Shown here in pieces: positions 1-64,000 of a stretch of DNA of 64,000 nucleotides. The number at the start of each line of letters is the position of its first letter. Positions within the stretch are counted from its first letter, which is position 1. The stretch spans positions 259 through 64,258 of the IMG/VR virus record IMGVR_UViG_3300038549_000009, one strand, 5' to 3'. The notes under the pieces were generated by a model. It made no database searches. It saw nothing but the letters and a program-made list of their open reading frames with translations, and was not told where the DNA came from. The stretch comes from a virus (Duplodnaviria; Caudoviricetes). The translations under genes were made by a program, and so were the position numbers.

Positions 1-30
1 TGAGCTGCGCCGCCGGCAGGGGGTAGTCAA

Positions 31-1599
31 GTGAAGTATCTGCTCGTCCCCTCCGCGCGCGCGATCCTCCTGAACCCCGCCGACCCCGACGGGGTTCTCC
101 GTTACGTGACGACCGCGCGCCGCGTCGAGGTGGCCGGCCAGCCCTACATCGCCGTGCCCCACGGCATCCGGGAGACGACGCACCTCCGCGCGCTCGGCGC
201 GATGGTCCCCTCGCCCATCGGTTACTACTACAACTGGCCGAAGGTGGCGGGGCTCCACGAGCCGTGGATACACCAGCGCGAGACCGCCGGCTTCCTAACC
301 CTCTACCCGCGCTGCTACTGTTTAAACGACATGGGCACGGGCAAGACCTATTCGGCGCTGTGGGCCGCCGACTACCTGATGACGCTCGGCCTCGTGAACA
401 AGGTGTTCGTGTTCTCGCCGCTCTCGACGCTCGATCTCGTGTGGGGGAATTCCCTGTTCGACACGTTCGGGCATCGCCGCTTCGCGATCCTGCACGGGAC
501 CGCGCAGCACCGCCGGAAGATGTTCAATCAGGACCACCACTTCTACATCATCAATCACGACGGCTTCGACATCGTGATGAACGAATTCAGGGAGCGCGAA
601 GACCTGAGCCTCGTCATCATCGACGAGCTGGCGGCCTACCGCAACCACACCACCAGCCGGTTCAAAAAACTGCGCCGGCGCCTGCACCCCGACCAGATGG
701 TGTGGGGCATGACCGGTTCGCCCATGCCGAACGCGCCGAGCGATGTGTGGTCGCAGTGCAAGCTCGTCACCCCGCACACGGTCGACGAGACCTTCGGTGC
801 GTTCCGCCACAAGGTCGAGTCGCAGGAGAGCGCGCACGTCTGGTTGCCGCGCAAGGAAGCAGTCGACGTGGCCTACCGCGTCATGGCCCCAGCCATCCGC
901 TTCGCGCGCGAGGACTGCGTCGACCTGCCGGAGGTCGTCTACTCCGATCGGCACGCGGAGATGACGGCGGACCAGAAGCGCGTCTACAAGGAAGTGGCAA
1001 CCAAGCTCTACGCTGAGTGGCAGGGCGGCCAGATCACGGCGGCGAACGCCGGCGTCAAGCTGTTTAAACTCGTGCAGGTCGCGTGCGGCATCGTCTACGA
1101 TAGCGAGGGCCGGGAGCAGTTCATCGGCGCGCAGCCCCGGCTCGACGTGCTGATGGAAGTGATCGAGGAGGCGGCGGGCAAGGTCATCGTGTTCTGCCCG
1201 TTCCGCTCGGTCCTCAACATGGTGGCCGACTACCTGACCAAGCAGGGGCGCACCGTCGCCGTGGTCCACGGGGACGTGTCGCCGACCAAGCGGCGCGCGG
1301 TCTTCAATGACTTCCAGAAGCAGGAGGCCCCGGACACGCTCGTCGCCGATCCGGGAACTATGGCGCACGGGTTGAATCTAAGCAAGGCGAGCGTCGTCGC
1401 GTGGTTCGGGCCCGAGGTCTCGAACGAGACCTATACCCAAGCCAACGCGCGGCCGGTGCGCGAGGGGCAGGTCCACAAGACCAACATCGTGCACATACAG
1501 GGCTCCCCAGTGGAGCGGAAGATTTACAAGAAACTGCGAGAGCGCGGGTCGTTACAGGCCGCGCTCCTCGAACTCGTCGCGGAGGCGTTTAAACTGTGA
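31..1599 (+). CDS. SNF2-family (SF2) helicase
   Basis: Walker A-like DMGTGKT, DE box (IIDELA), MTGSP, C-terminal HGLNL and QANARPVREGQ motifs. Confidence 0.9.
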   Translation: MKYLLVPSARAILLNPADPDGVLRYVTTARRVEVAGQPYIAVPHGIRETTHLRALGAMVPSPIGYYYNWPKVAGLHEPWIHQRETAGFLTLYPRCYCLNDMGTGKTYSALWAADYLMTLGLVNKVFVFSPLSTLDLVWGNSLFDTFGHRRFAILHGTAQHRRKMFNQDHHFYIINHDGFDIVMNEFREREDLSLVIIDELAAYRNHTTSRFKKLRRRLHPDQMVWGMTGSPMPNAPSDVWSQCKLVTPHTVDETFGAFRHKVESQESAHVWLPRKEAVDVAYRVMAPAIRFAREDCVDLPEVVYSDRHAEMTADQKRVYKEVATKLYAEWQGGQITAANAGVKLFKLVQVACGIVYDSEGREQFIGAQPRLDVLMEVIEEAAGKVIVFCPFRSVLNMVADYLTKQGRTVAVVHGDVSPTKRRAVFNDFQKQEAPDTLVADPGTMAHGLNLSKASVVAWFGPEVSNETYTQANARPVREGQVHKTNIVHIQGSPVERKIYKKLRERGSLQAALLELVAEAFKL

Positions 1600-1618
1600 C
1601 GGGAACTCTGTCGCGGAA

Positions 1619-1647
1619 TTGACATCCAAGCATGGACCGCGTATCAT
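1619..1647 (+). promoter_or_regulatory. sigma70-type promoter
   Basis: TTGACA-N17-TATCAT, intergenic, upstream of the gene at 1670. Confidence 0.75.
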
Positions 1648-1669
1648 TAACTTCTCACGGGGGTGAATC

Positions 1670-2101
1670 ATGAGCGAAGCCGCTCAGCAGCAATCCGCAG
1701 GACAAACGAACGACGAGCTGATCGCGATCTACGTGCAGCTCCGCGACAAGAAAGACGCCGAAGCCAAAGCGCTCGACGCGCGCCTAGCTCCGGTCAAGGA
1801 AGCGATGGCCCGCATCGAACAGGTCATTCACCAGCGCCTCCTCGAGTCCGGCACGCAGGCATTCAAGACCGCGCAGGGCACGGCGTTCCTCAAGGAACAG
1901 ACCAGCGTCACCGTCAAGGACTGGGCCGGGCAGACGTTGCCGTTCATCATCCAGAACCAGCGTTGGGACTTGCTCGAATGCGGCGTCAACAAAACCGCCA
2001 CGCTCGCGCATATGGAAGCCAACAAGGGCGCAGTCCCGCCCGGCGTCAACTACAGCGCGCGGATGGTCGTGCAGATACGGCGCGGGAAGGACAAGGAATG
2101 A
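1670..2101 (+). CDS. conserved phage coiled-coil protein (possibly Gam-like)
   Basis: N-terminal coiled coil, then T..GT and PPGV motifs of a small protein usually found before SSB genes in such phages. Confidence 0.6.
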   Translation: MSEAAQQQSAGQTNDELIAIYVQLRDKKDAEAKALDARLAPVKEAMARIEQVIHQRLLESGTQAFKTAQGTAFLKEQTSVTVKDWAGQTLPFIIQNQRWDLLECGVNKTATLAHMEANKGAVPPGVNYSARMVVQIRRGKDKE

Positions 2102-2313
2102 AGCCGGCCACGCTCGAGCTGCTACTGAAATACATCGACGAGGCCATCCGGCTCAACGGGCACTCACACCACGGAACGAGCCCGTGGGCGCATGAAGTCG
2201 ACGTGCCCGCGAAGGAAATCGAAGCATTGAAACGCGAACTGCGCGATGCCATCTACAACGCGGAACGCGGAGAAGTTTACGATGGCACATACACTCACAT
2301 CATAGGAGAGTAG
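2098..2313 (+). CDS. hypothetical protein
   Basis: ATGA overlap with the previous stop; fills the gap to the next gene. Confidence 0.6.
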   Translation: MKPATLELLLKYIDEAIRLNGHSHHGTSPWAHEVDVPAKEIEALKRELRDAIYNAERGEVYDGTYTHIIGE

Positions 2314-2317
2314 ACCA

Positions 2318-3637
2318 ATGGGGACGCAACTCACTGTCATCAACGCGCCGCTGCCGGCGCATCTGCAAAAGCACTCCGAGCGCGCGAAGGCGGAAGCCGC
2401 GAGCGCCAAGGGTGGCATCAAGTCCGGCGGTTTCACGCGCATCTCGATCTCCGGGGGCAAGTTCCACTTGCACAAGGATAAAAAGTCGCGGCTGATTACC
2501 GACCCGCGCGATCCGTCGCTCCCGCTCATGAAGCTCGAGGTCGTCGCGATCCGCTCGAACCCGAACCTGAGCAAGCAGTTCTACGAGGGTGACTACTCGC
2601 CGGGCGACAACAAGGAACCCGACTGCTCCTCGGAGGACGGCATCACACCCGACGTGGCGCAGCCGAAGTCACCGACCTGCGCGAACTGCTACTTCAACAA
2701 GTGGGGCTCGAAGATCACCCCCGAAGGCAAACCCGCCAAGGCGTGCTCGGACAACAAGCGGCTTGTCATCCTGCCGCTCGCGGACCTGAACTACGAACCG
2801 CTCGGGTTCAACGTAACGCCCGGCTCGCTGAAGGCGTGGGGCGAATACGTCGAGGCGCTGGATAAGTCCGGGCGCGGCGTGTTCGGTGTCGTGACCGCGA
2901 TCACGTTCGATCCGCACGTCTCGTTCCCGAAGGTGAACTTCAACTACGTGCGCGACCTGACCGAGGCCGAGACCGACCTCGTGCTGAAGCGCGCGGACTC
3001 CCCCGAGGCCGAGAACATCGTCAACCCGAAGGCCGGGTTCCAGACAGCCCCGGCGCAGCCCGCCGTGCCGACCGAACCGGTCAAGCCACTGGCACAGAAC
3101 CATGTGCCGGCGACCGAAGCGGTCACGCTCGGCGGCGCAGGGTTCGCACCCCCGGTGGCCCCGACGCCCACGGCGCCTACGGCCCCGGCCCCCATCGCAC
3201 CGGCGTTCGCACCCCCGGTCGCACCGGCGCCCACGGCCCCGGCTACCCCGGTCGACCCCTACGCTGGCCATCCGGCCTACGTGAAGGTAGCCGTGGAAGC
3301 TGCCGGCGGGCTCGGGACGCCCTCGGGGGCGCAGGTCTTCGCCCAGTTGACCGCCGGCACTGGGGGGGCTCAAGTCCCCGCCAAGGGCCCCGGCCGGCCC
3401 CGTAAGGCCGCCGCTGCCCCAGCCGCTCCCGCCGCTGCCCCGGCCGCTCCCGTGGCCCCGCAGGCGCCCGCTGGCGCGTTCGGGCTCGCCCCGGAAGCTC
3501 CGGCACCGACGGCCCCCACGGCTGCCGCACCGGCGACCCCGGCGGGCGGCTTCTCGGCGGCGCCGGCGGCAGCCGTTGCCCCGGCCGGCCAGATGTCCGA
3601 TCTCGGCGCTCTGCTGGACGCGGCGCTCAAGGCGTAA
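2318..3637 (+). CDS. putative ssDNA-binding/annealing protein with Cys motif and Pro/Ala-rich tail
   Basis: RISI.GGKF, PDC.S.DG..PD, C..C..NKWGS, KAC motifs; located in replication module; GGAGAG RBS. Confidence 0.6.
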   Translation: MGTQLTVINAPLPAHLQKHSERAKAEAASAKGGIKSGGFTRISISGGKFHLHKDKKSRLITDPRDPSLPLMKLEVVAIRSNPNLSKQFYEGDYSPGDNKEPDCSSEDGITPDVAQPKSPTCANCYFNKWGSKITPEGKPAKACSDNKRLVILPLADLNYEPLGFNVTPGSLKAWGEYVEALDKSGRGVFGVVTAITFDPHVSFPKVNFNYVRDLTEAETDLVLKRADSPEAENIVNPKAGFQTAPAQPAVPTEPVKPLAQNHVPATEAVTLGGAGFAPPVAPTPTAPTAPAPIAPAFAPPVAPAPTAPATPVDPYAGHPAYVKVAVEAAGGLGTPSGAQVFAQLTAGTGGAQVPAKGPGRPRKAAAAPAAPAAAPAAPVAPQAPAGAFGLAPEAPAPTAPTAAAPATPAGGFSAAPAAAVAPAGQMSDLGALLDAALKA

Positions 3638-3722
3638 GGTTTCGCGGGACCACGGGAGCTAGGAGCCTGTCGGTTTAAACGAGGGAATTCGCGCCCTGCC
3701 CGCTTTTTTCTTGGAGAAGAAC

Positions 3723-4013
3723 ATGCTCGAATTCGAGCGCACCAAATTCACACGCGCGGTCAAGGAAAGCGGCCTCACTAAGACCGAGCTGAGCCTCCTG
3801 TTCGAGGTCTCGCGCCAGCAGATTTACAATCTGATCGCCGGCTCGAGCCCCCGCAGCGGGGCCGCAACGAGGCGCGCGAACATCTACTCCAGCGCGATCT
3901 GCGCACTGATCGACAAGAAAGTGCTGCCGTTCCCCGGTGCCATCGTGGGGGCGAAGCGCTACTGGTCACTGGGGAAGCTCAAGACGAAGCTCTACGACCT
4001 AGCCCGGCCATAA
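3723..4013 (+). CDS. Cro/XRE-like helix-turn-helix protein
   Basis: GLTKTELSLLFEVSRQQIYNL HTH pattern; GGAG RBS. Confidence 0.7.
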   Translation: MLEFERTKFTRAVKESGLTKTELSLLFEVSRQQIYNLIAGSSPRSGAATRRANIYSSAICALIDKKVLPFPGAIVGAKRYWSLGKLKTKLYDLARP

Positions 4014-4034
4014 CCTCGAGGCTCAGGGGAGGTC

Positions 4035-6929
4035 ATGGATACTAGCTCGTTCTTGAGCAAGGTATTGCCCGACAGCGGGCTCTACTTTGTCGAGATACCG
4101 CGCGGCGAGATGAAGGGCTTCGCGCACCACCTCTGCCAGTCAATCGCGGAGATGGTGCAGAAGGCTCAAATCTTCGACGAGGCCGGCCACACGGTCTACT
4201 TTGCGACGGCCGCCTACCGCGAGCCGTTCATCATCGTCGACGACCCGCGCAAGACCGGTCGCAAGGCGAAGCGCTCGCGCGTGCAGGCGAACGTGCGCGC
4301 GATCCGCGCGTTCTGGCTCGACCTCGACGTGGGCAAGAGCGAGCCCGACCGGCCGGCGAAGTATCCCGATCAGGCGGCGGCGCTCCAGTCGTTCGTGGCA
4401 TTCCTCAAGGAAACCCGGCTGCCGCAGCCGATGTTCGTCTCGAGCGGCTACGGCGTGCACGTCTACTGGCCGCTGACCGAGGAAGTCTCGCCGGAGAAGT
4501 GGAAGCTGACAGCCGAGCGGCTGAAGAAACTCGCTGCCGAGCGCCACCTCCTAACGGACCCGATGCGCACCGGGGACTCGGCCTCGGTGCTGCGCCCGGT
4601 AGGCACGACGAACCGCAAGGCCGGGGGCGCGCGGCCCGTGCAACTGATCCGGGACGCCGAGCCTGTAGCGCACGCGGCATTCGACCTCGCGCTGATCGGC
4701 GCGATGGAACGGTTAGGGGTGCCAGAAGTTCTCACGACGAACGAACGCATACGGAGACTCAATGACCAATTTCACGTTAAGCGAGAGCTGCCGCCTTCCG
4801 ACCATGTCCGTGTTGCAGAGCGTTGTGCGCAGATTAAAAAGATGCGCGACACCGGTGGTTGTATCCCGGAACCCACTTGGTATGCGGCTCTACAGGTTCT
4901 ACAGCACACGATCGGCGGCCGGACGATCGCTCATGAGTGGTCTAAAGGTTACAGCGGCTACTCCGTGGCGGAAACCGATCGTAAGCTCGATCAGGCCGCA
5001 GCTTTCGGCCCGGCATCGTGCACTACGTTCGAGGGCCGCAACCCGGAGGGCTGCCGGGGCTGTCCGTTCAAGGGACAGATTACTTCGCCAATCCAGCTCG
5101 GCGCGATTCTACCGGCTGCCCCTACAGCTCCAGCCGCTCCCGTGGTTCCAACCGGAGCTGGTGAGGGCGGCAGCGATGAACCGGATGTTCCGCCAGAGGC
5201 TCGACAACATGACGCTGGCGATCAGCCCGATCCTCCTCCACCCTTCGCCGTCGGAGGACCCGACGCCCCCGGCCTCTACATAAAGCTCGACGGCGATGTC
5301 CCGGTCAAGTTCTACGACCACACCCTTTACCCGACCAAAGTCATCTACGACGAGTTCGTCGGCGTCGAGCAGATCGAGGTCCGGCACTGGCTGCCGAAGG
5401 AAGGCTGGTGCACGTTCCGGTTCGAGGCCGCGACAATCGCGGACCCGAAAGCCTTCAACAAAGCGATGCGCGAGAACGGCGTGCAGCCGTATATGGACGC
5501 GCGCGTTGGCGACTTCATGAGGTATTACATGGACTCCTACATCCGGCGCTTGAAAGAGCGCAACCGCATCCAGCGGCTATTCACCAGCTTCGGCTGGCGC
5601 GACAAGGGCAAGGCATTCGTGCTCGGGAAGAAAATCTTCACGCCCGGCGGCGAGGAGACCGCCAGCGGTTCGAGCGCGAAGATCGGCGAGAATCTGGCCA
5701 CCCACGTCGGCCCGGCCGGCGAGTTCGCCAAGTGGTTCGACCTGACCAAGCTCCTGAACCGCCCCGAGTTCGCGCCGCACGCCTTCGCGTTCTGCACCGC
5801 GTTCGGTGCGCCGCTGATGGACATGATCGACTACAACGGCGTCACCATCGTGATGTATGGCAAGACCAACGGGGGCAAAAGCACGATGGCCCGGCTCGCC
5901 TCCTCCGTCTACGGGACCTCGACGTTCAACTGGATGGGCCCGAAGCCGACCGAGTTCGCGCTCTACAACAAGCTGGGCTCGCTGAACAGCCTGCCGCTCT
6001 ACATCGACGAGAGCACCAACATCCACCCGGAGATGCTGTCGATGGTCGTGTATCAGGTGGCGAACGGCACCTCGCGCGAGCGCCTGAAGCAGGACGCGAC
6101 TCCACGCGAGGTCGACACATGGAAGTCGATGCTGCTGGTCTCGACCAACCACAGCGTCTACGATCAGCTCGAGCAGTGGCGCCGTGACTGCGAACCCGAG
6201 AAGGTGCGCGTGCTCCAGTATGACTTCCCGGTCCTGAAGGAATTCGCCGAGCCCGCCGAGATCATCCGGCAGACGACGATCGACCACTACGGCCACGCCG
6301 GTGAGCCGTTCATCAAATACCTCGTGGCGAACCGCGAGCAGGTCAAGCTCGAGACGCGCAAGATGATCGAGGTGCTGGCGAAGCGCGCGAGCATCGAGGG
6401 CATGGAGCGCTTCATGGTGGCCGGCGCCGCCTGCACGCTGGTGGGCGCCTACCACGCCTACCGCCTCGGGCTGATCGCGTTCGATCCCCTGCCGCTCCTC
6501 CTCGACTGGGTGGCCGGGGCCATCGCCCAGTGCCGCCGGCGCATCCTCGACGCCCAGCGCGGGGCGCTCGGGACGCTCGCCGAGTTCTTGGACGATACGA
6601 TGTCGTGCCGGCTGGCCGTCTGCACGATCGGCAAGGATGTGCGCGCGGTGAAGCTCCCCGTCGGCTCGCTCACGCAGCGCGTCGACACCGACAAGAAAAA
6701 GCTCTGGATATCCCGGCAGGCGTTCCGCGCCTACTGCAACAAGCAGCGCGCGAACCCCGACGACGTGGTTGCCGAGCTGGTGGCCAAGGGTTACGCGAGC
6801 GGCGCGGACGTGCGCCGGATGCTCGGGGCCGGCGTGCCCGGCTACGAGGGCGCGCAGGTCCGGTGTCTCGAGATCGACCTGTCGGCGCCGGAACTTTCGC
6901 GCTTTGCCGAGGTCTCTGGTGGAGAGTAG
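4035..6929 (+). CDS. primase-helicase (AEP primase, Cys cluster, DUF927-type helicase region)
   Basis: WLDLD, SSGYGVHVYW, LRPVGT AEP motifs; C...C...CRGC; FGW, FGAPL, GKTNGGKST, IDE. Confidence 0.85.
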   Translation: MDTSSFLSKVLPDSGLYFVEIPRGEMKGFAHHLCQSIAEMVQKAQIFDEAGHTVYFATAAYREPFIIVDDPRKTGRKAKRSRVQANVRAIRAFWLDLDVGKSEPDRPAKYPDQAAALQSFVAFLKETRLPQPMFVSSGYGVHVYWPLTEEVSPEKWKLTAERLKKLAAERHLLTDPMRTGDSASVLRPVGTTNRKAGGARPVQLIRDAEPVAHAAFDLALIGAMERLGVPEVLTTNERIRRLNDQFHVKRELPPSDHVRVAERCAQIKKMRDTGGCIPEPTWYAALQVLQHTIGGRTIAHEWSKGYSGYSVAETDRKLDQAAAFGPASCTTFEGRNPEGCRGCPFKGQITSPIQLGAILPAAPTAPAAPVVPTGAGEGGSDEPDVPPEARQHDAGDQPDPPPPFAVGGPDAPGLYIKLDGDVPVKFYDHTLYPTKVIYDEFVGVEQIEVRHWLPKEGWCTFRFEAATIADPKAFNKAMRENGVQPYMDARVGDFMRYYMDSYIRRLKERNRIQRLFTSFGWRDKGKAFVLGKKIFTPGGEETASGSSAKIGENLATHVGPAGEFAKWFDLTKLLNRPEFAPHAFAFCTAFGAPLMDMIDYNGVTIVMYGKTNGGKSTMARLASSVYGTSTFNWMGPKPTEFALYNKLGSLNSLPLYIDESTNIHPEMLSMVVYQVANGTSRERLKQDATPREVDTWKSMLLVSTNHSVYDQLEQWRRDCEPEKVRVLQYDFPVLKEFAEPAEIIRQTTIDHYGHAGEPFIKYLVANREQVKLETRKMIEVLAKRASIEGMERFMVAGAACTLVGAYHAYRLGLIAFDPLPLLLDWVAGAIAQCRRRILDAQRGALGTLAEFLDDTMSCRLAVCTIGKDVRAVKLPVGSLTQRVDTDKKKLWISRQAFRAYCNKQRANPDDVVAELVAKGYASGADVRRMLGAGVPGYEGAQVRCLEIDLSAPELSRFAEVSGGE
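4762..5283 (+). CDS. candidate overprinted gene in the +1 frame of the primase
   Basis: 173-codon ORF with GGAG shortly before ATG; primase third codon positions turn T/A-rich across this interval. Confidence 0.45.
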   Translation: MTNFTLSESCRLPTMSVLQSVVRRLKRCATPVVVSRNPLGMRLYRFYSTRSAAGRSLMSGLKVTAATPWRKPIVSSIRPQLSARHRALRSRAATRRAAGAVRSRDRLLRQSSSARFYRLPLQLQPLPWFQPELVRAAAMNRMFRQRLDNMTLAISPILLHPSPSEDPTPPAST

Positions 6930-6952
6930 AATGGCAATTTTGGAGCTACAGC

Positions 6953-7171
6953 ATGAAACGCGGAACGATCATCATGACGGTAACAGTCTATTGGTGGCTG
7001 GTGCCGGCAGCGATGACGTGCGTTGCGTTGATGGCCGTGGCGAACGGGGTAAGGGATTACCTCAACGGTGACTACCTATGGAGGGACGCTGATGGACACG
7101 CTACTGAAGGCGACGGTGAGGGAATTTTTCGGGATGCTGACGAGCAAGCGGGCGACGGTGAGCTACGCTGA
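6953..7171 (+). CDS. small membrane protein
   Basis: TGGAG RBS; hydrophobic stretch VYWWLVPAAMTCVALMAVA. Confidence 0.45.
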   Translation: MKRGTIIMTVTVYWWLVPAAMTCVALMAVANGVRDYLNGDYLWRDADGHATEGDGEGIFRDADEQAGDGELR

Positions 7172-7364
7172 CAAGCGCGACGCGGGCCGCATCAGCGCGG
7201 TGCTCACGCTCATGAGCGAGCTGGCCAACGAGATGCCGGTCGTGCCGCTGATATCACTGCCGGCCGAACGAGCAGGCGCGAAGGCCGCGAAGGAAGACCC
7301 GGCGCAAGCGAAGACCGGAGACGAGAGCGCAAGACCGTCCGACGAACTACCCGGTCAAGCCTGA
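7092..7364 (+). CDS. hypothetical protein
   Basis: GGAGGG RBS, normal codon usage. Confidence 0.5.
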   Translation: MDTLLKATVREFFGMLTSKRATVSYADKRDAGRISAVLTLMSELANEMPVVPLISLPAERAGAKAAKEDPAQAKTGDESARPSDELPGQA

Positions 7365-7365
7365 C

Positions 7366-7554
7366 ATGGACTCCGGCGTTTGGCTGTTAGTCGTGCTGGT
7401 CGTCCCCCTCAACGGGGACGGCCTTATCATGGGCGGGAGCCAACCCCACCCGAACGAAGACGCCTGCCGCGCCGCGAAGGCTGAAGCCCTGAAGTTCGAC
7501 CCGGCGTGGCGCCGCGCGCAGCATTACGTCATGGCGCGTTGCACACCGAAATGA
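7366..7554 (+). CDS. small exported two-Cys protein
   Basis: N-terminal hydrophobic segment, EDAC..A and CTP; resembles 53502-53672. Confidence 0.55.
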   Translation: MDSGVWLLVVLVVPLNGDGLIMGGSQPHPNEDACRAAKAEALKFDPAWRRAQHYVMARCTPK

Positions 7555-7745
7555 CTGCAAAGGTCTACAAGTTCCCGCTCTGCTACCGGCGCCGGATGAT
7601 CTACCAGCCGGCGCGCCTGCGCTGGTATTGCAAGACGTGCGGCAAGCTCATGCCGCATCGGGAGGAATTCACTCCGCCGCCCCCGGCGTTTTCGGACGCG
7701 CAATATAGCGCGACGATCGCCATGACGGACACTCCGATCTGGTAG
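7551..7745 (+). CDS. small zinc-ribbon-like protein
   Basis: WYCKTCG motif; ATGA coupling. Confidence 0.5.
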   Translation: MTAKVYKFPLCYRRRMIYQPARLRWYCKTCGKLMPHREEFTPPPPAFSDAQYSATIAMTDTPIW

Positions 7746-7814
7746 CGGGGGCAGGGATCGAACCTGCGACCGTCGGCGTATGAAGCCGCTGCTCTGCCTC
7801 TGAGCTACCCCGCG
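7740..7814 (-). tRNA. tRNA with CAT anticodon (Met; initiator-like acceptor stem)
   Basis: Cloverleaf: CGCGGGG/CCCCGCT acceptor, GCTC-AGAGGCA-GAGC D arm, TTCATAC loop, GCAGG-TTCGATC-CCTGC T arm, encoded ACCA. Confidence 0.92.
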
Positions 7815-7817
7815 CTA

Positions 7818-7890
7818 GAAAAAGAACCGGAACCTGTGACCGGGGGGAGGGGGAGGGCAGGCTCCGGTGTCAGCTTTTGACCGACACCGG
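7818..7890 (-). ncRNA. structured tRNA leader or small RNA ending in a terminator-like hairpin
   Basis: CCGGTGTCGG/CTGACACCGG hairpin overlaps ACCGGAGCCTG/CAGGTTCCGGT hairpin followed by TCTTTTT. Confidence 0.5.
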
Positions 7891-7891
7891 C

Positions 7892-7900
7892 ATTATATCA
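7892..7900 (-). promoter_or_regulatory. extended -10 promoter for the leader/tRNA
   Basis: TGA-TATAAT on - strand, overlapping the stop codon of 7898-8764. Confidence 0.6.
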
Positions 7901-8764
7901 CGGGATAGCGCCGACCGCCGAAAGGTAGGCGCTCAGGATTGAGTAAAGCGCTGCCGCTTCCGTGCTCGTCAGGGAACCGCCGATAGAACACGCACCGATC
8001 CGGGGCTCGCGACTGACCCATGTGAACCCGGCGAAGCTCGCGCCGATGGAAAAGTTGGAACTGACCAGCGCGGTGCTCGTTCCAGTGTCGGTATCGGACT
8101 CAACTCCGTCCCGGTAGAACTGCGCCGCTGTTGCCCCCGAGCGATTGGCTAGATACATCCCGCGCACTACTGAAGATGTCGCAGAGTCCATCTGGCCGCT
8201 GCCGTTGATCCACCCGAATCCTTGAGAGCCAGCCAACACCGACTTCGGCGTGATTCTGCCGACGGTATCGCCTCCCGGAAACTCGTTGAAGTTCCGCGCG
8301 TCGAACCCGCCTGCGCCTTGGCCGTCGCCTTCACTGGTCGCAAAGATGGAGGTGTGGCCGCTGTTCTGCGTCATCACAGGCACGGTATTGAAGTCCGGTC
8401 CCAGCAAGTAGCTCGCGTTGGCGTTGATCTGGCCGTTGCCGGTGAAGCCGCCATCGGCCGTGAATGCCATGCTGTTGATTCTCGTAAGCAGCCCGAACGA
8501 CGGGTCTTTCCAGTTCAGCCGCCCCGCCTGTTCGTCGTGTGCCGCGTGCACGTAGAGCACGCCCTGCTTGGTCCAGAGGCCGGCAGCCATCAAATCGCTG
8601 ATGGTGTCATTTATCAGCGTCTTGCGCGCCTCGCTCGGTTCGACCGTCATGGCCGCGAACAGCGCTTCCGACTCGGGCAGGAAGCCGACAGCGCCCCCGG
8701 CCGTCGACTGAACGGCAGCAATGACAGCGAGCGTGCGACTCAGACGTGCACGGCGATCGGACAC
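7898..8764 (-). CDS. virion-associated beta-sandwich (LamG/ConA-like) protein
   Basis: GFTGNG...YL, ANRSGA, IGGSLT.TE...LY pattern of phage lectin-fold proteins; end of late arm. Confidence 0.55.
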   Translation of the reverse strand: MSDRRARLSRTLAVIAAVQSTAGGAVGFLPESEALFAAMTVEPSEARKTLINDTISDLMAAGLWTKQGVLYVHAAHDEQAGRLNWKDPSFGLLTRINSMAFTADGGFTGNGQINANASYLLGPDFNTVPVMTQNSGHTSIFATSEGDGQGAGGFDARNFNEFPGGDTVGRITPKSVLAGSQGFGWINGSGQMDSATSSVVRGMYLANRSGATAAQFYRDGVESDTDTGTSTALVSSNFSIGASFAGFTWVSREPRIGACSIGGSLTSTEAAALYSILSAYLSAVGAIP

Positions 8765-8773
8765 GGAACCCTC

Positions 8774-8920
8774 CTAGTAGCCGGGGCGCCGCTTGCGCGG
8801 CTTGCGCGGCTTCGCGCCGCGAGCGGGATGATGGGGGTAGGGCATGGCGCGCTTCAGTGCTGGCGCGGCGTGTCCCGCAGTGCGCGGCGGGATGTCGCTA
8901 TACTGGTTGAACGTGGCCAC
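8774..8920 (-). CDS. 48-aa peptide: capsid N-arm homolog fused to a basic tail
   Basis: GTG start 1 nt after upstream stop with GGGG RBS; MATFNQYSDIPPRTAGHA vs capsid MATYNEYGDITPRTAAHA. Confidence 0.7.
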   Translation of the reverse strand: MATFNQYSDIPPRTAGHAAPALKRAMPYPHHPARGAKPRKPRKRRPGY

Positions 8921-8921
8921 A

Positions 8922-9089
8922 TCAGTGCCCCATCGGCTTGCGGGGCTTCGCGCCGTAGGCACGACCGCCGTGTTTGCGGTAGGTGCTGAGCGCGATTGCA
9001 ATGGCCTGATCTTGCGGCTTGCCAGCGTGCATCTCTTTCGAGATGTTCGCGCCGATGTCCTTTTTCTTTCCTGATTTGATAAGCGGCAT
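8922..9089 (-). CDS. small basic protein (MPL.K...NIS.E...GKP..QA.AIA type)
   Basis: GAGGGG RBS; recognisable small phage protein pattern. Confidence 0.7.
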   Translation of the reverse strand: MPLIKSGKKKDIGANISKEMHAGKPQDQAIAIALSTYRKHGGRAYGAKPRKPMGH

Positions 9090-9091
9090 GG

Positions 9092-9490
9092 TTATCCCCT
9101 CGCGATGGCGCGTGCTGACACGGTAGCGGAATCCGCCGCTGCGGAAGCCTGAATGCGGATCGAGTAGAACGGGAGCACGTTCAGCAGGAGCCACCCGCTC
9201 GCGCCGGCGCCGAGGATCGTCAGGTCCCCGCTCGCGTCGACCACGATGCCGGCGGGCGTTGTATAGTCCGCAGCTACCGACAGGATCGTCTGGTAGGTGT
9301 CATCCGGCGTCATGCGCGCCTGCACCACGAACTGATCGAACGCCTGAGTGACCGGGCGCACCGCCACGCCCATGAACGCGGCGTCGTCGACGTTGATCTC
9401 GAGGATCGTCGTGAGTGAAGCGGCCGGCACTACCACGCCCGTCGCGTCGACGATTACCTTGCCCGGTGTTACGCTTTGAGTCTGTGCCAT
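9092..9490 (-). CDS. virion beta-sandwich protein
   Basis: AGGAG RBS; beta-rich with C-terminal IRIQA motif. Confidence 0.6.
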   Translation of the reverse strand: MAQTQSVTPGKVIVDATGVVVPAASLTTILEINVDDAAFMGVAVRPVTQAFDQFVVQARMTPDDTYQTILSVAADYTTPAGIVVDASGDLTILGAGASGWLLLNVLPFYSIRIQASAAADSATVSARAIARG

Positions 9491-9505
9491 CGGTTTTCTC
9501 CTAAA

Positions 9506-9967
9506 TTAAACGCCGCCGCCCGTGAGGCCGCGAATCATGTCGTGCAATTTCTGTTGCTGCTTGATGATGTCTTCCTGAGTCGGAGCCGCCGGAGCCGGCG
9601 CTGGTGCTGGCGCGGGTGCCGGAGCCGGCGCCACCGGTGCGGGGGCGGGGGCGGGGGTGGGTGTCCCGTATGGCAACGGAGCCGGGACAATTTCACGACG
9701 CCCCTGAATGAAATCCAGCAAGCCGGGTTGTTGCGCAGGAGGAACACCGAAATTGGGCCCGCGCCGATCGAGCGCACTGCCGAACAGGAGGTTCAAAAAG
9801 GTATCGAACATGCCTGTGCCGGGCAGCTCCGTCGGAGGCTTGGCCCCGCCTACCGGGGTCGCCGGGGTCGCCGGCGTCACCGCCGCCGCAGCTTGCGGGC
9901 GCGCGCCCATGCTCGCTCGACTCTCGATCGGGAGCAGGTCGTTGTAGAGGGGATCGGTGGAGGCCAT
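9506..9967 (-). CDS. Pro/Ala-rich hypothetical protein
   Basis: ATG 8 nt after TATAAT (- strand, 9976-9981); (PA)n tract. Confidence 0.6.
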   Translation of the reverse strand: MASTDPLYNDLLPIESRASMGARPQAAAAVTPATPATPVGGAKPPTELPGTGMFDTFLNLLFGSALDRRGPNFGVPPAQQPGLLDFIQGRREIVPAPLPYGTPTPAPAPAPVAPAPAPAPAPAPAPAAPTQEDIIKQQQKLHDMIRGLTGGGV

Positions 9968-9997
9968 GAGGGTCAATTATACGCCCGAGGGGGACCC

Positions 9998-10576
9998 TTA
10001 GCTAGTCTTGCCTATCGTCGGGCCGGAGTTCTTGTTCCGGACGCCGAACCACCAGACGACGCAGGTCGTGGTCAGATAGATGATATTGCCGACAACCATC
10101 TTCCAGACCTCGAGCGCAGCGGCCGTGTCGAGGTCTTCGGCGTTCAGCACGGTCTTCGCCTGCCACCACACGAACGTCGTCAGGGCGCAAAGGTAGACGG
10201 TGAGAAGCGGCCGGATGCAGCCCCGGAACGCATCGAGCAGGACCAGCACCCACGCCTGCCCACGCGAGGGCTTCACGCCGTCGGAGTAGCGCTCGGGCTC
10301 GAGTTTGTAGCTCGCGGCGAACGCCTCGGCGTCAGCCACGGCTTCCTTGCCGGCCGCCTCAACTTCCGCGACCTTCGTCTTCGCAGCCCACTCCTGCTTC
10401 ATGATCTCCGCGTCGACCCGACGCATTTCGACGGCGTTCTTGTGGCGATCTCTCTCGATTTCGATATCGAGCTGCTTGTTCTTGTAGTCCGCGAAGCGCT
10501 GCGCGATCATGCCGATCAGGCCGGTCGCGCCGCCCGAGAAGATGTTGCCGAAAACCAGTCCGAGTAGTTCAAGCAT
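9998..10576 (-). CDS. holin-like membrane protein (3TM/GTA holin type)
   Basis: RG.IRPLLT and WWFG.R motifs, TM helices, adjacent to lysin. Confidence 0.65.
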   Translation of the reverse strand: MLELLGLVFGNIFSGGATGLIGMIAQRFADYKNKQLDIEIERDRHKNAVEMRRVDAEIMKQEWAAKTKVAEVEAAGKEAVADAEAFAASYKLEPERYSDGVKPSRGQAWVLVLLDAFRGCIRPLLTVYLCALTTFVWWQAKTVLNAEDLDTAAALEVWKMVVGNIIYLTTTCVVWWFGVRNKNSGPTIGKTS

Positions 10577-10994
10577 TGACGATCTCCAAATTGAAAGGTT
10601 GACATCCCATTGTCGTTTCAAACCGCCGCACCGCCGGCGCCGACAGCAGTAGCGCCTTCTGTCCTTCGATCCATCCCAGCCGCTCGCCCAGTGCGATGCA
10701 GCCCTGCAACTGTGACCGGTAGCCCTTGGCGCTATCGCCCATCAGGTTCGCCGAGTGCGCCCGGATGCCCACTCTCGGGTCCGTGCCAAGCAGCAGATAC
10801 ATCATTCGTTTAAACGTCCTGCTCCACGTCCACACCACCGGGTAGGTCCCGAGCGGTATGCACGAGAGCCCCGTCGCGTTGTCCCGCCACGGCTGCTCGC
10901 CGGTGAACAGGACCAAGCCGGTCGGCACGATGATCCGGCCGAACGTGCCCTGATCCCCGGTCTCGTGCCGCTCGAGCCTGACGAGCGGCAGCAC
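10569..10994 (-). CDS. DUF5675-type putative endolysin
   Basis: GTFG, E.PW.DN...SCIP.G.Y, R.GI..H.AN, GCI.LG motifs. Confidence 0.75.
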   Translation of the reverse strand: MLPLVRLERHETGDQGTFGRIIVPTGLVLFTGEQPWRDNATGLSCIPLGTYPVVWTWSRTFKRMMYLLLGTDPRVGIRAHSANLMGDSAKGYRSQLQGCIALGERLGWIEGQKALLLSAPAVRRFETTMGCQPFNLEIVNA

Positions 10995-11185
10995 TATCCC
11001 CTCGACACAGGCTTGAGGGCTACCTTGCCGCCGGCAGTAGTCAACCCGCCGTTACACAGCTTCTCAGTCGTGAATGCGAGGTCGAGCGCGTGCGCGGCGA
11101 CGCGCTGTGTCGCCTCGCGCATCTCCATGCGCTCCAGCTCCCGCTTCGGGCTGAGAAACTTGAGGACCTTCACACACATCTTCAT
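10994..11185 (-). CDS. hypothetical protein (lysis cassette)
   Basis: translationally coupled on both sides. Confidence 0.5.
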   Translation of the reverse strand: MKMCVKVLKFLSPKRELERMEMREATQRVAAHALDLAFTTEKLCNGGLTTAGGKVALKPVSRG

Positions 11186-11409
11186 AGGTGCACCCTTCCG
11201 GACAGCGCGACCAGCGCGAGCTTCACCTGATCGAGCGCGTCCTTCACTGCGGTCAACATGGCGAGCGCTTCCTTGCGGTCGACGCGGTTCTCACTGCGCT
11301 CGGTCCAGAACAGAAACATCGTCGCGGCGTTCGTCGCGAGCAGCACGGCCACCGCGATGTTCTCGGGCTTGCCGAGGATGTCGAACAGAAACTTGAAAAG
11401 CGTCTCCAT
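11182..11409 (-). CDS. putative holin (single TM)
   Basis: IAVAVLLATNAATMFLFW TM plus coiled tail; GAGGTGG RBS; upstream of lysin. Confidence 0.55.
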   Translation of the reverse strand: METLFKFLFDILGKPENIAVAVLLATNAATMFLFWTERSENRVDRKEALAMLTAVKDALDQVKLALVALSGRVHL

Positions 11410-11417
11410 GATCCACC

Positions 11418-11633
11418 TCAGTCGTGTATCGCGTTGGTCGAGTCGGCACGGGTCTTCCGCTTGAGCGCCCGGAACACGTTGAGCGCCGGATAGCGGAGCA
11501 GGCCGAACGTGAAAATCGTCGTGAACAGCACGACCGCCGCCGACACCGTCGTGAGGAGGGCAACCTCAATCGGACCCGGATGCGTCTCCGCCGAGACCGG
11601 GACCGACGACACGGGATTTTCAGAAGGCAGCAT
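11418..11633 (-). CDS. small membrane protein
   Basis: long hydrophobic stretch. Confidence 0.45.
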   Translation of the reverse strand: MLPSENPVSSVPVSAETHPGPIEVALLTTVSAAVVLFTTIFTFGLLRYPALNVFRALKRKTRADSTNAIHD

Positions 11634-11639
11634 GATCGC

Positions 11640-14219
11640 TTACTCGGCGTGCAGTATGACGCTCGAATTGCCGGGGGCCGTGCCCGCGTCGTATTCCACC
11701 GCGAGCGCGTCGCCGGCCACTACCGCCACGGTGCCGGTCGCTACGCTGCCGGTCGCGCCGCTGAGCGTGATCGTCTGCGCCACGGTGCCGTTCTTCACGA
11801 TCTTGAAGACCGTGGTCCCGTCACCAGTGGCGGTGCTCCACGACATATACTTGACGGTCCCCGCCTTCGGAACATACATCTGCGAGTTGTTGCCGATCGT
11901 CTGCGGAGTGGCAGTGTTCGTCGCGATCTCGCGGAAGTGGAGGCCCGCATCGCCGCCGGCGAAAGTAGCGCCGCCCATGAACACGGCGAACGGGCTGGGG
12001 GAGGCCGTTCCGAACGGGCCCACAGTCACACCGTTGATGCGAGCGAACATGCCCGCCGTTGTCGTCCACACGTCGCCGTCTGTCGGAGTCGTCGGCGCGG
12101 AGCCGTGTGGAACTCGCACGCTCGACTTCGCGGTCGTGGCCGCCGGCGTCGCGAGCGAGGTCGACGAGGACACGGCCTGACCGTCCACACCCACCTTGCC
12201 ACGAATGGCGGTGTCACCGCTATCGAGCACGAGGATGTTGTCGGCGCTGTTCGCGTTATTGCGCAGCGAGATCGAGGTTGCACCCGGAATAATCTGCGAA
12301 GCCGCCGCATTAAACTTGAGCGTGTTTGCCAGCACTACTCCGGATTGAAGGTTGATGGTGCCGGTTCCCTTCGCCTCTATCGACAGCGTGATGTTCGCAT
12401 CGCTGCCGTTGGCGATAATGTCAACATCATTGCCCGTCGCACCACCCGCAAGCGTTATGTAGTTGACCGCGCTCGCTACATGCGCGATCTGCACTTGCTG
12501 TCCGCCGCTCGTCGCGAGCGACAGACTGGTAGCGCCGCCGGTAGATACGGTGGGCGTCACAACACTTGTCCCGAAGTAGCCCGTGCGCGGGCGATCAGCG
12601 CCAGCCGCGCCGATGTCGTGCGTGTTGTCTGCCGAGAACTCTATGCTGCCGGTGAAGGCGCGGGTCCCGTCTGCCAGCGTGTATTGCGGATGATCGTCGT
12701 CGCCCAGCCCGGTGAGCGCACCGTGGTCGTGGGTGTGCCCGAGCGGCGAATAAAGCGCATCGCCCTCCGCCTGCGTGAGGTAGCCGGGATGCGGGTCCGC
12801 AGCGTTCTCGTGATCGAAGGCCCAGTTGCTCGAGATCGGGTCCGTCGTCGCGCCGTTGACGGGCACGTCGTCGACCTCGGTGTGGAGCACGTATTGCGGG
12901 TGGTCGTCATCGCCGAGGCCGGTGAGCGCGCCGTGGTCGATGCTGGATACTGCCACCCATGAAAGTAGGCCGGCGCCGTCGCTTTGTAGAAACCCTGCCG
13001 CGTCTGCGGCCGGGAGCGTGTATGTGATATCGCCTCCGGGCTGGTCTTGCACCCTGAATTTAGTGAAGCTACTACCTCCCGTGCGATCGGCGAACACAAT
13101 GCCCGAGCGCACCATCAGGAGTTCTTTCGTGGAAGGATCGACACGAATTATGCCAAAACCTCCCAGCGAAGTTCCAGTGGTCAACATGAACGCGCCGGTA
13201 TCGTCGTTGTTCACTCCGACCGACCAATCGGCCTGCCCTCTATAGACCGTCCGCGCCTCGTTGCTATTGACTCCGGACGGAACTTTCAGAACGTGCTCGG
13301 CGTGCGCTGTGCCGCCGCCCGTGTTCTCTGTGAGAAGCGTCAGCGCACCGGATACGGATGCTTGGATAGTCGTGTCGCCCGTGATCGTGCGCGTGCCATC
13401 GGCAAGGAAATACTGAACGTGGTCGTCGTCGGCGAGGCCGGTCAGCGCGCCGTGATCCGTCACGGCTTCAGCCACGATCTCTTGCAGCGCAGCCTGCACG
13501 TCGGTCGCACCGATCGACCCGAACGGCACTACGGAGATCGCACTCGCGTCGTGCGCATCGGTGGCATCCGCGATGTGCGCAGCAGCGATAGGCTCCGTGA
13601 TGGGGGCGTAGAACCCATCGCCCTCTGCCTGCGTCAGGAAAAGTGCGTCGCCTTCCGCCGGCGTGAGATATTGTGGATGCGGATCGAGCGCGGCTTCGTG
13701 CGCGGACACAGCCGCCGCAGCAGCGCCGAGCGGATCAAAAGCGGCGGCACCCTCAGCGGCGGTCAAATACTGCGGGTGTGGGTCGACGGCATTCTCGTGA
13801 TCGAACGCCCAGTTGCTCGAGATCGGGTCGGTCGTGGCGCCGTTGACCGGCACATCGTCGACCTCGGTATGGAGCACATACTGCGGATGGTCGTCATCGG
13901 CCAAATCCTCGTGCATGATGCGCGACGGGGCGTTGCACCAGATGATCTTGGTGCCGGCAGCCCAGTTGACGGCCATGTTGGAGTTGCTGGACAGGATGAT
14001 CTCGTCGCGGGTGAGCGTGTTGGTGCCGGAGTCATACGTGCCACGCCCGACCTCGAAGTCGGATACCGAGTCTTCGACGGCGTAGTAGACGGACGCCCCG
14101 TGGAGCGATGGGCTTACGCTGCCGAACGCGATGAAGCGCGGCAGCGGGCCGACGAGGGCGTAGGCTCCCGTGCCAGTGGTAGTGGTCGTTTCTTTGACGC
14201 GGTCTACAATCTTTGCCAT
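11640..14219 (-). CDS. tail fibre protein
   Basis: DRVKETTTTTGTG N-terminus; repeated DPHPQY and DHGALTGL.DDDHPQY units; beta-rich C-terminus. Confidence 0.85.
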   Translation of the reverse strand: MAKIVDRVKETTTTTGTGAYALVGPLPRFIAFGSVSPSLHGASVYYAVEDSVSDFEVGRGTYDSGTNTLTRDEIILSSNSNMAVNWAAGTKIIWCNAPSRIMHEDLADDDHPQYVLHTEVDDVPVNGATTDPISSNWAFDHENAVDPHPQYLTAAEGAAAFDPLGAAAAAVSAHEAALDPHPQYLTPAEGDALFLTQAEGDGFYAPITEPIAAAHIADATDAHDASAISVVPFGSIGATDVQAALQEIVAEAVTDHGALTGLADDDHVQYFLADGTRTITGDTTIQASVSGALTLLTENTGGGTAHAEHVLKVPSGVNSNEARTVYRGQADWSVGVNNDDTGAFMLTTGTSLGGFGIIRVDPSTKELLMVRSGIVFADRTGGSSFTKFRVQDQPGGDITYTLPAADAAGFLQSDGAGLLSWVAVSSIDHGALTGLGDDDHPQYVLHTEVDDVPVNGATTDPISSNWAFDHENAADPHPGYLTQAEGDALYSPLGHTHDHGALTGLGDDDHPQYTLADGTRAFTGSIEFSADNTHDIGAAGADRPRTGYFGTSVVTPTVSTGGATSLSLATSGGQQVQIAHVASAVNYITLAGGATGNDVDIIANGSDANITLSIEAKGTGTINLQSGVVLANTLKFNAAASQIIPGATSISLRNNANSADNILVLDSGDTAIRGKVGVDGQAVSSSTSLATPAATTAKSSVRVPHGSAPTTPTDGDVWTTTAGMFARINGVTVGPFGTASPSPFAVFMGGATFAGGDAGLHFREIATNTATPQTIGNNSQMYVPKAGTVKYMSWSTATGDGTTVFKIVKNGTVAQTITLSGATGSVATGTVAVVAGDALAVEYDAGTAPGNSSVILHAE
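12802..13898. repeat. direct repeat of about 110 bp inside the tail fibre (about 12802-12912 and 13790-13898)
   Basis: both encode DDDHPQYVLHTEVDDVPVNGATTDPISSNWAFDHENA; differences are synonymous. Confidence 0.85.
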
Positions 14220-14228
14220 CGGTGCACC

Positions 14229-14588
14229 TTATGTAAAGACGATGTCCCACGCGAACTGGATCGCTTCGCCAGCCACGAGTGGAACCGGGGTGAAGTCGGA
14301 CTTCACGAGAAGACTGCCGGCTGACAGGTCATCGAAAATGCCCGCATTGGTAACCGTGCGCGGGGCCGTCGCAACGATCAGGCCGGTCAGACGCAGCGTG
14401 TCGTTGGTCGTGGTGGTCGTCAGGTTAAGCTCGGAGCACAGGCTGCGCGCTTCCGGGCCCTCCGTGAACAGCGCCGTGTCGGTGACGAGCGTCGTGCCGG
14501 CGCCCGTGCCCCAGCCTACAAAGAGGCTCAGCAGCGCCAGCGCGTCGGCGATGATTTCTTTTCCGGTATTGACTAGGAGCGTAGCCAT
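14229..14588 (-). CDS. tail-fibre-associated structural protein
   Basis: VGWGTG, D.AL..E, TNAGIFD...G pattern. Confidence 0.65.
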   Translation of the reverse strand: MATLLVNTGKEIIADALALLSLFVGWGTGAGTTLVTDTALFTEGPEARSLCSELNLTTTTTNDTLRLTGLIVATAPRTVTNAGIFDDLSAGSLLVKSDFTPVPLVAGEAIQFAWDIVFT

Positions 14589-14737
14589 TTGCCTATACTC
14601 CAGAGTATTCGTTTAAACACATTTCTGCTCCCGTATGCGATCGTGCCGAGGTCGCGCTTCACGGTGCCGTCGGCGTTGAGCACCACGGCGCGCAGCCGCG
14701 CCTCTTTCACCCCGCGCCCGAGGACGGTGAACTGCAT
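14573..14737 (-). CDS. 54-aa hypothetical protein
   Basis: read by hand: MQFTVLGRGVKEARLRAVVLNADGTVKRDLG...; coupled to upstream stop. Confidence 0.6.
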   Translation of the reverse strand: MQFTVLGRGVKEARLRAVVLNADGTVKRDLGTIAYGSRNVFKRILWSIGKWLRS

Positions 14738-15024
14738 CACGCGTCCCTCACGAACAGGTTAGCTTCCATCGACAGGACGTTGTTGTCGCTGGTGCCCACG
14801 ACCACCGTGAACTTGTATTGCGTATCGGCGGTCCCTCCTGCGACGCGGACCTGCACGCGCTTCCCGGCGAATGCCTGCTCCGAGAGCGTCAGCCCGATCG
14901 GCAGCGCGCCAAGCGCTAGAAGCGTCGTGATCTCCTCGTCCTCCGCCATGTCCGGCGTGAAGTCAAACGTGTAGACCCGGCTCTCAACCGGCTGTTTCTC
15001 AAGATAGGGGAGGTCGTAGCTCAT
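14737..15024 (-). CDS. fibre-tail adaptor-like small protein
   Basis: K.P.E...Y.FDF and V.GG....Y pattern. Confidence 0.65.
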   Translation of the reverse strand: MSYDLPYLEKQPVESRVYTFDFTPDMAEDEEITTLLALGALPIGLTLSEQAFAGKRVQVRVAGGTADTQYKFTVVVGTSDNNVLSMEANLFVRDA

Positions 15025-15046
15025 AGCACCATTTTACCATGTTGGA

Positions 15047-18000
15047 CTAGGTTGGCCCCAGTAGCTCGTCTCGGGCGCCCGAGCGCAGCGCGCGCGGGAG
15101 CAGGAGCAGCGTGCGCTGGTTGAGCGGGAGCCCGGCGAGCGCGATGGAGCGGCGGATGCTGCGGGCGTCGAGCATGAGCGGCGTGTCGGGGTATTGCTCG
15201 TTCCAGCCCTGCGCGGCGGCGAATGCGTCCTTCACGTCCTGATCCTTTCCGTCGCGGATGCCGCGCACGATGTTGTCGTATATCTGCTGCCGGACCTGAT
15301 TGTAGAACGCCACGTCCTGCTTCACGATCCGGTCGTGCGCGTATATCTCCGCCATCGCGGCGCTCGAGAACCCGAGCGACTGCCAGAACGACTCCATGTG
15401 GCCCACGTCAGTGATCTTCCGGCCGGCCGGATCGGTGGCGACTCCGGTCGTCCAGTAGTTGTAACCCTTGACCATGTTGCGCGCCGCAACCGGCAGCGCC
15501 TCGTTGGCCGCGCGGTTGTATTCGCCCTGCGTGAGGCTCCGCCCGCCCTTCAGCGCACCCTCGACCATCGCGCCCACCGGGCCTAGCACGTCAGACAGCA
15601 CGCGATCATAGGTCGCATCCGCCGCGCCAAGCCGGGTGCCGGGGATGATGTCGCCGAGGCCCACGCGGGAGGAGAACTGCATCCCTGTTAGGGTGTTGAC
15701 CGCGCCAGTCATGAGGAGCCCGGACAGGTCTGATCCCACAACAGACTCGCTCGCATCCTTCAGCGCGTTGCGCATCGCGCGGCGCGTGTTGAACGGGCTG
15801 CCAAAGAGCCGCTGCGAGATCACGTCGATGATGTCGAGTATATTCGACATGAACGGCAGGCCCTCGGTGCCGGCGGCCAGCCACAGGCTCAGCAGCGCGA
15901 AGCTCGCCGCACGCGGGCTCTGCTTGTAGAGGCCCGTAATCATCTCGACCATGTAAATCGGGAAGCTCTTGAACACGAACAGGAGCGAGCCCAAATCAGA
16001 GTGGGCGAGACCGGGGCGGTTCGCCTCGTCGTAGCGGAACTGGGTTTTGTAAACCACGTCCTTCGCAAACTCATAGACCGTTGGCGTCGGGAGCTTGCCT
16101 GCCTTCGCGAGTTCTTGCCCCGTCTTATAGGCCGCGATGAACGTGGCGAGCCGGTTGAGGTGCTCGCCGGCACGGAAGGGCGCCATCCAGACCTTGATCG
16201 CGTTCTGCACGCGCTTGGACCGCGAGTAGATGCTGCCGCGTGCCATGCCCATGATCTGAAATAGCTCCGTGTCGAGAATCGTCCCGTCGCGAGCGGCCAT
16301 GATAAGCGCGTCGCGCAGCCCCGGCACGGAGTCGACATCAGGGATCGAGTTACCCTGCTTATCCTCCAGCTTCGGTAGCGAGGTGAGAGTATTGTAATTC
16401 GATGCCGCAGTTTTCAACCCGCCGAACGTGCGCGCGTAGGCTTGTCCGATCCCTGCATACTGTGACAGGTAGGGCACCGTGCCGAGCGGTAGCTGCGAGA
16501 GCTGCACGCCCATCGCGGCGAACGATCCGCCGAGGAAGTGGAGCGAGGCGAGCGAGCGGAGCTTCGAGGACCAGTTCGACTTGTCGTGCGCGGGGTTCAT
16601 GACATAGCTCACGCGCTGCTCCGCGAGGCTGCGGTAGTGCCCGGCCAGCGGTCCATCGCCGTTCCACTCGTTGCGCGCCCGATCGGTCTCGAACGTCGGG
16701 CGCCCGTTGGCGTCCTGCCCCACGCGAACCTTGTAGCCCTGTAGCGCGTCTGCCAGCGCGGCACTGAATTCGGTGTGCGCCACCTTGTTCGAGATGCCGA
16801 CCGCGAACTCCGCCAGAATGCGCTCGCCGTCGGTGCTGAAGCCCGGCACGTTTAAACGACGGAAGATGCGGTTCCGGCGGGTCGAGTCGGCCTCGATGGT
16901 GAACTTGGCCAGCCGCTCTTTCTCGGTCTGCGTGAGCTTGATCCCGAGCCGATTTGCCGTGTCAAGGAAGTCGAGATAGCTGATCCCGCCGTCGTATTCC
17001 ACCTTGTCCCGCGTGTTCCACTCGAAGGTGATCTCGGGGAACTTCGGTCCGACCGCCTTCTGCAAATGGTCGAGTGCGTCCTGCGCCTGCTTCTGCGTCT
17101 GGAACTGCGTGTAGAACACTGTCACCGGGCCCTGCTCGGTCTTGATGTAGCCGTGCGTCACGAAGTCCCCGTAACGCCGCTCGGGGATGTATCCCGTGCG
17201 CACCAGCTCCTCGATCTGCGCGCGCCGGGTCGCCTCCCACGTTTTGTAGGCGGCGGAGTCGGCGCCGAGCGCCTGCCGGTAGACGGTCTGATCGGCGGTG
17301 AATTCCTCGCGCAGCATCTTGTTGACCATCTCACCGGCCTGATCGAACATGCGCCGCTGGCGCTCAGTCAGCAGCGCGCGGAGCCGGTTATACTCCGGCG
17401 TCCCGACGGCGTGGTTCCCGACGGTGCGCTGCATGAGCGCGTTGCTGACGGCATCGCGGTCTGCTGTGGTCGTCGTCAGCGGCAGCCACTCGCTCAAGTT
17501 CTTCTCGACCGAGTCCGCGATCAGGCGCTTTTTGCGATCGCTGTGCGCGAACAACACGTTCGACACGTTCGCCACGCCCTTGCTGCGCTCCGAAATCTTG
17601 AGGAGCGACATCAGGTTCTTCTCCACCCAGCGCATCGTCGATCCGGTGGACGAATCGCCGGCGTGCTTGAATATCTGATCCCACGTCTGCTTCGGGGCGC
17701 CTGCTTCATCCACGGCGGCGCTCACGCGATGGAGCATCTGCGTGTGCTGCGCGCTGCCCTTCGTGTATTGGTCGTCCATGTTCTCGAGCGCGGCCTTCGA
17801 GTAATACAGCTCGAAGCCATCGGAGTCCAGCATCGTCATTCCGTCCTGCGGCAGCGGCAACGTGGCATCGAGCGCGGCGCGCGAGAACATCGTGCCTTGG
17901 TTCTGTGTCACGCGCAGGTCGTCGATCGCGTTCTTGAAGTTGTAACCCGCCTTGCGGAAATTCTCGGGGCCGACCGGGGCCTTCAGCGCGATGTCGATCC

Positions 18001-21000
18001 AGTTGCGCACGAACGCCTGCTCGCGGTCGGGGCGCAGCTCGAGCCTCGACTTCCCGCGCGAGACTACCTCGCCGAACAGGTCGATCGTTTCCTTGTCCTT
18101 GTTCACGACGCGGCGGAAGTAGCCCCGCTCGAGCCCCATCTTTTTCGCTTCCTTGCGGGTCGCGTCCATGCGCGCCTTGATCGCCACCCACACGGCGGCC
18201 TGCACCTGATGGATCGGCCAGCCGAGCCGGTTCGCGAGCATCCGCGTCTCGCCCTCGACGAACGAGTATTGCGTCTGCGAAATCTTCCCGTCCTTGTCGC
18301 CGTAGCCGAAGGCGTGCGCCATCCACATATCAATCGTCCCGCCCTGCGTGTGCGCGCCGTAGTTGAGCTTGTCGATCTCGATCATGAGGTTGACGAACAG
18401 GTTGTTCCGCTTCCGCCCGCCGACGATCTCGCCTTTCTTGTTCATCCGGTCGAGCCCAGTCATCACCATCGAGGCGCTGCGCGACATTTCCTCCGGGAAT
18501 ACTCCGGCCCTGATCGGCTGCCCTTCCTTGAACTGGTGCCACGCGGTCCACGCGTGCTTGAAGTTGAGCGGCACCGTCGTGCGCGGCGAGAAGATGGACA
18601 GGAGCTTGGCGAACTTCGTCGCCTCCGCCTGATTGCCGCCGAACAGATCGAGGATCGCGCGGCTGGACTCGTCGTGCCAATAGCGCCCGTAGGGTTCGCC
18701 TTCCAACGCAAGCGACGAGACGCGCCTGCGCAAGCTGCGTAGGTCTGTGCCCGACTTCAGCCAGTCGGGGCCGCCCGGATACGTCACGCTCGACGCGCTC
18801 AGTAGGTCCTCGGTGCCGGCCTTGTTCACCGTGTCGATGCCGCTCTTGGCGTAGTAGCCGGCGTCGATCGCGGTGAAGATGTCCTCGTAGGTCTGGAAGC
18901 CTTGACCGTTGAAGTAGTTGATGACCTTCGTGAGGATGGCCCTGATCTTCTGCCACACGCGCTCGATCGGCCCGGTCGCGGTGAGGTGCCCGTTCCGCCA
19001 GAACTGGAACGCGTAGGCGTGAGCCTCCCGCTGGCTGCCGGACGCTTCCTCTGCGAGGTTCGTGCCGTTCTCCGCGTCGTAGCGCTTCAGCACCTCGATC
19101 AGCTTGTTGAACTGCTCCGAGCCCGGCTGGAACGCGCGATTGATGACAATCTGCTCCGAGCCAGAGAGCGCGTTCAGCTCGAGATAGTGGAAGCCCTCGT
19201 GCGCGGCGGCAGACAGAATATCCTGCGCGTTGTAAGCGAGCCCGATGACGTTCTTGCCACCGGTCGCGAGCGCCTGTCCGAAGTAGCCAGCGGCGCCGTC
19301 CATGACTTGCAGCCGGACCTCGAGATTCCCCGGCGTGCCGAGGATCGTGTTGAGGTAGGCGAGCGCCGCCTTCCCGCGCGCGGTGTAGAGCGCCTGCACC
19401 ATCTGGTGCGCGTCGCGACTAACTTGGTTCGGCTCTCGCAAGATGGCATCGCGCATCATCACCGGCAGGAGGTCCGCCTTCTGCGGGGCGAACTTGCGCT
19501 CCGGCCGGGCGAGCCCTTCGTTCTGCTTGCCGAAGAAGAACCACGCGTTGAACCCGGTCGTCTCGGTCAGGAGCGCGGCCTTCGCCTTATCGGAGAACAT
19601 CTGCGCGTGCGCGCGAGCCGCATTGATCTCCCCGCTCGCGCCGAACTCGAAGCCAGTGCGAGCGTGCCCGAACAGATCGTGGATCGCGCGGAACTTGATG
19701 ATCGTTTCCTTCGGAATGAACGGGTGGTCCGTGAACTGATTGAACACGGCCAGATGCCGATTCTCGAACACGTCGCGGCGCATCGCGGCCGAGTCGGGAT
19801 AGTGTGTCGGGTTGTCCGTCTCCTCGATCGTGACCAGCGTCTTCGCGACCTCATACTGTGCGTTGATCTCGCGCACGTATGCCTCGTAAGCGGTGCTCAC
19901 TTCGGGATTGGTGCTGCGCGCCTCCAGCAGATCGTAGGCTTCGGCGAGCGCGCGGCCCAGCGTGGGATCGAACTTGATGTAGGGGATCACCGCGATCGGC
20001 GGCAGCCCCACGCTGCGGTTGTATTCCTGCGCGGCGTCGAAGATCGGGTGCGAGACCGGTATCTCGAGCCCAGTCCGCAGGTCCGTGATCGCGATCTGCC
20101 CAGTGGCGCGCGCAAGCTGGAGCGCCTGCACCAGAGTGTGCACCACGGTGCCCACGCTCAACACCGACTCGCCATCGTTGCGGTCGAACCAAGTGTGCAG
20201 CACGTTAGAAGGGTTCGAGAGCGAGGTTCCGTTCAGCGCCACGAATGACTTGATATCCTCCGGCGAGACGATGCCGTCCTTCAAGTCCCGGCGCGGGATC
20301 AGCGGGAGCCCGACAACGTAGCCAGTCGTGCCGCGCAGGTCTTGCCCGGTGACGAGGTTTGTCGTCGACCACTTCGTCGCCTTATGTGCGTCGAGCGCGG
20401 CGGCCGAATTCTGCTGCAACGTCTCCGTGGTGGGCGCCGGTGCCACGCGGGTCCGGACGAATATCCGGAGCTGCCCCCTCGGATACAATACCGCCTCGTA
20501 ACCGTCGGCCACGAGTCCCTTCTGGAAAAACGCAGCCGCGATGCTGATATCCGGGCCGTAGCGATACTTGATCTCCTCCATCGCCTTGAGAAAGCGCGGG
20601 TCCGTGAGGAGATACGAAACCCTGTAGACTTTCGACGCGTCGAGCGTGCCGACATACTTCTGCCCCGCCTGAACCTCCGGCTCGCGGTAGTCTGTGCCTT
20701 CCACGACGGCGGAAGTGTAGAAGCTACCGAACTCGGTGTTCACCGCTTGGTCGCGGCCCTTGACGCCACGGCCCATCATCTTCGGGTCGAGTTCAGACAA
20801 TCCGGGCCTACCCCAGTGATTGAACGTGATGGTGTGACTCGGGGTGAGCGCGTCCTTCGAGAACAGCATCCGGTTCGGCCCGAGCTGCCGCTTGATCGCA
20901 TCAGCCAGTTCGGGGACGAAACGCTTGTCTGCCAGCAGCTCCCGACGCTGATCCTCCGGCAAACGCTTCACATACGCGAGCGCGGCGTTGCGCGCTTCCG

Positions 21001-22852
21001 CGCTCGTGACCGGCTGGCCCGATGAAGTCAACTGCTCGAGGACTGCGTCGATCGCTGCCGTGCGCGGACTCACCCGCGCAGACAGGAGCGACACATCACG
21101 CGGGTCTGATGCGATGGTGTTTACCACGTCGCTGACCGTGGACGCGATGTAGTCGAGGACCGTCTGCTGATCGACCTGCGGCATTGTCCCCTTGAGGGCC
21201 GCCGCTGCCTCCTGCGTCAACAACTGCTGGTTGATGGCGGTGTCAGCATTGGGCATTTGAGAACGCGCAACCGCTTCCCGCATGATCGTCTTCAGCCGAC
21301 CGGACAGCGCCTTGCCGCGTCCGGTGCGCGCCAGATTCGGGTTCGACAGGACGAGCGCTTCGACGTGCTTGTCGGCCTCGGCAACCTTCTCGTTGCGAAT
21401 GTCCTCTATTGTGATCGGCGTGATCGGCTTCACGCGCTCGCGCGGCGCTTCGGTCACCACCTCCAGCGGGCGCGGCTGGAGCGCGGGCGCGGCTTTCGCC
21501 TGTTCGGTCGTCAACAGCAGGCCGGCCTTGCGCCGGATCGCGGCTATCTCGCCGAAGTTCTCGTTCCGGATCGCCGTTAGGATGTCGGCCTCCGGGATGT
21601 TCGCGCGTGCCAGCGCCTCGAACTCGTAGGGCGAGAAGACCGGCACGGCCGGGTTCTGCGGGATGACGCGCCCTTCGGCATCCAACTCGACGGGGGCCGC
21701 ATACGTCCGGGCCTTGGCCACCGGGGGGACCCCCTCCCCGATCCTGCGCTCGGGCGCGGGCGGGGGAGCGGGCGGAAGCGGGGCCCGTCCATAAATTGAC
21801 AGGAACGTCCCCTCCTGCACTGGTTCCTCCTCGGGCCTGACGGTATAGGCGCCGGGCTTTCCCGGAAACGCCACGGGAGGCAGCGTGGGGCGCTCCGTGA
21901 GGGGCTGGAAGGGCACCTCGACGCCGGGGGCAGCCTCCGGGCCTCCGGGAGGTGCCGGGGGCGCTGGCGGGGCTGCTGGAGGCGCCGGCTGGGCCGGGGC
22001 TGCGGCTTGAGCCGGTGCCTCCGGGGCCGTGCGCGGCCGGAAGGCGGCGGCACCACCCAGCGCGCCGAAGGTCGGGATCGCGCCGAGGGTAGTTGTAATC
22101 ATGGTGTCCCGGAGCTGCTTCGTCTCCGGGATGTTGCCGGTAGCGAACATGCCCTTCACGGCGTCTTGCGCGGACTCCGTGGCGCCTTCAACCAGCGGGG
22201 AACCGATCAGCGCAGCCGCCAGCCGGAACGGCAGCGGCCCGACTTTCTTGCCGAGCAGTAACGCGGCCGGGATCAGCAGGGAGGCGAAGTCAAGCGCGCC
22301 CGAGATTGCGCCGCCGGCGATCGCCCGCGATTCGGCGTTCGTCGCGCCGGCCTCTCGGGCCATCTGATACGTCTCACCGATCTCGTTCGTGAAGCTCGTA
22401 GCCGCCGCGCCGCCTACCATGCCGGGGAGGAACCGGCCCCCGACGAGCTTCGAGGCCGTGCCGAGAATCGTGCCGGTGCCGAGAGACGCGGCCAAGCTGG
22501 CAAGCAGGTTGCCGGAGCTGTAGCCGGTGATGTCGATGAATTTCTTGGGGTCTTGTAGCGCCTCGTCGACCGAGAACGGCTGCGGGAACTGGCGCTGTTC
22601 GACCTCAGCCTTCTCCCGCACACCGGCGCCGAAGCCGCCGAGAGCCGGAGCGCCCGCCCGTGCTGCGGCCAGTTCGAGCGCGCTACCGGCGGCAGCAGTC
22701 AAGCCAGTGCGGCCTGCGCCGAAGCCAGATGCGATTACGCCGGGTTGTGGGGCCGGACCGGGGCTGAGCACGAAACCGGGCGGCGCGTAGACCGACTCGG
22801 TATCAGTTGTTGGCTCGCCAGCTTCGGGCGGGACCAGAAGTTCATCTGCCAT
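15047..22852 (-). CDS. giant ejected polyvalent virion protein (2601 aa; PLxRFG-like C-terminal region)
   Basis: follows other ejection genes; YIPERRYG, E..NR.ATFIAAY, HEGFH, HDLFGH and HhH-glycosylase-like motifs. Confidence 0.8.
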   Translation of the reverse strand: MADELLVPPEAGEPTTDTESVYAPPGFVLSPGPAPQPGVIASGFGAGRTGLTAAAGSALELAAARAGAPALGGFGAGVREKAEVEQRQFPQPFSVDEALQDPKKFIDITGYSSGNLLASLAASLGTGTILGTASKLVGGRFLPGMVGGAAATSFTNEIGETYQMAREAGATNAESRAIAGGAISGALDFASLLIPAALLLGKKVGPLPFRLAAALIGSPLVEGATESAQDAVKGMFATGNIPETKQLRDTMITTTLGAIPTFGALGGAAAFRPRTAPEAPAQAAAPAQPAPPAAPPAPPAPPGGPEAAPGVEVPFQPLTERPTLPPVAFPGKPGAYTVRPEEEPVQEGTFLSIYGRAPLPPAPPPAPERRIGEGVPPVAKARTYAAPVELDAEGRVIPQNPAVPVFSPYEFEALARANIPEADILTAIRNENFGEIAAIRRKAGLLLTTEQAKAAPALQPRPLEVVTEAPRERVKPITPITIEDIRNEKVAEADKHVEALVLSNPNLARTGRGKALSGRLKTIMREAVARSQMPNADTAINQQLLTQEAAAALKGTMPQVDQQTVLDYIASTVSDVVNTIASDPRDVSLLSARVSPRTAAIDAVLEQLTSSGQPVTSAEARNAALAYVKRLPEDQRRELLADKRFVPELADAIKRQLGPNRMLFSKDALTPSHTITFNHWGRPGLSELDPKMMGRGVKGRDQAVNTEFGSFYTSAVVEGTDYREPEVQAGQKYVGTLDASKVYRVSYLLTDPRFLKAMEEIKYRYGPDISIAAAFFQKGLVADGYEAVLYPRGQLRIFVRTRVAPAPTTETLQQNSAAALDAHKATKWSTTNLVTGQDLRGTTGYVVGLPLIPRRDLKDGIVSPEDIKSFVALNGTSLSNPSNVLHTWFDRNDGESVLSVGTVVHTLVQALQLARATGQIAITDLRTGLEIPVSHPIFDAAQEYNRSVGLPPIAVIPYIKFDPTLGRALAEAYDLLEARSTNPEVSTAYEAYVREINAQYEVAKTLVTIEETDNPTHYPDSAAMRRDVFENRHLAVFNQFTDHPFIPKETIIKFRAIHDLFGHARTGFEFGASGEINAARAHAQMFSDKAKAALLTETTGFNAWFFFGKQNEGLARPERKFAPQKADLLPVMMRDAILREPNQVSRDAHQMVQALYTARGKAALAYLNTILGTPGNLEVRLQVMDGAAGYFGQALATGGKNVIGLAYNAQDILSAAAHEGFHYLELNALSGSEQIVINRAFQPGSEQFNKLIEVLKRYDAENGTNLAEEASGSQREAHAYAFQFWRNGHLTATGPIERVWQKIRAILTKVINYFNGQGFQTYEDIFTAIDAGYYAKSGIDTVNKAGTEDLLSASSVTYPGGPDWLKSGTDLRSLRRRVSSLALEGEPYGRYWHDESSRAILDLFGGNQAEATKFAKLLSIFSPRTTVPLNFKHAWTAWHQFKEGQPIRAGVFPEEMSRSASMVMTGLDRMNKKGEIVGGRKRNNLFVNLMIEIDKLNYGAHTQGGTIDMWMAHAFGYGDKDGKISQTQYSFVEGETRMLANRLGWPIHQVQAAVWVAIKARMDATRKEAKKMGLERGYFRRVVNKDKETIDLFGEVVSRGKSRLELRPDREQAFVRNWIDIALKAPVGPENFRKAGYNFKNAIDDLRVTQNQGTMFSRAALDATLPLPQDGMTMLDSDGFELYYSKAALENMDDQYTKGSAQHTQMLHRVSAAVDEAGAPKQTWDQIFKHAGDSSTGSTMRWVEKNLMSLLKISERSKGVANVSNVLFAHSDRKKRLIADSVEKNLSEWLPLTTTTADRDAVSNALMQRTVGNHAVGTPEYNRLRALLTERQRRMFDQAGEMVNKMLREEFTADQTVYRQALGADSAAYKTWEATRRAQIEELVRTGYIPERRYGDFVTHGYIKTEQGPVTVFYTQFQTQKQAQDALDHLQKAVGPKFPEITFEWNTRDKVEYDGGISYLDFLDTANRLGIKLTQTEKERLAKFTIEADSTRRNRIFRRLNVPGFSTDGERILAEFAVGISNKVAHTEFSAALADALQGYKVRVGQDANGRPTFETDRARNEWNGDGPLAGHYRSLAEQRVSYVMNPAHDKSNWSSKLRSLASLHFLGGSFAAMGVQLSQLPLGTVPYLSQYAGIGQAYARTFGGLKTAASNYNTLTSLPKLEDKQGNSIPDVDSVPGLRDALIMAARDGTILDTELFQIMGMARGSIYSRSKRVQNAIKVWMAPFRAGEHLNRLATFIAAYKTGQELAKAGKLPTPTVYEFAKDVVYKTQFRYDEANRPGLAHSDLGSLLFVFKSFPIYMVEMITGLYKQSPRAASFALLSLWLAAGTEGLPFMSNILDIIDVISQRLFGSPFNTRRAMRNALKDASESVVGSDLSGLLMTGAVNTLTGMQFSSRVGLGDIIPGTRLGAADATYDRVLSDVLGPVGAMVEGALKGGRSLTQGEYNRAANEALPVAARNMVKGYNYWTTGVATDPAGRKITDVGHMESFWQSLGFSSAAMAEIYAHDRIVKQDVAFYNQVRQQIYDNIVRGIRDGKDQDVKDAFAAAQGWNEQYPDTPLMLDARSIRRSIALAGLPLNQRTLLLLPRALRSGARDELLGPT

Positions 22853-24291
22853 TATTTCGTCGTCAGCGGTTGCAGCTTGAGGTCCTTGTCAACTCTGTAT
22901 TGCAGCCCCGTGTTGGGGTCTGTGTAAACCTGCCCCGGCGTCATCGGCTGCCGAACGGGAAGCTGCCGCGCTTCGCCGCCCCGCACCTGAATGACTTCCG
23001 AAGGCTGTCCGGGAATGATCGACGGAGTGACCGCCGTCGTCGGGCGCTCGGGTGTGCCACCACCAAGCAGGACCGCCGCGCTTGTCGCGTCGATTTTCTT
23101 GCTCTTGAGTAGCGAATCAATGAGCGCATTCCGGCGAGTGATCGCGGTCGTCTCCGCCGCCGCCTTTGCAGCAGCCGGGGCGCCCTTGAGCAGTTCTGTG
23201 AGAGCCTTCGCTTGAGCCGCCTTGGTCCCTTCACCGGCGATGATCGTCGCTTGCAGGTTTGCGAGGTTCGTCTCGGCGGCCCGACGAGCGACGCGGGTTC
23301 GCGCGGTGAGAACAGCCTGCTGCGCATCGAACAGTTTCTCCGCCGTATCCACCTGTTGTAGCTGCTCTGGTGTGGTGGCGATGGCGCGGGCAGTCCCGAA
23401 CTCGCGGTCCCGTAGAGCCGCCGACAGCGCTTGAGCCTTCTCCGTCGCAGTCACACCGGGGACTGTGCTGACTGTCCCACGAGAAGTTTCGGGTGTGATC
23501 TCACGCATAGTGCCGCCGCGCTCGATCGCGTCGATCATGTCCTGCCGGACGTTCGTGTAGCTGGTGCTGCCGTCCGGATTGGTGATCGCCACGACGGGCT
23601 CCGGTTGTGGTGCGGGCGCGGGCGTCGGCACAGCCGCCGGAGCAGCCGCCGGAGCGGTAGGAGCCGGGGCACGCGACGGAGGCGTTGCGGACGGGCGGGC
23701 GCCAAACGCGAACGGAGAGCCCTCGAACGCGCTCACATTCATGCGTTCCGCAGCCTCGATGGTCGACTGTGGAAGACCGCCAAGAAACTCAGGAGCATTC
23801 CTCGCATACAGCTCCGCGAGACCGCGCCCGATAAATTCGAGCGGATTGGACGCGATCAGAGACACAGTCTCGGGATTGCGCTCGCCCGCTAGAGCCGCAC
23901 CGACTGCGGCGCCGCCTCCAACAGCAAGGGGGGCCAGAGCGGCGGACCCGGCACCGGCGCGCACTACCGCGCCAGTAGCGCCGGGAACCGACCGCGCGCG
24001 AGTCAACGCATCGAGAAAGCTCCGGGAAGCAGCCGCCGCACCGGGAGCAGCCGGAGCTGCACCGGCGGCAGCGCGGGCAGCAGCAAGACCGGGACCGGGG
24101 CGGTAGAACTGCGACCCGCGAAAGTTCACGCCGCTCGGAGCGCCGGGGCCGGCAGCGGAAAGGCCGGGCGTAGCGCCTGCGGCCGGGGCCGCGCCGGGGG
24201 CAGCCGGAGTCGCGCCGAGGCGGTTAAGCGGATCGCCGCCCGGCTGGAGCAGCGGCTCGAGAGAGCTGAGGAGATACGGGTCAAGGGCCAT
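22852..24291 (-). CDS. internal virion/ejection protein
   Basis: Ala/Pro-rich, helical; immediately upstream of giant protein. Confidence 0.6.
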   Translation of the reverse strand: MALDPYLLSSLEPLLQPGGDPLNRLGATPAAPGAAPAAGATPGLSAAGPGAPSGVNFRGSQFYRPGPGLAAARAAAGAAPAAPGAAAASRSFLDALTRARSVPGATGAVVRAGAGSAALAPLAVGGGAAVGAALAGERNPETVSLIASNPLEFIGRGLAELYARNAPEFLGGLPQSTIEAAERMNVSAFEGSPFAFGARPSATPPSRAPAPTAPAAAPAAVPTPAPAPQPEPVVAITNPDGSTSYTNVRQDMIDAIERGGTMREITPETSRGTVSTVPGVTATEKAQALSAALRDREFGTARAIATTPEQLQQVDTAEKLFDAQQAVLTARTRVARRAAETNLANLQATIIAGEGTKAAQAKALTELLKGAPAAAKAAAETTAITRRNALIDSLLKSKKIDATSAAVLLGGGTPERPTTAVTPSIIPGQPSEVIQVRGGEARQLPVRQPMTPGQVYTDPNTGLQYRVDKDLKLQPLTTK

Positions 24292-24300
24292 GTGTGCGCC

Positions 24301-25278
24301 TTACTGTTGAGTGTTGTTGCTGAGCTGCGCGAGCGAGTTCTGCGCAGCGGTTGCGGCCGACGCGATCGACGCGATCGCCGCTGCCGACTTGATCGCGGCA
24401 TCCACGCGCGCCTTCGTGTTCTCGTTCGTGAGCGAGACGAAGTTCTTCTGCTGGTCGAGGAACGCGATCCCGTTGTGCTTGCCCCAGTCGAGCAGCAGCG
24501 CCTCGCCGGCGATCAGCGCCCGGTAGTAATCCGAGGACGAGTCGTAGAGCTTGAGCCGCGCCTGACTGATGGCGGTGCCGTAGTCCACGGACTCTTTGAC
24601 GATCCCGAGCCAAGCGCGGAGGTAGTTGACCGTCGCGTCGATGGCGCCGAGCCGCAGCCGGATGCCCTGCTCCACGGCGAAGCGGATGTTCGCGATCTCG
24701 ATCTCGACCTGCTTGATCGCGACCTCGCGAGAGTGCGTCGAGACCTTCTGGCTCAGCGCGTCCTGTATGCGCGCCGTCGCGTTAAACAGCGCACCGGAGG
24801 GCAGCGAGAATCCGCGCCCAGCGAATTGTTCGACGACCTCGTCCGTCTGCCGCTGCGCGTCAAGCGCCTCGCGGGCGCGCGAGCGCTCCCATATCTGGTC
24901 CTCGACGGCCGCCGGGATGCCGGTGCCACCGTTCAGGATCGTGTTGCATATCCAGTTGTCGATCGTGTTCGGCAGGCAGTCGTCGATCTCGGGGAAGAAC
25001 CGCTCGACCAGCGCCGTCAGGCGCGCATCGAACTCGGGCCCGAGCTGATCGAACAGCTCGTTGAAGTTCGACTTGAACTCCACGCTGGCGTCACCGCTGG
25101 GCGGGATCGGCGGCGCTGATACGTTGGGCTCGGCCGGCTGAGGTGGATCGCTGAGGGTCGTGACGACGAGCCCGGCGACCTGCGCCTGCTCGGCCAGATC
25201 GACCGCCGCATCGCCGTAAGTCTGCGCGAACTCGCGGGCCTCGGCTATGATTTCTTCGATGGTAGATTCTGCGCTCAC
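24301..25278 (-). CDS. internal virion/ejection protein
   Basis: GTGIP..VE.QIWER.R, RGF.LP.GA motifs; helical. Confidence 0.6.
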   Translation of the reverse strand: MSAESTIEEIIAEAREFAQTYGDAAVDLAEQAQVAGLVVTTLSDPPQPAEPNVSAPPIPPSGDASVEFKSNFNELFDQLGPEFDARLTALVERFFPEIDDCLPNTIDNWICNTILNGGTGIPAAVEDQIWERSRAREALDAQRQTDEVVEQFAGRGFSLPSGALFNATARIQDALSQKVSTHSREVAIKQVEIEIANIRFAVEQGIRLRLGAIDATVNYLRAWLGIVKESVDYGTAISQARLKLYDSSSDYYRALIAGEALLLDWGKHNGIAFLDQQKNFVSLTNENTKARVDAAIKSAAAIASIASAATAAQNSLAQLSNNTQQ

Positions 25279-26105
25279 GGCACTCTCCGTCCCAGCACGA
25301 TCGGGAAAAACTCAATCTGGTCAAGCTCGAAGTCCGCCCCGTCGACGCCGATCAGGTCGTAACCCCAATACCGCGATTTTACACCCCGGCCGAGGGTTTC
25401 GCCAGCGCCGGCCAGAGACTCGGCCCGCTTCCGGAACAGATACACCCGCTGCGCGCCGCCGTCGGTGAGGACGCGGATGTAGATCGCGCCGGCGTTTCGG
25501 ATGCCCATGTAGACCCGTGGGACGCGCTTGAAGAACGCGGTCCCGTTGTCGGTCTGCGGCAGCGCCATGAACCACTCGATCTCCTCGCCCGCGTCCGAGT
25601 CCCCGTCGAGCTGGTAGATGCCGTCCTCCCGCGCGCCGTAGTAACGCGAGCCGATCCTACACATCGAGTTGAAGTTGAAGTGGTCGTATTGCCCGTGCGC
25701 AAACGTGTCTGCGTTAGCCACCCAGCAAGTGAACTCCTCGCCGCCGATGAACAGGACGATCGTGAATGCGAGCCCGTCGGAAATCGTCGCGGCGAAAGCC
25801 GCAGAACCGACCAAGTCCTCCGCGACCGTCGCGCCGTCCGCCACTGTCTCGGTGACCTGTTTAAACGCGTCGGCCGACTTGCTGAACTCCGTCGCCTCCA
25901 CCTCGACAATAGCGAAAATGAGCGAGTCCTGTAGCGACTCGTCGAACGTGAGATCATCCAGTGCTTCGGCCGGGTAAGCCGCGCCGCCCTCGAGGATGTC
26001 GTCGAAGGTCATGTCATCGACGAGCGTATCCGTAGAGATCACGTTGGCGGGGACTGACTCGTTGCCCGAAAACTGATCGTTGACAGCTACAGGAAATACG
26101 GCCAT
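25275..26105 (-). CDS. tail structural protein
   Basis: Y..FNFNS, DGIY.L.G..D, GRG..SRYW motifs. Confidence 0.6.
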   Translation of the reverse strand: MAVFPVAVNDQFSGNESVPANVISTDTLVDDMTFDDILEGGAAYPAEALDDLTFDESLQDSLIFAIVEVEATEFSKSADAFKQVTETVADGATVAEDLVGSAAFAATISDGLAFTIVLFIGGEEFTCWVANADTFAHGQYDHFNFNSMCRIGSRYYGAREDGIYQLDGDSDAGEEIEWFMALPQTDNGTAFFKRVPRVYMGIRNAGAIYIRVLTDGGAQRVYLFRKRAESLAGAGETLGRGVKSRYWGYDLIGVDGADFELDQIEFFPIVLGRRVP

Positions 26106-28447
26106 TAGGCTTTCCCCACAAAGGCAATGAACTGGGTGGCGCCCGCGTCAAACCCACCGACGGTGACTGCGGTCGCATCTATCTGGTAAACCGCGTTACT
26201 GAACTGGTTCGGCGGCTCCAGCGTTGAATCATCATAATACAGATTGCCGTGCTGGGCAAACACTGGCGAGGCGACCTCGACGATGGCGGCGGGCGGGCTC
26301 GCGAGAAAGCCGAACACGAAAACGGTCAGCGGCGTCGACGGCATGAATCCACCCTGCACGGCCTCCGACGGGACTACCATAGCGGCGGAGACGGGCCCGA
26401 CGTTTAGGAGGGCTGCCGCGTGGGGGCTGAAATGCGTCGCTGCATTTGAAAACGGGACGAATAGATTCTGCGACTGCAAAAACCCGTCATCAGCCGAAGA
26501 CCACGGGCCATTGTAATTGCACGAAAGGTAACCGGCCGGGAAAATTCCGGAGGCCGCATCGGCAACCTTTGATCGGGTCTCTTTGAGGGCGGCATAACTT
26601 TGGGTGGCGCCGCCGCCGGATATCGGCTCCGAGAAATCCGTGCCGCTCTGGAATGTGTTATTCCTATAAACGTGCAGCAGCGCCTCGCGCTCATTCAAAA
26701 ATTGAACGATGGTAGTGCGGGCACTGAAAAGCTCTGTCCCAGTGAACCCCGTATTGTAGACGATCGCGGCAGTCTCGAAGCGATGCTCGACCACCGGGCA
26801 GATCGTCACGAGGACGGGGTCAAACGGAGGTGTAGGCCGGGGCACCGTGTAGAAGCAGCTTGGGTCGAGCGAGTAGAGCGTCGGGCCCTCGGTGAACGCC
26901 CCGATATTGAACACCCCGGCGCCATTGTCGTATATGCCGTCAACGGCCGCCTCTTGAACCGTGGTCTTGCGCGTGACGGTCTTTGAGCTGCGCTCGAATA
27001 CGGTAGATATTTTAGGCGACGTGAACCCGGCCGTCACGCGCGTGAATGCCCCGGTATCCTCGAAAGTCCCGCCGTATTCCAAGTGGCCATCCGGCGTTAC
27101 GGAGAACCCGCTGGCACCGACTGAAAGCGCGGGATTGACTGGGTCGGGTAGAAGGTAGCTATTGATCCCTTGGCATGAAAACTCGGCTTCCCCAAAGAAC
27201 TGCCTGCACATGGACGGCGTCCCGAGAAACGAGACACGAAAATTCTGGTTGCACGGACCCAATGTAACCGGCAGGTTGGAGCGCGTGAGTATCCAGCGGG
27301 TGACGATCTCGTCCTCGCCTTCGTAGTAGACATGGACTGGAGCATTCTGGCTGGCGAACGGCATACTGTTGATCTGCGCGGCCGTCAGAAAGCTGCTGTT
27401 GACCCAGTTGTTGCTGCCCGTCGGCGCCCATACCGCACTGAACTCCGGGAATGTGGCGACCTGTTGCAAATCGAGAGTGGTCAACTGTGCAACCGGATTG
27501 TCGTTGATGTCGAGCGAAAACGAGAACTTGAAGCGAGAGCACAGATAATGCGCCGGAAGCGGCGTTGAAGACTCGGAGACGACCACGTTCTGTGCACTCA
27601 CCCCGGATGCGCTGAATGCCCAACCGCAGTCGGCATACCACGGGGAGCCGGACGCATAGGCAGTGCTCACGTCGCCCGACGACATGAGCTGAAGCACGCG
27701 CGGCTTGCCCACCGAGAACGCCCAGCTAAGAGAGAGCGTCGTCTTGAACCCCTCGAGGCTGGGCTGCTCCGCGATCTCGTCAGCGGTGGGAGTGTAGCGC
27801 GTGATAGACCACGAATCGCAGCACTTACCGGTGTTCTCGATCGGCGCCGCGAACACGCCGCTCTGCGATATCTCTATCACCCAGTAGCGGGGCGTCAGGA
27901 CCGCCGGGTTGCCCACCGGCACGTCGAGCCTGAGAATGCCATGCGTCTTCGCGAACGTGTAGCTGAACGGGGCGTCCTTGCCGGCGGCGTGATAACACCC
28001 GACGGCGAGGCGCATCAGCCCGGAGAATCGGCTGGCGCTGAGGCGCGAGGACGCCGCAACGCGAAGCTGCGCCGGGACCTTGTAGCCTTTGGTGCGATCG
28101 GCGGGATCGGGCTCGGGGCGCGGCTGCCCGTCGATCGGGTTGATGCGCTCGACGACGCCGTCATTGTAAGCCGCGTCGTAATTCGGTCCGGTCCGAGTGA
28201 GGAGGAACCCGCGCTTGTCCGTGCACTCGGCTCCGCCGATGACGGTGACGTAATGCTGGTCACCGTGAATGCGCGACTCGGTCGTATAGTCCTGCCCTAC
28301 CTGATACCGCGTTAGATGTGGCACCTCGTAGGGCGGCGACTCGCGATACTCGTCCTCCAGCTTAGACACGCCAAGCGGGAGGTGCGCTCCCGCTACGTCC
28401 GGCTGTCCAAGCAGTTTTATGTGCTTAGGGGTCCGGGGATCACGCAT
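26105..28447 (-). CDS. tail-associated protein (780 aa), lower-GC C-terminal half
   Basis: long coupled ORF within tail module. Confidence 0.6.
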   Translation of the reverse strand: MRDPRTPKHIKLLGQPDVAGAHLPLGVSKLEDEYRESPPYEVPHLTRYQVGQDYTTESRIHGDQHYVTVIGGAECTDKRGFLLTRTGPNYDAAYNDGVVERINPIDGQPRPEPDPADRTKGYKVPAQLRVAASSRLSASRFSGLMRLAVGCYHAAGKDAPFSYTFAKTHGILRLDVPVGNPAVLTPRYWVIEISQSGVFAAPIENTGKCCDSWSITRYTPTADEIAEQPSLEGFKTTLSLSWAFSVGKPRVLQLMSSGDVSTAYASGSPWYADCGWAFSASGVSAQNVVVSESSTPLPAHYLCSRFKFSFSLDINDNPVAQLTTLDLQQVATFPEFSAVWAPTGSNNWVNSSFLTAAQINSMPFASQNAPVHVYYEGEDEIVTRWILTRSNLPVTLGPCNQNFRVSFLGTPSMCRQFFGEAEFSCQGINSYLLPDPVNPALSVGASGFSVTPDGHLEYGGTFEDTGAFTRVTAGFTSPKISTVFERSSKTVTRKTTVQEAAVDGIYDNGAGVFNIGAFTEGPTLYSLDPSCFYTVPRPTPPFDPVLVTICPVVEHRFETAAIVYNTGFTGTELFSARTTIVQFLNEREALLHVYRNNTFQSGTDFSEPISGGGATQSYAALKETRSKVADAASGIFPAGYLSCNYNGPWSSADDGFLQSQNLFVPFSNAATHFSPHAAALLNVGPVSAAMVVPSEAVQGGFMPSTPLTVFVFGFLASPPAAIVEVASPVFAQHGNLYYDDSTLEPPNQFSNAVYQIDATAVTVGGFDAGATQFIAFVGKA

Positions 28448-29015
28448 CCGCCGCTGTCAGCGTGTAGGTAATCAGGATGTCGTCGTTGTTCTGAACCGCG
28501 CGCGAAGACGCGAATCGGCTCGCGGCGAACAACGTGCCGGTGACGCCACCCTTGACGTTGGACGACACGAGGAATGCGCCGAAGATGGTCTTCGTGGCGG
28601 TGCAATCGAACTGCGACGCTGCCGGGTTCGTCATCGACTGCGCAGCCGCCGCACCTTCCACCCACTCGACGCGGTTGGCCTGCGAGTAGGTCGTGTTCTC
28701 GGTCGAGTTCGCGGCGATATTGGCAGCCGTGTCGCCCGCGACCGGCGTGTAGTTGCCCTCGAACAGCCCGATATACCAAGTCGTGATCTGCGCGGTGGCA
28801 TGGAACTCGACGTTGAGGATGTGGTTCAGCCCCTCGTTCACCACGATGTTCTCGTCGTATTGCCACGGTTGCACGAGGCGCCCGCCCCGGCGAACAGCGG
28901 AGCCCCAAAGGCCCTTGACGAACACCTTCGACTTGGGCAGGTAGAGCCCGCTCGCGCCGGCGCGCTCGAAGCGACCGGTCCGAAGTTCCTTGATAAGCGC
29001 TGGATGCAGATTCAT
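28440..29015 (-). CDS. virion structural protein
   Basis: N.VVNEGLNHIL, WYIGL, GAFL, G.LF.A..F pattern. Confidence 0.65.
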   Translation of the reverse strand: MNLHPALIKELRTGRFERAGASGLYLPKSKVFVKGLWGSAVRRGGRLVQPWQYDENIVVNEGLNHILNVEFHATAQITTWYIGLFEGNYTPVAGDTAANIAANSTENTTYSQANRVEWVEGAAAAQSMTNPAASQFDCTATKTIFGAFLVSSNVKGGVTGTLFAASRFASSRAVQNNDDILITYTLTAADA

Positions 29016-29024
29016 TCGTCTCTC

Positions 29025-30344
29025 CTAAGCAGTAACGGGTGTGCGGCGCCGGACCTCAGCCTCCGCGAAATCGCGGGAAACCAAACCTGAACTCGACTGG
29101 CGCCGCATCGTTCCGATGACCTGACGGATGCCGTCGGTCTCGCGATACATCGCGGCACCTTCACCATACATTCCGAGCATTATACGCTCTTTGTCCCCAA
29201 GTTGAACAGACCCGCCGGCCGCGCCTTTGACGAACCCGCGCTCCGAGAACCAGCCTACGACGGCGCCCGTGTCAGCCGCCCGGCGCCCGCTCGCCTGCTC
29301 GGTCTTCGGGAACGTGATGCCGGTGCCCTTGATCGCCCCGTAGGGCAGCACGATCCGGGGCGTGAACTGATCCGGGCCCGCACCGGCGTAGAAGTAGGTC
29401 CGCTCGGTGGTGGCGATGAACAGCCCGTCCACCACGGCCTTGATGACGGCGACATCGTGGTTGAACAGGAGGAAGTTCCGCTGCGGGTTGTGCAGGCCGT
29501 AGCGCAGCGCCTCGGTGAACCACACGACGCGCCCGGACACGCCGTAGACGCGGCCGTTGTAGTGCTCCAGCAGCTCCACCGGCACCATACGGTCGAGGTG
29601 GAGCGTGTTCAACTGCTTGCCCGGCGTCGTGCTGGCCGAGATGTCGAACTGCGTGTTCCCGGAGGCGGGCAGGTCCACATGCTTGTAGAGCAATTCGCCG
29701 TTGACTGGCGACACGTAGAGCCGTAGCGCCGCGAGCGTCGGATACGCCGCCGTGATCGCCGGGAACCCCGTGACGCGGATCGCGCCGGTGGAGGCGAGCG
29801 TGATCGAGACCGGGTCGACAGCGCCCGACTCCTCGCCGGAGTTGTCCACGAACGTCCAGCTCACGCGATAGATGCCCGCCGGCATCGAGCCGGCGATGGC
29901 AGTGAGCACGGGCACCGTGGCCGGGCGCTCGGGCGCCCACTCCTCGCGCTCGTCGTCAGGCGTGATCTTGCCATTCTGCACGCCGTTCGAGAAGTAGGTC
30001 GTGCCATTCACCTCGACGAACGACACCGGGCGGAAGATCATGAGATCGGGATTGCCCACGTCTGCGGTCGACAGGTTGCCGTCGACGGAGGCATGGATGC
30101 GCTTCAACTGTGCGCCGTCCACGTAGAACGCGTTCGTGCGGTCGCGCGCCCACAAGCTGTGCGTCTGCGAGGCCGGCGTGCTGATGACCTGCGTGTAGCC
30201 CTTGCGCCGGGAGACGAGCCCGTTGCGGTCGATGTCGATGTTGACCGCGTTCAGCAGCTCGTCGAGCCCGAGCGTGCGGTCGACGTTGTTGACGCCTTTG
30301 ACGAACGGGCCGTATTTGGCCGTGGACTGAGACTCAGCAGCCAT
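29025..30344 (-). CDS. tail nozzle/stabilisation protein
   Basis: GVNN, A.NIDID..G...RR.G, propeller-like repeats; follows the adaptor. Confidence 0.7.
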   Translation of the reverse strand: MAAESQSTAKYGPFVKGVNNVDRTLGLDELLNAVNIDIDRNGLVSRRKGYTQVISTPASQTHSLWARDRTNAFYVDGAQLKRIHASVDGNLSTADVGNPDLMIFRPVSFVEVNGTTYFSNGVQNGKITPDDEREEWAPERPATVPVLTAIAGSMPAGIYRVSWTFVDNSGEESGAVDPVSITLASTGAIRVTGFPAITAAYPTLAALRLYVSPVNGELLYKHVDLPASGNTQFDISASTTPGKQLNTLHLDRMVPVELLEHYNGRVYGVSGRVVWFTEALRYGLHNPQRNFLLFNHDVAVIKAVVDGLFIATTERTYFYAGAGPDQFTPRIVLPYGAIKGTGITFPKTEQASGRRAADTGAVVGWFSERGFVKGAAGGSVQLGDKERIMLGMYGEGAAMYRETDGIRQVIGTMRRQSSSGLVSRDFAEAEVRRRTPVTA

Positions 30345-31089
30345 CGTCGCCAGCCCATGCGCCGAGCCGGAACGCTGGGGTCGGCGAGTTGATGCGCTTC
30401 ACGGCGTTCTGCGCCCGGCGAATCGAATTGTCAAAATCGTCCAACATGCTACGGCCGATACGGCGCGCCTCGCCCTGCGCCTCTCCGGTATCGTTGTTCG
30501 CCGTGTTCTTCAGCAACCAGCCGGTGACGTAGTCGCATAGGTCGATGTGATACTGCTCGGGAATCTCCGGCGAGCTGTCGGTCGACAGCGTTAGAGGGTT
30601 GAGCGGCAGCCGCGCCACGCGCAGCAGCACGGTAGGCGCCAGCGCGATCGTTGCTGCGTCGGGCTTGCGCCAGAATGTAATTTTGCTCGTCGCTGTGTCG
30701 GTCGCGAAAAGCTGCGGCCGACCGGCGTGCATTTGCAGCGGCGAGTTGGTATCCCAGTGATCCAGCTCCGGCGGCGTGGGCCCGTAAATCTGGTTCCACG
30801 ACCGGCGTCGAAGCGGGCGATCGGTGTCGCTGAGCCGCGCCGACAATACGCCAAGCACGGACGCGTGCAACGCGTAATCGGCTTGGCCGGCGACGAGCGC
30901 GATCTGGACGACCGCCGCCGTAGCATCGTCAGTGATCGTCCACGTCTCGCGCGCCCAAATGCGCTGAGCGGCTATGAGCCGGCGCAGAATCCGCTCTTGA
31001 GACCAGAGCTTGTCGGGGTCACCCGTGACAAGCGAGGATTGGTCATCAAGAGCAGCACGGCATTCTGCGATCAGCTCACTTGTTTTCAT
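30334..31089 (-). CDS. head-tail adaptor
   Basis: LI...R..LDD, LWS, L.AG..Y.L, PEIPEQYH motifs. Confidence 0.7.
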   Translation of the reverse strand: MKTSELIAECRAALDDQSSLVTGDPDKLWSQERILRRLIAAQRIWARETWTITDDATAAVVQIALVAGQADYALHASVLGVLSARLSDTDRPLRRRSWNQIYGPTPPELDHWDTNSPLQMHAGRPQLFATDTATSKITFWRKPDAATIALAPTVLLRVARLPLNPLTLSTDSSPEIPEQYHIDLCDYVTGWLLKNTANNDTGEAQGEARRIGRSMLDDFDNSIRRAQNAVKRINSPTPAFRLGAWAGDDGC

Positions 31090-31090
31090 C

Positions 31091-31549
31091 TCAGCTCGGC
31101 CGAACCTCGGCCTGATAGTCCAGCGCCGGCAGCAGCCGGGTGCCGTTTTCGTCCACTGCGAGCCCGAGCTTGCGGAACGGGAACCGCAGCGAAGTGATGA
31201 AATCCACGCCGCCCACTGTGGACGGGCGGGGCTTCACCACGCCTTCGATCGCGTTGTCGAGGATGTGCACTACTTCCACCGGCACATCAACCTCGTGGCC
31301 ACGCTTGATGTAGTAGCCGCGACCGTTGCAGCCGACGAACACCGGGTCGATCTCCGAGGAACTGCGCTTCTCCTCGATGAAAATGCGCAGCCGCTTCTGC
31401 GACGACGCTCTGGAGATGTTGCTCTCCAGTTCTTCCCGATCCGCCTTTTCCTTCTCCAGCTCGGCGATCCGCGCCAGTGCTGCCTTGAGCGCTTCGCTCT
31501 GATCCGCGCCGCCGAATGCTACCGTTTCCCCACCAGTCACTTCGTCCAT
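31091..31549 (-). CDS. conserved virion-region protein
   Basis: VFVG.NG..Y.IKRG..V.VP..V..IL.NA motif. Confidence 0.65.
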   Translation of the reverse strand: MDEVTGGETVAFGGADQSEALKAALARIAELEKEKADREELESNISRASSQKRLRIFIEEKRSSSEIDPVFVGCNGRGYYIKRGHEVDVPVEVVHILDNAIEGVVKPRPSTVGGVDFITSLRFPFRKLGLAVDENGTRLLPALDYQAEVRPS

Positions 31550-31564
31550 CGTTCCCTCCGTTGG

Positions 31565-31810
31565 TTAATCGTCTTCCTCCACTGCTTCCTTGAACGCCTT
31601 GGAATACTCCCCTTCAGCGCTCTTGGACTTCAGTTCGTCGACCAAGTTCCCCACGGTTGCGAGGAGCTTCGCCTTGTCGTCGAACGCATACTTCATGGGC
31701 GCGGTGTAGGCAACCGGCCCGCCGGGCTTGCTCTCTTTCTCGGGCGGGCTGAACTCGAGTTCCCACCCGTTCGCGATCTTCTCGATCCTGATGCAGCCGT
31801 TGTAGGCCAT
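31565..31810 (-). CDS. hypothetical protein
   Basis: AGGAGG RBS; IEKIANG motif. Confidence 0.6.
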   Translation of the reverse strand: MAYNGCIRIEKIANGWELEFSPPEKESKPGGPVAYTAPMKYAFDDKAKLLATVGNLVDELKSKSAEGEYSKAFKEAVEEDD

Positions 31811-31823
31811 GTCGCCTCCTGTC

Positions 31824-31860
31824 AAAATGGCGGCCGGTTCCGGCAAGATAGCCGGCCGCC
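31824..31860 (-). terminator. intrinsic terminator after the capsid genes
   Basis: GGCGGCCGG...CCGGCCGCC followed by ATTTT. Confidence 0.5.
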
Positions 31861-31892
31861 GGCCGCGTGGTTCTCAGTGGGTCGGGCAGCGC

Positions 31893-32225
31893 TTAGTCGT
31901 GCGCTTCCCACACCACATCGTCGTCATCGGTCTCGAGGCCGGCGACGGAGACATCGACCGTGAAGCCGTTGCCTTCGTCGTTCAGCGCGACACCGCAGTC
32001 CTCGTAAGTCCGGGTGCCGGCGGCAACGGTCTTCAGTTGCGAGCTTGCCGGCGATTCCGCGAACCACTCGGCGCTGACGCGGTCGGTGAGGTTCGTGACC
32101 TTGATCCTGCGCGGCGAGAAGCCGAGCACGATCTCGAAGTCGGCGGCAACGCGGGTTCCCGTGCGGGAGCCGCTGGACGAGTTCTTCACTCCGCCGTCGG
32201 TGAAATGGGTGGTAGCCAGTGCCAT
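31893..32225 (-). CDS. capsid decoration/minor head protein
   Basis: LGF.P..I.V.N.TD motif; directly after capsid gene. Confidence 0.6.
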   Translation of the reverse strand: MALATTHFTDGGVKNSSSGSRTGTRVAADFEIVLGFSPRRIKVTNLTDRVSAEWFAESPASSQLKTVAAGTRTYEDCGVALNDEGNGFTVDVSVAGLETDDDDVVWEAHD

Positions 32226-32289
32226 GATCGTTTCTCCTGTGAGTGTGCGTCGGGCAGGCCGGGGTCACCGGCCCGCCGTCACGCTATGG

Positions 32290-33276
32290 TTAGTTCGTCG
32301 CTGCGACTTCCAGCCGGACCATGAACGCGTCGTTCAGGATCACGGCGTTTTGCATGACCTTCCAGCCCGCCGTCCCGCGCTGGGCGAGCGGGTCGCCTGC
32401 AACGGGCTTCGGGTTGACGATCATGATCGTCGCGGCAGACTTGCCCTTCAGCGGAACGATGCCGTAGGCGTCCTTTGCGAGGATCAGCACCGGATACACG
32501 TCGGCGAGGCCGCCGCCGGAGGTCACCATCGCGCCCGCTGCGCCACCGGCGCTGGCAAAGGCGGTGAAGATGGTGGACCGGAGGTAGCGCACGTCTTCGA
32601 CGGAGCCGATCTCATTCGCCCACGGAGTCGTGGTCCCGTATTGCTTGGTCGGGATGAAACCCGGAATGTTCCGGATATCGTTTTCCACGTCGACGTGACA
32701 GATCGCGATGTAGGCTGCCTCGACCGGCTCGGTCCGGAAGTCCGGGGTGGACTTGACCACGCTGGTGAAAGGCGACGCGTTCTGGCGCTTGAGCGCGCGG
32801 GTGCCCTTGCGCTGGAGCGCGAGGGTGATCGGGGTGTTGACATCGGAGCGCATGGTGCCGTTGGCGTAGAACACGTTCGTGCCCGCCTTGATGACGTTCC
32901 AGCGCACGGTCTCGAGCGTTTGCGCGGCTTGTTCGCCGAGCAGACCCGAGGTTTCCATGAGGTAGGGGTCCTCGTGGGTGTCCAGAATCACGTCGGTGAA
33001 CTCGACGTAATCGCCGAACTGCTCAAGGGTGACCGGCACGTCGGTGACGGTGACCTTTTTGCCCGTGGGCGTGACGCCTTCGACGAGCGGCGTGGTGGCG
33101 AGAGCCAGCGCGTTGTAACGCCGGAAGATCGCGACCTTCGTGCTCTTGGTCGGCAGTTGGTAGACCTGCCCAAACTTCTCGATCACGAGATGGGGCAGAC
33201 CGCGCCGGAGCAACTTCGTGACTGCGTGCGCGGCGGTGCGGGGCGTGATGTCCCCGTATTCGTTGTAGGTGGCCAT
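32290..33276 (-). CDS. major capsid protein, N4-gp56 family
   Basis: YGDI.PRTA, FRRY, L.EGVTP, EIG.V..VR, DPL.QRG..GWK motifs. Confidence 0.92.
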   Translation of the reverse strand: MATYNEYGDITPRTAAHAVTKLLRRGLPHLVIEKFGQVYQLPTKSTKVAIFRRYNALALATTPLVEGVTPTGKKVTVTDVPVTLEQFGDYVEFTDVILDTHEDPYLMETSGLLGEQAAQTLETVRWNVIKAGTNVFYANGTMRSDVNTPITLALQRKGTRALKRQNASPFTSVVKSTPDFRTEPVEAAYIAICHVDVENDIRNIPGFIPTKQYGTTTPWANEIGSVEDVRYLRSTIFTAFASAGGAAGAMVTSGGGLADVYPVLILAKDAYGIVPLKGKSAATIMIVNPKPVAGDPLAQRGTAGWKVMQNAVILNDAFMVRLEVAATN

Positions 33277-33304
33277 GATGGGTTCCTCTTTCCTCGGTTA
33301 AAAG

Positions 33305-33499
33305 TTACAGCGTGAGTTGCTGGGTCGCGAGCGCACCGGTCGAAGCGTAGTCCGTGTCGGTGACGCCTGCATCAGCATCCAGCTTCGTCTGGAGAGCGAC
33401 GAGCTTCGTGCGCAGGTCGGTGATGTCGGCGTAGGCCGCGCGAAGCAATTCCTTCGTCTCGAGGTCCGCGATCGACACCGAAATCTTCTCGATTGCCAT
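33305..33499 (-). CDS. small coiled-coil head protein
   Basis: KLDAD.GV.DT.Y motif; between scaffold and capsid. Confidence 0.6.
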   Translation of the reverse strand: MAIEKISVSIADLETKELLRAAYADITDLRTKLVALQTKLDADAGVTDTDYASTGALATQQLTL

Positions 33500-33516
33500 G
33501 TTACGCTCCCTTCAAA

Positions 33517-34575
33517 TCAATCATCGTTTGCGAGGGCTTCCGCAAAGCCGCTGTCGAAGTCGTTGGGGTCCTTGGAACCAGAGGGTGAGACTTTCGTCGC
33601 CTTGGTCCTGACGGGCTCCAGCGCTGCAACACGACTTGGGTCGGCTGCCGGTTCAGCGGGCTTGCCAGTCGGCTTGCCTGCTGCTGGTGCTGTCCCGCCC
33701 TGCGACTCTGGCGATGGCGAGGAACTTCCTGTTGCGCTCTTGTAGCGACCGACTAGGTCGATCACATCTTGAGCTGAGCCTGTATCATACGCCTGTTTCA
33801 GCGCAGGCTGCAAGTAGGCGGGTTGAGTGTCGATCCATGCCGGAACTTTCTCGATGACGACATCGTAGTCCGGAATGGCCCCACGCAACGTGGCCATGTG
33901 CGAATTATACGAGACTTCGTAGTCCCGTTCAAGTAGCGGATTGACCTGCTGGTTGACGTGCCCGAGGACGTTAGCCAGCGCGGTTATCAGCTTGTTCTGC
34001 GCCTCGTGGTTGACGCGGCGCTGGTAATAATCGAGCACCTTGGCGACCTCGGGATAGTTCTCTTTGACGGCCGCCAAGATCGTCTTGTCCTCCTCCGTCT
34101 CGACGAACTCGGGGAGCTTGAACTCCTCGGGCGCGGGAGCCGCCGGCTCGGCCGCAGGCGCCGGGGCAGCGGCAGCGGGCGCAGCGGCAGCGGGCGCCGG
34201 GGCAGCGGCAGCGGGCGCAGCGGGCGCAGCGGGCGCAGCGGGCGCAGCGGGCGCAGCGGCAGCGGGTGCCGGGGCAGCCGCAGGCGCAGCAGCCGGGGCA
34301 GCCGCAGGAGCGGGCGCAGCGGCGGCAGCGGCGGCAGCATCCGAAGCCGCAGCATCATCCGCCGCATCCTTGTCAGCGGCGGCAGCGGGTGTAACCGGCG
34401 CGGGAGCGGGCGCGGGCTTTTGGTCACCCTTCTCGTCCTCGACATCCAGCCCGGCGAGCGCCTTCGTCCACTCGTCGTCGAACTCAGCCTCCGGAGTTAC
34501 CGGAGCAGCGGGTGCCGCAGCCGGAGCCGCAGCGGGTGCCGGCGCAGCAGCCGGCGTGGTGATCTCGGTCGTCAT
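33517..34575 (-). CDS. scaffolding protein with long Ala/Pro low-complexity tract
   Basis: between portal and capsid; PD, W...QP.Y, G....V..L...YK, acidic FD.GF tail. Confidence 0.75.
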   Translation of the reverse strand: MTTEITTPAAAPAPAAAPAAAPAAPVTPEAEFDDEWTKALAGLDVEDEKGDQKPAPAPAPVTPAAAADKDAADDAAASDAAAAAAAAPAPAAAPAAAPAAAPAPAAAAPAAPAAPAAPAAPAAAAPAPAAAAPAAAAPAPAAEPAAPAPEEFKLPEFVETEEDKTILAAVKENYPEVAKVLDYYQRRVNHEAQNKLITALANVLGHVNQQVNPLLERDYEVSYNSHMATLRGAIPDYDVVIEKVPAWIDTQPAYLQPALKQAYDTGSAQDVIDLVGRYKSATGSSSPSPESQGGTAPAAGKPTGKPAEPAADPSRVAALEPVRTKATKVSPSGSKDPNDFDSGFAEALANDD

Positions 34576-34823
34576 TATCTTCCCCCTTCGATGTTAGCCA
34601 CCGGTGTCGGTGTCTTGATCCACGTCTCGAGCCGATCCAGCGAGGCCCAACCCCCTTGCGGGCGCCCTATGTCAGCGGCCGCGAATGTGCGCAGCTCTTT
34701 GTCGCACTCCGACTTGAACAACGCGATTGCTTCAAGAACGGCTTGCAGCTCCGCCGTTCCCCGATACTGATGCAGTCTTGCCCTCAGCGCCGCCTGCTGC
34801 GCCTTGATTGTCCCCGGTTCCAT
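34575..34823 (-). CDS. hypothetical protein downstream of portal
   Basis: GGAGG RBS; small helical protein. Confidence 0.55.
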   Translation of the reverse strand: MEPGTIKAQQAALRARLHQYRGTAELQAVLEAIALFKSECDKELRTFAAADIGRPQGGWASLDRLETWIKTPTPVANIEGGR

Positions 34824-36780
34824 TCAATGCCTCCAGTAGTGTGTTGAGCACGTCCACGGTTGCGGACGCCGTGTTTTTGTTCGCCTGCGAGATGTTCTTC
34901 ACCGCCTCCGACAGCGTCTTGCGGATCGTCGCCTGTGCGGTCTGCGTCGCAAGTTGCTGCGCTTGCTGTTGCGCCCGCTCGCGCGCCGCGCGCTTCTGCA
35001 CGACGACGGCTTCGTCCTCGAGCAAATCTTCAGCGAGATCGCGCACCTTCAGCCGCTCCTCGACGAGGCGCCGTTCCTTGATGTGGTCCATCTGGCTCTC
35101 ATTGAGCGTCACGCTCAACTGATCCAGTTGCAGCGACCGAACTTCCTTGGCGATCAGCGAGGTCGAGCCGCGCGCGATCACCATGAAGTCGCCCTTGATC
35201 TCGGGCTTCGCGCGGAACTCCATGTTCCAGTCGTAGAGCGCGGTGATGGCGCTCGTCGTGAACCGGTCAAAGTTACGCACCACATCGCGGATCGGGAGCG
35301 CGGCGGCGCCCATAATCATCGACGCGCCACCCTGCGTGCGCAGCGCTTCGCTGCCACCTTTGGTCGGATCGCCCAGCGCGGGCGGCGGCAGCGCCGTCTC
35401 GAGGTCCATGAACTCCATGAATGTCTTGAGGACGTTCAGTAGTTCGGGTATGTGCGAGTTGACCGTCACGTCCTGCACCGCGCGATTGCCGGCGTTGGTC
35501 GGACTGCCCTTGCGGCCTTCCTTGATGTAGACCTTGAACGCGTGCGGGTCCCACGGTTGGCCCTCCATCAGGAGGTCCAAGTCCAGCTCGATCATCGGGC
35601 CGGACACGGCGCTGGCGTTGTCGAGCAACATCCGCGCCGCTTCGCAGATCGCCATTTGCGAATCGCGAATGATCTCCGGCAAACCGGAGCCGACCGTGTT
35701 GATATCGTCCTCGGTGTAGACGAACGTGTGGAACGGCGAAGTGGACTTGCGCGCCTCGGGTAGCCGCACCGCCTTAATGATGACATCCCCAATCATGGCG
35801 ACTTGCGCAGTGAACAGCTTGTCCAGCTCACTCGCAGGAACCGCCTCGCCGCTGGCGGTTAACTGCGCTCCGGTCACGCGGCCATAGCCCTCGACGTATT
35901 CGTATTTGTTCGTGGTGATGTCGGCGACGTTCTCGCGGTTAGACTTTTTGGAGCGCAGGTCTTTCTCCCAGTCCTCCTCCATGTAGTTGCCGGTCGGATA
36001 TTTCTTGAGCACCTCGTCGACCATCTCCGACATGAAATCCGGCCGGTCACGCAGCTCCGCGACAGACGCGCGCGACATCGGATTGCGCTCGAACTCCCAG
36101 TCGTATTGTTCCTTGCACTTGGCCGAGAGATCGGGATAGTAGTTCCAGACCGGGACGAACTCGAACATGGGCTTCAGCCGCGTGCTCGTCTCCGCCACGT
36201 AGGCGCCGTTGATATTCTTGAGCCACGTCCGCACCGTTTCTTTCAGGTGATACGGGCCCTTCATGACGCCCAAGCCGAAGATCACGCCGCTGAAGACAAC
36301 CTTGCGCGCGAGCGTGATGTATTCCATCTCGTCCAGCTCGTCCGCGATCTCCGTGCTCATTTTCTCCGCGCGCTCCTGCGCGATCAGCCGGACCTGCCGC
36401 TCGATCTCGTTATTCGTGGGAGTGTTGGGGACGACGGCCTTCTCCGTCGCGAGCTTGATCGCGGCGGCCGTATCTTCCTCGGAGAGATTGGGCACCTTGG
36501 TCGCCTCGACCGCCCAGTTCTTTTCGGACTGGGGGAACATCATCTCCATGATGCGGGCGACCGTGCCGATCGCCTTAACCCGCGTAGCCCGTGGATACGC
36601 GCGCGAGCCATCCTTGCGGAATTTCTTCTCGACCTCGGGATCGTAGTGCCCCTTGGTCTGCCGCAGATTCCGGAGCCACTGCTGCTCGACTTCGTAACGG
36701 TTTTTCTTGTAGGTGGCGAACGTCTGACGGAGGTTTACCCCCATCGAGTCCAGCAGCCTGCGGTCGGTAATCGTCGCCAT
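34732..36780 (-). CDS. portal protein
   Basis: follows TerL; G.G..KGP, YPD, G.GLP..IRD.Q, DNA...GP motifs. Confidence 0.85.
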   Translation of the reverse strand: MATITDRRLLDSMGVNLRQTFATYKKNRYEVEQQWLRNLRQTKGHYDPEVEKKFRKDGSRAYPRATRVKAIGTVARIMEMMFPQSEKNWAVEATKVPNLSEEDTAAAIKLATEKAVVPNTPTNNEIERQVRLIAQERAEKMSTEIADELDEMEYITLARKVVFSGVIFGLGVMKGPYHLKETVRTWLKNINGAYVAETSTRLKPMFEFVPVWNYYPDLSAKCKEQYDWEFERNPMSRASVAELRDRPDFMSEMVDEVLKKYPTGNYMEEDWEKDLRSKKSNRENVADITTNKYEYVEGYGRVTGAQLTASGEAVPASELDKLFTAQVAMIGDVIIKAVRLPEARKSTSPFHTFVYTEDDINTVGSGLPEIIRDSQMAICEAARMLLDNASAVSGPMIELDLDLLMEGQPWDPHAFKVYIKEGRKGSPTNAGNRAVQDVTVNSHIPELLNVLKTFMEFMDLETALPPPALGDPTKGGSEALRTQGGASMIMGAAALPIRDVVRNFDRFTTSAITALYDWNMEFRAKPEIKGDFMVIARGSTSLIAKEVRSLQLDQLSVTLNESQMDHIKERRLVEERLKVRDLAEDLLEDEAVVVQKRAARERAQQQAQQLATQTAQATIRKTLSEAVKNISQANKNTASATVDVLNTLLEALNGTGDNQGAAGGAEGKTASVSGNGGAASRS

Positions 36781-36781
36781 C

Positions 36782-38206
36782 TCAGCTCCTCACATTGTAG
36801 CCGGGGTTACCCGCGAGCTGCGCCAAGACGCGGCGGCGGTAGTCCGCATCGTCGGCGGTCGTCACACCGGTGCGGAAGTGCATGTTCGCATACTCGTCCG
36901 CCTCGCAAACGTGGGAGAAGATGTTCTTCTCTGGCTTGTCCCGGTGTGCGTTTTGCAGACGTAGTTTCTCGTAATGATACCCCCCGGAGAGCCCCCGGAT
37001 CAAGTATCGGCAGCTTGGGTCGATCAGGCACCCGTCGTGCCGAGTGAGGAAGAACTCGGTCGCCTCGCGCCGCACCTTCGCGTCGTTGGTGTAGGCGAGG
37101 CGCACCGCGCGCCGGCTGATCTTCAGCCCCTTCACCAGTATGTCCACGCAGTTCTGCTCGGTCGTCTGCGAACCGTAGCCCCCGCTCGGGTCGCCCGTAA
37201 TGAAGATCGGGAGCCCCCGGAACTTCAGGTTGAGGAGCGGCCGGAGCTTGCGGTCGATGAAGGTCTCGAGCGCCATCGTCTCGTTCTCAAGCGTGATCGC
37301 CTCGGCGAACGTGAGGCTCCGCCCGCGCACGTCCTCCTGCTTGATGACTGCCGCAGGCGTCCTCCCGAAGTCCATCCCGACGACGATCGGGCGGGCCGGG
37401 TCCACGATCAGCGGTGATCTTGCGACGTGGCGCGGCTCGTCGAACTCGGGCTGCACTGGCTTGCCCGCGATCGAGCGGCCGGGGAGCCCGTGGATATACA
37501 TCCGGATGAAGTTCTCGCTCTTGCCCTTCATCATCGTGACGTAGTAGTCGCGCCCGCCCTTCAGGTTCTCCAGATTCTCCGCGTCCTTCGAGAGCCCGCT
37601 CGGCTGCTTGAACACCGCCCAACCGTTGTCCTGCACCGGCTCGTTCGTGTCCGGGTCCAATCCTTCGGCGAGCTGGAAACAGTAGGTGTCCTCGATCGGC
37701 GGGTTGGTGTCGCCCCACATCCCGTCCCATGCGCCGGGCATGTCATACCAGCGGCCGAGCCGCCCGTCGATACCGTCGACGATCTCGCGCTCCATCTCGC
37801 GCTGCTCGTTCAGCCATGCGAAGTTGATCTCGAGCGAGAGCAGGTTCTTCACGTCATCGGGATTGTCGAGCGCGCGGAACATGATCTCGCCCCGGATGTC
37901 GCCGATCTTCACGTAGTAAACCTTCTCGGTCGCGCGATACTCGCCGATCGAGCCGTTAGGGAACCAGTAGAAGAACGTCTTCATTGTCGTGTCGCGGAGC
38001 TGCGGGGTCGTGTTCCGCGTGATGATCGCGCGGCCATGCCGGAATCCGTCGGTCCAGTGCGGACGCTCCGCGAGCCGGCGCACGACCTCCACCGAACAGC
38101 CGGATGACTTGCCCGAGCCGAACGGCCCGGTTAGGAGGCGGCGCCGCGCGTTCGATTGCATGAAGCGCTCGATCGTGCGCGGCGGCTTGTAGGCGAGTTC
38201 CATCAA
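36782..38206 (-). CDS. terL: terminase large subunit
   Basis: GPFGSGKS Walker A, DTNPP, AEN..NL, GMDFG.TPA, GDPSG, SH...EY nuclease motifs. Confidence 0.92.
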   Translation of the reverse strand: MMELAYKPPRTIERFMQSNARRRLLTGPFGSGKSSGCSVEVVRRLAERPHWTDGFRHGRAIITRNTTPQLRDTTMKTFFYWFPNGSIGEYRATEKVYYVKIGDIRGEIMFRALDNPDDVKNLLSLEINFAWLNEQREMEREIVDGIDGRLGRWYDMPGAWDGMWGDTNPPIEDTYCFQLAEGLDPDTNEPVQDNGWAVFKQPSGLSKDAENLENLKGGRDYYVTMMKGKSENFIRMYIHGLPGRSIAGKPVQPEFDEPRHVARSPLIVDPARPIVVGMDFGRTPAAVIKQEDVRGRSLTFAEAITLENETMALETFIDRKLRPLLNLKFRGLPIFITGDPSGGYGSQTTEQNCVDILVKGLKISRRAVRLAYTNDAKVRREATEFFLTRHDGCLIDPSCRYLIRGLSGGYHYEKLRLQNAHRDKPEKNIFSHVCEADEYANMHFRTGVTTADDADYRRRVLAQLAGNPGYNVRS

Positions 38207-38463
38207 TCGTCCAGCGTGTCCGGGAAGATGTAGCGCCCGTGCGCGTTGGCGTGCGCGTCGCGCCGGCCGTTCCAGTATTCAGTCGCGCGCGTTGCCTGCA
38301 CGGACTGCGCCAAAGCCTTGTTCATCCACTCGGCCACGATCTGCCCAACTGCCGGGCCCATGCGGCCCCAGCGGAAGACGGCCGTGGCGAGCGTGCCGCG
38401 CGGGAGCTTGAAGCTAACGCGGACTTGCAGCCAGCCGTCGCGGTGTTCAAACGAGAGGTTCAT
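38203..38463 (-). CDS. hypothetical protein
   Basis: GGAGGG RBS; coupled to terL. Confidence 0.5.
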   Translation of the reverse strand: MNLSFEHRDGWLQVRVSFKLPRGTLATAVFRWGRMGPAVGQIVAEWMNKALAQSVQATRATEYWNGRRDAHANAHGRYIFPDTLDD

Positions 38464-38656
38464 GTTCCCTCCGCACTCCACGCCGCCCGTCCTCGAAGCC
38501 GTCGTGATACGCCTGCCGGCGCACCCGCTTCAACTCGTGTCGAAAGAAATGGTTAATCCGAGCCATCGCCTCGTCCGCGATGATCTCGTCCGCCTCGCGC
38601 TTCAAGAACCGATCGAGGTGCCACTCGTAAATAGCGTTCAGCATCCACTGGATCAT
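38447..38656 (-). CDS. hypothetical protein
   Basis: coupled ORF in the packaging module. Confidence 0.5.
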   Translation of the reverse strand: MIQWMLNAIYEWHLDRFLKREADEIIADEAMARINHFFRHELKRVRRQAYHDGFEDGRRGVRREHEPLV

Positions 38657-39222
38657 GTGCCCTCTCCCTTCACCGGTGTCACGTCGATCGCCGGGCGCTC
38701 CTCGCCCACGACGATAGTCGGTCGGCCGGCACCGGGGTCGCTGAAGATGATCTTCAGCGAGAACCCCGAGCCGCCTCCCGAGCCTGCCCCCCCTTCCCCA
38801 TCTTTTCCGGGATCAAGTCCCGCTACGCGCGAGTGCCACTTGATCGAATCCATTCTCACCGCCGGCGCTACGTCCGGGTCGGTCGCGAGCATGAACGCGT
38901 GCTCGAGCAGTTCTTCCGCTTGGAGCTTCGCCTTCGTCTTGAAGCTCAGGCCCTCGCTCACGATCACCGCGCGGTATCCCTTCACGAGCTTCGTGAAAGT
39001 GTCGTTCTGCAACAGCTTGGCACCCTGCTCCGGGGTGAGGCCGTAGTGCTCGAGGGTTTCCTCGGGCGTCTCGATCTGCATGGCCAGATCGAAAGGCAGC
39101 CGCGCCGGCCAGCCGTTGCGCTTGGCGATCGCCGCGAGCTGCACCTTCTCGGAATCCGCCCGGCCGGGGGCCTCCCCGCCCGCCGCCCGCATGAACCCGT
39201 CGAATGGTGACTCGGTCGCCAT
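38653..39222 (-). CDS. terS: terminase small subunit (putative)
   Basis: helical G.SF..KA...AE.LL and P.VR.D.IKW motifs; upstream of terL. Confidence 0.7.
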   Translation of the reverse strand: MATESPFDGFMRAAGGEAPGRADSEKVQLAAIAKRNGWPARLPFDLAMQIETPEETLEHYGLTPEQGAKLLQNDTFTKLVKGYRAVIVSEGLSFKTKAKLQAEELLEHAFMLATDPDVAPAVRMDSIKWHSRVAGLDPGKDGEGGAGSGGGSGFSLKIIFSDPGAGRPTIVVGEERPAIDVTPVKGEGT

Positions 39223-39228
39223 CAGTGC

Positions 39229-39257
39229 ATCCTACGGGGTTCTGCCGCGCCTGTCAA
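39229..39257 (-). promoter_or_regulatory. sigma70-type promoter, leaderless with terS
   Basis: TTGACA-N17-TAGGAT, ATG 6 nt downstream. Confidence 0.7.
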
Positions 39258-39262
39258 GTATT

Positions 39263-39979
39263 TCACTGCGTCAATTCCTTGACGGTATCGAGGAAGCCCT
39301 GCACCGCGCTGATCGGCACGGCGTAGCCCACGTTGTTAAATTCTTGACGCTCGATCATGATCGCCCGGTTGAGCCCGACGAGCACCCACCGTCCCTGCTG
39401 GTAGCCGAATAGGCCCCCACCGCTGTTCCCGGTGGACAGCCATGCGGTGTGCTGAATGAATGCCCCGCCTTGGCTCTGGACCAGCCCCATCGTCAACCAC
39501 TGCTGCCGGATCGCCCGGACGCGCGGGAACCCAACCGCGACCACGGGTTCGTCCTGCACCGGGTCGTAACCCAGCGGGGCACATGGACATTTCAGCGCGG
39601 GCGAGTGCACGAGCGCCAAGTCGAACCCCGGCCCGGTAGCGGCGACGGTCAGGGGAAACGTCCCCTCCCCGGTAACCACCTCGAGTGTCGTGGCATTCTC
39701 CGCCAGCTCTGCCCGGCTGACTGCATGGTAGACCGTCACGGCGTAGCCGGGGCGGATCACCACGATCGAAGCGCTGGCGACGAAGACGCCGCTGGCCGCG
39801 CGCTGGAACATCGGGAGCACGTAGCCCCGCGTGACGCTGAACTCGGCAGCCTGCGCCGGCCGGGGCCAGAATATCCACGCTGCGAACGCGGCTACCGCTA
39901 TCCACGTCAGGATGGTGGCCGCAGCCGCGATCGTCGCAGCTATGATGCTGAATCGGCTCGACTTGTCGTTGGTGTCCAT
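39263..39979 (-). CDS. membrane-anchored trypsin-like serine protease
   Basis: N-terminal TM; TVYHAV (His), DLALV (Asp), GNSGGGL (Ser). Confidence 0.85.
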   Translation of the reverse strand: MDTNDKSSRFSIIAATIAAAATILTWIAVAAFAAWIFWPRPAQAAEFSVTRGYVLPMFQRAASGVFVASASIVVIRPGYAVTVYHAVSRAELAENATTLEVVTGEGTFPLTVAATGPGFDLALVHSPALKCPCAPLGYDPVQDEPVVAVGFPRVRAIRQQWLTMGLVQSQGGAFIQHTAWLSTGNSGGGLFGYQQGRWVLVGLNRAIMIERQEFNNVGYAVPISAVQGFLDTVKELTQ

Positions 39980-39999
39980 GAAGCCTCCCGGTTTACGGT

Positions 40000-41330
40000 A
40001 AGTGGGTCCTGCCGTAGTGAGACTACGATGTCGGGCTCGAGTTCAATCGAACGTCGGCACTTGCGCGTAACTGCCGACGTTTTATGCCGGCGGCAGGCTA
40101 CATCCTGCCTCTAACCTCTTGACCGGCAGGGTATATCCTGCCCCGGCCGTATGCAGAACCGCGCTCGAGCTGTCGAGTTTCGTGTATGCGCGGGGGCTCG
40201 AATCACGACACATAAGCCGCCGGATGTGTCGCGAATGCTAGGCGTTAAAGGGTATAGCGCCCAAGACGTTAGGGGGTGTAACGAACTTGACACATTCTAA
40301 AAATGGCCTGTGCTATACGAGGGAGGGAACTGCTGGAATACCGCGCGCGCGTTCCCCCCAGCGCCGCCCCCTAACCGCCCGAAAGAATTCTTTTTTCTAG
40401 GCCGCGACCGCACGCCGCGCGACCGCATAACGCCGGGGGGTTAGGCGGCCCGGCAGCGGGGGGCGCGTCAAGCCCGCGTGCCCGATAGTCTTGATTCTAA
40501 AGGATAAACGGGCTAACAGCGCTCACGTTCCGGGCTCGAACGCGCGACAGCAGAACGGGAAAACTGTTAGGATTCAATGATCTTAGAGGATTAACTTCAG
40601 GAATGCCGTGAGGTCCGGCCCTCGTGGACACAAGTCCGGGCCGAGCTTGATCTCATGCCATCAAGGGCTTAGCGCAGCGCTCTTGTCAACTATCCATAAA
40701 TCGCTGATTTTAGAAGTGATAATTACGCGCGAGGGGCCGATTCTGATCGGTTAACGTGTTAGCACCCCGCTATACGTGAGCGGTCATACCTCCTAACTGC
40801 TAGGCGTGCTTCTAGGTTGTCCGAAAACCATACATATCGCGCTGATTTAACAGGATCATTTTCCCGCGAGCTTGTCACCGCGCGGGCCCGTCCTCCGATG
40901 TCACTTTAACTATGTGCTCTAAGATCACTGAATTTAAACGCCTAACGGTTTCGCGAGTGTCGCGAGCTTGACGCCGGGCCCGCTCGAGTGCGTGCACCGG
41001 TCCCGCTCGAGCGCTCGAGCCGGCCGCCGCGAGCCGGCAGGGCGTGCTAGAGGCGGGCGAGCCCAGTGCACCGGGACGCCGGCGGGCCGCGCGCTTGCGC
41101 CGTCCCCGCGCCACCTCGAGCGCGTGCCGGGGCGACTGCCGGACGCCGGCGCCGGGCCCGCGACTCGAGCGCGCCTCGAGCCCGCACGGGGGGCAAGCGC
41201 CGGGCCCGGCCGGGGGCGTGCTGGCATGATTCTTGTCCGACGAACGGCGGGGCCCGGAGCGTGTAAACGCTTGACGCCGGGGCCGGCGAGGCGGAGAATC
41301 GCGCACAGCGCGACGGGGGGCCCGGAGCGC
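40000..41330. other. non-coding divergent region, probable genome terminus/origin
   Basis: no credible ORF; AT-richer core; inverted and direct repeats; transcription diverges from it. Confidence 0.6.
41271..41299 (+). promoter_or_regulatory. early sigma70-type promoter
   Basis: TTGACG-N17-GAGAAT ahead of the first early gene. Confidence 0.55.
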
Positions 41331-41354
41331 ATCAACCTAGAGGAGCATGACATC

Positions 41355-41936
41355 ATGACAACCAAGCAGCAATACGAGACGCGCGAGGAATGGCTGCAAG
41401 CGTGCGTGGACCTTTTCCGGCCGGCATTCAAAGCGGCCGGGGAGCCGCTGCGCGAAACCATTCGCGCCTCGTGCGCATTCCCGCGCCGCTCGCGCGGTAA
41501 GGCCATCGGGCAACACTGGCCGGTCAACTACAGCACCGACAAGCACGACGAGATATTCATCTCGCCCGTGCTCGACGAGCCGCTGCGGGTGGCCGACGTG
41601 CTGGCGCACGAGTTGTGCCACACCCATCACTCGAACCATAAGGCGCGCACATTCGGCAAGCTCGCCCGCGCGCTCGAGCTTGAGGGCAAGCTCACGGCGA
41701 CCATCGGCGGGGAGAAATTTAAACAGCGCTTTGGAGCCGCCATCGCGAAGCTAGGGCCCTATCCGCACGGCGCGATGACCGAGCGCTCGCGGCCGACGGG
41801 CGGGCAGTCCACGCGCCTGCTCAAGTGCGAGTGCAAGGGGTGCGGCTACCTCGCACGCGTCACGCGTAAATGGATCGACGAGGCCGGCGCGCCCATCTGC
41901 CCGGCGTGCGAATCGTCGCTGGAGGTGGCCGGCTAG
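41355..41936 (+). CDS. SprT-like zincin metallopeptidase with C-terminal Zn ribbon
   Basis: HELCH...H, EIFISP, C.C..C and C..C; AGAGGAG RBS. Confidence 0.8.
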   Translation: MTTKQQYETREEWLQACVDLFRPAFKAAGEPLRETIRASCAFPRRSRGKAIGQHWPVNYSTDKHDEIFISPVLDEPLRVADVLAHELCHTHHSNHKARTFGKLARALELEGKLTATIGGEKFKQRFGAAIAKLGPYPHGAMTERSRPTGGQSTRLLKCECKGCGYLARVTRKWIDEAGAPICPACESSLEVAG

Positions 41937-41937
41937 T

Positions 41938-44216
41938 CCGACCTCGTGCGGCTCCTCCGGGGGCCGCACCGGGGCGCACTAACGCGCCTAACTGGAGGCA
42001 TCATGCAAATTGTGTTCATTGAATCCGACGCCGGCGGCTTCCGGCTAGACGCGGACGGGCGCACCGTCGTCGAGCGCGTCATCAAGCGCGTGCAAGGGCT
42101 AGGCGCCCCGCTGCCGTGCGGGATGTTCGCGCGCTATACCGTGACGCGCTTCGAGTCCGGCCGCGAGCTTGTCGAGGGCGTGCTGCAAGCGCGCCGCGCC
42201 GGCGGCCGGCGCTACTTCTCCGACCTGAGCGAGACCGCCGCACAGCGCCGGCTGCTCAGGTGGTCCGCGCGCATCCTGCGCGAGCGGGCCGGGGAGGTGG
42301 CGCATGATTAACTTCCGCGAAAAATCACTGGCCGAGCTTGCCTACATCATTGAGGATGCGAGTGAGGCCGCGCTTGCAATGCGCGGGCACGATGACCGGG
42401 CCGAGGCTAAATACCTCGACCAAGTCAACGACGCCAGCACCGAGCTTGCGCGCCGGCAGCGGGGCCGGGGCCGCCTGTATGGCCGCCGGCACGACGACGA
42501 GCGCACCGACCAGTTGAGCCCGGCCCCGGTAGTTTGGCCGCGCACGCCGGTCAAACGCGAGGGAGGGCAATCATGAGCACCGCACTTGCACAAGCGTATA
42601 GAGCCCGCGCCCGTCACATCGTCGAGCGCGATTGTCACGTCACGGCTACCGTGCGCGCGGCCGTCTACCACGTCATCACGCGCCTCGCCGACAAGCGCGC
42701 GCAATACTGGCGCATGGCCCGCGACGAGCGCCGGGCCCTTTGGCTAGGCGCGCGTGACGGCGTGCGGGGTAACCTCTGGCTGTATCGCGAGGCTACACGT
42801 AGCCGAGGAGGGACGGGCTCATGACGACATTTAAACGCCTAACCCCGCCACAGCGCGAGCTTGCCGCCGTGCTGCGCGCGCGGGGCGTAGTCATCCTGAC
42901 GCCTGAGAACGCGCGCCCGTTGCACGCGTTGAAGCGCCGGGGGCTCGCCCGCTTCGGGCTCGACGTGCACGGCCGGCGGGTGGCATTCCTGCGCCTGACG
43001 GCCGCACAGAAGCGCGCCAATGCCCGCGAGGACCGCGCGACCATTGCGGCCCTTGCCGCGTATGACGCGCTGCCGCTGGAGGGCGGCGGACTGCCGGCCG
43101 GCAAGGGCCGGGGGCGCAAGCTCACGCACGGCGAGGACGGCCGGCGAGTGTGGCCAGAATTCTATGGTAGCTTTTCCCCGGAAGGGGGCGTATAATCGCG
43201 ACTCCCTGCGCCTGCGCGAGCGGGTGCAGTGGGGCGCAATTCCGCGCCACACAACCTAGAGGAGCACTGGACCATGAGAACCGAAGCACAACGCGAAGCC
43301 GCACGCCGCGCGGTAGTCCGCGCGAATCTGCGCCTCGCGAAAGAACTGCTGGACGCGCTCAAGCGCAACCAGTCCGACCGCTGGACGCTACGGCGGCGCG
43401 TGCGCGCGCTGTTGCGGCGCGTGGAAAGGGAGGGCGTCTAACATGGCACGCTATACCGCACGCATCAGGCAATATGAAATCGAGGACACCGACGAGCTTT
43501 ATCGTCTGGAGCTTTCGACCTATAACAGCGAGGACGGCGCGCAAATCGAACTGACCGCCGACTACTTCGGGCCCGGCGGGCTGGACACCGCGCGCACCGT
43601 TGCGGCCGCGTGGGAAACGGGCGGCCAGTTTGTGCGCCTCATTCTCGCGTGCGTCCCGCTGCACGAGTTTTCCGGGCGCTTCGAGCCCCGATTCATTGGG
43701 GACGTGCCCGTCTACATCCGGAAGGGGGTGCAATCATGAGGGGCGGACTCGAATCAGCGGCGCGCTGGAACGCGCATTTTGCGCGCGAGGCCGACCGCAA
43801 CCGCGAGGCGACCATCCGGGCGCTGCGCACCCTAACGGCCGAGATACAGGCACGCTTCGCGCCCGAGCAGGCGCGTGAGGACGGCTTCTGGAGCGTCTGG
43901 TATGAATGGCACAAGACCGTGGAGGCCGTGCGCGTGCCGATGGGCAACCTCTACTATTACGCGCAAGGCGGCGGCTACGGGCCGAGCGCTGTATTCGAGG
44001 AATTTAAACGCATCGTCGAGCGCCGGCCCATCCCTGAGCCGCGCCCGGAGCCGGCCACGCGCGGCACGCATACCAAGCTCACCGGCAAGCTGGCGCGCGA
44101 CTTCCGCGCTGAGCTTGCGGGCCCGGCACCCGAGCAGGGAGCGCTAGACTTGCGGAAGGACTAGCCCGACCTCGTGCGGCTGGAGGGCCGCACCGGGGCG
44201 CGCTATTCGGCACGCC
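41938..44216 (+). repeat. three copies of a two-hairpin leader element (41938-41988, 43199-43248, 44166-44216)
   Basis: CGAC-stem1-GGGGCGC-loop-CGCC, each followed by a strong RBS. Confidence 0.7.
43168..43196 (+). promoter_or_regulatory. putative early promoter
   Basis: TAGCTT-N17-TATAAT. Confidence 0.5.
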
Positions 44217-44816
44217 ATAACCTAGAGGAGCACGACACCATGACAACGCAAGCAGTAAGGCACGACCCGCGCCGCGAAAGCGTGCAGCGCTTCGAGCAAG
44301 CCGAGCAGCACCGCGAAGGGCTGCGCTTCACGGGAGCACAGCGCGACGACAAGGTGCGCATCACGCGCTACCGCGACGGCGTCGTCGTCGAGATCATCGA
44401 GAAGCGCATCAAGGTCGACGAGCGCGTGCGCAAGGGGCGCAAGCGCCGCAAGACTATCGCCAATTTCCCGAGCAAGACCGCGAGGACGCGCGCCAAGCTC
44501 GCGCGGGAGCGGCGCAAAGCGGAAGCCGCCGCCGTGCTGGACGCGGCCGAGCGGGCCGGGCTGGAGAACGCGCGCGAGCCGTTCGACATCGAGACCGCTT
44601 ACGGCGTGGACGTGGACGGGCCCGCGCCGTTTAACTTCAACCTAGTCCGCTAGGGGGGCACATGAGCACGCTTCTATTGCTGCTATTCTTAGGGGCCGGG
44701 GCTCAGGCCGCCTCGCTCGTCTACAGCGAGCGGCCGGGCGACATCTCCAGCAACATCGCGCTGCTGGCGCTGTGGGCATACTTCATTACGCGCGAGATCA
44801 TCGAGCGGGGGGTGTC

Positions 44817-45152
44817 ATGAGCCCACAATACGCCTCGCCGCGCGTGGGGCAGTCCTGCGCGTGGGGCAAGATTCAGACGGCCGAGGAGATCGCGCCCGGT
44901 ATCGTGCGCATCACGACGGCCGGGCACGGGGGCTATTGGCTGAGCCCGGAGCGCCGGGCCGACATGCCGCTCCAGTATCGAGTCATCCGCACGTTCGCCG
45001 GCGGCCCGTGGTATGAGGAGGACTGTGACTGGAGCCTCGTCGTGCTATCGTTCCCGGAGCACTTCGACGCAAAGACGCGCCAAGCGGCGGCCGACACTGT
45101 CGAGTGGCTGGACGCTAACAGCGAGCGGTTTATCGGGAGGGCCAAGGCATGA
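44817..45152 (+). CDS. DUF7007-like protein
   Basis: WG..Q, PGI..I.TAGHGG..LS.ER, WYEEDC.W motifs. Confidence 0.7.
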   Translation: MSPQYASPRVGQSCAWGKIQTAEEIAPGIVRITTAGHGGYWLSPERRADMPLQYRVIRTFAGGPWYEEDCDWSLVVLSFPEHFDAKTRQAAADTVEWLDANSERFIGRAKA

Positions 45153-46602
45153 GCACCGCACATAAGCACGTCCCGGACGTGCGCATCGTGAACCACGGGA
45201 GCGTCGTGCTGCTGCATTTAAACACGCCGCCAGCGCGCGACTGGGCGCTCAACAATATCGACCCGGACGCGCCCCGCTTCGGCCGGGCCGTCGTCGTCGA
45301 GCCGCGCTACGTGGCGGCCATCGCCGACGGCATGAGCGCCGACGGGCTGGAGGTGCGCTAATGAGAACGCCGACACCATTCGACGGGCCGGGAGTCCTCC
45401 GGCCACTGGACCCACTGGCGCGCGCTATCGAGGCCGCCAGTGTCGAGGACGTAGCGCTCCTGATTGTCGCACTGGCGCGCGAGGCCCGCGCGCAAGCGGA
45501 CTATCCGGCGCGATTGGCCGAGCTTGAGGCGCGGGCCAGCGCCGCGCGGGGGGTAGCATGAAGATCATCGAGCAAATCGGCGACTACTCCGTGCGCGACG
45601 AACGCGACCCGGCACAGAGCACGCCGTTCTATTCTTACGGGGCGGTTACGTTGTGGGGCCCGGACGTGAACGGGCGCATCTGCCGGATGGGCAACTACCG
45701 CAACGACACGGGCCGCGCGCTCCAAGTCCTGCGGATGCTGGCCGGGGCACCATCATGAGGCCCGAGGACAAACTGCTGCGGGCCCTGTTCCATCCGGACC
45801 GGGACGCGCCGAGCGCGCGCTGCCCGGACTGCGGGATACCGACTGTGCCGGACCACGAGGGGTTGACCTACGAGGAACGGCTTTGTGAATCGTGCTACTT
45901 GCGCTGGAGCGAGGAGGACCATGACCGCTAGACTATCGAAGCATGAGCAGCACCGGCTGGCGCGCGGGGTATCGACGCCGTGCGCCGCATGGCATGGGAC
46001 GTTCGGAGGCCGCTGTTTAAATTGCGGCTACACGCCGGGCCGCATCGTCGAGGATGTCATCAAGGCGCGCCAAGCTGAGCGCGCGGAGGGAATAAAGTGA
46101 AACCGAGACCGACCACATGGGAAGCCCTGCGCCGCCTCGAGGCGCGCTGGATATCCGATAGCACGGCGCGCCGTATGGCGTTCCGGCTGCTGCGCGAGTC
46201 AACGCGTGACGCGGGCCGGGAATATGCCGAGGCCGTCTATCGGCTGGAGGTGCGCATTGTCGAGCGCGAGACGGCACGCAAGCGCGCGCTGCTGCGCCTG
46301 AAAATGAAGCTCACCCAACAGGCCGAGGTCGAGCGCGAGGCCATCCTGCGCCTCGAGGCGCGGTTCAGGCGCGAGACCGAGCGCGTCTGGACTGCCATCT
46401 TGCGCCTGAAGCGCGATTATCTACAGCGCACGGGCCGGGAGGCGTGGTAATGAATTACCACGAGACGCGAGACGCTGCGCTCCCTGAGCAGCAACGGCTT
46501 AACGCCCTAACGGGCAAGCCGCACGTCATCCGGCGCGTCGAGCACGGCGAGCGGGCCGGCTGGTATTACGTCGAGCCGTTTAAATCCGCTCCGAAAAATG
46601 TC

Positions 46603-46631
46603 TTTACTCCCATCATCTGAGCGCGTATAAT
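46603..46631 (+). promoter_or_regulatory. sigma70-type promoter
   Basis: TTTACT-N17-TATAAT upstream of 46657. Confidence 0.7.
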
Positions 46632-46656
46632 TCGCGCGGACTACTGGAGGCACACC

Positions 46657-46983
46657 ATGACTCAGCGCTTTGTGATCGGCTTCGGCTGCGAATATGACCG
46701 GGACGGCAACCCGCTTTATCTCTCGCACCGGGACGTTGCGCGCCTGATCGAGAAAATCGCTGCGCACATACGCGTGCCGGGCTACTCGCTCCGCTTCGGG
46801 CCGGGCGCATGGGAGACTGACGCCGGCACGCGCATCGTCGAGGACGGCGGCACCGTGGAATACATCGGGCCCGAGCACGACTACACGCTCCTGCGCGCCT
46901 TCGCCAGCGGCATCCGCGAGGAACTTCGGCAGGTCTGCGTTGTCTTTTATGCTCAGCCCGTGGTCTTTTTCGAGTATGTTTGA
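46657..46983 (+). CDS. SAM-lyase-like (DUF3574-type) protein, copy 1
   Basis: FG...GYS...G.W...G...E...A..I...L.Q.CV pattern. Confidence 0.6.
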   Translation: MTQRFVIGFGCEYDRDGNPLYLSHRDVARLIEKIAAHIRVPGYSLRFGPGAWETDAGTRIVEDGGTVEYIGPEHDYTLLRAFASGIREELRQVCVVFYAQPVVFFEYV

Positions 46984-47110
46984 GCCCGTCCGCCTTCTGA
47001 TTCTGGCCGGGCTCCTGCTATTCCTCACAGGGGCCCGGCTGTTTGTGTTTGCACTGAGGGAATCGCGCGAGCGCCCGGAAGACTCGCGCATAGACTGGGA
47101 GATTTAAACG

Positions 47111-47587
47111 ATGAAGCGAATCATGCCTTACGTGTTTTCCCTCGTGCTCCTGTTTGCGGCCGGACTGGCGCAAGCTGGCGGCGGCGCGGGTTTCTATCAG
47201 CACTTCAACGGCACCATCAAATTTTTCCCGCAAGGGAATAACGGGCAAGCGTGGACGTTCTTGGGCGAGTCCGGTGGCGGTGGCGGTGGCGGTGGCGGTG
47301 GCGGTGGCGGTGGCGGTGGCGGTGGCGGTGGCGGTGGCGGAAGCAAAGCCTCCGGCGGCAGCCAAGGCAACGGCAGCCATGCCAGCAAGGGCACGCGGAT
47401 ACTGCGCGCGGCTATCAAGGGCGCGATTGCAGCCGTGGCGATTTACGTGGTCTACTGCATCGTCACCGAGGACACGAGCGTCCCCGAGGACCAGCGGACT
47501 TGCAAGCGCCAGCCCGAGCCGGAGCCGATTGCTCTACAGCCCGTGCTGAACACCACGAACGTGTTCTCGCGCGACTGGAGTAAGTAA
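47111..47587 (+). CDS. exported protein with poly-Gly linker and TM anchor
   Basis: signal peptide ending AQA, 23 Gly, AIAAVAIYVVYCIV TM. Confidence 0.7.
   Translation: MKRIMPYVFSLVLLFAAGLAQAGGGAGFYQHFNGTIKFFPQGNNGQAWTFLGESGGGGGGGGGGGGGGGGGGGGGGGSKASGGSQGNGSHASKGTRILRAAIKGAIAAVAIYVVYCIVTEDTSVPEDQRTCKRQPEPEPIALQPVLNTTNVFSRDWSK
47273..47338 (+). repeat. perfect (GGTGGC)11 tandem repeat
   Basis: read directly. Confidence 0.95.
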
Positions 47588-47606
47588 GCAAGGACGTTGC
47601 CTGAAC

Positions 47607-47633
47607 GCGGCCGGTAAGGCCCGGCCGCTTTTT
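47607..47633 (+). terminator. intrinsic terminator-like hairpin
   Basis: GCGGCCGG-TAAGGC-CCGGCCGC-TTTTT. Confidence 0.6.
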
Positions 47634-47664
47634 GAGAACGCCCTAACACCCTAACTGGAGGCAC

Positions 47665-47988
47665 ATGCAGAAACTATACATTGTCAGATTTGGATTTTCG
47701 CGCGGACCGGCCGGCGAAGCGACCGGCATATCGCAAGGCGACGCGGCGAAGGCGGTCGAGCGCGTAGCGCGCCTGACCGGGCTCCCGCCTTACTCGCTCA
47801 AGTTCGAGCCGCGCGCGTGGTTCAACAACGAGGGCGCGGCCCACGTCGAGCACGCCGGCGAGGTGGAATTCATAGGCGGCAGCATCGAGACCGAGGCCCG
47901 GCGCTTCGCGACCGCGCTCCGTATGCAGTTGAAGCAGGAAGCGGTCACGATGCAGGTCCAGCCAGTCGAGTCGTTCAACTTTGTCTAG
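47665..47988 (+). CDS. SAM-lyase-like (DUF3574-type) protein, copy 2
   Basis: paralog of 46657-46983; AW...G...VE...LKQEAV. Confidence 0.6.
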   Translation: MQKLYIVRFGFSRGPAGEATGISQGDAAKAVERVARLTGLPPYSLKFEPRAWFNNEGAAHVEHAGEVEFIGGSIETEARRFATALRMQLKQEAVTMQVQPVESFNFV

Positions 47989-50900
47989 GAGCGTTTAAAT
48001 GAGCTACACGACCACCATGCGCAAGGACCGGGACGGTTGGCGCGCCGAGACGCGCATCACTCTCCCGGACGTGCAAGCGCACGCACTAACGCACCGGCCC
48101 GAGGAGAAGGGCGAGACGGTGCTCAGCCTCACGACATCCAAGCGGACGCGCGGCCTGTCCACGTTCGCGAGCGTAGCGTTCCACGCTGAGAACGGCTTCA
48201 CGACGCACGCGATGGGGATGGGGACCGGACTGGGCGACTACGGGCGCACGATTCTGCAATCCGGGGACCGCTGCACCGAGAAGGCCATCGCCCGCCTGCA
48301 CGCCGAGGCGCTGAACCTCGTGCCGACGGTGCTCGAGGCAGTGCGCGCGCACTACGCCGCGCAGAAAAAGGAACGCGCCCATGTTTGAGACCATGAGCAG
48401 CACCGTCAAGCAAGACACGACGCTGAGATTCACGAGCAAGCTGGAGCGTGACCGGAAGGCGCGCGAGCTTCGGAAGCAGGGCTACACCGTGGAATGCAAG
48501 ACGTGGGATTTTACGGACCTCGCGCGTGCCATTAGCTACGAGCTAACGGCCACGCGCACGATCAGGCGCGTTTAAATCCATCGTGGCAACCATCCACCTG
48601 AGCGACATCATCCGACGGGCCGGGGCGCTGGCGTGCGACGCGCGCACGAACGCCGACGGCTCGCACCATCTCCGGCTGCGCTTCGCTGGCGGCCGGACCG
48701 AGGACTCGACCACGGCGCCGGACGTGCGCCTCATTCTTCCACATCAGGAGGTAACATCGTGACGACTCTGGAAAAGGAAATGCTGCTAGACAAGATCGCC
48801 AGCCTACTAGGCGGCCGGATTGTCAAGGACCGAACGGACTGCGGCGGCGTCTTCGCCGACGTGGAGCTTGCCGACGGGGTGCGCTTTCACATGCACGCCG
48901 ACGGCTACGGTAACGAGGAGCGTATCACGTTCAGCGGGGACTGGCCGAGCTACACCAAGCCCGACGGGACCACGACCATCGTCATCCCGCGCGACGTGTG
49001 GATCGACAACCGGCAACTGGAATCCCCGAGCATCAGCGTGAGCTACACGCGCCCGGTCGAGCAGATCGTGAAGGACGTGCAGCGCCGGTTCCTGCCGGGC
49101 TACGCGCCCATCTGGCGCGCGGTCAAGCAGCGCGCCGAGGACCAGACGGCTTTTTACCGTAGGCAGCGCGAGACGGCCGAGCGCGTGGCGAGTCGCACTG
49201 GAGGCAAGGCGCGCGCCGGGTTCACTGAGGTGGACTATGGCTATGAGTTCGGCACGGCCAAGCTGCGCGGGGGCTACGGCGCGGAGCCGTTCGAGTTCGA
49301 GGTCACGCTCCGGGAAGTGAGCGAGGCCGACCTGCTGGACATCATCGACTTGCTGCGCGCGCGGTGGAGGAAACGTGTCAAAGTCGCGGCATAACGACAA
49401 GGATGTCATCATCCCGCCGGTCCTGCTGAAGCTCGACCGGCTGGACACCGAGGCCCTGCGCGAGCTACTGCACATGGTGCCGGGAGTGAATCACTGGGCG
49501 CTCGACCGGGCTACCGACGCAGCCATGCGCGAGGCGTTTAAATCCTACTGGCGGACGGGGAAGCTGACCGAGGCCAACATCTTCAACTTCAGGGGGGGCA
49601 AGTGAGCATACTGGACGAGATAAAATTCGCCGACGCGGGCACGGTGAGCCGCGCGCAACTGGAGCAGATCGCCGTCTGGATCGACAACATCGAGAAGCTG
49701 GACGCCGAGAACGGCTACACCGAGGCCAAAGAACTTTGGGCCCTGCTGTTCGACATCCGCAAAGTCGCGAGGGGGCAAGCATGATCGGCATATTTCACCG
49801 GTTCTTCCGCTCGCTCGTCGAGATCGAGCCGAGCGTCTCGCGCCGCCGGATTATGGGCTTCTCCGCCGGCCAACTTCGCGCGCTGCTGAGCGTCGCTCGC
49901 GTCTATCCGCCCGGACTATGGAGCGCAAGCGCCGACGCGCTGCGCAGTGTAGTGCTCCGCGCCTACGAGCAGGGGCAAATCTCCGACGAGCAAGTGGAGG
50001 ACATCAAGTGAAAGAGTCCGAGTTCGAGGAGTTCACGCGGCGGGTCTACGTCCGGGGAACGCGGGTCCTCGCCGCCATCTTCGCCGTCTTTTTACTGTGG
50101 GTCCTAACCGGGCCCCGATAACCGAGGAGCATACGCATGGCAAAGAGACTCATTCTTACAGTGCCTACGAAATTGACGCTTACGGAACTGGACATTCGCG
50201 AGGTATCCATCATCCTCGCCGCTCTGCGGCACTGGCAGAATAGCCCGCGCCGCTCGAGCGACGTGGAGGCTATCGCCGACAACGGCGGCGATGTCTGCCG
50301 GCTGGACGACGGGGAGATCGACGCGCTCTGCGAGAAGATTAACACCCGCGACATCTACGTCGTGACGGAGGAATCGTGCGGGTGAGCATCATCAACATCA
50401 TCATCCTGCTGGTGATCGGCACGCTGCTGGTCATGCCGGGGTGCATTTAAACGGAGGGTTTCATGCAGGCTATCTACCTGATTATTTTTTGCGCCGTGCT
50501 GGCGATGACCGGGCTCGCCATCGGAGACCGGCTCGACCAGCAAGAACGCGTAGCACTGACGGCGCCGACCGAGCGCCAACAAGCGCTGATCTGCTGGCAT
50601 GAATTCCAGTCCGGACGGCGGTCCACCACGGCAGACTGCCCGGCGCTATGAGCACCGAATACAAATACAAAAAGCTGAACGGCGACTGGCTGGAATGCGA
50701 CTCTTGCTCGTCCCTCGCTCCGCTCGCGACATTCGAGCAGCGGGATCATCGCACCGGCCAGAACGAAACGCGCCATTTGTGCGAGGTGTGCGCGAGCAGC
50801 TACATCGCCAATGCGGTGCAGTATCCGAGCCAGTATGAGAACGTGGCCCTCTATCAGGCCCTCGGGCGCTGCACGAACATAATCCTCGATGCCGTCACGA

Positions 50901-52703
50901 AGCGGAGGCCGAAATGAGTAATGCCGCACCCACGCCCGAGCCCCGCCGGGGCACATGGGCCGACTTTGTCGAGCACGCTGGCGGCGGCGCAACCTACATC
51001 ATCTACGTGGACGGCGTCGAGCACACGCGCGGCTACCGGACTAGCTACGCCGACGCGCGAAAGGATGCGCGCGAGGACTTGCAGATCGCCCGGATGTTCT
51101 GCGGCCGGGCCGGGAAACGGGAGGACTGATGGCCATCTTCACGCGTGTCGAATTCCTCGGCGCTGTGGCTGGCGTGCTTTACGAGATTCATCGCGCGCAG
51201 TCCAGCTCCGGGGAATTATACGGTTACCGGCTCGTGCGACGATATCTCAAGTGGCCGGATCGCGAGGCCCAAGTTACCGGACTACACAAGAGCGCTCGCG
51301 ACGCGCGCCGCACTGGCGTTGCTATCATCGAGGAATTGCGAGCCGCCATCAATGAAGGACGTGTGAACCGTGAACGCTACCCCTCCTAAACCCCCGGTGA
51401 CCGTGCGCCGGCAGGACTGCACGTTCATCGGCGGGGCCCGCGAGCGTGCAACTTTGTGCGCCGCGCTGAGTCTATACCAGACTCACCTCGAAGCCGGCAT
51501 CCTGCCGCAAGACGCGGCCGACATCGCCGCCTCGTGCGACGGCCGGCCTCCGCTCGACAGTGACGAGATCGCAGTGCTACTACAGGAGATATCGGAATGA
51601 ATGACAAGCTCGCCAAGGCGATGCGCAAGATGTCGAAGTATCGGCCGGGCCCGCAACCGAAGCCCGAGTTCCCCGGCGTCCATCATCTGCTGGAGGTCCC
51701 GCTCTACGCTACACACACCCGGACTATCCGCGAGATGGGCCCGAGGGGAAAGATCATCGCGCGCAAGGTTGAGAAGATACTCTACGGAGCCGACGGGAAA
51801 ACACCGCTCTCGCCGTTGTGGCACCAAGTCAAGGACAAGGACGGCAACGAGCGCGTGGTCCACAAGACCGAGGTCGTGCCGATCCTGAAACCCATCCGGC
51901 TGCTGCCGGGCTCGCCGAAGGCGAACTACCGCCGGTTGAAGCGCGCATTTAAACAACACGAGGCCGCCCGTGGCATATCCGCCTAAGCTGCACAAAGCCG
52001 TGGCGCAGAGCATGGCCGAACAAGCGTTGGCTGAGCTAGATGCTGCGCTCGACCGCGTCGGGCTCGCGCGCGGCGCGGGGCCGCACCCGCATTCGATGAC
52101 GGTCTACAAAACGCGCAACTGCACGGGTAACCTCGGCGTGACAACCGACATCGCTCTTGGCAGGCTGATTCAAACTCTGAAACGGGAGGCCCGTCGTGCC
52201 GCTAACTCCTGAGCAGCAAGCCGCGCGTCTGCGGAAGATCGTCGAGGTGGGCATGGCATACCTCCACGCCGGCGACGTGCACAACAAGCAGTTTGGGCTG
52301 GAGGTCATGCTGACACTCCTGACCGACAGCCGCGACGTGCCGACGTTTCGCCGGCGGTTTCGCGGGCCGGACAATCACTGGGAGGATGGGAGGTCACTGT
52401 GAAACTGAGACTGAGCAAGATACTGCGGGAAGCCGCGCGGCTGGTGGAAGGTGACGAGCACGCCCACTCATGCACCGCCGTCAGCAGTGTCGTCTACCGA
52501 GCCTTGGGGGGGCGGGCTAAGAGGGTCGATTGGATTGGCCGCTGTGTATTTGGCCCGGAACGCATTGCCTACCAAGAGCTGTTGCTGGGACCTGACGGCC
52601 GGTTTCACATACACGACTTCGGCTTCTTGTATAACTCCGACGCGCATAACCTCCGGGTCCTCGCGCTCTGCATGGCGGCGACACTCGCCGAGGACGCGGG
52701 ACT

Positions 52704-53105
52704 ATGATGCTCGAATCGTGGGTGCTGTGCATGGCCGTCATGCTCTATCACGAGGGCGCGAAGACCGAGCCTGTGATCGGGTCGATGGCGCTCGCGCAGG
52801 CCACGCTCAACCGGGCGAAGCGCGACCCGACGCGAGTGTGCGACGTGGTGCGCGCGAAGGGGCAATACTCCTCGCTGACGAAGCCCGGCCCAGTGGTCGA
52901 CGGCGTGGCGTGGAAGCAGGCGCAACAGATCGCGTGGCTCTCGTTTCACACATCGGACTTCACCGGCGGCGCCGACCATTTCCACGCGCTCGTGTGCCCG
53001 CCGGACCGGCCGCAGGAATGCAAGCCCTACTGGCGGCTGGACATGGACGTAGCGGGACAGTGGGGCAATCACATCTTTTACAAACCGAAAGGGAAACGCA
53101 AATGA
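52704..53105 (+). CDS. SleB/Hydrolase_2-family cell wall hydrolase
   Basis: C.A...YHE, LNR, C.VV...GQYS, T.GA.HFH, P.W, GNHIFY. Confidence 0.85.
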   Translation: MMLESWVLCMAVMLYHEGAKTEPVIGSMALAQATLNRAKRDPTRVCDVVRAKGQYSSLTKPGPVVDGVAWKQAQQIAWLSFHTSDFTGGADHFHALVCPPDRPQECKPYWRLDMDVAGQWGNHIFYKPKGKRK

Positions 53106-53278
53106 AGACCATCATGATCGCAGTTGCAGCGGCCCTATTGGCAGGGTGCGTCAGCTACGCCAAAGTCGAGAAGGTCGACACCGCCGGCGAGAAATGTCGC
53201 GCCGTGGTGCGCGGGTATTTCTTCAGCTTCAACAACCCGGCCGCGCTGGAGGAATGCCGCCCGGACGAGGACCGCTAA
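53102..53278 (+). CDS. small lipoprotein
   Basis: MKTIMIAVAAALLAG-C lipobox. Confidence 0.75.
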   Translation: MKTIMIAVAAALLAGCVSYAKVEKVDTAGEKCRAVVRGYFFSFNNPAALEECRPDEDR

Positions 53279-53501
53279 AGTGTCCCGCGCTTCGCCGACA
53301 CCGCATCGCGGGCCCGGCTGGTATTTCGGCTACATCCCGCTTTCGGATTGGGGGACGGGCCTGCGGCTTAGCTGGAAGGGCTGGGGCTACTGGCTGTTCT
53401 ATCATAACTCGTTCTATCACGCGCGCGGCCTGCGCTGCACCTACACGCGCATCTGCGGCGTCGAGATCGAGCACATCTACCCTTACTAGGAGACCGCTAC
53501 C

Positions 53502-53672
53502 ATGTATACCCTGATCTTCATTGGCTATCTCGGCGTGCACGCCGCGTCCGGCATCGTCGTCACGGCAACATTCGAGACGTTCGAGCAGTGCGAACGGGCT
53601 GCGACTCGGCTGCAACAGACCGTGCGCAGCACCCTTTTGGCCGACTGCTTGCCTAGCAAGGTAGCCCGCTAA
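53502..53672 (+). CDS. small exported two-Cys protein
   Basis: read by hand: MYTLIFIGYLG...FETFEQCERAA...DCLP; AGGAG RBS. Confidence 0.6.
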   Translation: MYTLIFIGYLGVHAASGIVVTATFETFEQCERAATRLQQTVRSTLLADCLPSKVAR

Positions 53673-53868
53673 TGAGCCAGATGCCCGAGGAACCGAGACG
53701 CTACACCTTCGGTGGGGTCATGCGCGGTGTCTCTGACATGGTGCTGGCGGCGGATTACGACCGCCTCCGCGCCCACGCACAGCGCCTCCAAGATCGCGTC
53801 GAGGGGCTGGAGGCATTTAAACGCAGCGTCGACGAGGCGCTGAACTCGGGCGACGGGAGCTATCGGCC

Positions 53869-54441
53869 ATGAGGGATTGTCCTCAGCACGGCACGGACCC
53901 TATGGGCTGCGCGGACGATTGTCCGGCACGGAGATATGTCCGCTATGGCGCTGAGCTTTCCGATTGCGGCCAGTATCGCTACCTGCTGTGGCGCGTGTGG
54001 GACGAGCGCACCCGGCCGCTCGTGTGGATCATGCTGAACCCCAGCACGGCGGACGCACTGCGCGACGACGCGACCATCCGAGTCTGCGCCGGCCGGGCCA
54101 AGCGGCTCGGCTACGGGGGCATCGCCGTGGCCAACCTGTTCGCGCTGCGCTCGACCGATCCGCAAGCGCTCTACACGCATCCGTCTCCCCTGAGTGAGCC
54201 CGGCCAGCCGGGGCGCAACGTCAGAACCATCACGCGCCTTGCCTCGCCTCCTAACGCGACCATCGTCTGCGCGTGGGGCACGCATGGCACGCGGACTACG
54301 TGCGGTCCGAAGATGGTAGAGTGGCTGCGGCACCTCGGGGTGCGCCCGATGGCGCTCAAGATCAACGCCGACGGCAGCCCCGCGCACCCGCTGCGCATCC
54401 CCTACTCGCAACCACTGATCGAACTGGAGGCGCCGAAGTGA
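53869..54441 (+). CDS. DUF1643-family protein
   Basis: S.CG.YRY.L.R.WD, IMLNPSTAD, NLFA.RSTDP, AWG, HPL. Confidence 0.85.
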   Translation: MRDCPQHGTDPMGCADDCPARRYVRYGAELSDCGQYRYLLWRVWDERTRPLVWIMLNPSTADALRDDATIRVCAGRAKRLGYGGIAVANLFALRSTDPQALYTHPSPLSEPGQPGRNVRTITRLASPPNATIVCAWGTHGTRTTCGPKMVEWLRHLGVRPMALKINADGSPAHPLRIPYSQPLIELEAPK

Positions 54442-54918
54442 AGCTCGAACACCGCCGCGACGAGTTCATGCTGGAGCTTATCTCGCTGCACGCCGAAGCG
54501 CAGCGCCTTGGGCTCCGGGCTACTGCAAAGACACTGGGTATCGCCGCGCTCAGTTCCGTGGAAGAAATAACAGCGCTTACGGAAAAAACAGCGCGTGCCA
54601 AGCGAAAGAAAAAGGCGTAGAATGCTGTCGGTGGACATCGCGAACCCATTGGCCCCGCCGCCGGATTGGCTCGACCGCTACGAGTTTCGGTCGATGGATG
54701 CCATTCGCAGGGAGGGACTGACAAAGGTGCTGCTGCCGGCGTTCAACGCCAGCGCCATCACCGACCTGAATCAGTATCGCGTGTTCTTTCAGGAAGTTGT
54801 CGAGTTCGGCCCCGGCGCTATCTCGCGGTTGCCCGCAGCAAAGTATAAGCTCCTCGTGTATTTGGCAGAGCTGGGCCACATTCACCACGGCTACGCCGTT
54901 CATCACTAGGAGGTCACC

Positions 54919-55269
54919 ATGAAGCGCTACACCCTGCCGCAGCTATTCGCCGCCCTCACGCTCGTCGCCATGTCCGCCTTCGCGCAGGCTCCCGCGCCGA
55001 AGCTCTACGCGCGCGCCGAGATGCCGCTCGCCGAAGTCAAGCTCTATCAGGAGACGTGCTCCGTCGGCGTCTTGATCGCTCGTATCGAGCCGGACTACCG
55101 CCCGCTGTGGAAGAACGGCGAAGCGCTCATGACCGATGGCAGCGGCGTCGATAAGCTCTGCTGGTTCGGCCTGCCCGTGTCGGAGTTCGGTCCGGGCTAT
55201 CTCGTGATATCCGAGCGCGGCGTCGAGGGCTTCATCCCGGCCGACCGATTCACCCACGAGGTCAAGTGA
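54919..55269 (+). CDS. exported hypothetical protein
   Basis: signal peptide ending AFA; two Cys. Confidence 0.6.
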   Translation: MKRYTLPQLFAALTLVAMSAFAQAPAPKLYARAEMPLAEVKLYQETCSVGVLIARIEPDYRPLWKNGEALMTDGSGVDKLCWFGLPVSEFGPGYLVISERGVEGFIPADRFTHEVK

Positions 55270-57245
55270 CACGGCTCAGTAACATCACCACAGTCGCCGG
55301 GCTGGACTTCGAGACTTACTGGGATCAGGACTACACCCTAGACAAGCTCAGCACCGCAGACTACATCAGAGACCCCCGATTCGAGACAATCGGGGTTTCT
55401 GTTGTCCACGCTGGGCGGCGCTTCTGGCTGGAGGACCACCAGTTCCGGGAGTTCGCGCGCCGCGTGGACTGGTCTCGCGTCGGCGTCGCTGCGCATCACG
55501 CGCATTTCGACGGCGGCATCCTCGCGTTCCACTATGGCATAATCCCCGGCCTCTACTTCGACACGCTCTCGATGTCGCGCGCGGTCTATGGGCCCTACGA
55601 GAAGCACGACCTCGACGCGCTCGCTCGCCGCGCCGGCGTCGGGCGCAAGCTCGACATACCGCCGCTCGTCAAGGGGCTGCGCCGCGCGGACATGCCGCAA
55701 GCGCTGTGGGAGGAGTATGGTGTCTACTCGCTGAACGACGCCGAGGTCATGATGGAAGCGCTCAAGGTGATGTGCGCCGGCTTCCCGCGCTCGGAGCTGG
55801 CCCTGATCGACGCGACCATCCGCATGTTCACGCAGCCGGGGTTCGTGCTCGACGACGCGCTGCTGAAGCAGGTCGAGATCGACGAGTTGGAGCGCCGGCG
55901 CGACTTGCTGGCGCAAGCTGGCGTGACCGAGAAGGACCTCGGCAGCGCCCCTAAATTCGTGGCGCTCCTCGAAGCGATGGGAGTCGAGGTCGAGATGAAG
56001 CGCGGCAAGAACGGGCCCATCCCTGCCGTCGCGAAGTCCGACCCGTTCATGCAGGGGCTCCTCGACGGCGACGACGAGGATTTGCGCGTGCTGGCGGAGG
56101 CCCGCCTCGCGGTCAAGTCGACGCTCAACGTGACGCGGGCCCGCCGCCTCCTAACCCTCTCACGGGGGGGCGAGCCCGTGCCGGTCTACATCGCCTACTA
56201 CCGGGCGCACACCGGGCGCTGGGGCGGCTCGGACGGGGTGAACTGGCAGAACCCGGAGCGCACCAGCAAGAAAGACGCGAGGAAGGGGCGCATCCGCAAG
56301 GCGATCATGGCCCCGCCCGGCTACAAGATCGTGGTGCGCGACTCCGCTCAGGGCGAAGCGCGCACGCTCGCATGGTTCGCGCGGCAGGAGGACCTTGTCA
56401 CCGCGTTCGCGCAGGGGCGGGATGTCTACTCGGAGCGCGCGAGCATGTATTACGGGCGCACCATCAACCGCAAGCTCAACCCGGAGGACGAGATACCGGG
56501 GCTGATCGGGAAGAACACGACGCTCGGGGGCGGCTACGGCATGGGGTTCGTGAAGTTCGCGATGGAGCTGCTGCGCGGGATGTTCGGGGGCCCACGCATC
56601 CAGTTCACCGAGGACGACATCGTGCGTTTAAATGTCGACGCGCAGGCGTTCCTCAACAACAAGTGGAAGATGAAGCGGGTGTCCGAAGCGCCGACCCGGC
56701 TCGACCGCAAGGCGATGCTGGTGCACTGTATCGTGTGCGACCACATCATCACCCAGTATCGCGCGGCCAACGACAAGATCGTCGGGCTGTGGGAATACCT
56801 CGACGAGATCGTCATCCCCTCGATGGCGGACGGGGCAGAATTTGACATCGGGCCGGGAACTCCGGGCTCGGTTCGGGTGTCCAAGAACTCGATCATCCTG
56901 CCCAACGGGCTCGCGCTGCGCTACGACAACCTGCGCCGGTCCGGGGCGCAGTGGATATACGACACGCCGCGCGGCATCCGGCACCTCTACGGGGGAAAGA
57001 CGACCGAGAACCTGATCCAAGCGCTCCACCGCATCATCGTGGCCGATCAGATGCTCCAGATCGCCGAGCGCTGGGACGTGAAGCTGATGTCGCATGACGA
57101 GGTGGCAGCACTGGTGCGGGCAGAACTGGCCGAGCGCGCGCTGGTGGAGATGGGCCAGATCATGAAGGCGTCCCCGTGGTGGGGACCGGGCCTGCCGCTC
57201 GCATCGGACGGCGGGATAGCAGTCAGATATGGAGACGCAAAATGA
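55266..57245 (+). CDS. family-A DNA polymerase with 3'-5' exonuclease
   Basis: DFET ExoI, HTGRW.G...NWQN, D.AQ.E.R motif A, K...LG.GYG motif B, HDE motif C. Confidence 0.92.
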   Translation: MTRLSNITTVAGLDFETYWDQDYTLDKLSTADYIRDPRFETIGVSVVHAGRRFWLEDHQFREFARRVDWSRVGVAAHHAHFDGGILAFHYGIIPGLYFDTLSMSRAVYGPYEKHDLDALARRAGVGRKLDIPPLVKGLRRADMPQALWEEYGVYSLNDAEVMMEALKVMCAGFPRSELALIDATIRMFTQPGFVLDDALLKQVEIDELERRRDLLAQAGVTEKDLGSAPKFVALLEAMGVEVEMKRGKNGPIPAVAKSDPFMQGLLDGDDEDLRVLAEARLAVKSTLNVTRARRLLTLSRGGEPVPVYIAYYRAHTGRWGGSDGVNWQNPERTSKKDARKGRIRKAIMAPPGYKIVVRDSAQGEARTLAWFARQEDLVTAFAQGRDVYSERASMYYGRTINRKLNPEDEIPGLIGKNTTLGGGYGMGFVKFAMELLRGMFGGPRIQFTEDDIVRLNVDAQAFLNNKWKMKRVSEAPTRLDRKAMLVHCIVCDHIITQYRAANDKIVGLWEYLDEIVIPSMADGAEFDIGPGTPGSVRVSKNSIILPNGLALRYDNLRRSGAQWIYDTPRGIRHLYGGKTTENLIQALHRIIVADQMLQIAERWDVKLMSHDEVAALVRAELAERALVEMGQIMKASPWWGPGLPLASDGGIAVRYGDAK

Positions 57246-57571
57246 CCATTGACTTTTACATGCTGCTTGTGGGGGCGCTGTTCCCGATCGTGCTCGTGCT
57301 CGTGCTCCTCTACATACTGTGGCACTCCACTCGGGCGGAGTTGCAGGCGCTCCACGAGCGAGTCCGCGTGCTCGAGCGCGACGCCGTGTTCAAGATGGAG
57401 CCCTATCCCGTCAACAAGGGAGACGGGGAGTTCGCCGTCAAGGACGTGCTGCGCTCGCTGATCCAGCACCTCGGCCTGAAGCTGACTTACCTGCCGGCGA
57501 AGCCCGAGCAGCTTGCCATCAGCAGGCGCGACATCACGCCGGACCTCGTGGCGCGGGAAGTGCTCAAATGA
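57242..57571 (+). CDS. membrane protein
   Basis: N-terminal TM; ATGA coupling. Confidence 0.55.
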   Translation: MTIDFYMLLVGALFPIVLVLVLLYILWHSTRAELQALHERVRVLERDAVFKMEPYPVNKGDGEFAVKDVLRSLIQHLGLKLTYLPAKPEQLAISRRDITPDLVAREVLK

Positions 57572-58176
57572 CCAAGCGCTACGACAACATCATGTTCGAC
57601 TGCGAGGGGTTCTCGACGCGCCCGAACGCGCTGCTCGTGCAGATCGCGGCCGTGCCGTTCGACTTGTCGGCCGCGCCGCTCTGTCCGCACGGCGTCGAGA
57701 TGTTCGACGCATACCTCGATTGGAACAAGTGCGAACTGGAGCGCAACCTTTGCCACGTCGATCTGGCCACGGTCTACTGGTGGATGGCGCAAGGCCAGAT
57801 CGCGCGCAACCGGCTGATCCTCGGCCATGCCGGCGCGCTGAATGCCATGAAGGCAGCCGACCAGCTCATGCACTTTATCAAGCAGCACGGCACCGACGAC
57901 GTGAAGGTGTGGAGCTACGGGGCCGCGTCTGACCTCGTGTGGCTCCGCCACTTCCTGCACATCGCCGGCTACCCGGAGCCGTGGAGTTACCGCAATGAGC
58001 GGTGCCTGCGCACCGTCGCCGCGACGCTGCCGCCCGCCCACCGGCCCGAGCCGAAGATCGCGCACGATGCGTTGTCCGATGCGCTCGCTCAAGTCGAGTG
58101 GCTTTGCAACATCGTCGCGCACCGTGGCCGGGACGCAGTGAACAGCTATGTTCTCGCGCTCGGAGGTGACTCGTGA
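57568..58176 (+). CDS. DEDD 3'-5' exonuclease (ExoVIII N-terminal/DUF5051-like)
   Basis: MFDCE, T..WW..Q, VWS.G..D, PW.Y..RC.RT, HDAL.DA..Q. Confidence 0.85.
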   Translation: MTKRYDNIMFDCEGFSTRPNALLVQIAAVPFDLSAAPLCPHGVEMFDAYLDWNKCELERNLCHVDLATVYWWMAQGQIARNRLILGHAGALNAMKAADQLMHFIKQHGTDDVKVWSYGAASDLVWLRHFLHIAGYPEPWSYRNERCLRTVAATLPPAHRPEPKIAHDALSDALAQVEWLCNIVAHRGRDAVNSYVLALGGDS

Positions 58177-58490
58177 CGCCGGACATCATCAACGGCGGCT
58201 TTGAGTTCGTCGGCGGCATCATGTTGTGGGGTAACGTCGCGCGGCTGTATCGCGACAAGCTGGTGCGTGGAGTCCACTGGACCTACATGAGTTTCTTCGC
58301 AATTTGGGGTTGGTGGAACCTCTATTTCTATCCGCACCTCGACCAATGGTGGAGCTTTGCTGGCGGCGTGAGTCTTGTCGTGGCGAACTCCGTCTGGATT
58401 GGCCAATTGTTCTACTACAACTGGCGCGAACGCGCGGGGCACGAGTGGTTCAAGTCCCCCGATGGCGTTGGCGGATTCTGGAGGGCATAA
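58173..58490 (+). CDS. PQ-loop/SemiSWEET-like three-TM membrane protein
   Basis: three hydrophobic helices; LYRDK.V.GV loop pattern. Confidence 0.55.
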   Translation: MTPDIINGGFEFVGGIMLWGNVARLYRDKLVRGVHWTYMSFFAIWGWWNLYFYPHLDQWWSFAGGVSLVVANSVWIGQLFYYNWRERAGHEWFKSPDGVGGFWRA

Positions 58491-58492
58491 TC

Positions 58493-59188
58493 ATGGATCA
58501 CGACGACATCTCACGCCGCGCGTTCAACGCGGAGGGCGACCTCAACCGGACCGGCGGGCGCGGGCTCGTGGTGGACCCCGGCCGCAAAGGCGAGTGGATG
58601 CAGACCTACACCGGCCGGCGGTTCTACCCGTGCGACCCCCGGCCCGAGGACGTGGACATCATCGACATCGCGCTCGCGCTCGGGAACATGAGCCGCTACC
58701 TCGGGCACTGCCGCTTCTACAGCGTCGCCGAACACTCCGTCATGGTGTCGCATGTGGTGCCATCGGGCTTCGAGCTGGAGGGCCTGCTCCACGACGCCGA
58801 GGAGGCATACGTGCATGACTTCATCCGCCCGTGGAAGCGCGCGCTCGCGCCCGACAACGACTACTTCAAGCTCGCCTCTCACATCAATCTCGTGGTGCGC
58901 CGGGCATTCGGGCTGCCCGATCTCGAGTCCCGCCAAGTGAAGGAAGCTGACGTGGCCGTGCTCGGCTGCGAGAAGGCGGTGCTGCACCCACGCTCCGACC
59001 CGTGGCATCTGCCCTATCCCGATCCGGGGCTGAAGATACGCGGGCTCTTGCCGCCGGCGTCGTCCAAGTATTTCCTGATTCGCTACGCTGAACTCACGGG
59101 CGAAGACGTTGCCCGCCTGATCGCTCAGGTCGACGACATCATCCGCACCGACGACATCAACCTCTACAAGCACTGGGGGATCAAATGA
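58493..59188 (+). CDS. HD-domain 5'-deoxynucleotidase (YfbR/YfdR-like)
   Basis: T.TG..F, DIA.AL, R..GH, YSVAEHS, LLHDA.EAY..D. Confidence 0.88.
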   Translation: MDHDDISRRAFNAEGDLNRTGGRGLVVDPGRKGEWMQTYTGRRFYPCDPRPEDVDIIDIALALGNMSRYLGHCRFYSVAEHSVMVSHVVPSGFELEGLLHDAEEAYVHDFIRPWKRALAPDNDYFKLASHINLVVRRAFGLPDLESRQVKEADVAVLGCEKAVLHPRSDPWHLPYPDPGLKIRGLLPPASSKYFLIRYAELTGEDVARLIAQVDDIIRTDDINLYKHWGIK

Positions 59189-59832
59189 GCGTAATCATCG
59201 GCCTGACCGGCTACGCCGGCTGCGGCAAGGACACCATCGCCGACATCCTGCGCGACGAGTTCGGATTCACGAAGGCGTCGTTCGCTGGTCCGCTGAAGCG
59301 CGAAGTGGCAGAAGCGTTCGGGCTGACACCGGGCGACGTGACCTTCCTCGAGGATCGCGAAACCAAGGAACGTCCGCTGCTGCGGATGGCGCTGGAGGAA
59401 TGCGCAGACCCCGGCTTTATCGCCTGCCTGCTTGAGGGTGCCGGGCTCTCGGGCTCGCAGCTCCTCACCGAGCTAACGGCGCGCCGATCCTACCGCTGGG
59501 TCTTGCAGCGTTGGGGCACGGAGTATCGCCGCGCGCAGTCGCCGACCTACTGGATAGACCGGGCGGCGGAAGTCATCGCCGGTGTCGAGCGTGTCGTATT
59601 CACGGACACGCGTTTTCCCAACGAGGCCGAGTTCATACGCCGTGCCGGCGGCACGCTCTGGCACATTCACCGGCCGGAAGTGAGCGTGGTCGAGGAGCAC
59701 GTCTCGAACCAGCAGCTCGCGGAAGGGGATGGAGACACGATACTCACCAACAACGGAACCATTGACAGTCTCACTCGCGCCGTCATTCGGCACATGGAGG
59801 ATAAATATGCTCTTGATCGCACTGGAAAGTAA
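59185..59832 (+). CDS. deoxynucleoside monophosphate kinase
   Basis: GLTGYAGCGKDT, FA.PLK, R..LQ.WGTE, D.RFPNE, H.S, N.GT. Confidence 0.9.
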   Translation: MSVIIGLTGYAGCGKDTIADILRDEFGFTKASFAGPLKREVAEAFGLTPGDVTFLEDRETKERPLLRMALEECADPGFIACLLEGAGLSGSQLLTELTARRSYRWVLQRWGTEYRRAQSPTYWIDRAAEVIAGVERVVFTDTRFPNEAEFIRRAGGTLWHIHRPEVSVVEEHVSNQQLAEGDGDTILTNNGTIDSLTRAVIRHMEDKYALDRTGK

Positions 59833-60373
59833 CACTCAGTTGGTGGCCGAGCACGCCGCCAAATATCTGCGCGAGACCTACGGGTTCGTCACGCTCACTC
59901 GCGCGGACCTGATGGTGTCGGGCTCAGGCACGGTTGAAGGGCTCAAAGCGTTCCTCAAGGCGTTCACGCAGTCGCGCCACCGCAAGGTGGCGACACGCGA
60001 GGAAGCGCGCCAGATCGGCCGGCAGCTCCACTACAGGCCAAACTCGAAGGGCCAGCCGACGGCCGTGCCCCTCGGGTTCGAGTATTACGAGGACCACGCC
60101 GGCATCGTGCTGGTTAACGTCGCCTTAGACGCGGTGACGCGCACGGTCCGGGAGAACGAGGGTAGCCAGTGGGTCATCCTCGACGTGCCCGCTGCGGACG
60201 ATTGGCCTCTGACTTCGCAAGGGCTGTTGACGGGGCTACGCACCGGTGATAAGCTGGTCCTCCACGCCTCGACGCTGGAGCGTTTAAATACCGCGCTGTC
60301 GCTGGCACTGGGGGGAGAGTTCATCGTGAACACCATCGACGACACGCCGGAGGCTGCGAATGAAGTGTCATAA
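59807..60373 (+). CDS. degenerate dNMP-kinase-like paralog
   Basis: aligns by eye with the upstream kinase but lacks the P-loop; GGAGG RBS. Confidence 0.55.
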   Translation: MLLIALESNTQLVAEHAAKYLRETYGFVTLTRADLMVSGSGTVEGLKAFLKAFTQSRHRKVATREEARQIGRQLHYRPNSKGQPTAVPLGFEYYEDHAGIVLVNVALDAVTRTVRENEGSQWVILDVPAADDWPLTSQGLLTGLRTGDKLVLHASTLERLNTALSLALGGEFIVNTIDDTPEAANEVS

Positions 60374-61910
60374 ATGCGGCGGGACCCGCTGGGTCAAGAA
60401 AGGCACCACCGGCCGGGGGCATCAGCGCTTCCAGTGTAAGACTTGCGGCTACCGCCCGTGGTCCACGCACATCAAGCCGGACGCCGGCATCCCGAAGGCC
60501 GCTGTGCGCGCGCTGCACAAGCGGCTCGTGTCCGCGCGCGGGGTGCAGCGCTACGTCATCACGGCCGCGCAGAACGCGACGCCTGTCAATCAGGAATTCC
60601 TCGGCGCGCTGTTCACGCTCTGCCGCGAGCGCAAGGCGCAACTGATCGTCATCCCCTACCGTTACCACAACCCGACCTCGATGTGGGGCGTGCAGGCGAA
60701 GTCTCAGGACTGGTGGGCCTCCGAGCTGCTGCCCTATATCTACGACCGCCGGCGAGCGCTCAACAAGAACCTGCTCCTACTCGGCGACATCATGACGCAG
60801 CCGACAGCCTCGCGCCCGCTCGAGGGTTTCGAGTCCATCTCCGGTTCCTACAGCGCCATCATCGGGCATCCGAAGCTCGAGCTGACCACGGTGCCGACGC
60901 CGCAAAACCGGCTGCCGAAAATCCTCACGACGACCGGGGCCGTGACACAGAAGAACTACATCCCCTCGAAGGCCGGCAAGAAAGGCGAGTTCCACCACAC
61001 CTACGGTGCCGCCTACGTCGAGGTCAAAGGCTCGAAGTTCCACCTACGCCAGTTGAACGCCGTCAAGGACGGCTCGTTCATCGACCTCGGCTGGGAGTAT
61101 CGCTCGAACGCCGAACCCAAGTGGGTAGGCGTGTCCGGCATCGTGCTCGGCGACGAGCACGAGGAGTTTATGGACCCCGCCGTCCGGCGTGCAACCTTCG
61201 GCCCGCAGGGCATCGTCACGGTGCTGCGGCCGAAGATCATCGTGCGCCATGACGTGCACGACTTCTACTCCCGGACGCACTGGCACACCGGCGAGGCGTT
61301 CATTGATTTTGTGAAGCACCACACCGGCACCGATGATGTCGAGAAGTCGCTCCGCAAGACCGCAGCCTACATCGACGCCACGACGCCGGCGTGGGCCCGC
61401 AACGTGCTCGTCTACTCGAACCATCCCGACATGCTCGCCCGCTGGGTGAAGCGCGCTATGTGGCAGTCCGACCCGCGCAACGCCAAGTTCTTGCTCAAGA
61501 CGGCGCTCGCGATGGTGGAAGGGGCATACATGAGCGAGACCGGCGCACGCACTATCGACCCGTTCGCTCACTGGATGAAGCAGTGGCTCGTGTGTCAGGA
61601 CCGGACGACGTTTCTCGACCGCAACGAGAGCTTCCAGATTGAAGGCATCGAATGCGGCTACCACGGGGATTACGGGCTAAACGGCGCGCGCGGCTCGCGG
61701 CAGGGCTTCACGAAGATCGGGACGAAGGTCGTCATCGGTCATGGCCACTCGCCCGGCATCTGCGAAGGCGCATATCAGGGCGGCACGATGGCGCGACTCG
61801 GACTCGAGTTTGTGCGCGGGCCTAGCTCGTGGCTCGCCACCGACACACTGATCTACCCGAACGGGAAGCGCTCGCTTATCAACATCGTCGACGGGGAGTG
61901 GCGCGCATGA
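60360..61910 (+). CDS. T5 A1-like metallophosphoesterase/nuclease with N-terminal Zn ribbon
   Basis: ITAAQN.TPV, PTA..PL.G, TTGAVT..NY, KAG.K..FHH, GD.H, HD, SNH, HGD.G.NG.RG, GH.H. Confidence 0.75.
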   Translation: MKCHKCGGTRWVKKGTTGRGHQRFQCKTCGYRPWSTHIKPDAGIPKAAVRALHKRLVSARGVQRYVITAAQNATPVNQEFLGALFTLCRERKAQLIVIPYRYHNPTSMWGVQAKSQDWWASELLPYIYDRRRALNKNLLLLGDIMTQPTASRPLEGFESISGSYSAIIGHPKLELTTVPTPQNRLPKILTTTGAVTQKNYIPSKAGKKGEFHHTYGAAYVEVKGSKFHLRQLNAVKDGSFIDLGWEYRSNAEPKWVGVSGIVLGDEHEEFMDPAVRRATFGPQGIVTVLRPKIIVRHDVHDFYSRTHWHTGEAFIDFVKHHTGTDDVEKSLRKTAAYIDATTPAWARNVLVYSNHPDMLARWVKRAMWQSDPRNAKFLLKTALAMVEGAYMSETGARTIDPFAHWMKQWLVCQDRTTFLDRNESFQIEGIECGYHGDYGLNGARGSRQGFTKIGTKVVIGHGHSPGICEGAYQGGTMARLGLEFVRGPSSWLATDTLIYPNGKRSLINIVDGEWRA

Positions 61911-62457
61911 GCGATTGTCCCGACTGCCACCGGCTGAACGCCATCGACGAGCGACTGCGCAAGTTCGCGCCTAATGGCCATGACGAGGACGCGGTGTGGC
62001 AGCTCAAGGCCGACGCCGAATGGATGTCCAAGCAACTGCGCGGGTGGCAGCAGTGGGCCGTGCGCGTCGTCACCCTGCAAGACCACATTGACTCGCTCTT
62101 AGCGGCGGTGTATGCGCTGCCGCCGAAAGCCGTAGCCGAGCGCGCCGAGCGCGTGCGGCAGGAATACGAGGGGCTGTTCGGACAACCGAAAAGGGAGGCA
62201 TGATGGCAATCTCAACTGGAACTTTCGAGATGCACGAGGCGCGCCGGCAAGAATACGCGGATCGCGTGGCCGAGTATAGCGCGCTCGTGCAAAAGATCAT
62301 CGACAACAGGGCGGACGCACCGACTGCTAAAACGGGCGTGTGGGCAGACGAGATGTTTCGGGAGATAGTCGTCCGCACCTTGCGAAAGATGGCCCCGCTT
62401 CAGGAGCAGGCCGAGCATCTGCGCATCATCAAGAGCGTGTTCGGTGGCAAGTCCTAG
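61907..62457 (+). other. two small hypothetical genes (61907-62203, 62200-62457)
   Basis: ATGA-coupled ORFs. Confidence 0.55.
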
Positions 62458-63142
62458 AAAATTCCCGTGGTCCTACTCGCGCTACAACGCGTTCAAGAAA
62501 TGCGCGAGGGAATTCTGGCACGTCACCGTCAAAAAGGACGTGCCGTTCGTGCAATCTCCGCCCATGAAGGAAGGGGAAAAGCAGCACCTCGCGTTAGAGA
62601 AACGCGTCAGCGACGGGACCGAATTACCGCCGGAGTATCGCTACCTCGAGCCCATGTGCCGGATGATTATCTCGGCGCCGGGCCAGCCCTACACTGAAGT
62701 CCAGCTCGCGCTCGACGCAGACCTGCGGCCGTGCGGCTACAAGGACTGGGGCAAGGCGTGGGTGCGCGCCAAGCTCGACGTGCTGAAGCTGAACGGGCCC
62801 GTCGCGTGGGTGGGCGACTACAAGAGCGGCATCCCCAAGATGGACGAGCTGCAACTAAAGCTCTACGCCGTGTTCGTGTTCGCCGTCTTCCCGGAGGTCA
62901 TGCGCGTTACGACGACCTACCTCTGGACGAAGACCGGCAAGGTCGACCCGGACGACTCGCGCGTTTATACGCGGTCGCAGAACCGCGAGCTGTGGGAGGC
63001 GCTGCTGGCCGAGGCCGACCACCTACAGGCCGCCGCCGACCGCAACGAGTGGCCGCCCCGGCCCGGCGACCATTGCTGTTGGTGCCTCGTGAACAAGTTC
63101 GGCAAGTGTGATTCCGCAGCTAAACCTTACAGGGGGCGATGA
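62444..63142 (+). CDS. PD-(D/E)XK Cas4-like exonuclease
   Basis: WSYS...C, G...H..LE, E..LA, D, DYKSG, QL..YA, C..C...C cluster. Confidence 0.88.
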   Translation: MASPRKFPWSYSRYNAFKKCAREFWHVTVKKDVPFVQSPPMKEGEKQHLALEKRVSDGTELPPEYRYLEPMCRMIISAPGQPYTEVQLALDADLRPCGYKDWGKAWVRAKLDVLKLNGPVAWVGDYKSGIPKMDELQLKLYAVFVFAVFPEVMRVTTTYLWTKTGKVDPDDSRVYTRSQNRELWEALLAEADHLQAAADRNEWPPRPGDHCCWCLVNKFGKCDSAAKPYRGR

Positions 63143-63284
63143 TGGACCAGCATGAAGAACGCGTCGAGGCCGCGAAGACCGCCATCAACCGGGTGTTCGG
63201 CGACACGTCCGTGCCGCAGTCGACCACGCGCGAATCGCTCGAGGACCTGATCGAGGATATCAAGTCGATGCTGGAGACTCTGGA

Positions 63285-63593
63285 GTGAGCGCCCGGCTAC
63301 TCAAGCGCCTTCGCGACGTGGGCCGGCCTCGCCGCTCTCTCCCGGAGGAAGCGCCCATGCGCCGGCCGCCGTGCTTCGACACACAGCCGGAGTTCGACGC
63401 GTGGATGCACGAGTCCCGGCGCTTCGCCGCAATGGCTAACGTCAACCCGAAGAACTACTGCGTGGACTGCCTGCCCGCGTTCCAGAAGCGCATGAAAGCT
63501 GCTGGACGGTGCGCGCATCCTGATGTAGAATTCGCCGAGCACGATGGAGGACTCTATGGCGTCCGACCGCCCATACAAAGAGCCGAAGGTTAA
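63285..63593 (+). CDS. Cys-containing hypothetical protein
   Basis: PPCF, YC.DC.P.FQ..M...GRC..P pattern. Confidence 0.55.
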   Translation: MSARLLKRLRDVGRPRRSLPEEAPMRRPPCFDTQPEFDAWMHESRRFAAMANVNPKNYCVDCLPAFQKRMKAAGRCAHPDVEFAEHDGGLYGVRPPIQRAEG

Positions 63594-63927
63594 GCAGCTC
63601 GTCAAAGACTGGTTCGACGCGCGCCAAGCGTTTAGCTGGGCGCCGGTCTCGAACGGCTTCGGCGTGCATGGGATACCGGATCGTGTCGGCTGCGTGCCGA
63701 TCGTGGTCACACCCGAGATGGTGGGCAAGCGCATCGGCGTATTCGTAGGGCTCGAATGTAAGGGCAGCGAGCGGCTGCGCGAGAAGGACGGCGGTTTGAG
63801 CGCACAGCAGATAATGCGCCTCAAGGAAATTGCAGCGGCGGCCGGCTTTGCTGGCGCGATATATTCCCCCAACGATTTAACAATGGCGGACCTGTGGCTG
63901 ACGAGATTGACATCGCACAAGAGCTGA
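63544..63927 (+). CDS. VRR-NUC-type nuclease/resolvase
   Basis: E..VK, G.G..GIPD, LECK, Q...L..I..A.G. Confidence 0.8.
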   Translation: MEDSMASDRPYKEPKVKQLVKDWFDARQAFSWAPVSNGFGVHGIPDRVGCVPIVVTPEMVGKRIGVFVGLECKGSERLREKDGGLSAQQIMRLKEIAAAAGFAGAIYSPNDLTMADLWLTRLTSHKS

Positions 63928-64000
63928 ACGAGCTGCACTACGAGCAGTCGATGCGCGCATTCCGCTTGCGCGTCAAGGCGCCGCCGCCTAACTTCGACGG

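What the first reader, a model, noticed from the sequence alone, without database searches (positions are those of the whole stretch)
320..60289. Genome-wide AT-rich octamer RTTTAAAY written into genes against codon bias
Seen: at least 24 TTTAAA hexamers, every one flanked as R-TTTAAA-Y and none ATTTAAAT. Octamer starts: 320, 1062, 1587, 3673, 10808, 14611, 16850, 25859, 40932, 41717, 42829, 44002, 45216, 46015, 46578, 47102, 47993, 48570, 49536, 50445, 51947, 53815, 56626, 60282. A rough base-frequency estimate at this GC gives only 1-2 TTTAAA per 64 kb. Most lie in CDS, in two frames (TTT-AAA Phe-Lys; TTA-AAY Leu-Asn) and in genes on both strands, using codons this phage otherwise largely avoids. 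Inference: a DNA-level site under selection, such as a binding site for a phage or host protein, a methylation/self mark, or a translocation landmark. Candidate readers are the HTH protein (3723; one site lies 50 bp upstream) and domains of the ejected 2601-aa protein.
Basis: partly seen in the sequence, partly recalled or inferred. Interest (0 to 1): 0.85.

Follow-up and report, generated by a model that had tools for sequence, protein, structure and literature searches.

The report
Dispersed RTTTAAAY octamer in a phage
A GC-rich phage genome carries 24 exact copies of one AT-rich eight-letter word, far more than chance or codon usage allows and mostly written into its early genes, which suggests that some still unidentified factor reads the phage DNA at these marks.

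Summary
All 24 TTTAAA lie at the stated places and all are R-TTTAAA-Y. About 2 are expected by dinucleotide shuffling. Inside genes there are 18, against about 3 after synonymous-codon shuffling.

TTTAAA is by far the most over-represented hexamer (z 35). One-mismatch variants are not enriched, and nothing is conserved beyond about 9 bp.

New points:
- The eight sites at 320-25866 are all GTTTAAAC. The sixteen at 40932-60289 are all ATTTAAAC or its complement, 9 on one strand and 7 on the other. This points to reading of double-stranded DNA.
- Density falls from the early block (0.8 per kb) to the late block (0.12 per kb). No two early-block sites lie closer than 524 bp.
- The genome is purged of palindromes: GTAC is absent and 33 of 64 hexamer palindromes have no copy. 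The early and replication half also avoids GATC, CGATCG and GGCGCC.
- No relative, and none of 401 bacterial genomes searched, shows the excess.
- The contig ends overlap, so the circular map looks complete. No methyltransferase, integrase or clear repressor was found.

Best guess (0.33): landing sites for a sequence-specific DNA-binding protein acting mainly on early DNA. No reader was identified, so the function is inferred.

The parts
320..327 (.). GTTTAAAC in the SNF2-type helicase gene 31-1599(+), read TGT-TTA-AAC (Cys-Leu-Asn of helicase motif I)
   Evidence: Leu-Asn is also present in G002, G005 and Rollin, which lack the DNA word, so here the site needed only synonymous rare codons.
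1062..1069 (.). GTTTAAAC in the helicase gene, read TTT-AAA (Phe-Lys)
   Evidence: The 14 listed homologues have S, T, N or M where this phage has Phe, so the site cost an amino-acid change.
1587..1594 (.). GTTTAAAC, 6 nt before the end of the helicase gene
3673..3680 (.). GTTTAAAC, intergenic, 43 nt upstream of ATG 3723 (weak HTH_3 protein)
10808..10815 (.). GTTTAAAC in late gene 10569-10994(-), TTT-AAA
14611..14618 (.). GTTTAAAC in late gene 14573-14737(-), 23 nt upstream of the next start
   Evidence: G001 has Trp-Arg in place of Phe-Lys here.
16850..16857 (.). GTTTAAAC in the 2601-aa gene 15047-22852(-), TTA-AAC
   Evidence: This is the only one of the 2 sites inside the DNA alignment to G001 (16850 and 25859) that G001 keeps, within about 50 identical bases.
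25859..25866 (.). GTTTAAAC in late gene 25275-26105(-), TTT-AAA
   Evidence: Absent in G001, which has Gln-Lys here.
40932..40939 (.). ATTTAAAC at the end of the 1-kb non-coding leader, ahead of the first early gene
41717..41724 (.). ATTTAAAC in the SprT-like early gene, TTT-AAA
   Evidence: In 16 aligned family members Phe is invariant and Lys nearly so, so the site uses a pre-existing dipeptide.
42829..42836 (.). ATTTAAAC, 9 nt into gene 42821-43195(+)
44002..44009 (.). ATTTAAAC in gene 43736-44164(+), TTT-AAA
   Evidence: Phe-Lys is kept in 2 of 2 homologues.
45216..45223 (.). ATTTAAAC in gene 45149-45361(+), TTA-AAC
46015..46022 (.). GTTTAAAT in the weakly supported ORF 45921-46100(+), TTA-AAT
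46578..46585 (.). GTTTAAAT in ORF 46450-46620(+), 18 nt upstream of the -35 of the best sigma-70-like promoter (46603-46631)
47102..47109 (.). ATTTAAAC between a Shine-Dalgarno sequence and ATG 47111
47993..48000 (.). GTTTAAAT overlapping ATG 47999
48570..48577 (.). GTTTAAAT containing the TAA stop of gene 48381-48575
49536..49543 (.). GTTTAAAT in gene 49375-49605(+), 63 nt before its end
50445..50452 (.). ATTTAAAC, intergenic, 11 nt upstream of ATG 50463
51947..51954 (.). ATTTAAAC in gene 51597-51986(+), 33 nt before its end
   Evidence: Phe-Lys is kept in 2 of 4 near homologues (74-84% identity); the other 2 have Trp-Lys.
53815..53822 (.). ATTTAAAC in gene 53672-53872(+), 51 nt before its end
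56626..56633 (.). GTTTAAAT in the family-A DNA polymerase gene 55266-57245(+), TTA-AAT, in a stretch that is variable or gapped in homologues
60282..60289 (.). GTTTAAAT in gene 59807-60373(+), 71 nt upstream of the start of the T5 A1-like gene

Best explanation
RTTTAAAY (more exactly RTTTAAAC on at least one strand, with a weak preference for a following G) is a dispersed recognition word on double-stranded phage DNA. It is probably read by a sequence-specific, probably symmetric, DNA-binding protein, most likely one of the roughly 60 unannotated early gene products.

Single sites about 1 kb apart through the early operon, fewer in the replication genes, and only four in the distal part of the late operon would let such a protein act at many places on early DNA. 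It could block or attenuate transcription there, or coat or mark that DNA, while leaving the head genes free. This resembles the 'stoperators' of L5-type mycobacteriophages.

The flank split has a simple reading. GC pressure makes GTTTAAAC the default form. In the early block the full palindrome is counter-selected, as CGATCG, GATC and GGCGCC are there. Exactly one flank is then switched to A/T, which also explains why ATTTAAAT never occurs.

Shown: the excess, the strictness, reading that is independent of strand, the regional pattern, and the regional avoidance of palindromes.

Inferred: that a protein binds the word, who it is, what binding does, and that the early block is the first DNA to enter the cell.
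For: Excess and strictness:
- 24 sites against about 2 expected. In genes, 18 against 2.99 after codon shuffling, max 10 of 400.
- The nine classes of one-mismatch variants of the core have 0-10 copies against 1.8-11.2 expected.
- No conserved position outside -1 to +7. No shared longer element around the sites.

DNA level rather than RNA level:
- In the one-directional early block the 8-mer lies 9 times on the + strand and 7 times on the - strand.
- Its two flanks are perfectly anti-correlated: 0 G..C and 0 A..T among 16, Fisher P 8.7e-5.
- A following G occurs in 12 of 16, P 0.007.

Sites are placed where they are tolerated or written by force:
- 6 touch non-coding sequence or gene boundaries, and 8 of 18 coding sites lie in the last 90 nt of a gene.
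- Synonymous rare codons at 320; an amino-acid change at 1062.
- Phe-Lys coding is bimodal.

Distribution fits graded action along the expression order:
- 16 sites in 20.4 kb of the early block, 4 in 11.4 kb of the replication block, 4 in 32.2 kb of the late block, and none in the head genes at 25.9-40 kb.
- Mean distance from the start of the early operon is 15.9 kb against 32.1 kb expected, z -4.3.
- The smallest spacing in the early block is 524 bp, P 0.0008.

Specificity for the phage: many of the 401 Pseudomonadota genomes hold only 1-30 sites in 3-7 Mb, against 24 in 64 kb here. A reader of this word would therefore see almost only phage DNA.

Precedents:
- 20-30 repressor sites spread over L5-type genomes, most not at promoters, with motifs that change between close relatives (PMC6550527, passages).
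- Two distant relatives carry their own repeated words: an 18-20-bp palindrome, 7 exact copies plus 1 variant, in G005, and a word of about 14 nt, 8-11 copies, in phage Rollin.

Regional avoidance (supports the flank explanation):
- CGATCG 3 copies against 48, and GATC 103 against 286, in the 29-kb early and replication half against the 35-kb late half. These are the most region-skewed k-mers of the genome.
- GGCGCC 6 of 61 in the early block, P 5e-5.
- Leading-region avoidance is documented for T5 (10.1101/866236, passages) and for Murciavirus (PMC12455610, abstract).
Against: - No reader is identified. Of 106 ORFs scanned against Pfam, and a subset against PHROGs, the only DNA-binding hint is a sub-threshold HTH_3 hit, and the early block is all ORFans.
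- Eight to nine base pairs is short for a dimeric operator.
- Stoperators are 13 bp, asymmetric and co-oriented with transcription. These sites are not.
- The phage looks virulent and complete: the ends overlap and there is no integrase or clear repressor. A global repressor is therefore not expected a priori.
- Positions are not conserved. In the DNA alignment to G001, 1 of the 2 sites it covers (16850 and 25859) is kept. At 14611, just outside that alignment, G001's protein has Trp-Arg, so the word cannot be there. At 51947, 2 of 4 near homologues cannot carry the word.
- Conservation in the early block could not be tested at all.
- The strictness would fit an enzyme at least as well as a binding protein.
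- The entry order of the DNA, and hence 'leading region', is inferred and not shown.
Confidence: 0.33

Rival explanations
1. The word is the target of an enzyme with restriction-enzyme-like specificity: a methyltransferase or other modifying enzyme, a nickase or a site-specific endonuclease, of the host or the phage. The sites would then be epigenetic marks, nicks as in T5-type virion DNA, or programmed breaks that start recombination or replication.
For: - Exact 6-bp palindromic core with R/Y flanks and no enriched one-mismatch variants, which is how Type II specificities look.
- The genome is otherwise dominated by selection from restriction systems: GTAC 0 against about 122-139 expected, and 33 of 64 hexamer palindromes with 0 copies. 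Short palindromes clearly matter to this phage.
- It encodes nucleases: PD-(D/E)XK at 62444-63142, a weak 'endonuclease' PHROG hit at 63556-63927, and a T5 A1-like protein.
- T5-type phages carry specific nicks (PMC10644984, passages).
Against: - No methyltransferase and no recognisable restriction-type gene in 106 ORFs.
- Restriction targets are expected to be avoided, not enriched more than tenfold.
- T5 nicks lie in one strand only, whereas the asymmetric form here lies on both strands, 9 to 7.
- RTTTAAAY was not found as a named specificity in the paper library (9 papers hold one of the five strings searched, none about restriction or methylation).
- No physical data could be obtained.
Confidence: 0.2
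2. The word is a phage-private 'self' signal for a nuclease. Like Chi for RecBCD, it would attenuate or redirect a processive nuclease, either the phage's own host-DNA-degrading A1-type machinery or a host exonuclease entering at the first-injected end. Phage DNA would then survive while host DNA, which almost lacks the word, is destroyed.
For: - The phage encodes a close family member of T5 A1 (phrog_1745, E 9e-144) beside a Dmp-like dNMP phosphatase and a dNMP kinase.
- A1 is reported as necessary and sufficient for host DNA degradation, and how unmodified T5 DNA escapes it is stated to be unknown (10.64898/2026.04.02.716235, abstract and section 19).
- The word is hundreds of times denser here than in many bacterial genomes.
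- Density is highest at the presumed leading end.
- An 8-mer written into genes in any frame is also what Chi looks like (recalled).
Against: - Among the 115 fetched loci of at least 10 kb, which include most of the 80 carrying an A1-like gene, none shows a comparable hexamer excess. The top z has a median of 6 and a maximum of 15.9, the latter from only 4 copies. A general link between A1 and a motif is therefore not seen.
- No A2-like partner was found.
- Chi is strand-oriented; this word is not.
- Nothing shows that this phage degrades host DNA.
Confidence: 0.12
3. The word acts in RNA. R-UUUAAA-Y would be an AU-rich single-stranded entry site for RNase E or another endoribonuclease, or for a translational regulator. 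It would make early messages short-lived and lower expression of distal late genes.
For: - Enrichment follows expression class: early, then middle, then late, with none in the head genes.
- Several sites sit next to ribosome-binding sites or start codons (47102, 47993, 48570, 50445).
- 13 of 24 lie within 80 nt upstream of a start.
- A purine two bases before a cut followed by U's resembles the RNase E consensus (recalled).
Against: - The asymmetric 8-9-mer lies on both strands in a block transcribed one way, with perfectly anti-correlated flanks. A sense-strand RNA signal does not predict this.
- Other AU-rich hexamers are not enriched, although RNase E is not that specific.
- No Rfam family other than one tRNA.
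Confidence: 0.08
4. The word is a structural or host-factor site: a flexible TpA hinge or a nucleation point for a host nucleoid protein of the H-NS, MvaT or Lsr2 kind or IHF. It would help condensation, ejection or silencing of the early DNA.
For: - Isolated 6-bp AT islands in 64% GC DNA.
- Even spacing and a gradient from one end.
- Such proteins prefer AT tracts with TpA steps (recalled).
Against: - These proteins are not known to demand one exact hexamer with R/Y flanks. All other AT-only hexamers stay at 0-10 copies.
- One site per kb is too sparse to change bending energy (my estimate).
Confidence: 0.07
5. No function: a by-product of a biased mutation or repair process or of the palindrome purge, or hitch-hiking.
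For: - Poor positional conservation.
- Restricted to one lineage.
- Biased repair can raise the frequency of a short palindrome in bacteria (recalled: very-short-patch repair; HIP1 of cyanobacteria).
Against: - The excess survives codon shuffling.
- It includes an amino-acid change in a conserved helicase.
- Sites are over-dispersed, with minimum spacing P 0.0008, and regionally sorted by flank, 1 in 735,471 by order alone. A blind process would not do either.
- No sampled bacterial genome with at least 20 sites shows more than 265 against 141 for its reversed control.
Confidence: 0.05

Closest known systems
Stoperators of Cluster A (L5-type) mycobacteriophages
   Same: 20-30 copies of one short word spread over the whole phage genome, most not at promoters, read by one phage protein. 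The word differs between close relatives (PMC6550527, passages).
   Different: Stoperators are 13 bp, asymmetric and co-oriented with transcription. They sit mainly in short intergenic gaps and belong to temperate phages with a known repressor. Here the word is 8-9 bp with a palindromic core and lies on either strand. 18 of 24 copies are inside genes. The phage shows no integrase or clear repressor, and no reader is known.
Restriction-site avoidance in the first-injected region (T5 first-step-transfer DNA; Murciavirus leading region)
   Same: Part of the genome avoids words that the rest tolerates. Here these are CGATCG, GATC, GGCGCC and the full GTTTAAAC. Compare 10.1101/866236 (passages) and PMC12455610 (abstract).
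   Different: Those cases concern loss of sites only. Here the same region gains sixteen copies of a related word. Entry order is not known for this phage.
Chi (crossover hotspot instigator) octamers
   Same: A strict 8-mer written into genes in any frame and far above chance, serving as a 'self' signal for a nuclease (recalled).
   Different: Chi is G-rich, strand-oriented and enriched in the host chromosome. This word is AT-rich and palindromic, and in the 401 genomes searched it did not exceed about twice its reversed control in any genome with 20 or more sites.
HIP1, the highly iterated palindrome of cyanobacteria
   Same: An 8-bp palindrome at about 1 per kb, largely inside genes, of unknown function (recalled).
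   Different: HIP1 is a property of host genomes that their phages share. Here the word is private to one phage lineage.
Recognition words of DraI (TTTAAA), PmeI (GTTTAAAC) and SwaI (ATTTAAAT) type restriction enzymes
   Same: Same core and the same kind of flank definition (enzyme names and words recalled, not from a call).
   Different: Targets of restriction are depleted in phages, whereas this one is enriched more than tenfold. No cognate enzyme or methylase gene was found in the phage.
T4 late promoters (TATAAATA)
   Same: A strict AT-rich 8-mer used many times by a phage (recalled).
   Different: Those promoters are oriented and lie upstream of genes. Here orientation is mixed and 18 of 24 copies are inside genes. 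This phage has ordinary sigma-70-like promoters with a CGTATAAT -10 element, 6 copies.

Membership tests
Stoperator-type repressor sites (L5 type) | About 20-30 copies dispersed over the genome, mostly not at promoters | tested here: met
   24 copies, 18 inside genes. One lies 18 nt upstream of a promoter-like -35 element.
Stoperator-type repressor sites (L5 type) | Asymmetric 13-bp word co-oriented with transcription | tested here: not met
   8-9 informative positions with a palindromic core. In the one-directional early block the orientations split 9 to 7.
Stoperator-type repressor sites (L5 type) | A cognate phage repressor gene | tested here: inconclusive
   Only a sub-threshold HTH_3 hit at 3723-4013 (17.6 against 23 bits). 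No integrase or repressor family in 106 ORFs. About 60 early ORFans remain uncharacterised.
Stoperator-type repressor sites (L5 type) | The protein binds the word and stops transcription | not testable with these tools
   Needs EMSA, ChIP and RNA-seq.
Type II restriction or methylation target | Exact short palindromic word | tested here: met
   Exact TTTAAA with R/Y flanks in 24 of 24. One-mismatch variants are at background.
Type II restriction or methylation target | A cognate enzyme gene in the phage, or depletion of the word | tested here: not met
   No methyltransferase or restriction family found. The word is enriched, not depleted.
Type II restriction or methylation target | Modified or cut DNA at the sites | not testable with these tools
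   Only contigs of two runs exist, and read laying did not complete.
Chi-like or HIP-like host word | Over-represented in the host chromosome | tested here: inconclusive
   In 401 sampled Pseudomonadota genomes the largest excess over the reversed control, among genomes with at least 20 sites, was 265 against 141. Many hold fewer than 30 sites. The true host is unknown and may not be in the sample. The tally includes one unpublished genome, G390 (1 against 11); the claim does not rest on it.
Chi-like or HIP-like host word | Strand orientation bias (Chi) | tested here: not met
   9 to 7.
Phage promoter (-10-only type or phage RNA polymerase type) | Fixed orientation and position upstream of genes; further conserved positions | tested here: not met
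   Mixed orientation, 18 of 24 in genes, and no conserved position beyond +7.
-1 frameshift slippery heptamer (U UUA AAY) | The heptamer in the X XXY YYZ frame, with a use for the -1 frame | tested here: not met
   Only 6 of 18 coding sites are in that frame, 12 are TTT-AAA, and 6 are not inside a gene.
T5-type virion nicks | Sites on one strand only; physical nicks | tested here: inconclusive
   The asymmetric form lies on both strands, which does not fit. Physical nicks could not be examined.

The most novel reading that the evidence does not exclude
The octamer is a private 'self' mark of a virulent phage. It is almost absent from host chromosomes, is written about once per kb into the first DNA to enter the cell, and is read by a co-injected or very early phage factor. 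That factor would spare or shield marked DNA while an A1-type nuclease and host nucleases destroy unmarked DNA, acting as a viral counterpart of Chi. In the leading region the mark is kept one base away from the full 8-bp palindrome, so that it cannot be cut by an 8-bp cutter before protection is in place. This would bear directly on the question, stated as open for T5, of how unmodified phage DNA escapes the phage's own host-DNA degradation.
Probability: 0.12. Interest if true: 0.9.

Novelty: new variant of a known kind. Interest (0 to 1): 0.72.

Why it matters
Dispersed short words that a phage writes into its own genes are rare and have been informative: stoperators for immunity, Chi for self-recognition by nucleases.

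This case is unusually clean. It is one exact word, more than ten times over expectation, in a genome that has otherwise expelled half of all hexamer palindromes. The flank code changes between the early third and the rest of the genome.

If a reader is found, it would define a new way for a virulent phage to address its own DNA. That could be global control of early genes, or discrimination of phage from host DNA in a phage that carries a T5 A1-like nuclease.

Independently of the function, the regional avoidance of CGATCG, GATC, GGCGCC and GTTTAAAC adds a computational example to the recent idea that the first-injected region is the part of a phage genome that restriction systems shape most.

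Tried and rejected
Promoter idea. I looked for a second conserved element within 60 nt either side, in three orientations, and for shared longer segments around the sites. None was found. The sigma-70 scan gave 3 promoter-like sites against 3.1 expected. The real-looking promoters use CGTATAAT. Rejected.

Frameshift idea. Rejected on frames.

Repeat or mobile-element idea. The sites are not part of a longer repeat.

Archaeal TATA-box idea. Considered because TTTAAA is TATA-like in GC-rich archaea (recalled). Rejected because the genes are bacterial-phage-like: a SleB-like cell-wall hydrolase, a T5 A1-like protein, Shine-Dalgarno sites and sigma-70-like promoters.

Artefact or designed genome. 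Considered because so many cloning sites are missing. Rejected because G001, from another record at 79-87% DNA identity, shares the same purge, and distant relatives purge other sets.

Conservation.
- A close relative exists only for the late region (G001).
- For the early block, scans with the polymerase (viral and metagenome contigs), the A1-like protein, a 211-aa early protein and the first early gene gave no close relative. Megablast against named phages gave no match.
- Near homologues of early proteins do exist in the protein collection. One, at 82% identity, sits on a 31.5-kb contig.
- Protein alignments gave only indirect information.

Host.
- The genome-contig scan found two distant relatives in metagenome-assembled genomes labelled Gallionella and Sulfuricaulis, with 45% and 43% terminase identity. 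They have no A1-like gene and no excess of the word. This is not enough to name a host.

Readers.
- PDB sequence searches of the 2601-aa and HTH proteins gave nothing.
- The Atlas search of the 439-aa protein gave only unnamed viral clusters, with a Pam3 gp34 hint on 10% of the members of one cluster.
- No A2-like protein was found.
- Structure prediction, complex prediction and the search of protein representatives were not used, because no result from them could link a protein to the word.

Sequencing runs. Two DNA holders were listed: X1, probably the source, and X2, with a 0.35 share of words. No RNA holder was listed.

Literature.
- A search with 'TTTAAA', 'bacteriophage' and 'overrepresented' (at least 2 of 3 terms) listed 25 of 2,016 papers. 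None is on such a motif, judged from the listing only.
- A search for the degenerate strings RTTTAAAY, GTTTAAAY, RTTTAAAC, TTTAAAY and RTTTAAA found 9 papers, none relevant, again judged from the listing.
- Supplements were not opened and may hold methylome motif tables that I could not see.

Full report
WHAT IS THERE.

The window is nearly all of a 64,258-bp IMG/VR virus record with 64% G+C. Its first 171 bases repeat its last 171 at 98% identity. The map is therefore circular and probably complete, even though the record is labelled 'linear, 88% complete'.

My own gene calls give 106 ORFs covering 95% of the sequence. The layout, is as follows.
- A 1-kb non-coding stretch at 39980-40967.
- A rightward block of about 60 small unannotated early genes (40.9-55 kb).
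- Replication and nucleotide genes:
  - a family-A polymerase,
  - a DEDD exonuclease,
  - a T5 Dmp-like phosphatase and a dNMP kinase,
  - a T5 A1-like protein (phrog_1745, E 9e-144),
  - a PD-(D/E)XK nuclease,
  - and, across the junction, an SNF2 helicase, a weak HTH protein and a DUF927 primase-helicase.
- A leftward late block (40 to 7.9 kb): terminase, portal, capsid, adaptor proteins like those of podophages GP4 and SU10, and a 2601-aa protein.

The nearest named phage is Pseudomonas phage Rollin, at 38.5% portal identity. HMO-2011-type phages follow at about 28%.

All 24 have a purine before and a pyrimidine after. The reversed control word has no copy.
- Shuffling synonymous codons within genes leaves 2.99 copies in coding positions (max 10 in 400), against 18 observed. 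It leaves 1.71 with R..Y flanks (max 6), against 18.
- TTTAAA is the most over-represented hexamer of the genome, z 34.9. No other AT-only hexamer is raised on its own.
- One-mismatch variants are at background.
- Nothing is conserved around the word except a G after the C flank, in 12 of 16 (P 0.007). The sites are not parts of a longer repeat.
- The 37 Phe-Lys dipeptides are coded TTCAAG 23 times, TTTAAA 12 times and never TTTAAG.
- At 320 the helicase's conserved Leu-Asn is recoded with rare codons. At 1062 a Phe stands where the 14 listed homologues have S, T, N or M.

So the word is selected as nucleic acid, sometimes at a cost to the protein.

NEW STRUCTURE IN THE PATTERN.

(a) Two flank classes sorted by place. 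The first eight sites (320-25866) are all GTTTAAAC. The sixteen in 40932-60289 are all ATTTAAAC or GTTTAAAT, which are the same 8-mer on opposite strands, 9 and 7 times. By order alone this sorting has odds of 1 in 735,471. Within the early block the two flanks are perfectly anti-correlated (Fisher 8.7e-5). In five early sites the A flank is a third codon position, where G would be the preferred base. A single description is RTTTAAAC on at least one strand. Because the early genes all run one way, a signal that sits on either strand argues for reading of duplex DNA rather than of RNA or of the transcription bubble.

(b) Gradient and spacing. There are 16 sites in 20.4 kb of the early block, 4 in 11.4 kb of the replication block, and 4 in 32.2 kb of the late block. 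None lies in the head genes between 25.9 and 40 kb. The mean distance from the start of the early operon is 15.9 kb against 32.1 kb expected (z -4.3). No two early-block sites are closer than 524 bp (P 0.0008). The first 13 have a spacing CV of 0.32 (P 0.0002, a post-hoc subset).

(c) Placement. Six sites touch non-coding DNA or gene boundaries. Eight of the 18 coding sites lie in the last 90 nt of a gene, which holds 16% of coding DNA overall and 27% in the early block. This is a tendency towards tolerant places.

THE GENOMIC BACKGROUND IS AN ARMS RACE OVER PALINDROMES.

- GTAC is absent, against about 122-139 expected. 33 of the 64 hexamer palindromes have no copy, for example CCGCGG against about 82 expected, GACGTC 35, CCCGGG 32 and GCATGC 32. 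The others sit near expectation. TTTAAA is the only one raised.
- G001, a 26.9-kb relative of the late region at 79-87% DNA identity, shares the same purge. More distant relatives and phage Rollin purge other sets.
- The most region-skewed k-mers of the whole genome are GATC (103 against 286), CGATC and CGATCG (3 against 48). The comparison is between the early and replication half (39929 through the junction to 4908) and the late half.
- GGCGCC is also low in the early block, 6 of 61 (P 5e-5).
- Stricter avoidance in the DNA that enters first is documented for the first-step-transfer region of T5 (10.1101/866236, passages) and for Murciavirus (PMC12455610, abstract).
- By analogy I infer that the early block enters first. 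I also infer that the full palindrome GTTTAAAC is one more word it must avoid. This would explain why exactly one flank is switched there and why ATTTAAAT never occurs. The entry order itself is not shown.

RELATIVES AND HOSTS.

- The excess is private to this lineage.
  - G002, G003 and G004 (56.7-65.0 kb) each have 0 copies of TTTAAA. G005 has 3 in 59.0 kb.
  - Rollin has 1.
  - No other fetched locus stands out.
  - Over 115 loci of at least 10 kb, the top hexamer z has a median of 6 and a maximum of 15.9, the latter from only 4 copies.
- G001 has three TTTAAA. Only one is canonical, and it is the conserved counterpart of 16850. The site at 25859 is not there.
- Protein-level checks in near homologues:
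  - The Phe-Lys under 51947 is kept in 2 of 4.
  - The one under 44002 is kept in 2 of 2.
  - The one under 41717 is fixed in the protein family (Phe invariant, Lys nearly so).
  - So sites are built opportunistically on existing dipeptides and also turn over.
- Conservation in the early block could not be tested at the DNA level (see Tried and rejected).
- In 401 sampled Pseudomonadota genomes none with 20 or more sites exceeded about 1.9 times its reversed control. Many genomes of 3-7 Mb hold fewer than 30 sites (one of the 401, G390, is unpublished and nothing rests on it). It is an inference that these low-count genomes are the GC-rich ones. The word is thus a few hundred times denser in the phage than in such genomes, and it is not an obvious host word. 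The host remains unknown.

WHAT IT MOST LIKELY IS.

The data call for a reader of duplex DNA with an exact 8-9-bp specificity. Its action is wanted about every kilobase on early DNA, less on middle genes, and hardly at all on late genes.

I rank first (0.33) a phage DNA-binding protein with dispersed single sites, as with stoperators (PMC6550527, passages). It would act as a roadblock or attenuator, or as a coat or mark on early DNA. In support, two distant relatives carry their own repeated words in the corresponding regions.

Against this reading:
- No reader can be named. The HTH assignment is below threshold and the early block is all ORFans.
- The word is short.
- Orientation is mixed.
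- The phage looks virulent.

Rivals, in order:
- an enzyme target: modification, nick or programmed break (0.20);
- a private Chi-like self signal tied to the A1-type nuclease (0.12), attractive because the escape of T5 DNA from A1 is stated to be unexplained (10.64898/2026.04.02.716235, abstract and section 19), but not supported by other A1-carrying phages;
- an RNA-level signal (0.08);
- a structural or host nucleoid-protein site (0.07);
- no function (0.05).

The remainder is 'something else'.

VERDICT.

Its candidate readers are not supported. The mechanism remains inferred.

I file it as a new variant of dispersed genome-wide recognition sites. Membership in the stoperator family fails on word length, symmetry and orientation. 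A bolder reading, a viral self mark, is not excluded.

Noticed in passing
whole window: Extreme purge of palindromes. GTAC has 0 copies against about 122-139 expected. 33 of 64 hexamer palindromes have 0 copies, 24 of them with at least 5 expected. The rest are near expectation. G001 shares the same set. G002-G005 and phage Rollin purge other sets.
   Followed up: yes
window 39929-64000 plus 1-4908, against 4909-39928: Region-specific avoidance: CGATCG 3 against 48, GATC 103 against 286, and GGCGCC 6 of 61 in 40000-60400. These are the most region-skewed k-mers of the genome. The boundary near 4.9 kb falls inside the DUF927 primase-helicase gene. This could reflect order of DNA entry or a mosaic origin.
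   Followed up: partly
G000 bases 1-171 and window 63830-64000: The contig's two ends repeat each other (171 nt, 98% identical, 3 mismatches). The map is therefore circular and probably complete, although it is labelled linear and 88% complete.
   Followed up: yes
window 58493-61910: A cluster of T5 pre-early-like genes: a Dmp-like dNMP phosphatase (phrog_318, E 2.7e-51), a dNMP kinase (PF21448) and an A1-like 'DNA transfer protein' (phrog_1745, E 9e-144), in a podovirus unrelated to T5. 359 stretches encoding relatives of the A1-like protein were found in viral contigs.
   Followed up: partly
window 43190, 46625 (+); 51221, 33910, 29185, 9982 (-): Six copies of CGTATAAT. Several have a -35-like hexamer 17 nt upstream and are probably host-type promoters. 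The one at 51221 points against the early genes.
   Followed up: partly
window 39980-40967: A 1-kb non-coding region between the divergent late and early blocks. It holds many short direct and inverted repeats, promoter-like TTGACA/TTGTCA boxes and six CCTAAC/GTTAGG words. It is a likely control, origin or packaging region.
   Followed up: partly
G005 (loci L152-L154), for example near 1272, 3083, 47326, 50444, 53711, 56687 and 58481: A distant relative carries 7 exact copies, plus 1 variant, of a perfect 18-20-bp palindrome in intergenic early-region positions. It looks like an operator. Phage Rollin has a different word of about 14 nt in 8-11 copies.
   Followed up: partly
window 7740-7814 (-): A tRNA-Met gene at the junction of the convergent blocks. 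A second ARAGORN call (tRNA-Cys, anticodon ACA, 58387-58469) lies inside a coding region and was not confirmed by Rfam.
   Followed up: no
window, 13 places: TTGTAGA occurs 13 times. Its two overlapping hexamers have 37 and 35 copies against about 8 expected. In every case it lies on the strand opposite to the local genes, so it is probably a coding or dipeptide effect rather than a signal.
   Followed up: no
window 47607-47628 (+): The one convincing intrinsic terminator of the early block: an 8-bp GC stem followed by TTTTT, after gene 47111-47587.
   Followed up: no

What the first reader, a model, noticed from the sequence alone, without database searches (positions are those of the whole stretch)
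8774..8920. Mini-gene copying the major capsid protein N-arm onto a protamine-like tail
Seen: a GTG-started 48-aa ORF, MATFNQYSDIPPRTAGHAAPALKRAMPYPHHPARGAKPRKPRKRRPGY, 24 kb from the capsid gene whose N-terminus is MATYNEYGDITPRTAAHAVTKLLRRGLPH. 13 of the first 18 residues are identical, and several identical residues use different codons (ACC/ACG, TAC/TAT, CCC/CCG, ACC/ACT, GCC/GCG, GCA/GCC), which points to protein-level selection rather than a decaying DNA copy. The ORF track hides it inside a longer spurious call. Inference: a capsid-mimic peptide that could tether DNA to the inner shell, tune assembly, or decoy a host or satellite factor that senses the capsid protein. I know of no described equivalent.
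Basis: partly seen in the sequence, partly recalled or inferred. Interest (0 to 1): 0.85.

Follow-up and report, generated by a model that had tools for sequence, protein, structure and literature searches.

The report
Capsid-arm copy fused to basic micro-gene
A 48-codon phage gene joins a copy of the first 18 residues of the phage's own capsid protein to a tiny, conserved, strongly basic peptide gene; the join is real, but it is seen in one genome only and any role of the capsid-like part is untested.

Summary
ORF 8774-8920(-) starts like the major capsid protein (MCP, 32290-33276(-)): 13 of 18 residues match, and it is the best non-self tblastn match in the genome (E 1.8e-4).

The ORF has two parts.
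- **Codons 26-48** are a separate micro-gene. A syntenic metagenome contig (L077) carries it alone, as a 26-codon ORF with its own ribosome-binding site. Between the two copies dN/dS is about 0.1. It is a duplicate of the basic tail of the upstream 55-aa phrog_2423 gene.
- **Codons 1-18** are a diverged DNA copy of MCP codons 1-18 (39 of 52 bases). It is in frame, start codon on start codon, and replaces the 8-base spacer seen in L077.

The copy keeps 9 of the 11 (near-)invariant N-arm residues, but changes the invariant Gly8. A neutrally decaying copy is disfavoured (p about 0.016), unless the donor was a foreign MCP.

No other genome searched has this extension. An overlapping ATG in another frame could express the micro-gene without it.

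My reading is that a real chimeric small gene exists (about 0.45). Capsid mimicry or head targeting is possible (about 0.2) and untested.

The scan noted capsid N-terminus copies before on other DNA. I re-checked one here: T4 gene 61.1 against gp23.

The parts
8774..8920 (-). 48-codon composite ORF (GTG start, TAG stop)
8867..8920 (-). Codons 1-18: diverged copy of MCP codons 1-18 (ATFNQYSDIPPRTAGHA after the start)
   Evidence: 13 of 18 residues and 39 of 52 bases identical
8846..8866 (-). Codons 19-25 (APALKRA): linker of unknown origin, with no significant DNA similarity to the MCP gene
   Evidence: 106 of 500 shuffles score as well
8774..8845 (-). Conserved micro-gene: internal ATG (8845-8843) plus 22 codons and the stop; basic, Pro-rich, ending PGY
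   Evidence: Homologous 26-codon ORF L077:658-738 with its own GAGG site and GTG start; sd 8.5 against nd 3.5 over 23 codons
8798..8818 (-). 21-base stretch (GAKPRKP) repeated from the tail of the upstream gene
   Evidence: 20 of 21 bases identical to 8934-8954, read; the same paralogy is seen in L077
8922..9089 (-). 55-aa phrog_2423 gene (related to DUF6496) with a basic tail; parent of the micro-gene's tail. Its TGA stop lies 1 base before the GTG of the composite ORF
   Evidence: phrog_2423 E 9e-14; 82% identical to L077:482-646; 388 representatives in the family
8854..8922 (-). Alternative-frame 22-codon ORF. Its ATG overlaps the upstream TGA (TGATG), and it stops 8 bases before the micro-gene ATG. 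It is a possible relay that would bypass the capsid-like frame
7898..8764 (-). 288-aa tail-fibre-like gene. Its ribosome-binding site (AGGAGGG) overlaps the stop of the composite ORF
33223..33276 (-). Source-type segment: MCP codons 1-18, the most conserved part of the N-arm (Y7 G8 D9 I10 R13 T14 A15 invariant)
32290..33276 (-). Major capsid protein gene (328 aa, N4 type)
   Evidence: phrog_1357 E 1.7e-57; PF25209; Foldseek to N4 capsid
33517..34575 (-). Scaffolding protein gene with a conserved acidic C-terminal motif, DPNDFDxAFxEA. This is the candidate partner of the MCP N-arm (inference)

Best explanation
This is a real small gene of chimeric origin.

Its core is the last 23 codons: a conserved, strongly basic, proline-rich micro-gene. 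That micro-gene began as a duplicate of the basic C-terminal tail of the upstream phrog_2423 gene. In a relative it is translated on its own.

In this phage lineage, the 8-base spacer with the ribosome-binding site in front of the micro-gene was replaced by 76 bases. The first 54 of those bases are a copy of codons 1-18 of the phage's own capsid gene. The copy is in frame and sits start codon on start codon.

The product is therefore most likely a 48-residue protein with three parts: the most conserved piece of the capsid N-arm, a 7-residue linker, and the polycationic tail.

- **Shown:** the copy, the chimeric build, the conservation of the core, and the tight gene packing.
- **Inferred:** translation from the GTG; weak protein-level constraint on the capsid-like part; and the mechanism.
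- **Inferred mechanism:** the tail binds nucleic acid or an acidic surface, as its parent's tail presumably does. The N-arm motif brings it to the assembling head by using a contact of the capsid N-arm. In other HK97-fold phages that contact is the docking site of the scaffold C-terminus.
For: **The copy is real.**

**The core is a gene.**
- L077 has the order 132 aa, 55 aa, 26-codon ORF, tail-fibre homologue. The 26-codon ORF has GAGG 5 bases before its GTG.
- Window against L077 over 23 codons: 8.5 synonymous against 3.5 non-synonymous differences, pS 0.48, pN 0.07. The ratio is lower than in the flanking genes (0.17, 0.24 and 0.30).
- Fisher p lies between 1e-4 and 1.4e-3.
- The length differences between the two copies are in frame (3 codons in all).
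- No antisense ORF covers it in L077.

**Origin of the tail.**
- The 21-base repeat and the shared ...GAKPRKP... link it to the upstream gene.
- Tails of this family are K/R/P-rich. 11 of 98 short representatives end in Tyr.
- P0039 has the tail doubled in frame.
- L099/L100 have a separate 38-codon ORF ending KKPKKPMGY after their phrog_2423 gene.

**The capsid-like part.**
- It keeps 9 of the 11 invariant or near-invariant N-arm positions of 34 MCPs.
- 9 of 14 base differences fall at third codon positions (p 0.017).
- In the neutral-copy simulation the joint probability is at most 0.016 at any age.
- The homology begins at the start codon and ends at the end of the conserved motif.

**Translation.**
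- GGGG lies 7 bases before the GTG, and the upstream stop is 1 base away.
- The internal ATG has no ribosome-binding site.

**Head context.**
- The phrog_2423 domain forms the N-terminus of BcepB1A gp26, annotated as a head maturation protease with a nested scaffold.
- In 80alpha and SPP1 the scaffold C-terminus docks on the N-arm helix (passages read).
Against: - The extension is known from this one genome. The only syntenic relative (L077) lacks it.
- Two complete relatives have no second N-arm copy: G002 and G007 (one pattern hit on its contig).
- All 49 IMG/VR pattern hits are true MCP N-termini.
- The copy changes Gly8, which is invariant, and puts Pro where every MCP has Ser or Thr. Gly16 and Pro20 fall in what is helix 12-29 in the MCP model. 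A faithful structural mimic is therefore doubtful.
- An ATG overlapping the upstream stop opens a different 22-codon frame that ends 8 bases before the micro-gene's ATG. The micro-gene could be expressed without the capsid-like frame.
- The selection test assumes the donor was the resident MCP. At synonymous sites in codons 7-18 the copy is no closer to the resident MCP (26 of 36 bases) than to the family average (25.7 of 36).
- No protein of 26-84 aa or of 85-2000 aa in the protein collection scored as a relative of the 48-aa ORF. Its own translation was not among the candidates, so no gene call for it is on record there.
- Conservation of the core rests on one pairwise comparison of 23 codons.
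Confidence: 0.45

Rival explanations
1. This is a recombination scar that serves only as a leader. A 54-base piece of an MCP gene landed in front of the micro-gene and was tolerated because expression of the micro-gene survived. Expression could run through the in-frame GTG, or through the overlapping ATG relay ORF followed by re-initiation at the internal ATG. Under this reading the capsid-like residues have no role of their own.
For: - L077 shows that the micro-gene works without the extension.
- The extension is found in no other genome searched.
- Gly8 is changed to Ser and Ser/Thr11 to Pro, both at positions invariant in MCPs.
- The relay ORF ends 8 bases before the ATG. That is the same spacing as between the 55-aa stop and the micro-gene start in L077.
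- Synonymous sites carry no lineage signal, so a foreign donor is possible.
Against: - The differences are biased towards third codon positions, and the neutral-copy simulation gives at most p 0.016.
- 9 of the 11 conserved N-arm residues are retained.
- The homology runs exactly from the start codon to the end of the conserved motif and is in frame.
- Residues 2-6 resemble only the window/L001 lineage among 36 distinct MCP N-termini.
Confidence: 0.35
2. Nothing here is translated. The 157 bases between the 55-aa gene and the tail-fibre gene are a spacer made of duplicated fragments, open by chance.
For: - At 64% G+C, a 48-codon stretch stays open by chance with probability about 0.27.
- No called protein in the protein collection scored as a relative of the ORF.
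- No Pfam or PHROG family matches.
Against: - The micro-gene shows 8.5 synonymous against 3.5 non-synonymous differences, and the length differences are in frame (3 codons in all), between two genomes whose flanking genes have pS of 0.44-0.57.
- It has its own ribosome-binding site in L077.
- No RNA structure is apparent (z 0.45).
- No promoter-like or terminator-like site lies on the minus strand.
Confidence: 0.08
3. It is a decoy or blocker for a host or satellite factor that recognises the capsid N-arm, such as a capsid-sensing defence.
For: Only the retained conserved motif, plus recalled examples of defences triggered by capsid proteins (CapRel, Lit/Gol; from memory, not from a call).
Against: - A free copy of a trigger would be expected to activate a sensor, not silence it.
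- The gene sits in the late structural operon next to the tail-fibre gene.
- The host is unknown.
- Nothing was tested.
Confidence: 0.05

Closest known systems
T4 gene 61.1 product (NP_049649.1, 54 aa, 'hypothetical protein')
   Same: It is a small stand-alone ORF whose sequence copies an N-terminal stretch of the phage's own major capsid protein and is followed by a charged, Lys-rich tail. I checked this here. Within the T4 genome its only non-self match is gene 23, at about codons 58-95 (45% identity, E 1.4e-5).
   Different: - It has no sequence relation to this ORF.
- It copies a T4-type MCP region. From memory, that region lies near the maturation cleavage site.
- It lies beside the primase gene, not in the structural operon.
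- Earlier notes of this scan (unchecked by me) say it is conserved across T4-like lineages, whereas this extension is known from one genome.
- Its function is also unknown. Searches found no study of it.
Capsid targeting sequence of the T4 internal proteins
   Same: A short N-terminal tag brings otherwise unrelated, often basic, proteins into the scaffolding core, so that they end up inside the head with the DNA (PMC3012670, passages read). This is the nearest analogue of the mechanism proposed here.
   Different: In the passages read, the T4 tag is not described as a copy of the capsid protein. It is removed by the head protease (recalled). No protease or cleavage site was looked for here. 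Packaging of this product has not been shown.
phrog_2423 small proteins with basic tails, related to DUF6496
   Same: The last 23 codons are a paralogue of this family's tail: shared GAKPRKP, a 21-base repeat, and a K/R/P-rich tail ending in Tyr.
   Different: The ORF lacks the family's conserved N-terminal domain of about 44 residues, and no PHROG or Pfam hit is found. The family's function is unknown. One member forms the N-terminus of a Mu-type head protease/scaffold.
SaPI1 CpmB competing with the phage 80alpha scaffold at the capsid N-arm
   Same: A small protein exploits the interface between the capsid N-arm and the scaffold C-terminus to change assembly (PMC5644958, passages read).
   Different: CpmB imitates the scaffold side of the interface, whereas this ORF copies the capsid side. 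CpmB comes from a satellite, whereas this ORF is the phage's own.
Polycationic DNA-condensing peptides (protamines, adenovirus core peptides; recalled)
   Same: Composition only: 8 of the 23 tail residues are Arg or Lys and 6 are Pro (counted).
   Different: There is no homology and no evidence of DNA binding or of presence in the virion.

Membership tests
HK97-fold major capsid protein, N4 gp56 type | Complete HK97 fold (A and P domains, spine helix, E-loop) | tested here: not met
   The ORF has 48 residues. Similarity ends at residue 18. The true MCP is 328 aa and gives a confident model (pLDDT 85.8) that matches N4 capsids.
HK97-fold major capsid protein, N4 gp56 type | N-arm motif Y-G-D-I-[ST]-P-R-T-A-A-H-A | tested here: inconclusive
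   9 of the 11 invariant or near-invariant positions are kept. Gly8 is Ser, Ala16 is Gly, and position 11 is Pro.
phrog_2423 / DUF6496-like small proteins | Conserved N-terminal domain (MPL.K.G..K...NI..E..AGKP..QA.AIA) | tested here: not met
   No PHROG or Pfam hit for the 48-aa ORF. The domain is in the upstream 55-aa gene.
phrog_2423 / DUF6496-like small proteins | Basic K/R/P-rich C-terminal tail, often ending in Tyr | tested here: met
   Shared GAKPRKP and a 21-base repeat with the upstream gene. 11 of 98 short representatives end in Tyr, 3 of them in GY.
Capsid N-terminus copies of the T4 61.1 kind | Small ORF with significant similarity to its own phage's MCP N-terminal region | tested here: met
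   E 1.8e-4 within its own genome. The T4 61.1 counterpart gives E 1.4e-5.
Capsid N-terminus copies of the T4 61.1 kind | Conserved in related phages and following each phage's own MCP | tested here: not met
   Absent from L077, G002 and G007 and from all 49 IMG/VR pattern hits. The closest relatives could not be fetched.
Capsid N-terminus copies of the T4 61.1 kind | Sequence homology to gp61.1 itself | not tested
   The two proteins were not aligned with a tool. By eye I see no resemblance.
T4-type capsid-targeted internal proteins | N-terminal targeting tag that binds the scaffolding core, with the product found inside the head | not testable with these tools
   This needs virion or procapsid proteomics. 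The one complex prediction gave no verdict (reported under Tried and rejected only).
T4-type capsid-targeted internal proteins | Removal of the tag by a head maturation protease | not tested
   I did not search the window for a prohead protease or for cleavage motifs.
Independent conserved micro-gene (window and L077) | Same position, own start signals, purifying selection in its frame | tested here: met
   Synteny and the GAGG-GTG start in L077. pN/pS is 0.14 over 23 codons, Fisher p at most 1.4e-3. Only two genomes are available.

The most novel reading that the evidence does not exclude
The phage made its own head-targeting tag. By copying the most conserved piece of its capsid protein's N-arm onto a polycationic micro-protein, it lets that peptide use a contact of the capsid N-arm, for example with the acidic scaffold C-terminus (DPNDFDxAFxEA). 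The peptide would then be built into procapsids, where the tail meets the packaged DNA. Together with T4 gene 61.1 and the other capsid N-terminus copies noted by this scan, this would point to a recurrent, undescribed class of capsid-mimic small proteins. Here the class would be caught at birth, with the untagged ancestor form still present in a relative.
Probability: 0.2. Interest if true: 0.8.

Novelty: new variant of a known kind. Interest (0 to 1): 0.55.

Why it matters
If the capsid-like part works, this locus shows step by step how a phage can build a new head-associated protein from parts of two of its own genes. First the tail of a small basic protein is duplicated into a micro-gene. 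Then 18 codons of the capsid gene are captured as a tag. The intermediate form, the micro-gene alone, survives in a relative, which is rare for cases of gene birth.

It would also add an independent, non-T4 example to a set of small ORFs that copy the N-terminus of their own capsid protein and carry charged tails. My searches found no study of such ORFs.

If the capsid-like part is only a scar, the locus still documents two things: a conserved 23-26-codon basic micro-gene for which no gene call is on record in the protein collection, and a clean example of how fragments of highly expressed genes get reused as leaders.

Tried and rejected
**Complex prediction.** Scaffold residues 230-352 (alignment A4) were folded with the 48-aa ORF. 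The tool gave no answer (score 0.00, controls not run). This is no evidence either way.

**Sequencing runs.** Three runs were listed and no RNA holder was listed. Contigs were laid.
- X1 (possibly the source) covers the locus without differences.
- X2 contigs cover 8133-8817 and 9031-9178, but nothing was laid on 8818-9030. The state of the extension in that strain is unknown.
- X3 touches only short conserved parts.

**Neighbourhoods of the closest tail-fibre relatives.** These are P0002 (82% identical; 83% in the MAFFT alignment) and P0003 (79%; 78%).

**Scans of IMG/VR, metagenome and genome collections**
- 288-aa protein in IMG/VR: no relative.
- 132-aa protein, alone and as an alignment: only one distant contig, L028/L079, which has no micro-gene.
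- Genome contigs with the 132-aa alignment: none.
- RGAKPRKPRK pattern: 0 hits in IMG/VR. There were 2 hits in genome contigs, both chance matches inside unrelated frames.
- Metagenome scan: L077, plus one distant locus (L078, 25% identity) that I did not examine.

**Protein searches with the 48-aa ORF.** Near lengths gave no candidate. Longer lengths gave 40 candidates, none scoring.

**A weak second match of the ORF in G001** (E 0.005) is a low-complexity stretch with stops, antisense to another ORF.

**RNA element.** The fold z-score is 0.45. No promoter-like site was found, and no terminator-like site lies on the minus strand.

**Ideas rejected**
- A frameshift or readthrough fusion with the 55-aa gene. 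The frame offset differs between the window (+1) and L077 (+2).
- Homology of the copy extending to residue 29, as in the tblastn alignment. The PYPH stretch belongs to the micro-gene, as L077 shows.

**Other limits.** The PDB sequence search with the MCP alone gave nothing. The profile search and the fold search gave N4-type capsids, but their N-arms did not align. Supplementary files of the papers were not opened.

Full report
**What the window is.** The window is all but 258 bases of a 64,258-base virus record. Its late genes lie on the minus strand. They include the terminase, portal, an Ala/Pro-rich scaffold (33517-34575), the major capsid protein (MCP, 32290-33276), a 2601-aa virion protein, and tail genes. 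The MCP is of the phage N4 type. A profile of 34 relatives hits capsid proteins of about 400 aa in the PDB (E about 1e-13). The AlphaFold model (pLDDT 85.8) is closest to the N4, DEV, Moo19 and B2 capsids (Foldseek E 1e-19 to 1e-17).

**The observation.**
- ORF 8774-8920(-) has 48 codons and starts with GTG.
- tblastn of the MCP against its own genome ranks this locus first after the MCP gene's own match (E 1.8e-4). With the first 40 residues as query, E is 8.8e-7.
- At the DNA level the homology is a single ungapped block of 52 bases, 39 of them identical. It runs from the start codon to codon 18. Its score is 39, against at most 29 in 500 shuffles. Beyond codon 18 there is none.
- Both the coordinates and the similarity are confirmed.

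**Gene packing.**
- Upstream lies a 55-aa gene (8922-9089) of PHROG family 2423 (E 9e-14). Its TGA stop is one base before the GTG.
- Downstream, the ORF's TAG lies inside the AGGAGGG ribosome-binding site of a 288-aa tail-fibre-like gene.
- The minus strand here has no promoter-like or terminator-like site and no unusual RNA fold.

**The key comparison.** One metagenome contig, L077 (1424 bases), has the same gene order: a 132-aa homologue (71% identical), a 55-aa homologue (82%), then a short ORF, then the tail-fibre homologue.
- The short ORF has 26 codons. It has its own GAGG five bases before a GTG, and it lies 8 bases after the stop of the 55-aa gene.
- It aligns with codons 26-48 of the window ORF, whose codon 26 is an ATG.
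- Over 23 aligned codons there are 8.5 synonymous and 3.5 non-synonymous differences (pS 0.48, pN 0.07). This is at least as constrained as the flanking genes. The length differences are in frame, 3 codons in all. Fisher p lies between 1e-4 and 1.4e-3.
- L077 has no antisense ORF over it.
- The basic 'tail' is therefore a conserved micro-gene in its own right. The capsid-like part is a 5' extension present in the window and absent from L077: 76 bases in the window where L077 has 8.

**Where the micro-gene came from.**
- It shares GAKPRKP, and 20 of 21 bases, with the 3' end of the 55-aa gene next door. The same paralogy is visible in L077.
- The phrog_2423 family (388 representatives at E up to 1e-3) consists of a conserved domain of about 44 residues plus a variable K/R/P-rich tail.
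- Of the 98 short members among the best 150, 11 end in Tyr.
- One member (P0039) has its tail motif doubled in frame.
- One IMG/VR lineage (L099, identical to L100) has a separate 38-codon ORF ending KKPKKPMGY, with an AAGGA site, 81 bases after its phrog_2423 gene.
- The micro-gene is therefore best read as a duplicated family tail that became its own ORF.
- The family's function is unknown. In Burkholderia phage BcepB1A the domain forms the first 36 residues of gp26, annotated as a head maturation protease with a nested scaffold, between the minor head proteins and the capsid gene. This is a hint of a head-assembly context. It rests on annotation only.

**The capsid-like part.**
- In 34 aligned MCPs (45-96% identical to the window's), Y7, G8, D9, I10, R13, T14 and A15 are invariant. 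P12, A16, H17 and A18 are nearly so.
- All 49 IMG/VR matches to a pattern that leaves positions 8 and 11 free are true MCP N-termini, with Gly at 8 and Ser or Thr at 11. Of these, 44 are full length, 4 are cut by a contig end, and 1 ends after 145 codons.
- The copy keeps 9 of the 11 conserved positions. It has Ser8, Gly16 and Pro11.
- Residues 2-6 (ATFNQ) resemble only the window/L001 lineage (ATYNE) among 36 distinct N-termini. The donor therefore belonged to this sub-lineage.

**Is the copy under selection?**
- Of 14 base differences in codons 2-18, 9 are at third positions (p 0.017). pS is 0.69 and pN is 0.14.
- The parent MCP can change only synonymously, so some of this bias is expected even for a decaying copy.
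- I simulated a neutral copy beside a constrained parent. The joint probability of at least 9 third-position and at most 5 other differences never exceeded 0.016 at any age.
- This disfavours plain decay, but it assumes the resident MCP was the donor.
- At synonymous sites of codons 7-18, the copy is no closer to the resident MCP (26 of 36) than to the family mean (25.7 of 36). A recent copy from a diverged relative cannot be excluded.

**Is the capsid-like frame translated?**
- For: GGGG lies 7 bases before the GTG, which is comparable with the sites of the scaffold and 55-aa genes. The upstream stop is adjacent. The internal ATG has no ribosome-binding site.
- Against: the upstream TGA overlaps an ATG (TGATG) that opens a different 22-codon frame. 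That frame ends 8 bases before the internal ATG, the same spacing as in L077. Termination and re-initiation through this relay could express the 23-residue micro-protein alone.
- No protein of 26-84 aa or of 85-2000 aa in the protein collection scored as a relative of the ORF, and its own translation was not among the candidates.

**What the N-arm does.**
- The model puts residues 12-29 in a helix with pLDDT 83-87.
- In 80alpha, the scaffold's C-terminal helix-and-hook packs on the N-arm helix. In SPP1, the scaffold binds the N-terminal helix, which later unfolds into inter-capsomer contacts (passages read).
- The scaffold of this phage group ends in a conserved acidic motif, DPNDFDxAFxEA. It is present in the window and in 5 relatives, and in weaker form in a sixth.
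- The copy covers the stretch before the helix and its first two turns, then breaks it with Pro20.
[quoted passage not shown] This is inference. The one complex prediction returned no verdict.

**Comparison with what is known.**
- Earlier notes of this scan describe small ORFs in other phages that copy their own MCP N-terminus, several with basic tails. They name T4 gene 61.1.
- I checked that one case. Within T4, gp61.1 (54 aa, Lys-rich end) matches only itself and gene 23, at about codons 58-95 (45%, E 1.4e-5).
- My literature searches found no study of such copies.
- The present ORF is not homologous to any of these. It differs in being assembled from two resident genes, and the untagged form is still present in a relative.

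**Verdict.**
- Probabilities: translated 48-aa fusion with some constraint on the capsid-like part, 0.45. Scar or leader, with only the micro-gene mattering, 0.35. Nothing translated, 0.08. Decoy, 0.05. Head-targeting mimicry specifically, about 0.2.
- The main limit is sampling.

Noticed in passing
G002:C1:10098-10253(-) inside ORF 5998-11631(-); L093:2501-2743(+) inside ORF 1141-4269+: In two complete relatives (75% and 71% MCP identity), the phrog_2423 homologue (51 and 80 aa) lies in another frame, wholly inside the long open frame of the giant virion-protein gene. In the window it is a separate gene beside the tail fibre, and it is the only copy. This could be a nested gene, or two genes whose frames run together by chance.
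   Followed up: partly
L028:1428-1856(+): In a more distant relative, the gene after the 132-aa homologue encodes a 142-aa protein beginning MAAFNKFQDF. That resembles the first ten residues of the mini-ORF and of the MCP (MA.FN.[YF].D[IF]). Its own MCP is not on the fragment, so I could not test for a second capsid N-terminus copy.
   Followed up: partly
L099:2543-2659(+), identical in L100: A 38-codon ORF ending KKPKKPMGY, with an AAGGA site, lies 81 bases after a 51-aa phrog_2423 gene and upstream of what look like packaging genes. It may be another split-off basic tail.
   Followed up: partly
P0039 (79 aa): This phrog_2423 family member has its tail motif (GLGAMPKKPMM) twice in frame. This shows that tail duplication recurs in the family.
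   Followed up: no
L114:3001-4737(+) (BcepB1A gene 26): The phrog_2423-type domain forms the first 36 residues of a 578-aa protein annotated as a head maturation protease with a nested scaffold gene. Other family members are fused to an InPase domain (P0092, P0114), and one hits DUF6496.
   Followed up: partly
window 33517-33570(-) and relatives (alignment A4): The scaffold proteins of this phage group share an acidic C-terminal motif, DPNDFDxAFxEA, despite 22-39% overall identity outside the closest relative.
   Followed up: partly
G000 first about 175 bases and last about 175 bases (outside or at the edge of the window): The start of the record recurs at its end with a few base differences. 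I saw this by eye in the printout. It may be a terminal repeat or an assembly overlap.
   Followed up: no
L055:4783-5220(+): One IMG/VR relative has an MCP frame that stops 145 codons after the N-arm motif, unlike the 44 full-length ones. This may be a frameshift or an assembly error.
   Followed up: no
window 9092-9490(-): The 132-aa gene two genes upstream of the mini-ORF has a weak, sub-threshold hit to the XM1 gp53 minor capsid protein family (E 0.012, 15.8 bits against a cut-off of 27).
   Followed up: no

Follow-up and report, generated by a model that had tools for sequence, protein, structure and literature searches.

Promoter-early stem-loop (PeSL) cassettes of T4-like phages are built from a stable stem-loop and a Shine-Dalgarno sequence, are repeated in ORFan-rich regions, and mark the places where related phages differ by inserted, deleted or replaced genes; they also hold a consensus sigma-70 early promoter and an AT-rich upstream region, and have been described from T4-like myoviruses only (PMC2839356, PMC4122927). 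The RNase III sites of phage T7 (R1.1 type) are hairpins between the cistrons of a polycistronic early transcript, which span about two helical turns and contain internal loops; E. coli RNase III substrates typically comprise two helical turns, and internal loops can restrict the enzyme to one bond, in which case the 3′ hairpins that remain shield the RNA from exonucleases (PMC1540722). The put RNAs of phage HK022 are cis-acting RNAs of about 60-70 nt that require no protein factor and lie in early operons upstream of terminators; each has two bulged stem-loops whose two long stems are arranged as a V with a triplex, and an operon contains a single put, immediately downstream of its promoter (PMC9378689). 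Here we analyze a 64,000 nucleotide stretch of an uncultivated tailed phage (IMG/VR record IMGVR_UViG_3300038549_000009, positions 259 to 64,258; hereafter the window), which carries three copies of an element that resembles each of these systems in part. It is like PeSLs in its stem-loop and Shine-Dalgarno sequence, its repetition among ORFans and its association with gene exchange, like the T7 sites in being an intercistronic hairpin of about two turns in which a cut of one strand would leave a protective 3′ hairpin, like put in its size, its two stem-loops and its place in early operons upstream of terminators, and like intrinsic terminators in placing a GC-rich hairpin directly after a gene.

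The three copies, all on the + strand and here called A, B and C, occupy the gaps 41934-42005, 43193-43276 and 44162-44242 between early genes, with hairpins, flanking words and ribosome binding site (RBS) in each gap. Copy A runs from the TAG stop codon of a SprT-like gene to the ATG (42003) of the next gene, copy B from a TAA stop codon to the ATG at 43274, and copy C from a TAG stop codon to the ATG at 44240. In the frame of the next gene, all three can be read without meeting a stop codon. An earlier note had described two hairpins per copy, and the sequences it listed were all recovered on re-checking. Stem 1 reads GTGCGGCTCC-TCCG-GGGGCCGCAC in copy A (41946-41969), CTGCGCCTGC-GCGA-GCGGGTGCAG in copy B (43206-43229) and GTGCGGCT-GGAG-GGCCGCAC in copy C (44174-44193); CGAC lies 3-4 nt 5′ of each of these stems and GGGG one pyrimidine 3′ of it. 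Stem 2 is GGCGC-6nt-GCGCC in copy A (41973-41988, as an alternative fold) and copy B (43233-43248), and the variant GGCGCGC-TATTCG-GCACGCC, 7 bp including one C.A mismatch, in copy C (44197-44216). CGAC and GGGG had been taken for flanks, but both are base-paired within a longer helix, whose base extends as far as the stop codon (41934-41981, 43194-43241 and 44162-44205), in which the three stems listed as stem 1 form the upper stem below UCCG, GCGA and GGAG loops. The two-hairpin model was correct in recognizing stem 2, which is conserved, but it omits this long helix, in which most of the covariation resides and whose formation is in competition with that of stem 2.

A strong RBS follows the hairpins: GGAGG at about 41994-41998 in copy A, and the word AACCTAGAGGAGCA in copies B (43253-43266) and C (44219-44232). 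This word is indeed exact at 41334, 43253 and 44219, and with at most three mismatches it gave nine matches against a shuffle mean of 2.4, a number reached in 0 of 100 shuffles. Its assignment to the leaders of the motif holds for copies B and C only, as the copy at 41334 is unattached to the two-hairpin motif and copy A has CTAACTGGAGGCA. Copy B further contains a TATAAT (43191-43196, +) that overlaps the stop codon and lacks an acceptable -35 sequence. In a relative from run X2, whose contigs spanned motif B only, this copy is unchanged save for a 1-nt deletion at 43250; the records of the sequencing runs point to a wetland as the source.

Taken alone, the thermodynamics of the window copies give weak support for an element: their fold z-scores are -3.5, -1.9 and -1.1, and hairpins with stems of at least 8 bp number 107 on the + and 125 on the - strand of the whole window, several of these being repeated entries for a hairpin with another loop length. 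The evidence that the element did not arise by chance comes from its homologues and from the covariation among them. Nineteen further copies came from 12 other contigs of uncultivated phages or metagenomes, whose G+C content ranges from 43 to 65%, giving a family of 22 copies in 13 records; the carriers are phages of ~37 kb and 64 kb, plus one 103-kb contig. Outside the window, twelve or more unrelated phage fragments carry copies at the borders between genes. Each copy fills the entire gap between two genes, beginning at the upstream stop codon or 2-4 nt beyond it. The distance between stop codon and helix base is 0-6 nt in the 21 tabulated copies, and the stop codon is inside or adjoins the basal helix in 22/22 when the copy of record L276, assessed by sequence, is included. 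The interrupted helix measures 15-21 bp (median 19). Its basal part has 4-6 bp and its upper stem, whose apical loop is free, 12-16 bp; between the two lies an invariant C-G/G-C step with a conserved 1x1 internal loop on either side, Y opposite C in one and A opposite G in the other. Stem 2, a G-poor leader of the (U/A)UAAC type, a strong Shine-Dalgarno sequence and the start codon follow 3′ of the long helix in that order. A CG step, GGG, CGC and the 3′ arm of stem 2 form a core that is invariant, or nearly so, in the 22 copies. The whole element is GC-rich, with a stability of about -23 to -43 kcal/mol.

In an alignment of 19 copies made with MAFFT and fitted to no structure (A3), 96.0% of 372 cells of the long helix were paired and 10/20 pairs changed on both sides; the covariation score was 0.486 against 0.195 for shuffles, 0/500 of which reached it, and slid partners scored at most 0.104. 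A model-fitted alignment of all 22 copies (A4) gave 95.8% of cells paired, compensatory double changes at 12/20 pairs and a score of 0.497. RNAalifold predicted the same long helix. G.U pairs account for 76/432 pair cells in A4, and on the opposite strand these would be A.C mismatches; the fold is therefore that of the sense-strand RNA. In agreement with this, a model of the reverse strand scored 27, 15 and 13 bits for the three window copies, against 73-84 bits for the sense strand (model R1: 79.3, 84.2 and 73.1 bits for copies A, B and C; model R2: 51.5, 44 and 59.5 bits). It is the same wobble pairs, restricted to the sense strand, that make it very improbable that the element acts as DNA, be it as a recombination site, an operator palindrome (GGCGC-N6-GCGCC) or a hairpin signal in single-stranded DNA. 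Stem 2 is indeed palindromic, its A-U variants are symmetric in DNA too, and the position at cassette boundaries would suit such a role, but the free apical loops and the compensated variation of the stems are unlike protein operators, and an all-against-all protein comparison of the 13 records, most of them fragments, found no recombinase gene common to them.

Together, the covariation and the recurrence between genes strongly indicate that the three window copies belong to a conserved, uncatalogued intercistronic RNA family of tailed phages. The earlier note's proposal of an uncharacterised cis RNA is borne out by this structure-preserving covariation, by the strand-specific wobble pairs and by the lack of an Rfam match. 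At gathering scores, the sole match to Rfam 15 in the whole window was a tRNA (7743-7814), and no CRISPR-repeat family was found in the Rfam scans of the window; in the region 41200-44400 at E<=5 there were four matches, the best being mir-7143 with 23.7 bits (gathering score 90), none of which overlaps the motif meaningfully. In blastn searches of GenBank phages with two motif copies, the matches, where there were any, were chance ones in terminal repeats of Caulobacter phages. For close relatives among GenBank phages, megablast gave no match, and blastn nothing but part of a SprT gene in a Microbacterium phage. The family is thus a new structured phage RNA, backed by covariation and absent from Rfam and, by blastn, from cultured-phage records, and its covariance model is ready for use in the annotation of phage metagenomes.

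A tblastn search with TerL gave 28 records, every one below 60% identity. The nearest IMG/VR relative, L245 (TerL 97%), does not include the early region, its sequence stopping some 2.3 kb upstream of TerL, and model R1 found 0 convincing matches on five TerL-related records (best E 0.127). Two records with SprT relatives (L004 and L277; 45-47% identity) do not have the motif. Exact 14-mer scans of IMG/VR gave single chance matches among the matches listed (at least 120 per scan). A set of IMG/VR candidates was dismissed as false positives (L291/292/297/298, L294-296, L307-309/311/316/317/320/321/323 and L318). In bacterial genomes a degenerate pattern matched 77 loci, chiefly in high-G+C actinomycetes; the best scores were partial (21-26 bits; L342, L385 and L326), these three loci resemble coding sequence, and all 77 were taken as chance. 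Neither the pattern search nor the model scoring thus gave a convincing motif copy in bacterial genomes.

Stem 2 is conserved across the family with the consensus G(G/A)CGC ... GCG(C/U)C, and can form only when the base of the long helix is open. The two folds differ by 0-8.5 kcal/mol, and by at most 0.3 kcal/mol in 6/21 copies evaluated. Where the second position of stem 2 is A its partner was U in 4/4 cases, U partners being present in 8/22 copies overall. As this is the only covarying pair, the case for an RNA role is weaker for stem 2 than for the long helix. The loop of stem 2 is not conserved and covaries with the stop-codon region. In a nut site of the lambda type (boxA plus boxB), a small hairpin has a conserved loop that is read by the N protein, unlike the stem 2 loop of the motif.

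The stop codon in or next to the basal helix, the conservation of both folds, their closeness in energy and the A-U exchange in stem 2 would suit a bistable switch that senses ribosomes: a ribosome terminating at the buried stop codon would open the basal helix, the freed 3′ strand would form stem 2, and translation downstream, decay or access of nucleases would depend on which of the two states prevails, thereby coupling the expression of neighbouring cassettes. We consider this unlikely. Masking of the first 15 nt to mimic the ribosome left the predicted accessibility of the Shine-Dalgarno sequence and start codon unchanged in 18 copies, there is no evident output, and bistability may be a by-product of fitting two modules into a short gap. 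Unchanged predicted accessibility was also the ground on which translational coupling by unmasking of the Shine-Dalgarno sequence was rejected. Stop-codon read-through was rejected as a feature of the family because the element is in frame and free of stops in only 4/21 copies, several others having a second in-frame stop three codons on. A broader version, in which the family would be a new class of bistable switches that sense upstream translation, set the fate of the downstream cistron by processing, decay or polymerase modification, and move between unrelated phages as a cassette junction, is in our judgement no better than a long shot of similar standing; if true, it would be an RNA-level counterpart of PeSLs and of integron cassette boundaries.

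We favor the reading, to which we assign a probability of roughly 0.4 on the basis of comparative sequence data, that the motif is a processing and stability element of the RNase III-site type that would also serve as a portable cassette junction. It would define the boundary between cistrons on a polycistronic early mRNA. The helix of 15-21 bp with its Y.C and A.G 1x1 loops has the length of about two turns and the internal loops expected of an RNase III site, and is the type of substrate that bacterial RNase III would nick on one strand. After such a nick, the upstream message would end in a protective 3′ hairpin, and the downstream fragment would refold with stem 2 as a 5′ hairpin ahead of a standard leader and RBS. 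A cut of both strands, by contrast, would detach the hairpin from the upstream message, which is a point against this processing model. Recognition by RNase III is mostly independent of sequence, and the core is therefore conserved beyond what the enzyme needs; this hints at a more specific partner, which could be RNA polymerase, the ribosome or a protein. Unlike the T7 sites, with which it has no detectable sequence relation, the motif has internal loops in the form of two conserved 1x1 mismatches around a CG step, starts at a stop codon and shares part of its sequence with a second hairpin. If the processing model is true, about 70 nt would constitute a compact, host-independent "insulator" that acts as 3′ stabiliser, 5′ stabiliser, leader and RBS.

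Copies A-C lie in the first 0.6-3 kb of a long rightward operon, downstream of a promoter-like site (TTGACG-17-GAGAAT, 41271-41299, +). The earlier note spoke of early-gene leaders; that these leaders are early is what we infer. In the region 38000-48000 the promoter scan found + strand sites only at 41271 and 46603 and none within copies A-C, in which the motif differs from PeSLs with their sigma-70 promoter and AT-rich upstream region (PMC2839356, PMC4122927); it differs from them also in its invariant internal-loop core, its competing second hairpin and its strong RNA covariation. A phage RNA polymerase promoter was rejected because the conserved parts are too variable in spacing and sequence. 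Profile PF00940 had no match in the record, where a control profile likewise matched nowhere.

The proximity of the copies to the promoters of long early operons (0.6-3 kb), together with terminators further down the same operons that would have to be read through (47607 in the window, 5063-5046 in G013), would also fit a processive antiterminator of the put type, in which the nascent two-hairpin RNA would bind RNA polymerase and allow terminator read-through and delayed-early expression. Conservation of the core across 43-65% G+C would fit a universally conserved partner such as RNA polymerase, and put RNAs, at about 70 nt and without a protein factor, are of comparable build (PMC9378689). 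Such a function nevertheless does not seem likely to us: the motif occurs in 2-3 serial copies per operon, each starting at a stop codon, whereas HK022 is described there as having one put per operon; hairpin 2 is just 5 bp and there is no pair of long stems; and the strongest covariation backs a single long helix, the best fold, which abolishes the two-hairpin shape. No put model appeared in the Rfam scans of 41200-44400 at E<=5, likeness to put being judged by description. If either this or the ribosome-sensing reading is true, the motif would represent a new regulatory mechanism in an unstudied group of phages.

The window terminator (47607-47628, +) has an 8-bp GC stem followed by TTTTT and lies 3.4 kb downstream of copy C in the same operon, with genes continuing beyond; the one in G013 is likewise a canonical U-tract terminator in the same operon as the motif. 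The phage's ordinary terminators thus carry a U-tract, and the motif does not: no U-tract or U-run follows the helix in 22/22 copies, the sequence after it being GC-rich or G-poor, and copies A-C were not listed by the terminator scan. These data make it quite improbable that the motif is an attenuator or terminator without U-tract which, like the PeSL stem-loops, would shield cassettes from upstream transcription. A very stable GC-rich hairpin directly 3′ of a gene is what such a function would require, and the loss of reporter expression caused by PeSL stem-loops was comparable to that caused by a strong terminator (PMC2839356), but no promoter that could restart transcription was found behind the hairpins of copies A-C, and termination there would therefore silence the whole replication operon.

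Writing M for the motif, G011 has the gene order F3-M-F0, G006 and G015 have F3-M-F5-F0, and G007 has F3-M-orf145-M-orf85-F0. Family F170 follows the motif in G009 and precedes it in G014, and family F21 follows it in G016 and precedes it in G011 and G007. F5 proteins are 71-78% identical across phages of 43-60% G+C. Record L276 has a homologue of the window gene 42821-43195 (42% identity, E 3e-10) upstream of its SprT gene; in the window the gene is downstream. The IMG/VR search with the protein of gene 42821-43192 found no relative, and the window genes between motif copies had no Pfam or PHROG match. All-against-all blastp detected no protein family common to all 13 motif records, most of which are fragments, and the window DNA polymerase was absent from five motif-bearing records, save for one weak partial match. 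The differences in gene order associate the element with the borders of gene cassettes shuffled between phages, and comparative synteny thus favors the earlier suggestion of a cassette-exchange handle. The element holds all signals needed between two genes and could therefore serve as a portable junction for the exchange of cassettes between phages. It bears on the long-standing question of phage mosaicism, namely on how an exact exchange at gene boundaries spares expression, and marks cassettes across very different G+C contents and genome sizes.

Parts of the motif were also found on their own. At 3999-4036 (+), TAGCCCGGCC is joined to ATAACCTCGAGG; these resemble the motif ends and have no hairpins between them. 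Model R1 gave this junction 16.6 bits (E 0.011) with 47 central model positions skipped, weak evidence by which it may be an "empty" motif junction. Finally, the leader half of the motif appears to occur alone at primary 5′ ends. At the operon start (41271-41357, +), the long hairpin is absent, and the leader 41300-41357 contains a small GC hairpin (CGCGC-ACA-GCGCG), the RBS word (41334-41347) and an ATG at 41355. Positions 1-78 of L276 have the same layout of promoter-like hexamers, a stem-2-like hairpin, leader and RBS.

All the sequence features that the earlier note had described for its two-hairpin motif are present in the window. The three copies, at 41934-42005, 43193-43276 and 44162-44242 (plus strand, stop codon to start codon; copies A, B and C), fill the operon's first three genuine intergenic gaps (41937-42002, 43196-43273 and 44165-44239), and the 14-base ribosome binding site (RBS) word occurs exactly three times. 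CGAC before and GGGG after the first hairpin (stem 1, the upper part of a long helix) are likewise present, but in the minimum-energy folds they pair with each other, and the helix extends as far as the upstream gene's stop codon, at the cost of the second hairpin (stem 2). Only copy A stands out in folding energy (z = -3.5, versus -1.9 and -1.1 for copies B and C), and the G+C-rich window DNA has many hairpins with 8-bp stems; the case for a motif therefore had to rest on homologues.

Metagenome contig L276, whose SprT orthologue is 68% identical, carries a copy directly after the stop codon of that gene; its stem sequences differ from those of the window yet are complementary. From these four copies a degenerate pattern was derived which, run on the IMG/VR contigs, picked out true copies in L290, L293, L299 and L300, and two wider patterns added L310, L312, L313, L314, L315, L322, L428 and L429. 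With R2, a covariance model built on the long helix, 13 records yield 22 copies scoring 36-78 bits, and no score falls between 36 and about 23 bits. There are one to three copies per record, in every case grouped within 0.2-2.3 kb, and the G+C content of these records is 43-65%. The 77 loci that the degenerate pattern matched across 185,579 species genomes were treated as chance matches, as the three best-scoring ones resemble coding sequence with partial scores of 21-26 bits. Nothing relevant was obtained when two motif copies were compared with GenBank phages by blastn.

In a plain MAFFT alignment of 19 copies, 96.0% of the cells of the 20 pairs of the long helix are paired, and 10 pairs have changed on both sides (47 cells). 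The covariation score was 0.486 versus 0.195 in shuffles, none of 500 being as high, and it was at most 0.104 when partners were slid by 1-3 columns. The corresponding values for the model alignment of 22 copies are 95.8%, 12 pairs (58 cells) and 0.497; because this alignment leans towards structure, the MAFFT values give the fairer picture. RNAalifold independently predicts the same long helix. G.U accounts for 76 of the 432 pair cells in the 22-copy alignment, where the other strand would have A.C, and reverse-strand model scores are far lower. These observations indicate that the fold is a structure of the sense strand, either of RNA or at least of a single strand. The strong covariation, the sense-strand G.U pairs and the lack of a match to the motif in Rfam bear out the earlier proposal of an uncharacterised RNA, and sequence comparison thus confirms a real, conserved and uncatalogued phage RNA element.

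At the base of the structure lies a helix of 4-6 bp that takes in the stop codon. It is formed with the six bases that follow GGG(G/A)CGC and is rich in covariation, with G-C, A-U, C-G and U-A at one position. Directly above it lie a pyrimidine opposite C, an invariant C-G/G-C step and an A opposite G (G/A in three copies, A/A in one and G/G in one), followed by an upper helix of 12-16 bp with an apical loop that is free in sequence and length. The apparent bulged pyrimidine of the window copies is a pair (G-C, G.U or A-U) in 15 of the 22 copies and a mismatch (C.C, C.U or similar) in seven.

Stem 2 proved to be conserved as well, as G(G/A)CGC, 5-6 bases and GCG(C/U)C. Of the 22 copies, 20 are able to form it; copy C and G007a, a copy in genome record G007, have a mismatch. 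Variation is confined to its second pair (G-C, G.U or A-U), with U opposite A in all four A-bearing copies. Since stem 2 draws on bases needed by the long helix, the two cannot coexist. In constrained folding of 21 copies the energies of the two states differed by 0-8.5 kcal/mol, and in six copies by no more than 0.3 kcal/mol.

Window 41300-41357 and L276 1-78, both primary 5' ends, have promoter-like hexamers followed by a small GC hairpin and the leader of the motif, a pattern suggestive of an independent module, "small hairpin + G-poor leader + SD". In L276 the first gene is preceded, from the contig start (1-78), by TTGACG-17-GACAAT, then a hairpin resembling stem 2 (GGCGCGC-TGATCG-GTGCGCC) and a CTTACTGGAG leader. 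Three window genes that follow intergenic gaps have another conserved RBS word, (C)TAACTGGAGGCA, in front of them (41985-41999, 46640-46656 and 47645-47664), and three others use the 14-base word, AACCTAGAGGAGCA.

Conservation of the motif starts at the upstream stop codon (TAG in 13, TAA in six and TGA in two of the 21 tabulated copies) and ends at the start codon, and the flanking genes are unrelated between many copies. Synteny places the motif at the borders of exchanged cassettes. Between the clamp-like gene F3 and protein family F0, G011 has one motif, G006 and G015 have the motif plus family F5, and G007 has motif, ORFan, motif, ORFan. Families F170 and F21 occur on either side of the motif depending on the phage, F5 is 71-78% identical among phages of 43-60% G+C, and in L276 a window gene is found on the opposite side of SprT. 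The records with the motif belong to three or more backbones that are unrelated to each other: one is shared by the 64-kb window phage and L276, another by a group of about 37 kb, and a further one by a third group. The synteny map supports a cassette-boundary role, and with it the cassette-exchange handle that the earlier note had put forward.

A positional analogue at the F21-F3 junction (G011 36044-36119, minus strand, equal to L405 2222-2297; G007 about 15690-15730) consists of two hairpins unrelated in sequence to the motif and then the same CCTAACCTA-type leader; that of G011 is preceded by promoter-like TTGACA-18-GATAGT. It may represent a second family of such junctions. At 3999-4036 of the window, TAGCCCGGCC is joined directly to ATAACCTCGAGG..ATG, like the two ends of the motif, with 47 central model positions missing (covariance model R1, 16.6 bits, E 0.011), and this may be an empty junction. 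At copies A, B and C of the window, the ATG of the downstream gene follows the upstream stop by 69, 81 and 78 nt, respectively, in the same frame and with no further stop between, so that a ribosome reading through a single stop codon would join the two adjacent proteins. Such fusion was rejected as a family trait, as only 4 of the 21 tabulated members have an in-frame downstream start; the window arrangement is probably a coincidence (about 1 in 27).

An ordinary terminator was rejected, as the motif lacks a U-tract and textbook terminators lie further down the same operons. Bacterial RNase III sites that are nicked once, leaving a protective 3' hairpin, are characterized in the cited passages of PMC1540722 by about two helical turns and internal loops, and the long helix displays both hallmarks. 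An RNase III-type single nick in this helix would leave a protective 3' hairpin, and the downstream RNA could then fold stem 2 at its new 5' end. These features favour a processing/stability element; we put at roughly 40% the probability that the motif acts as such at cistron boundaries and doubles as a portable cassette junction, a mechanism that we infer throughout. RNase III on its own would not call for conservation as strong as that of the invariant core, and this keeps two rivals in play: a polymerase-binding RNA like put, as outlined in PMC9378689, which we consider improbable, and a ribosome-sensing switch, which appears equally doubtful. Masking the stretch covered by a terminating ribosome left the predicted RBS accessibility unchanged. 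Among known kinds, the element comes closest to processing hairpins between cistrons and to regulatory cassettes of the PeSL type. In T4-like phages the PeSL cassettes, as described in PMC2839356 and PMC4122927, follow the same idea as the favoured reading but have a promoter, whereas the promoter scan used found no sigma-70 promoter within the motif.

The window (64% G+C) spans bases 259-64258 of its IMG/VR source record, which has 64,258 bases and an estimated completeness of 88%, and no close cultured phage was found, TerL being below 60% identity in all 28 GenBank matches. The minus strand holds the structural genes, among them the terminase large subunit (36782-38203), a portal-type protein (34732-36777) and a protein of 2,600 aa whose C-terminal part is DarB-like (15047-22849). 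An AT-rich divergent region (about 40480-40970) is followed by a promoter-like site (41271-41299) and a tightly packed plus-strand operon (41355 to about 63900), in which ORFans and the SprT-like protein come first and replication genes later, with DNA polymerase at 55266-57242. CTCGAG-containing direct repeats cluster at 40960-41230, between the divergent region and the early promoter-like site, and TTGACGCCGGG occurs twice (near 40963 and near 41271), all of them candidate operator or iteron-like sites. At the short gap 46618-46659, the -10 of promoter-like TTTACT-17-TATAAT (46603-46631, 10 of 12 matches) falls within the loop of a GCGCG/CGCGC hairpin. The 158-aa gene at 47111-47587 contains a GGT/GGC repeat (six in-register copies at 47272-47340), and its glycine-rich product weakly matches a virion structural protein in PHROG. 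Finally, a tRNA gene (7743-7814, minus strand; Rfam 58.1 bits) and an adjoining strong hairpin (7864-7890) sit where the plus-strand and minus-strand gene blocks turn.
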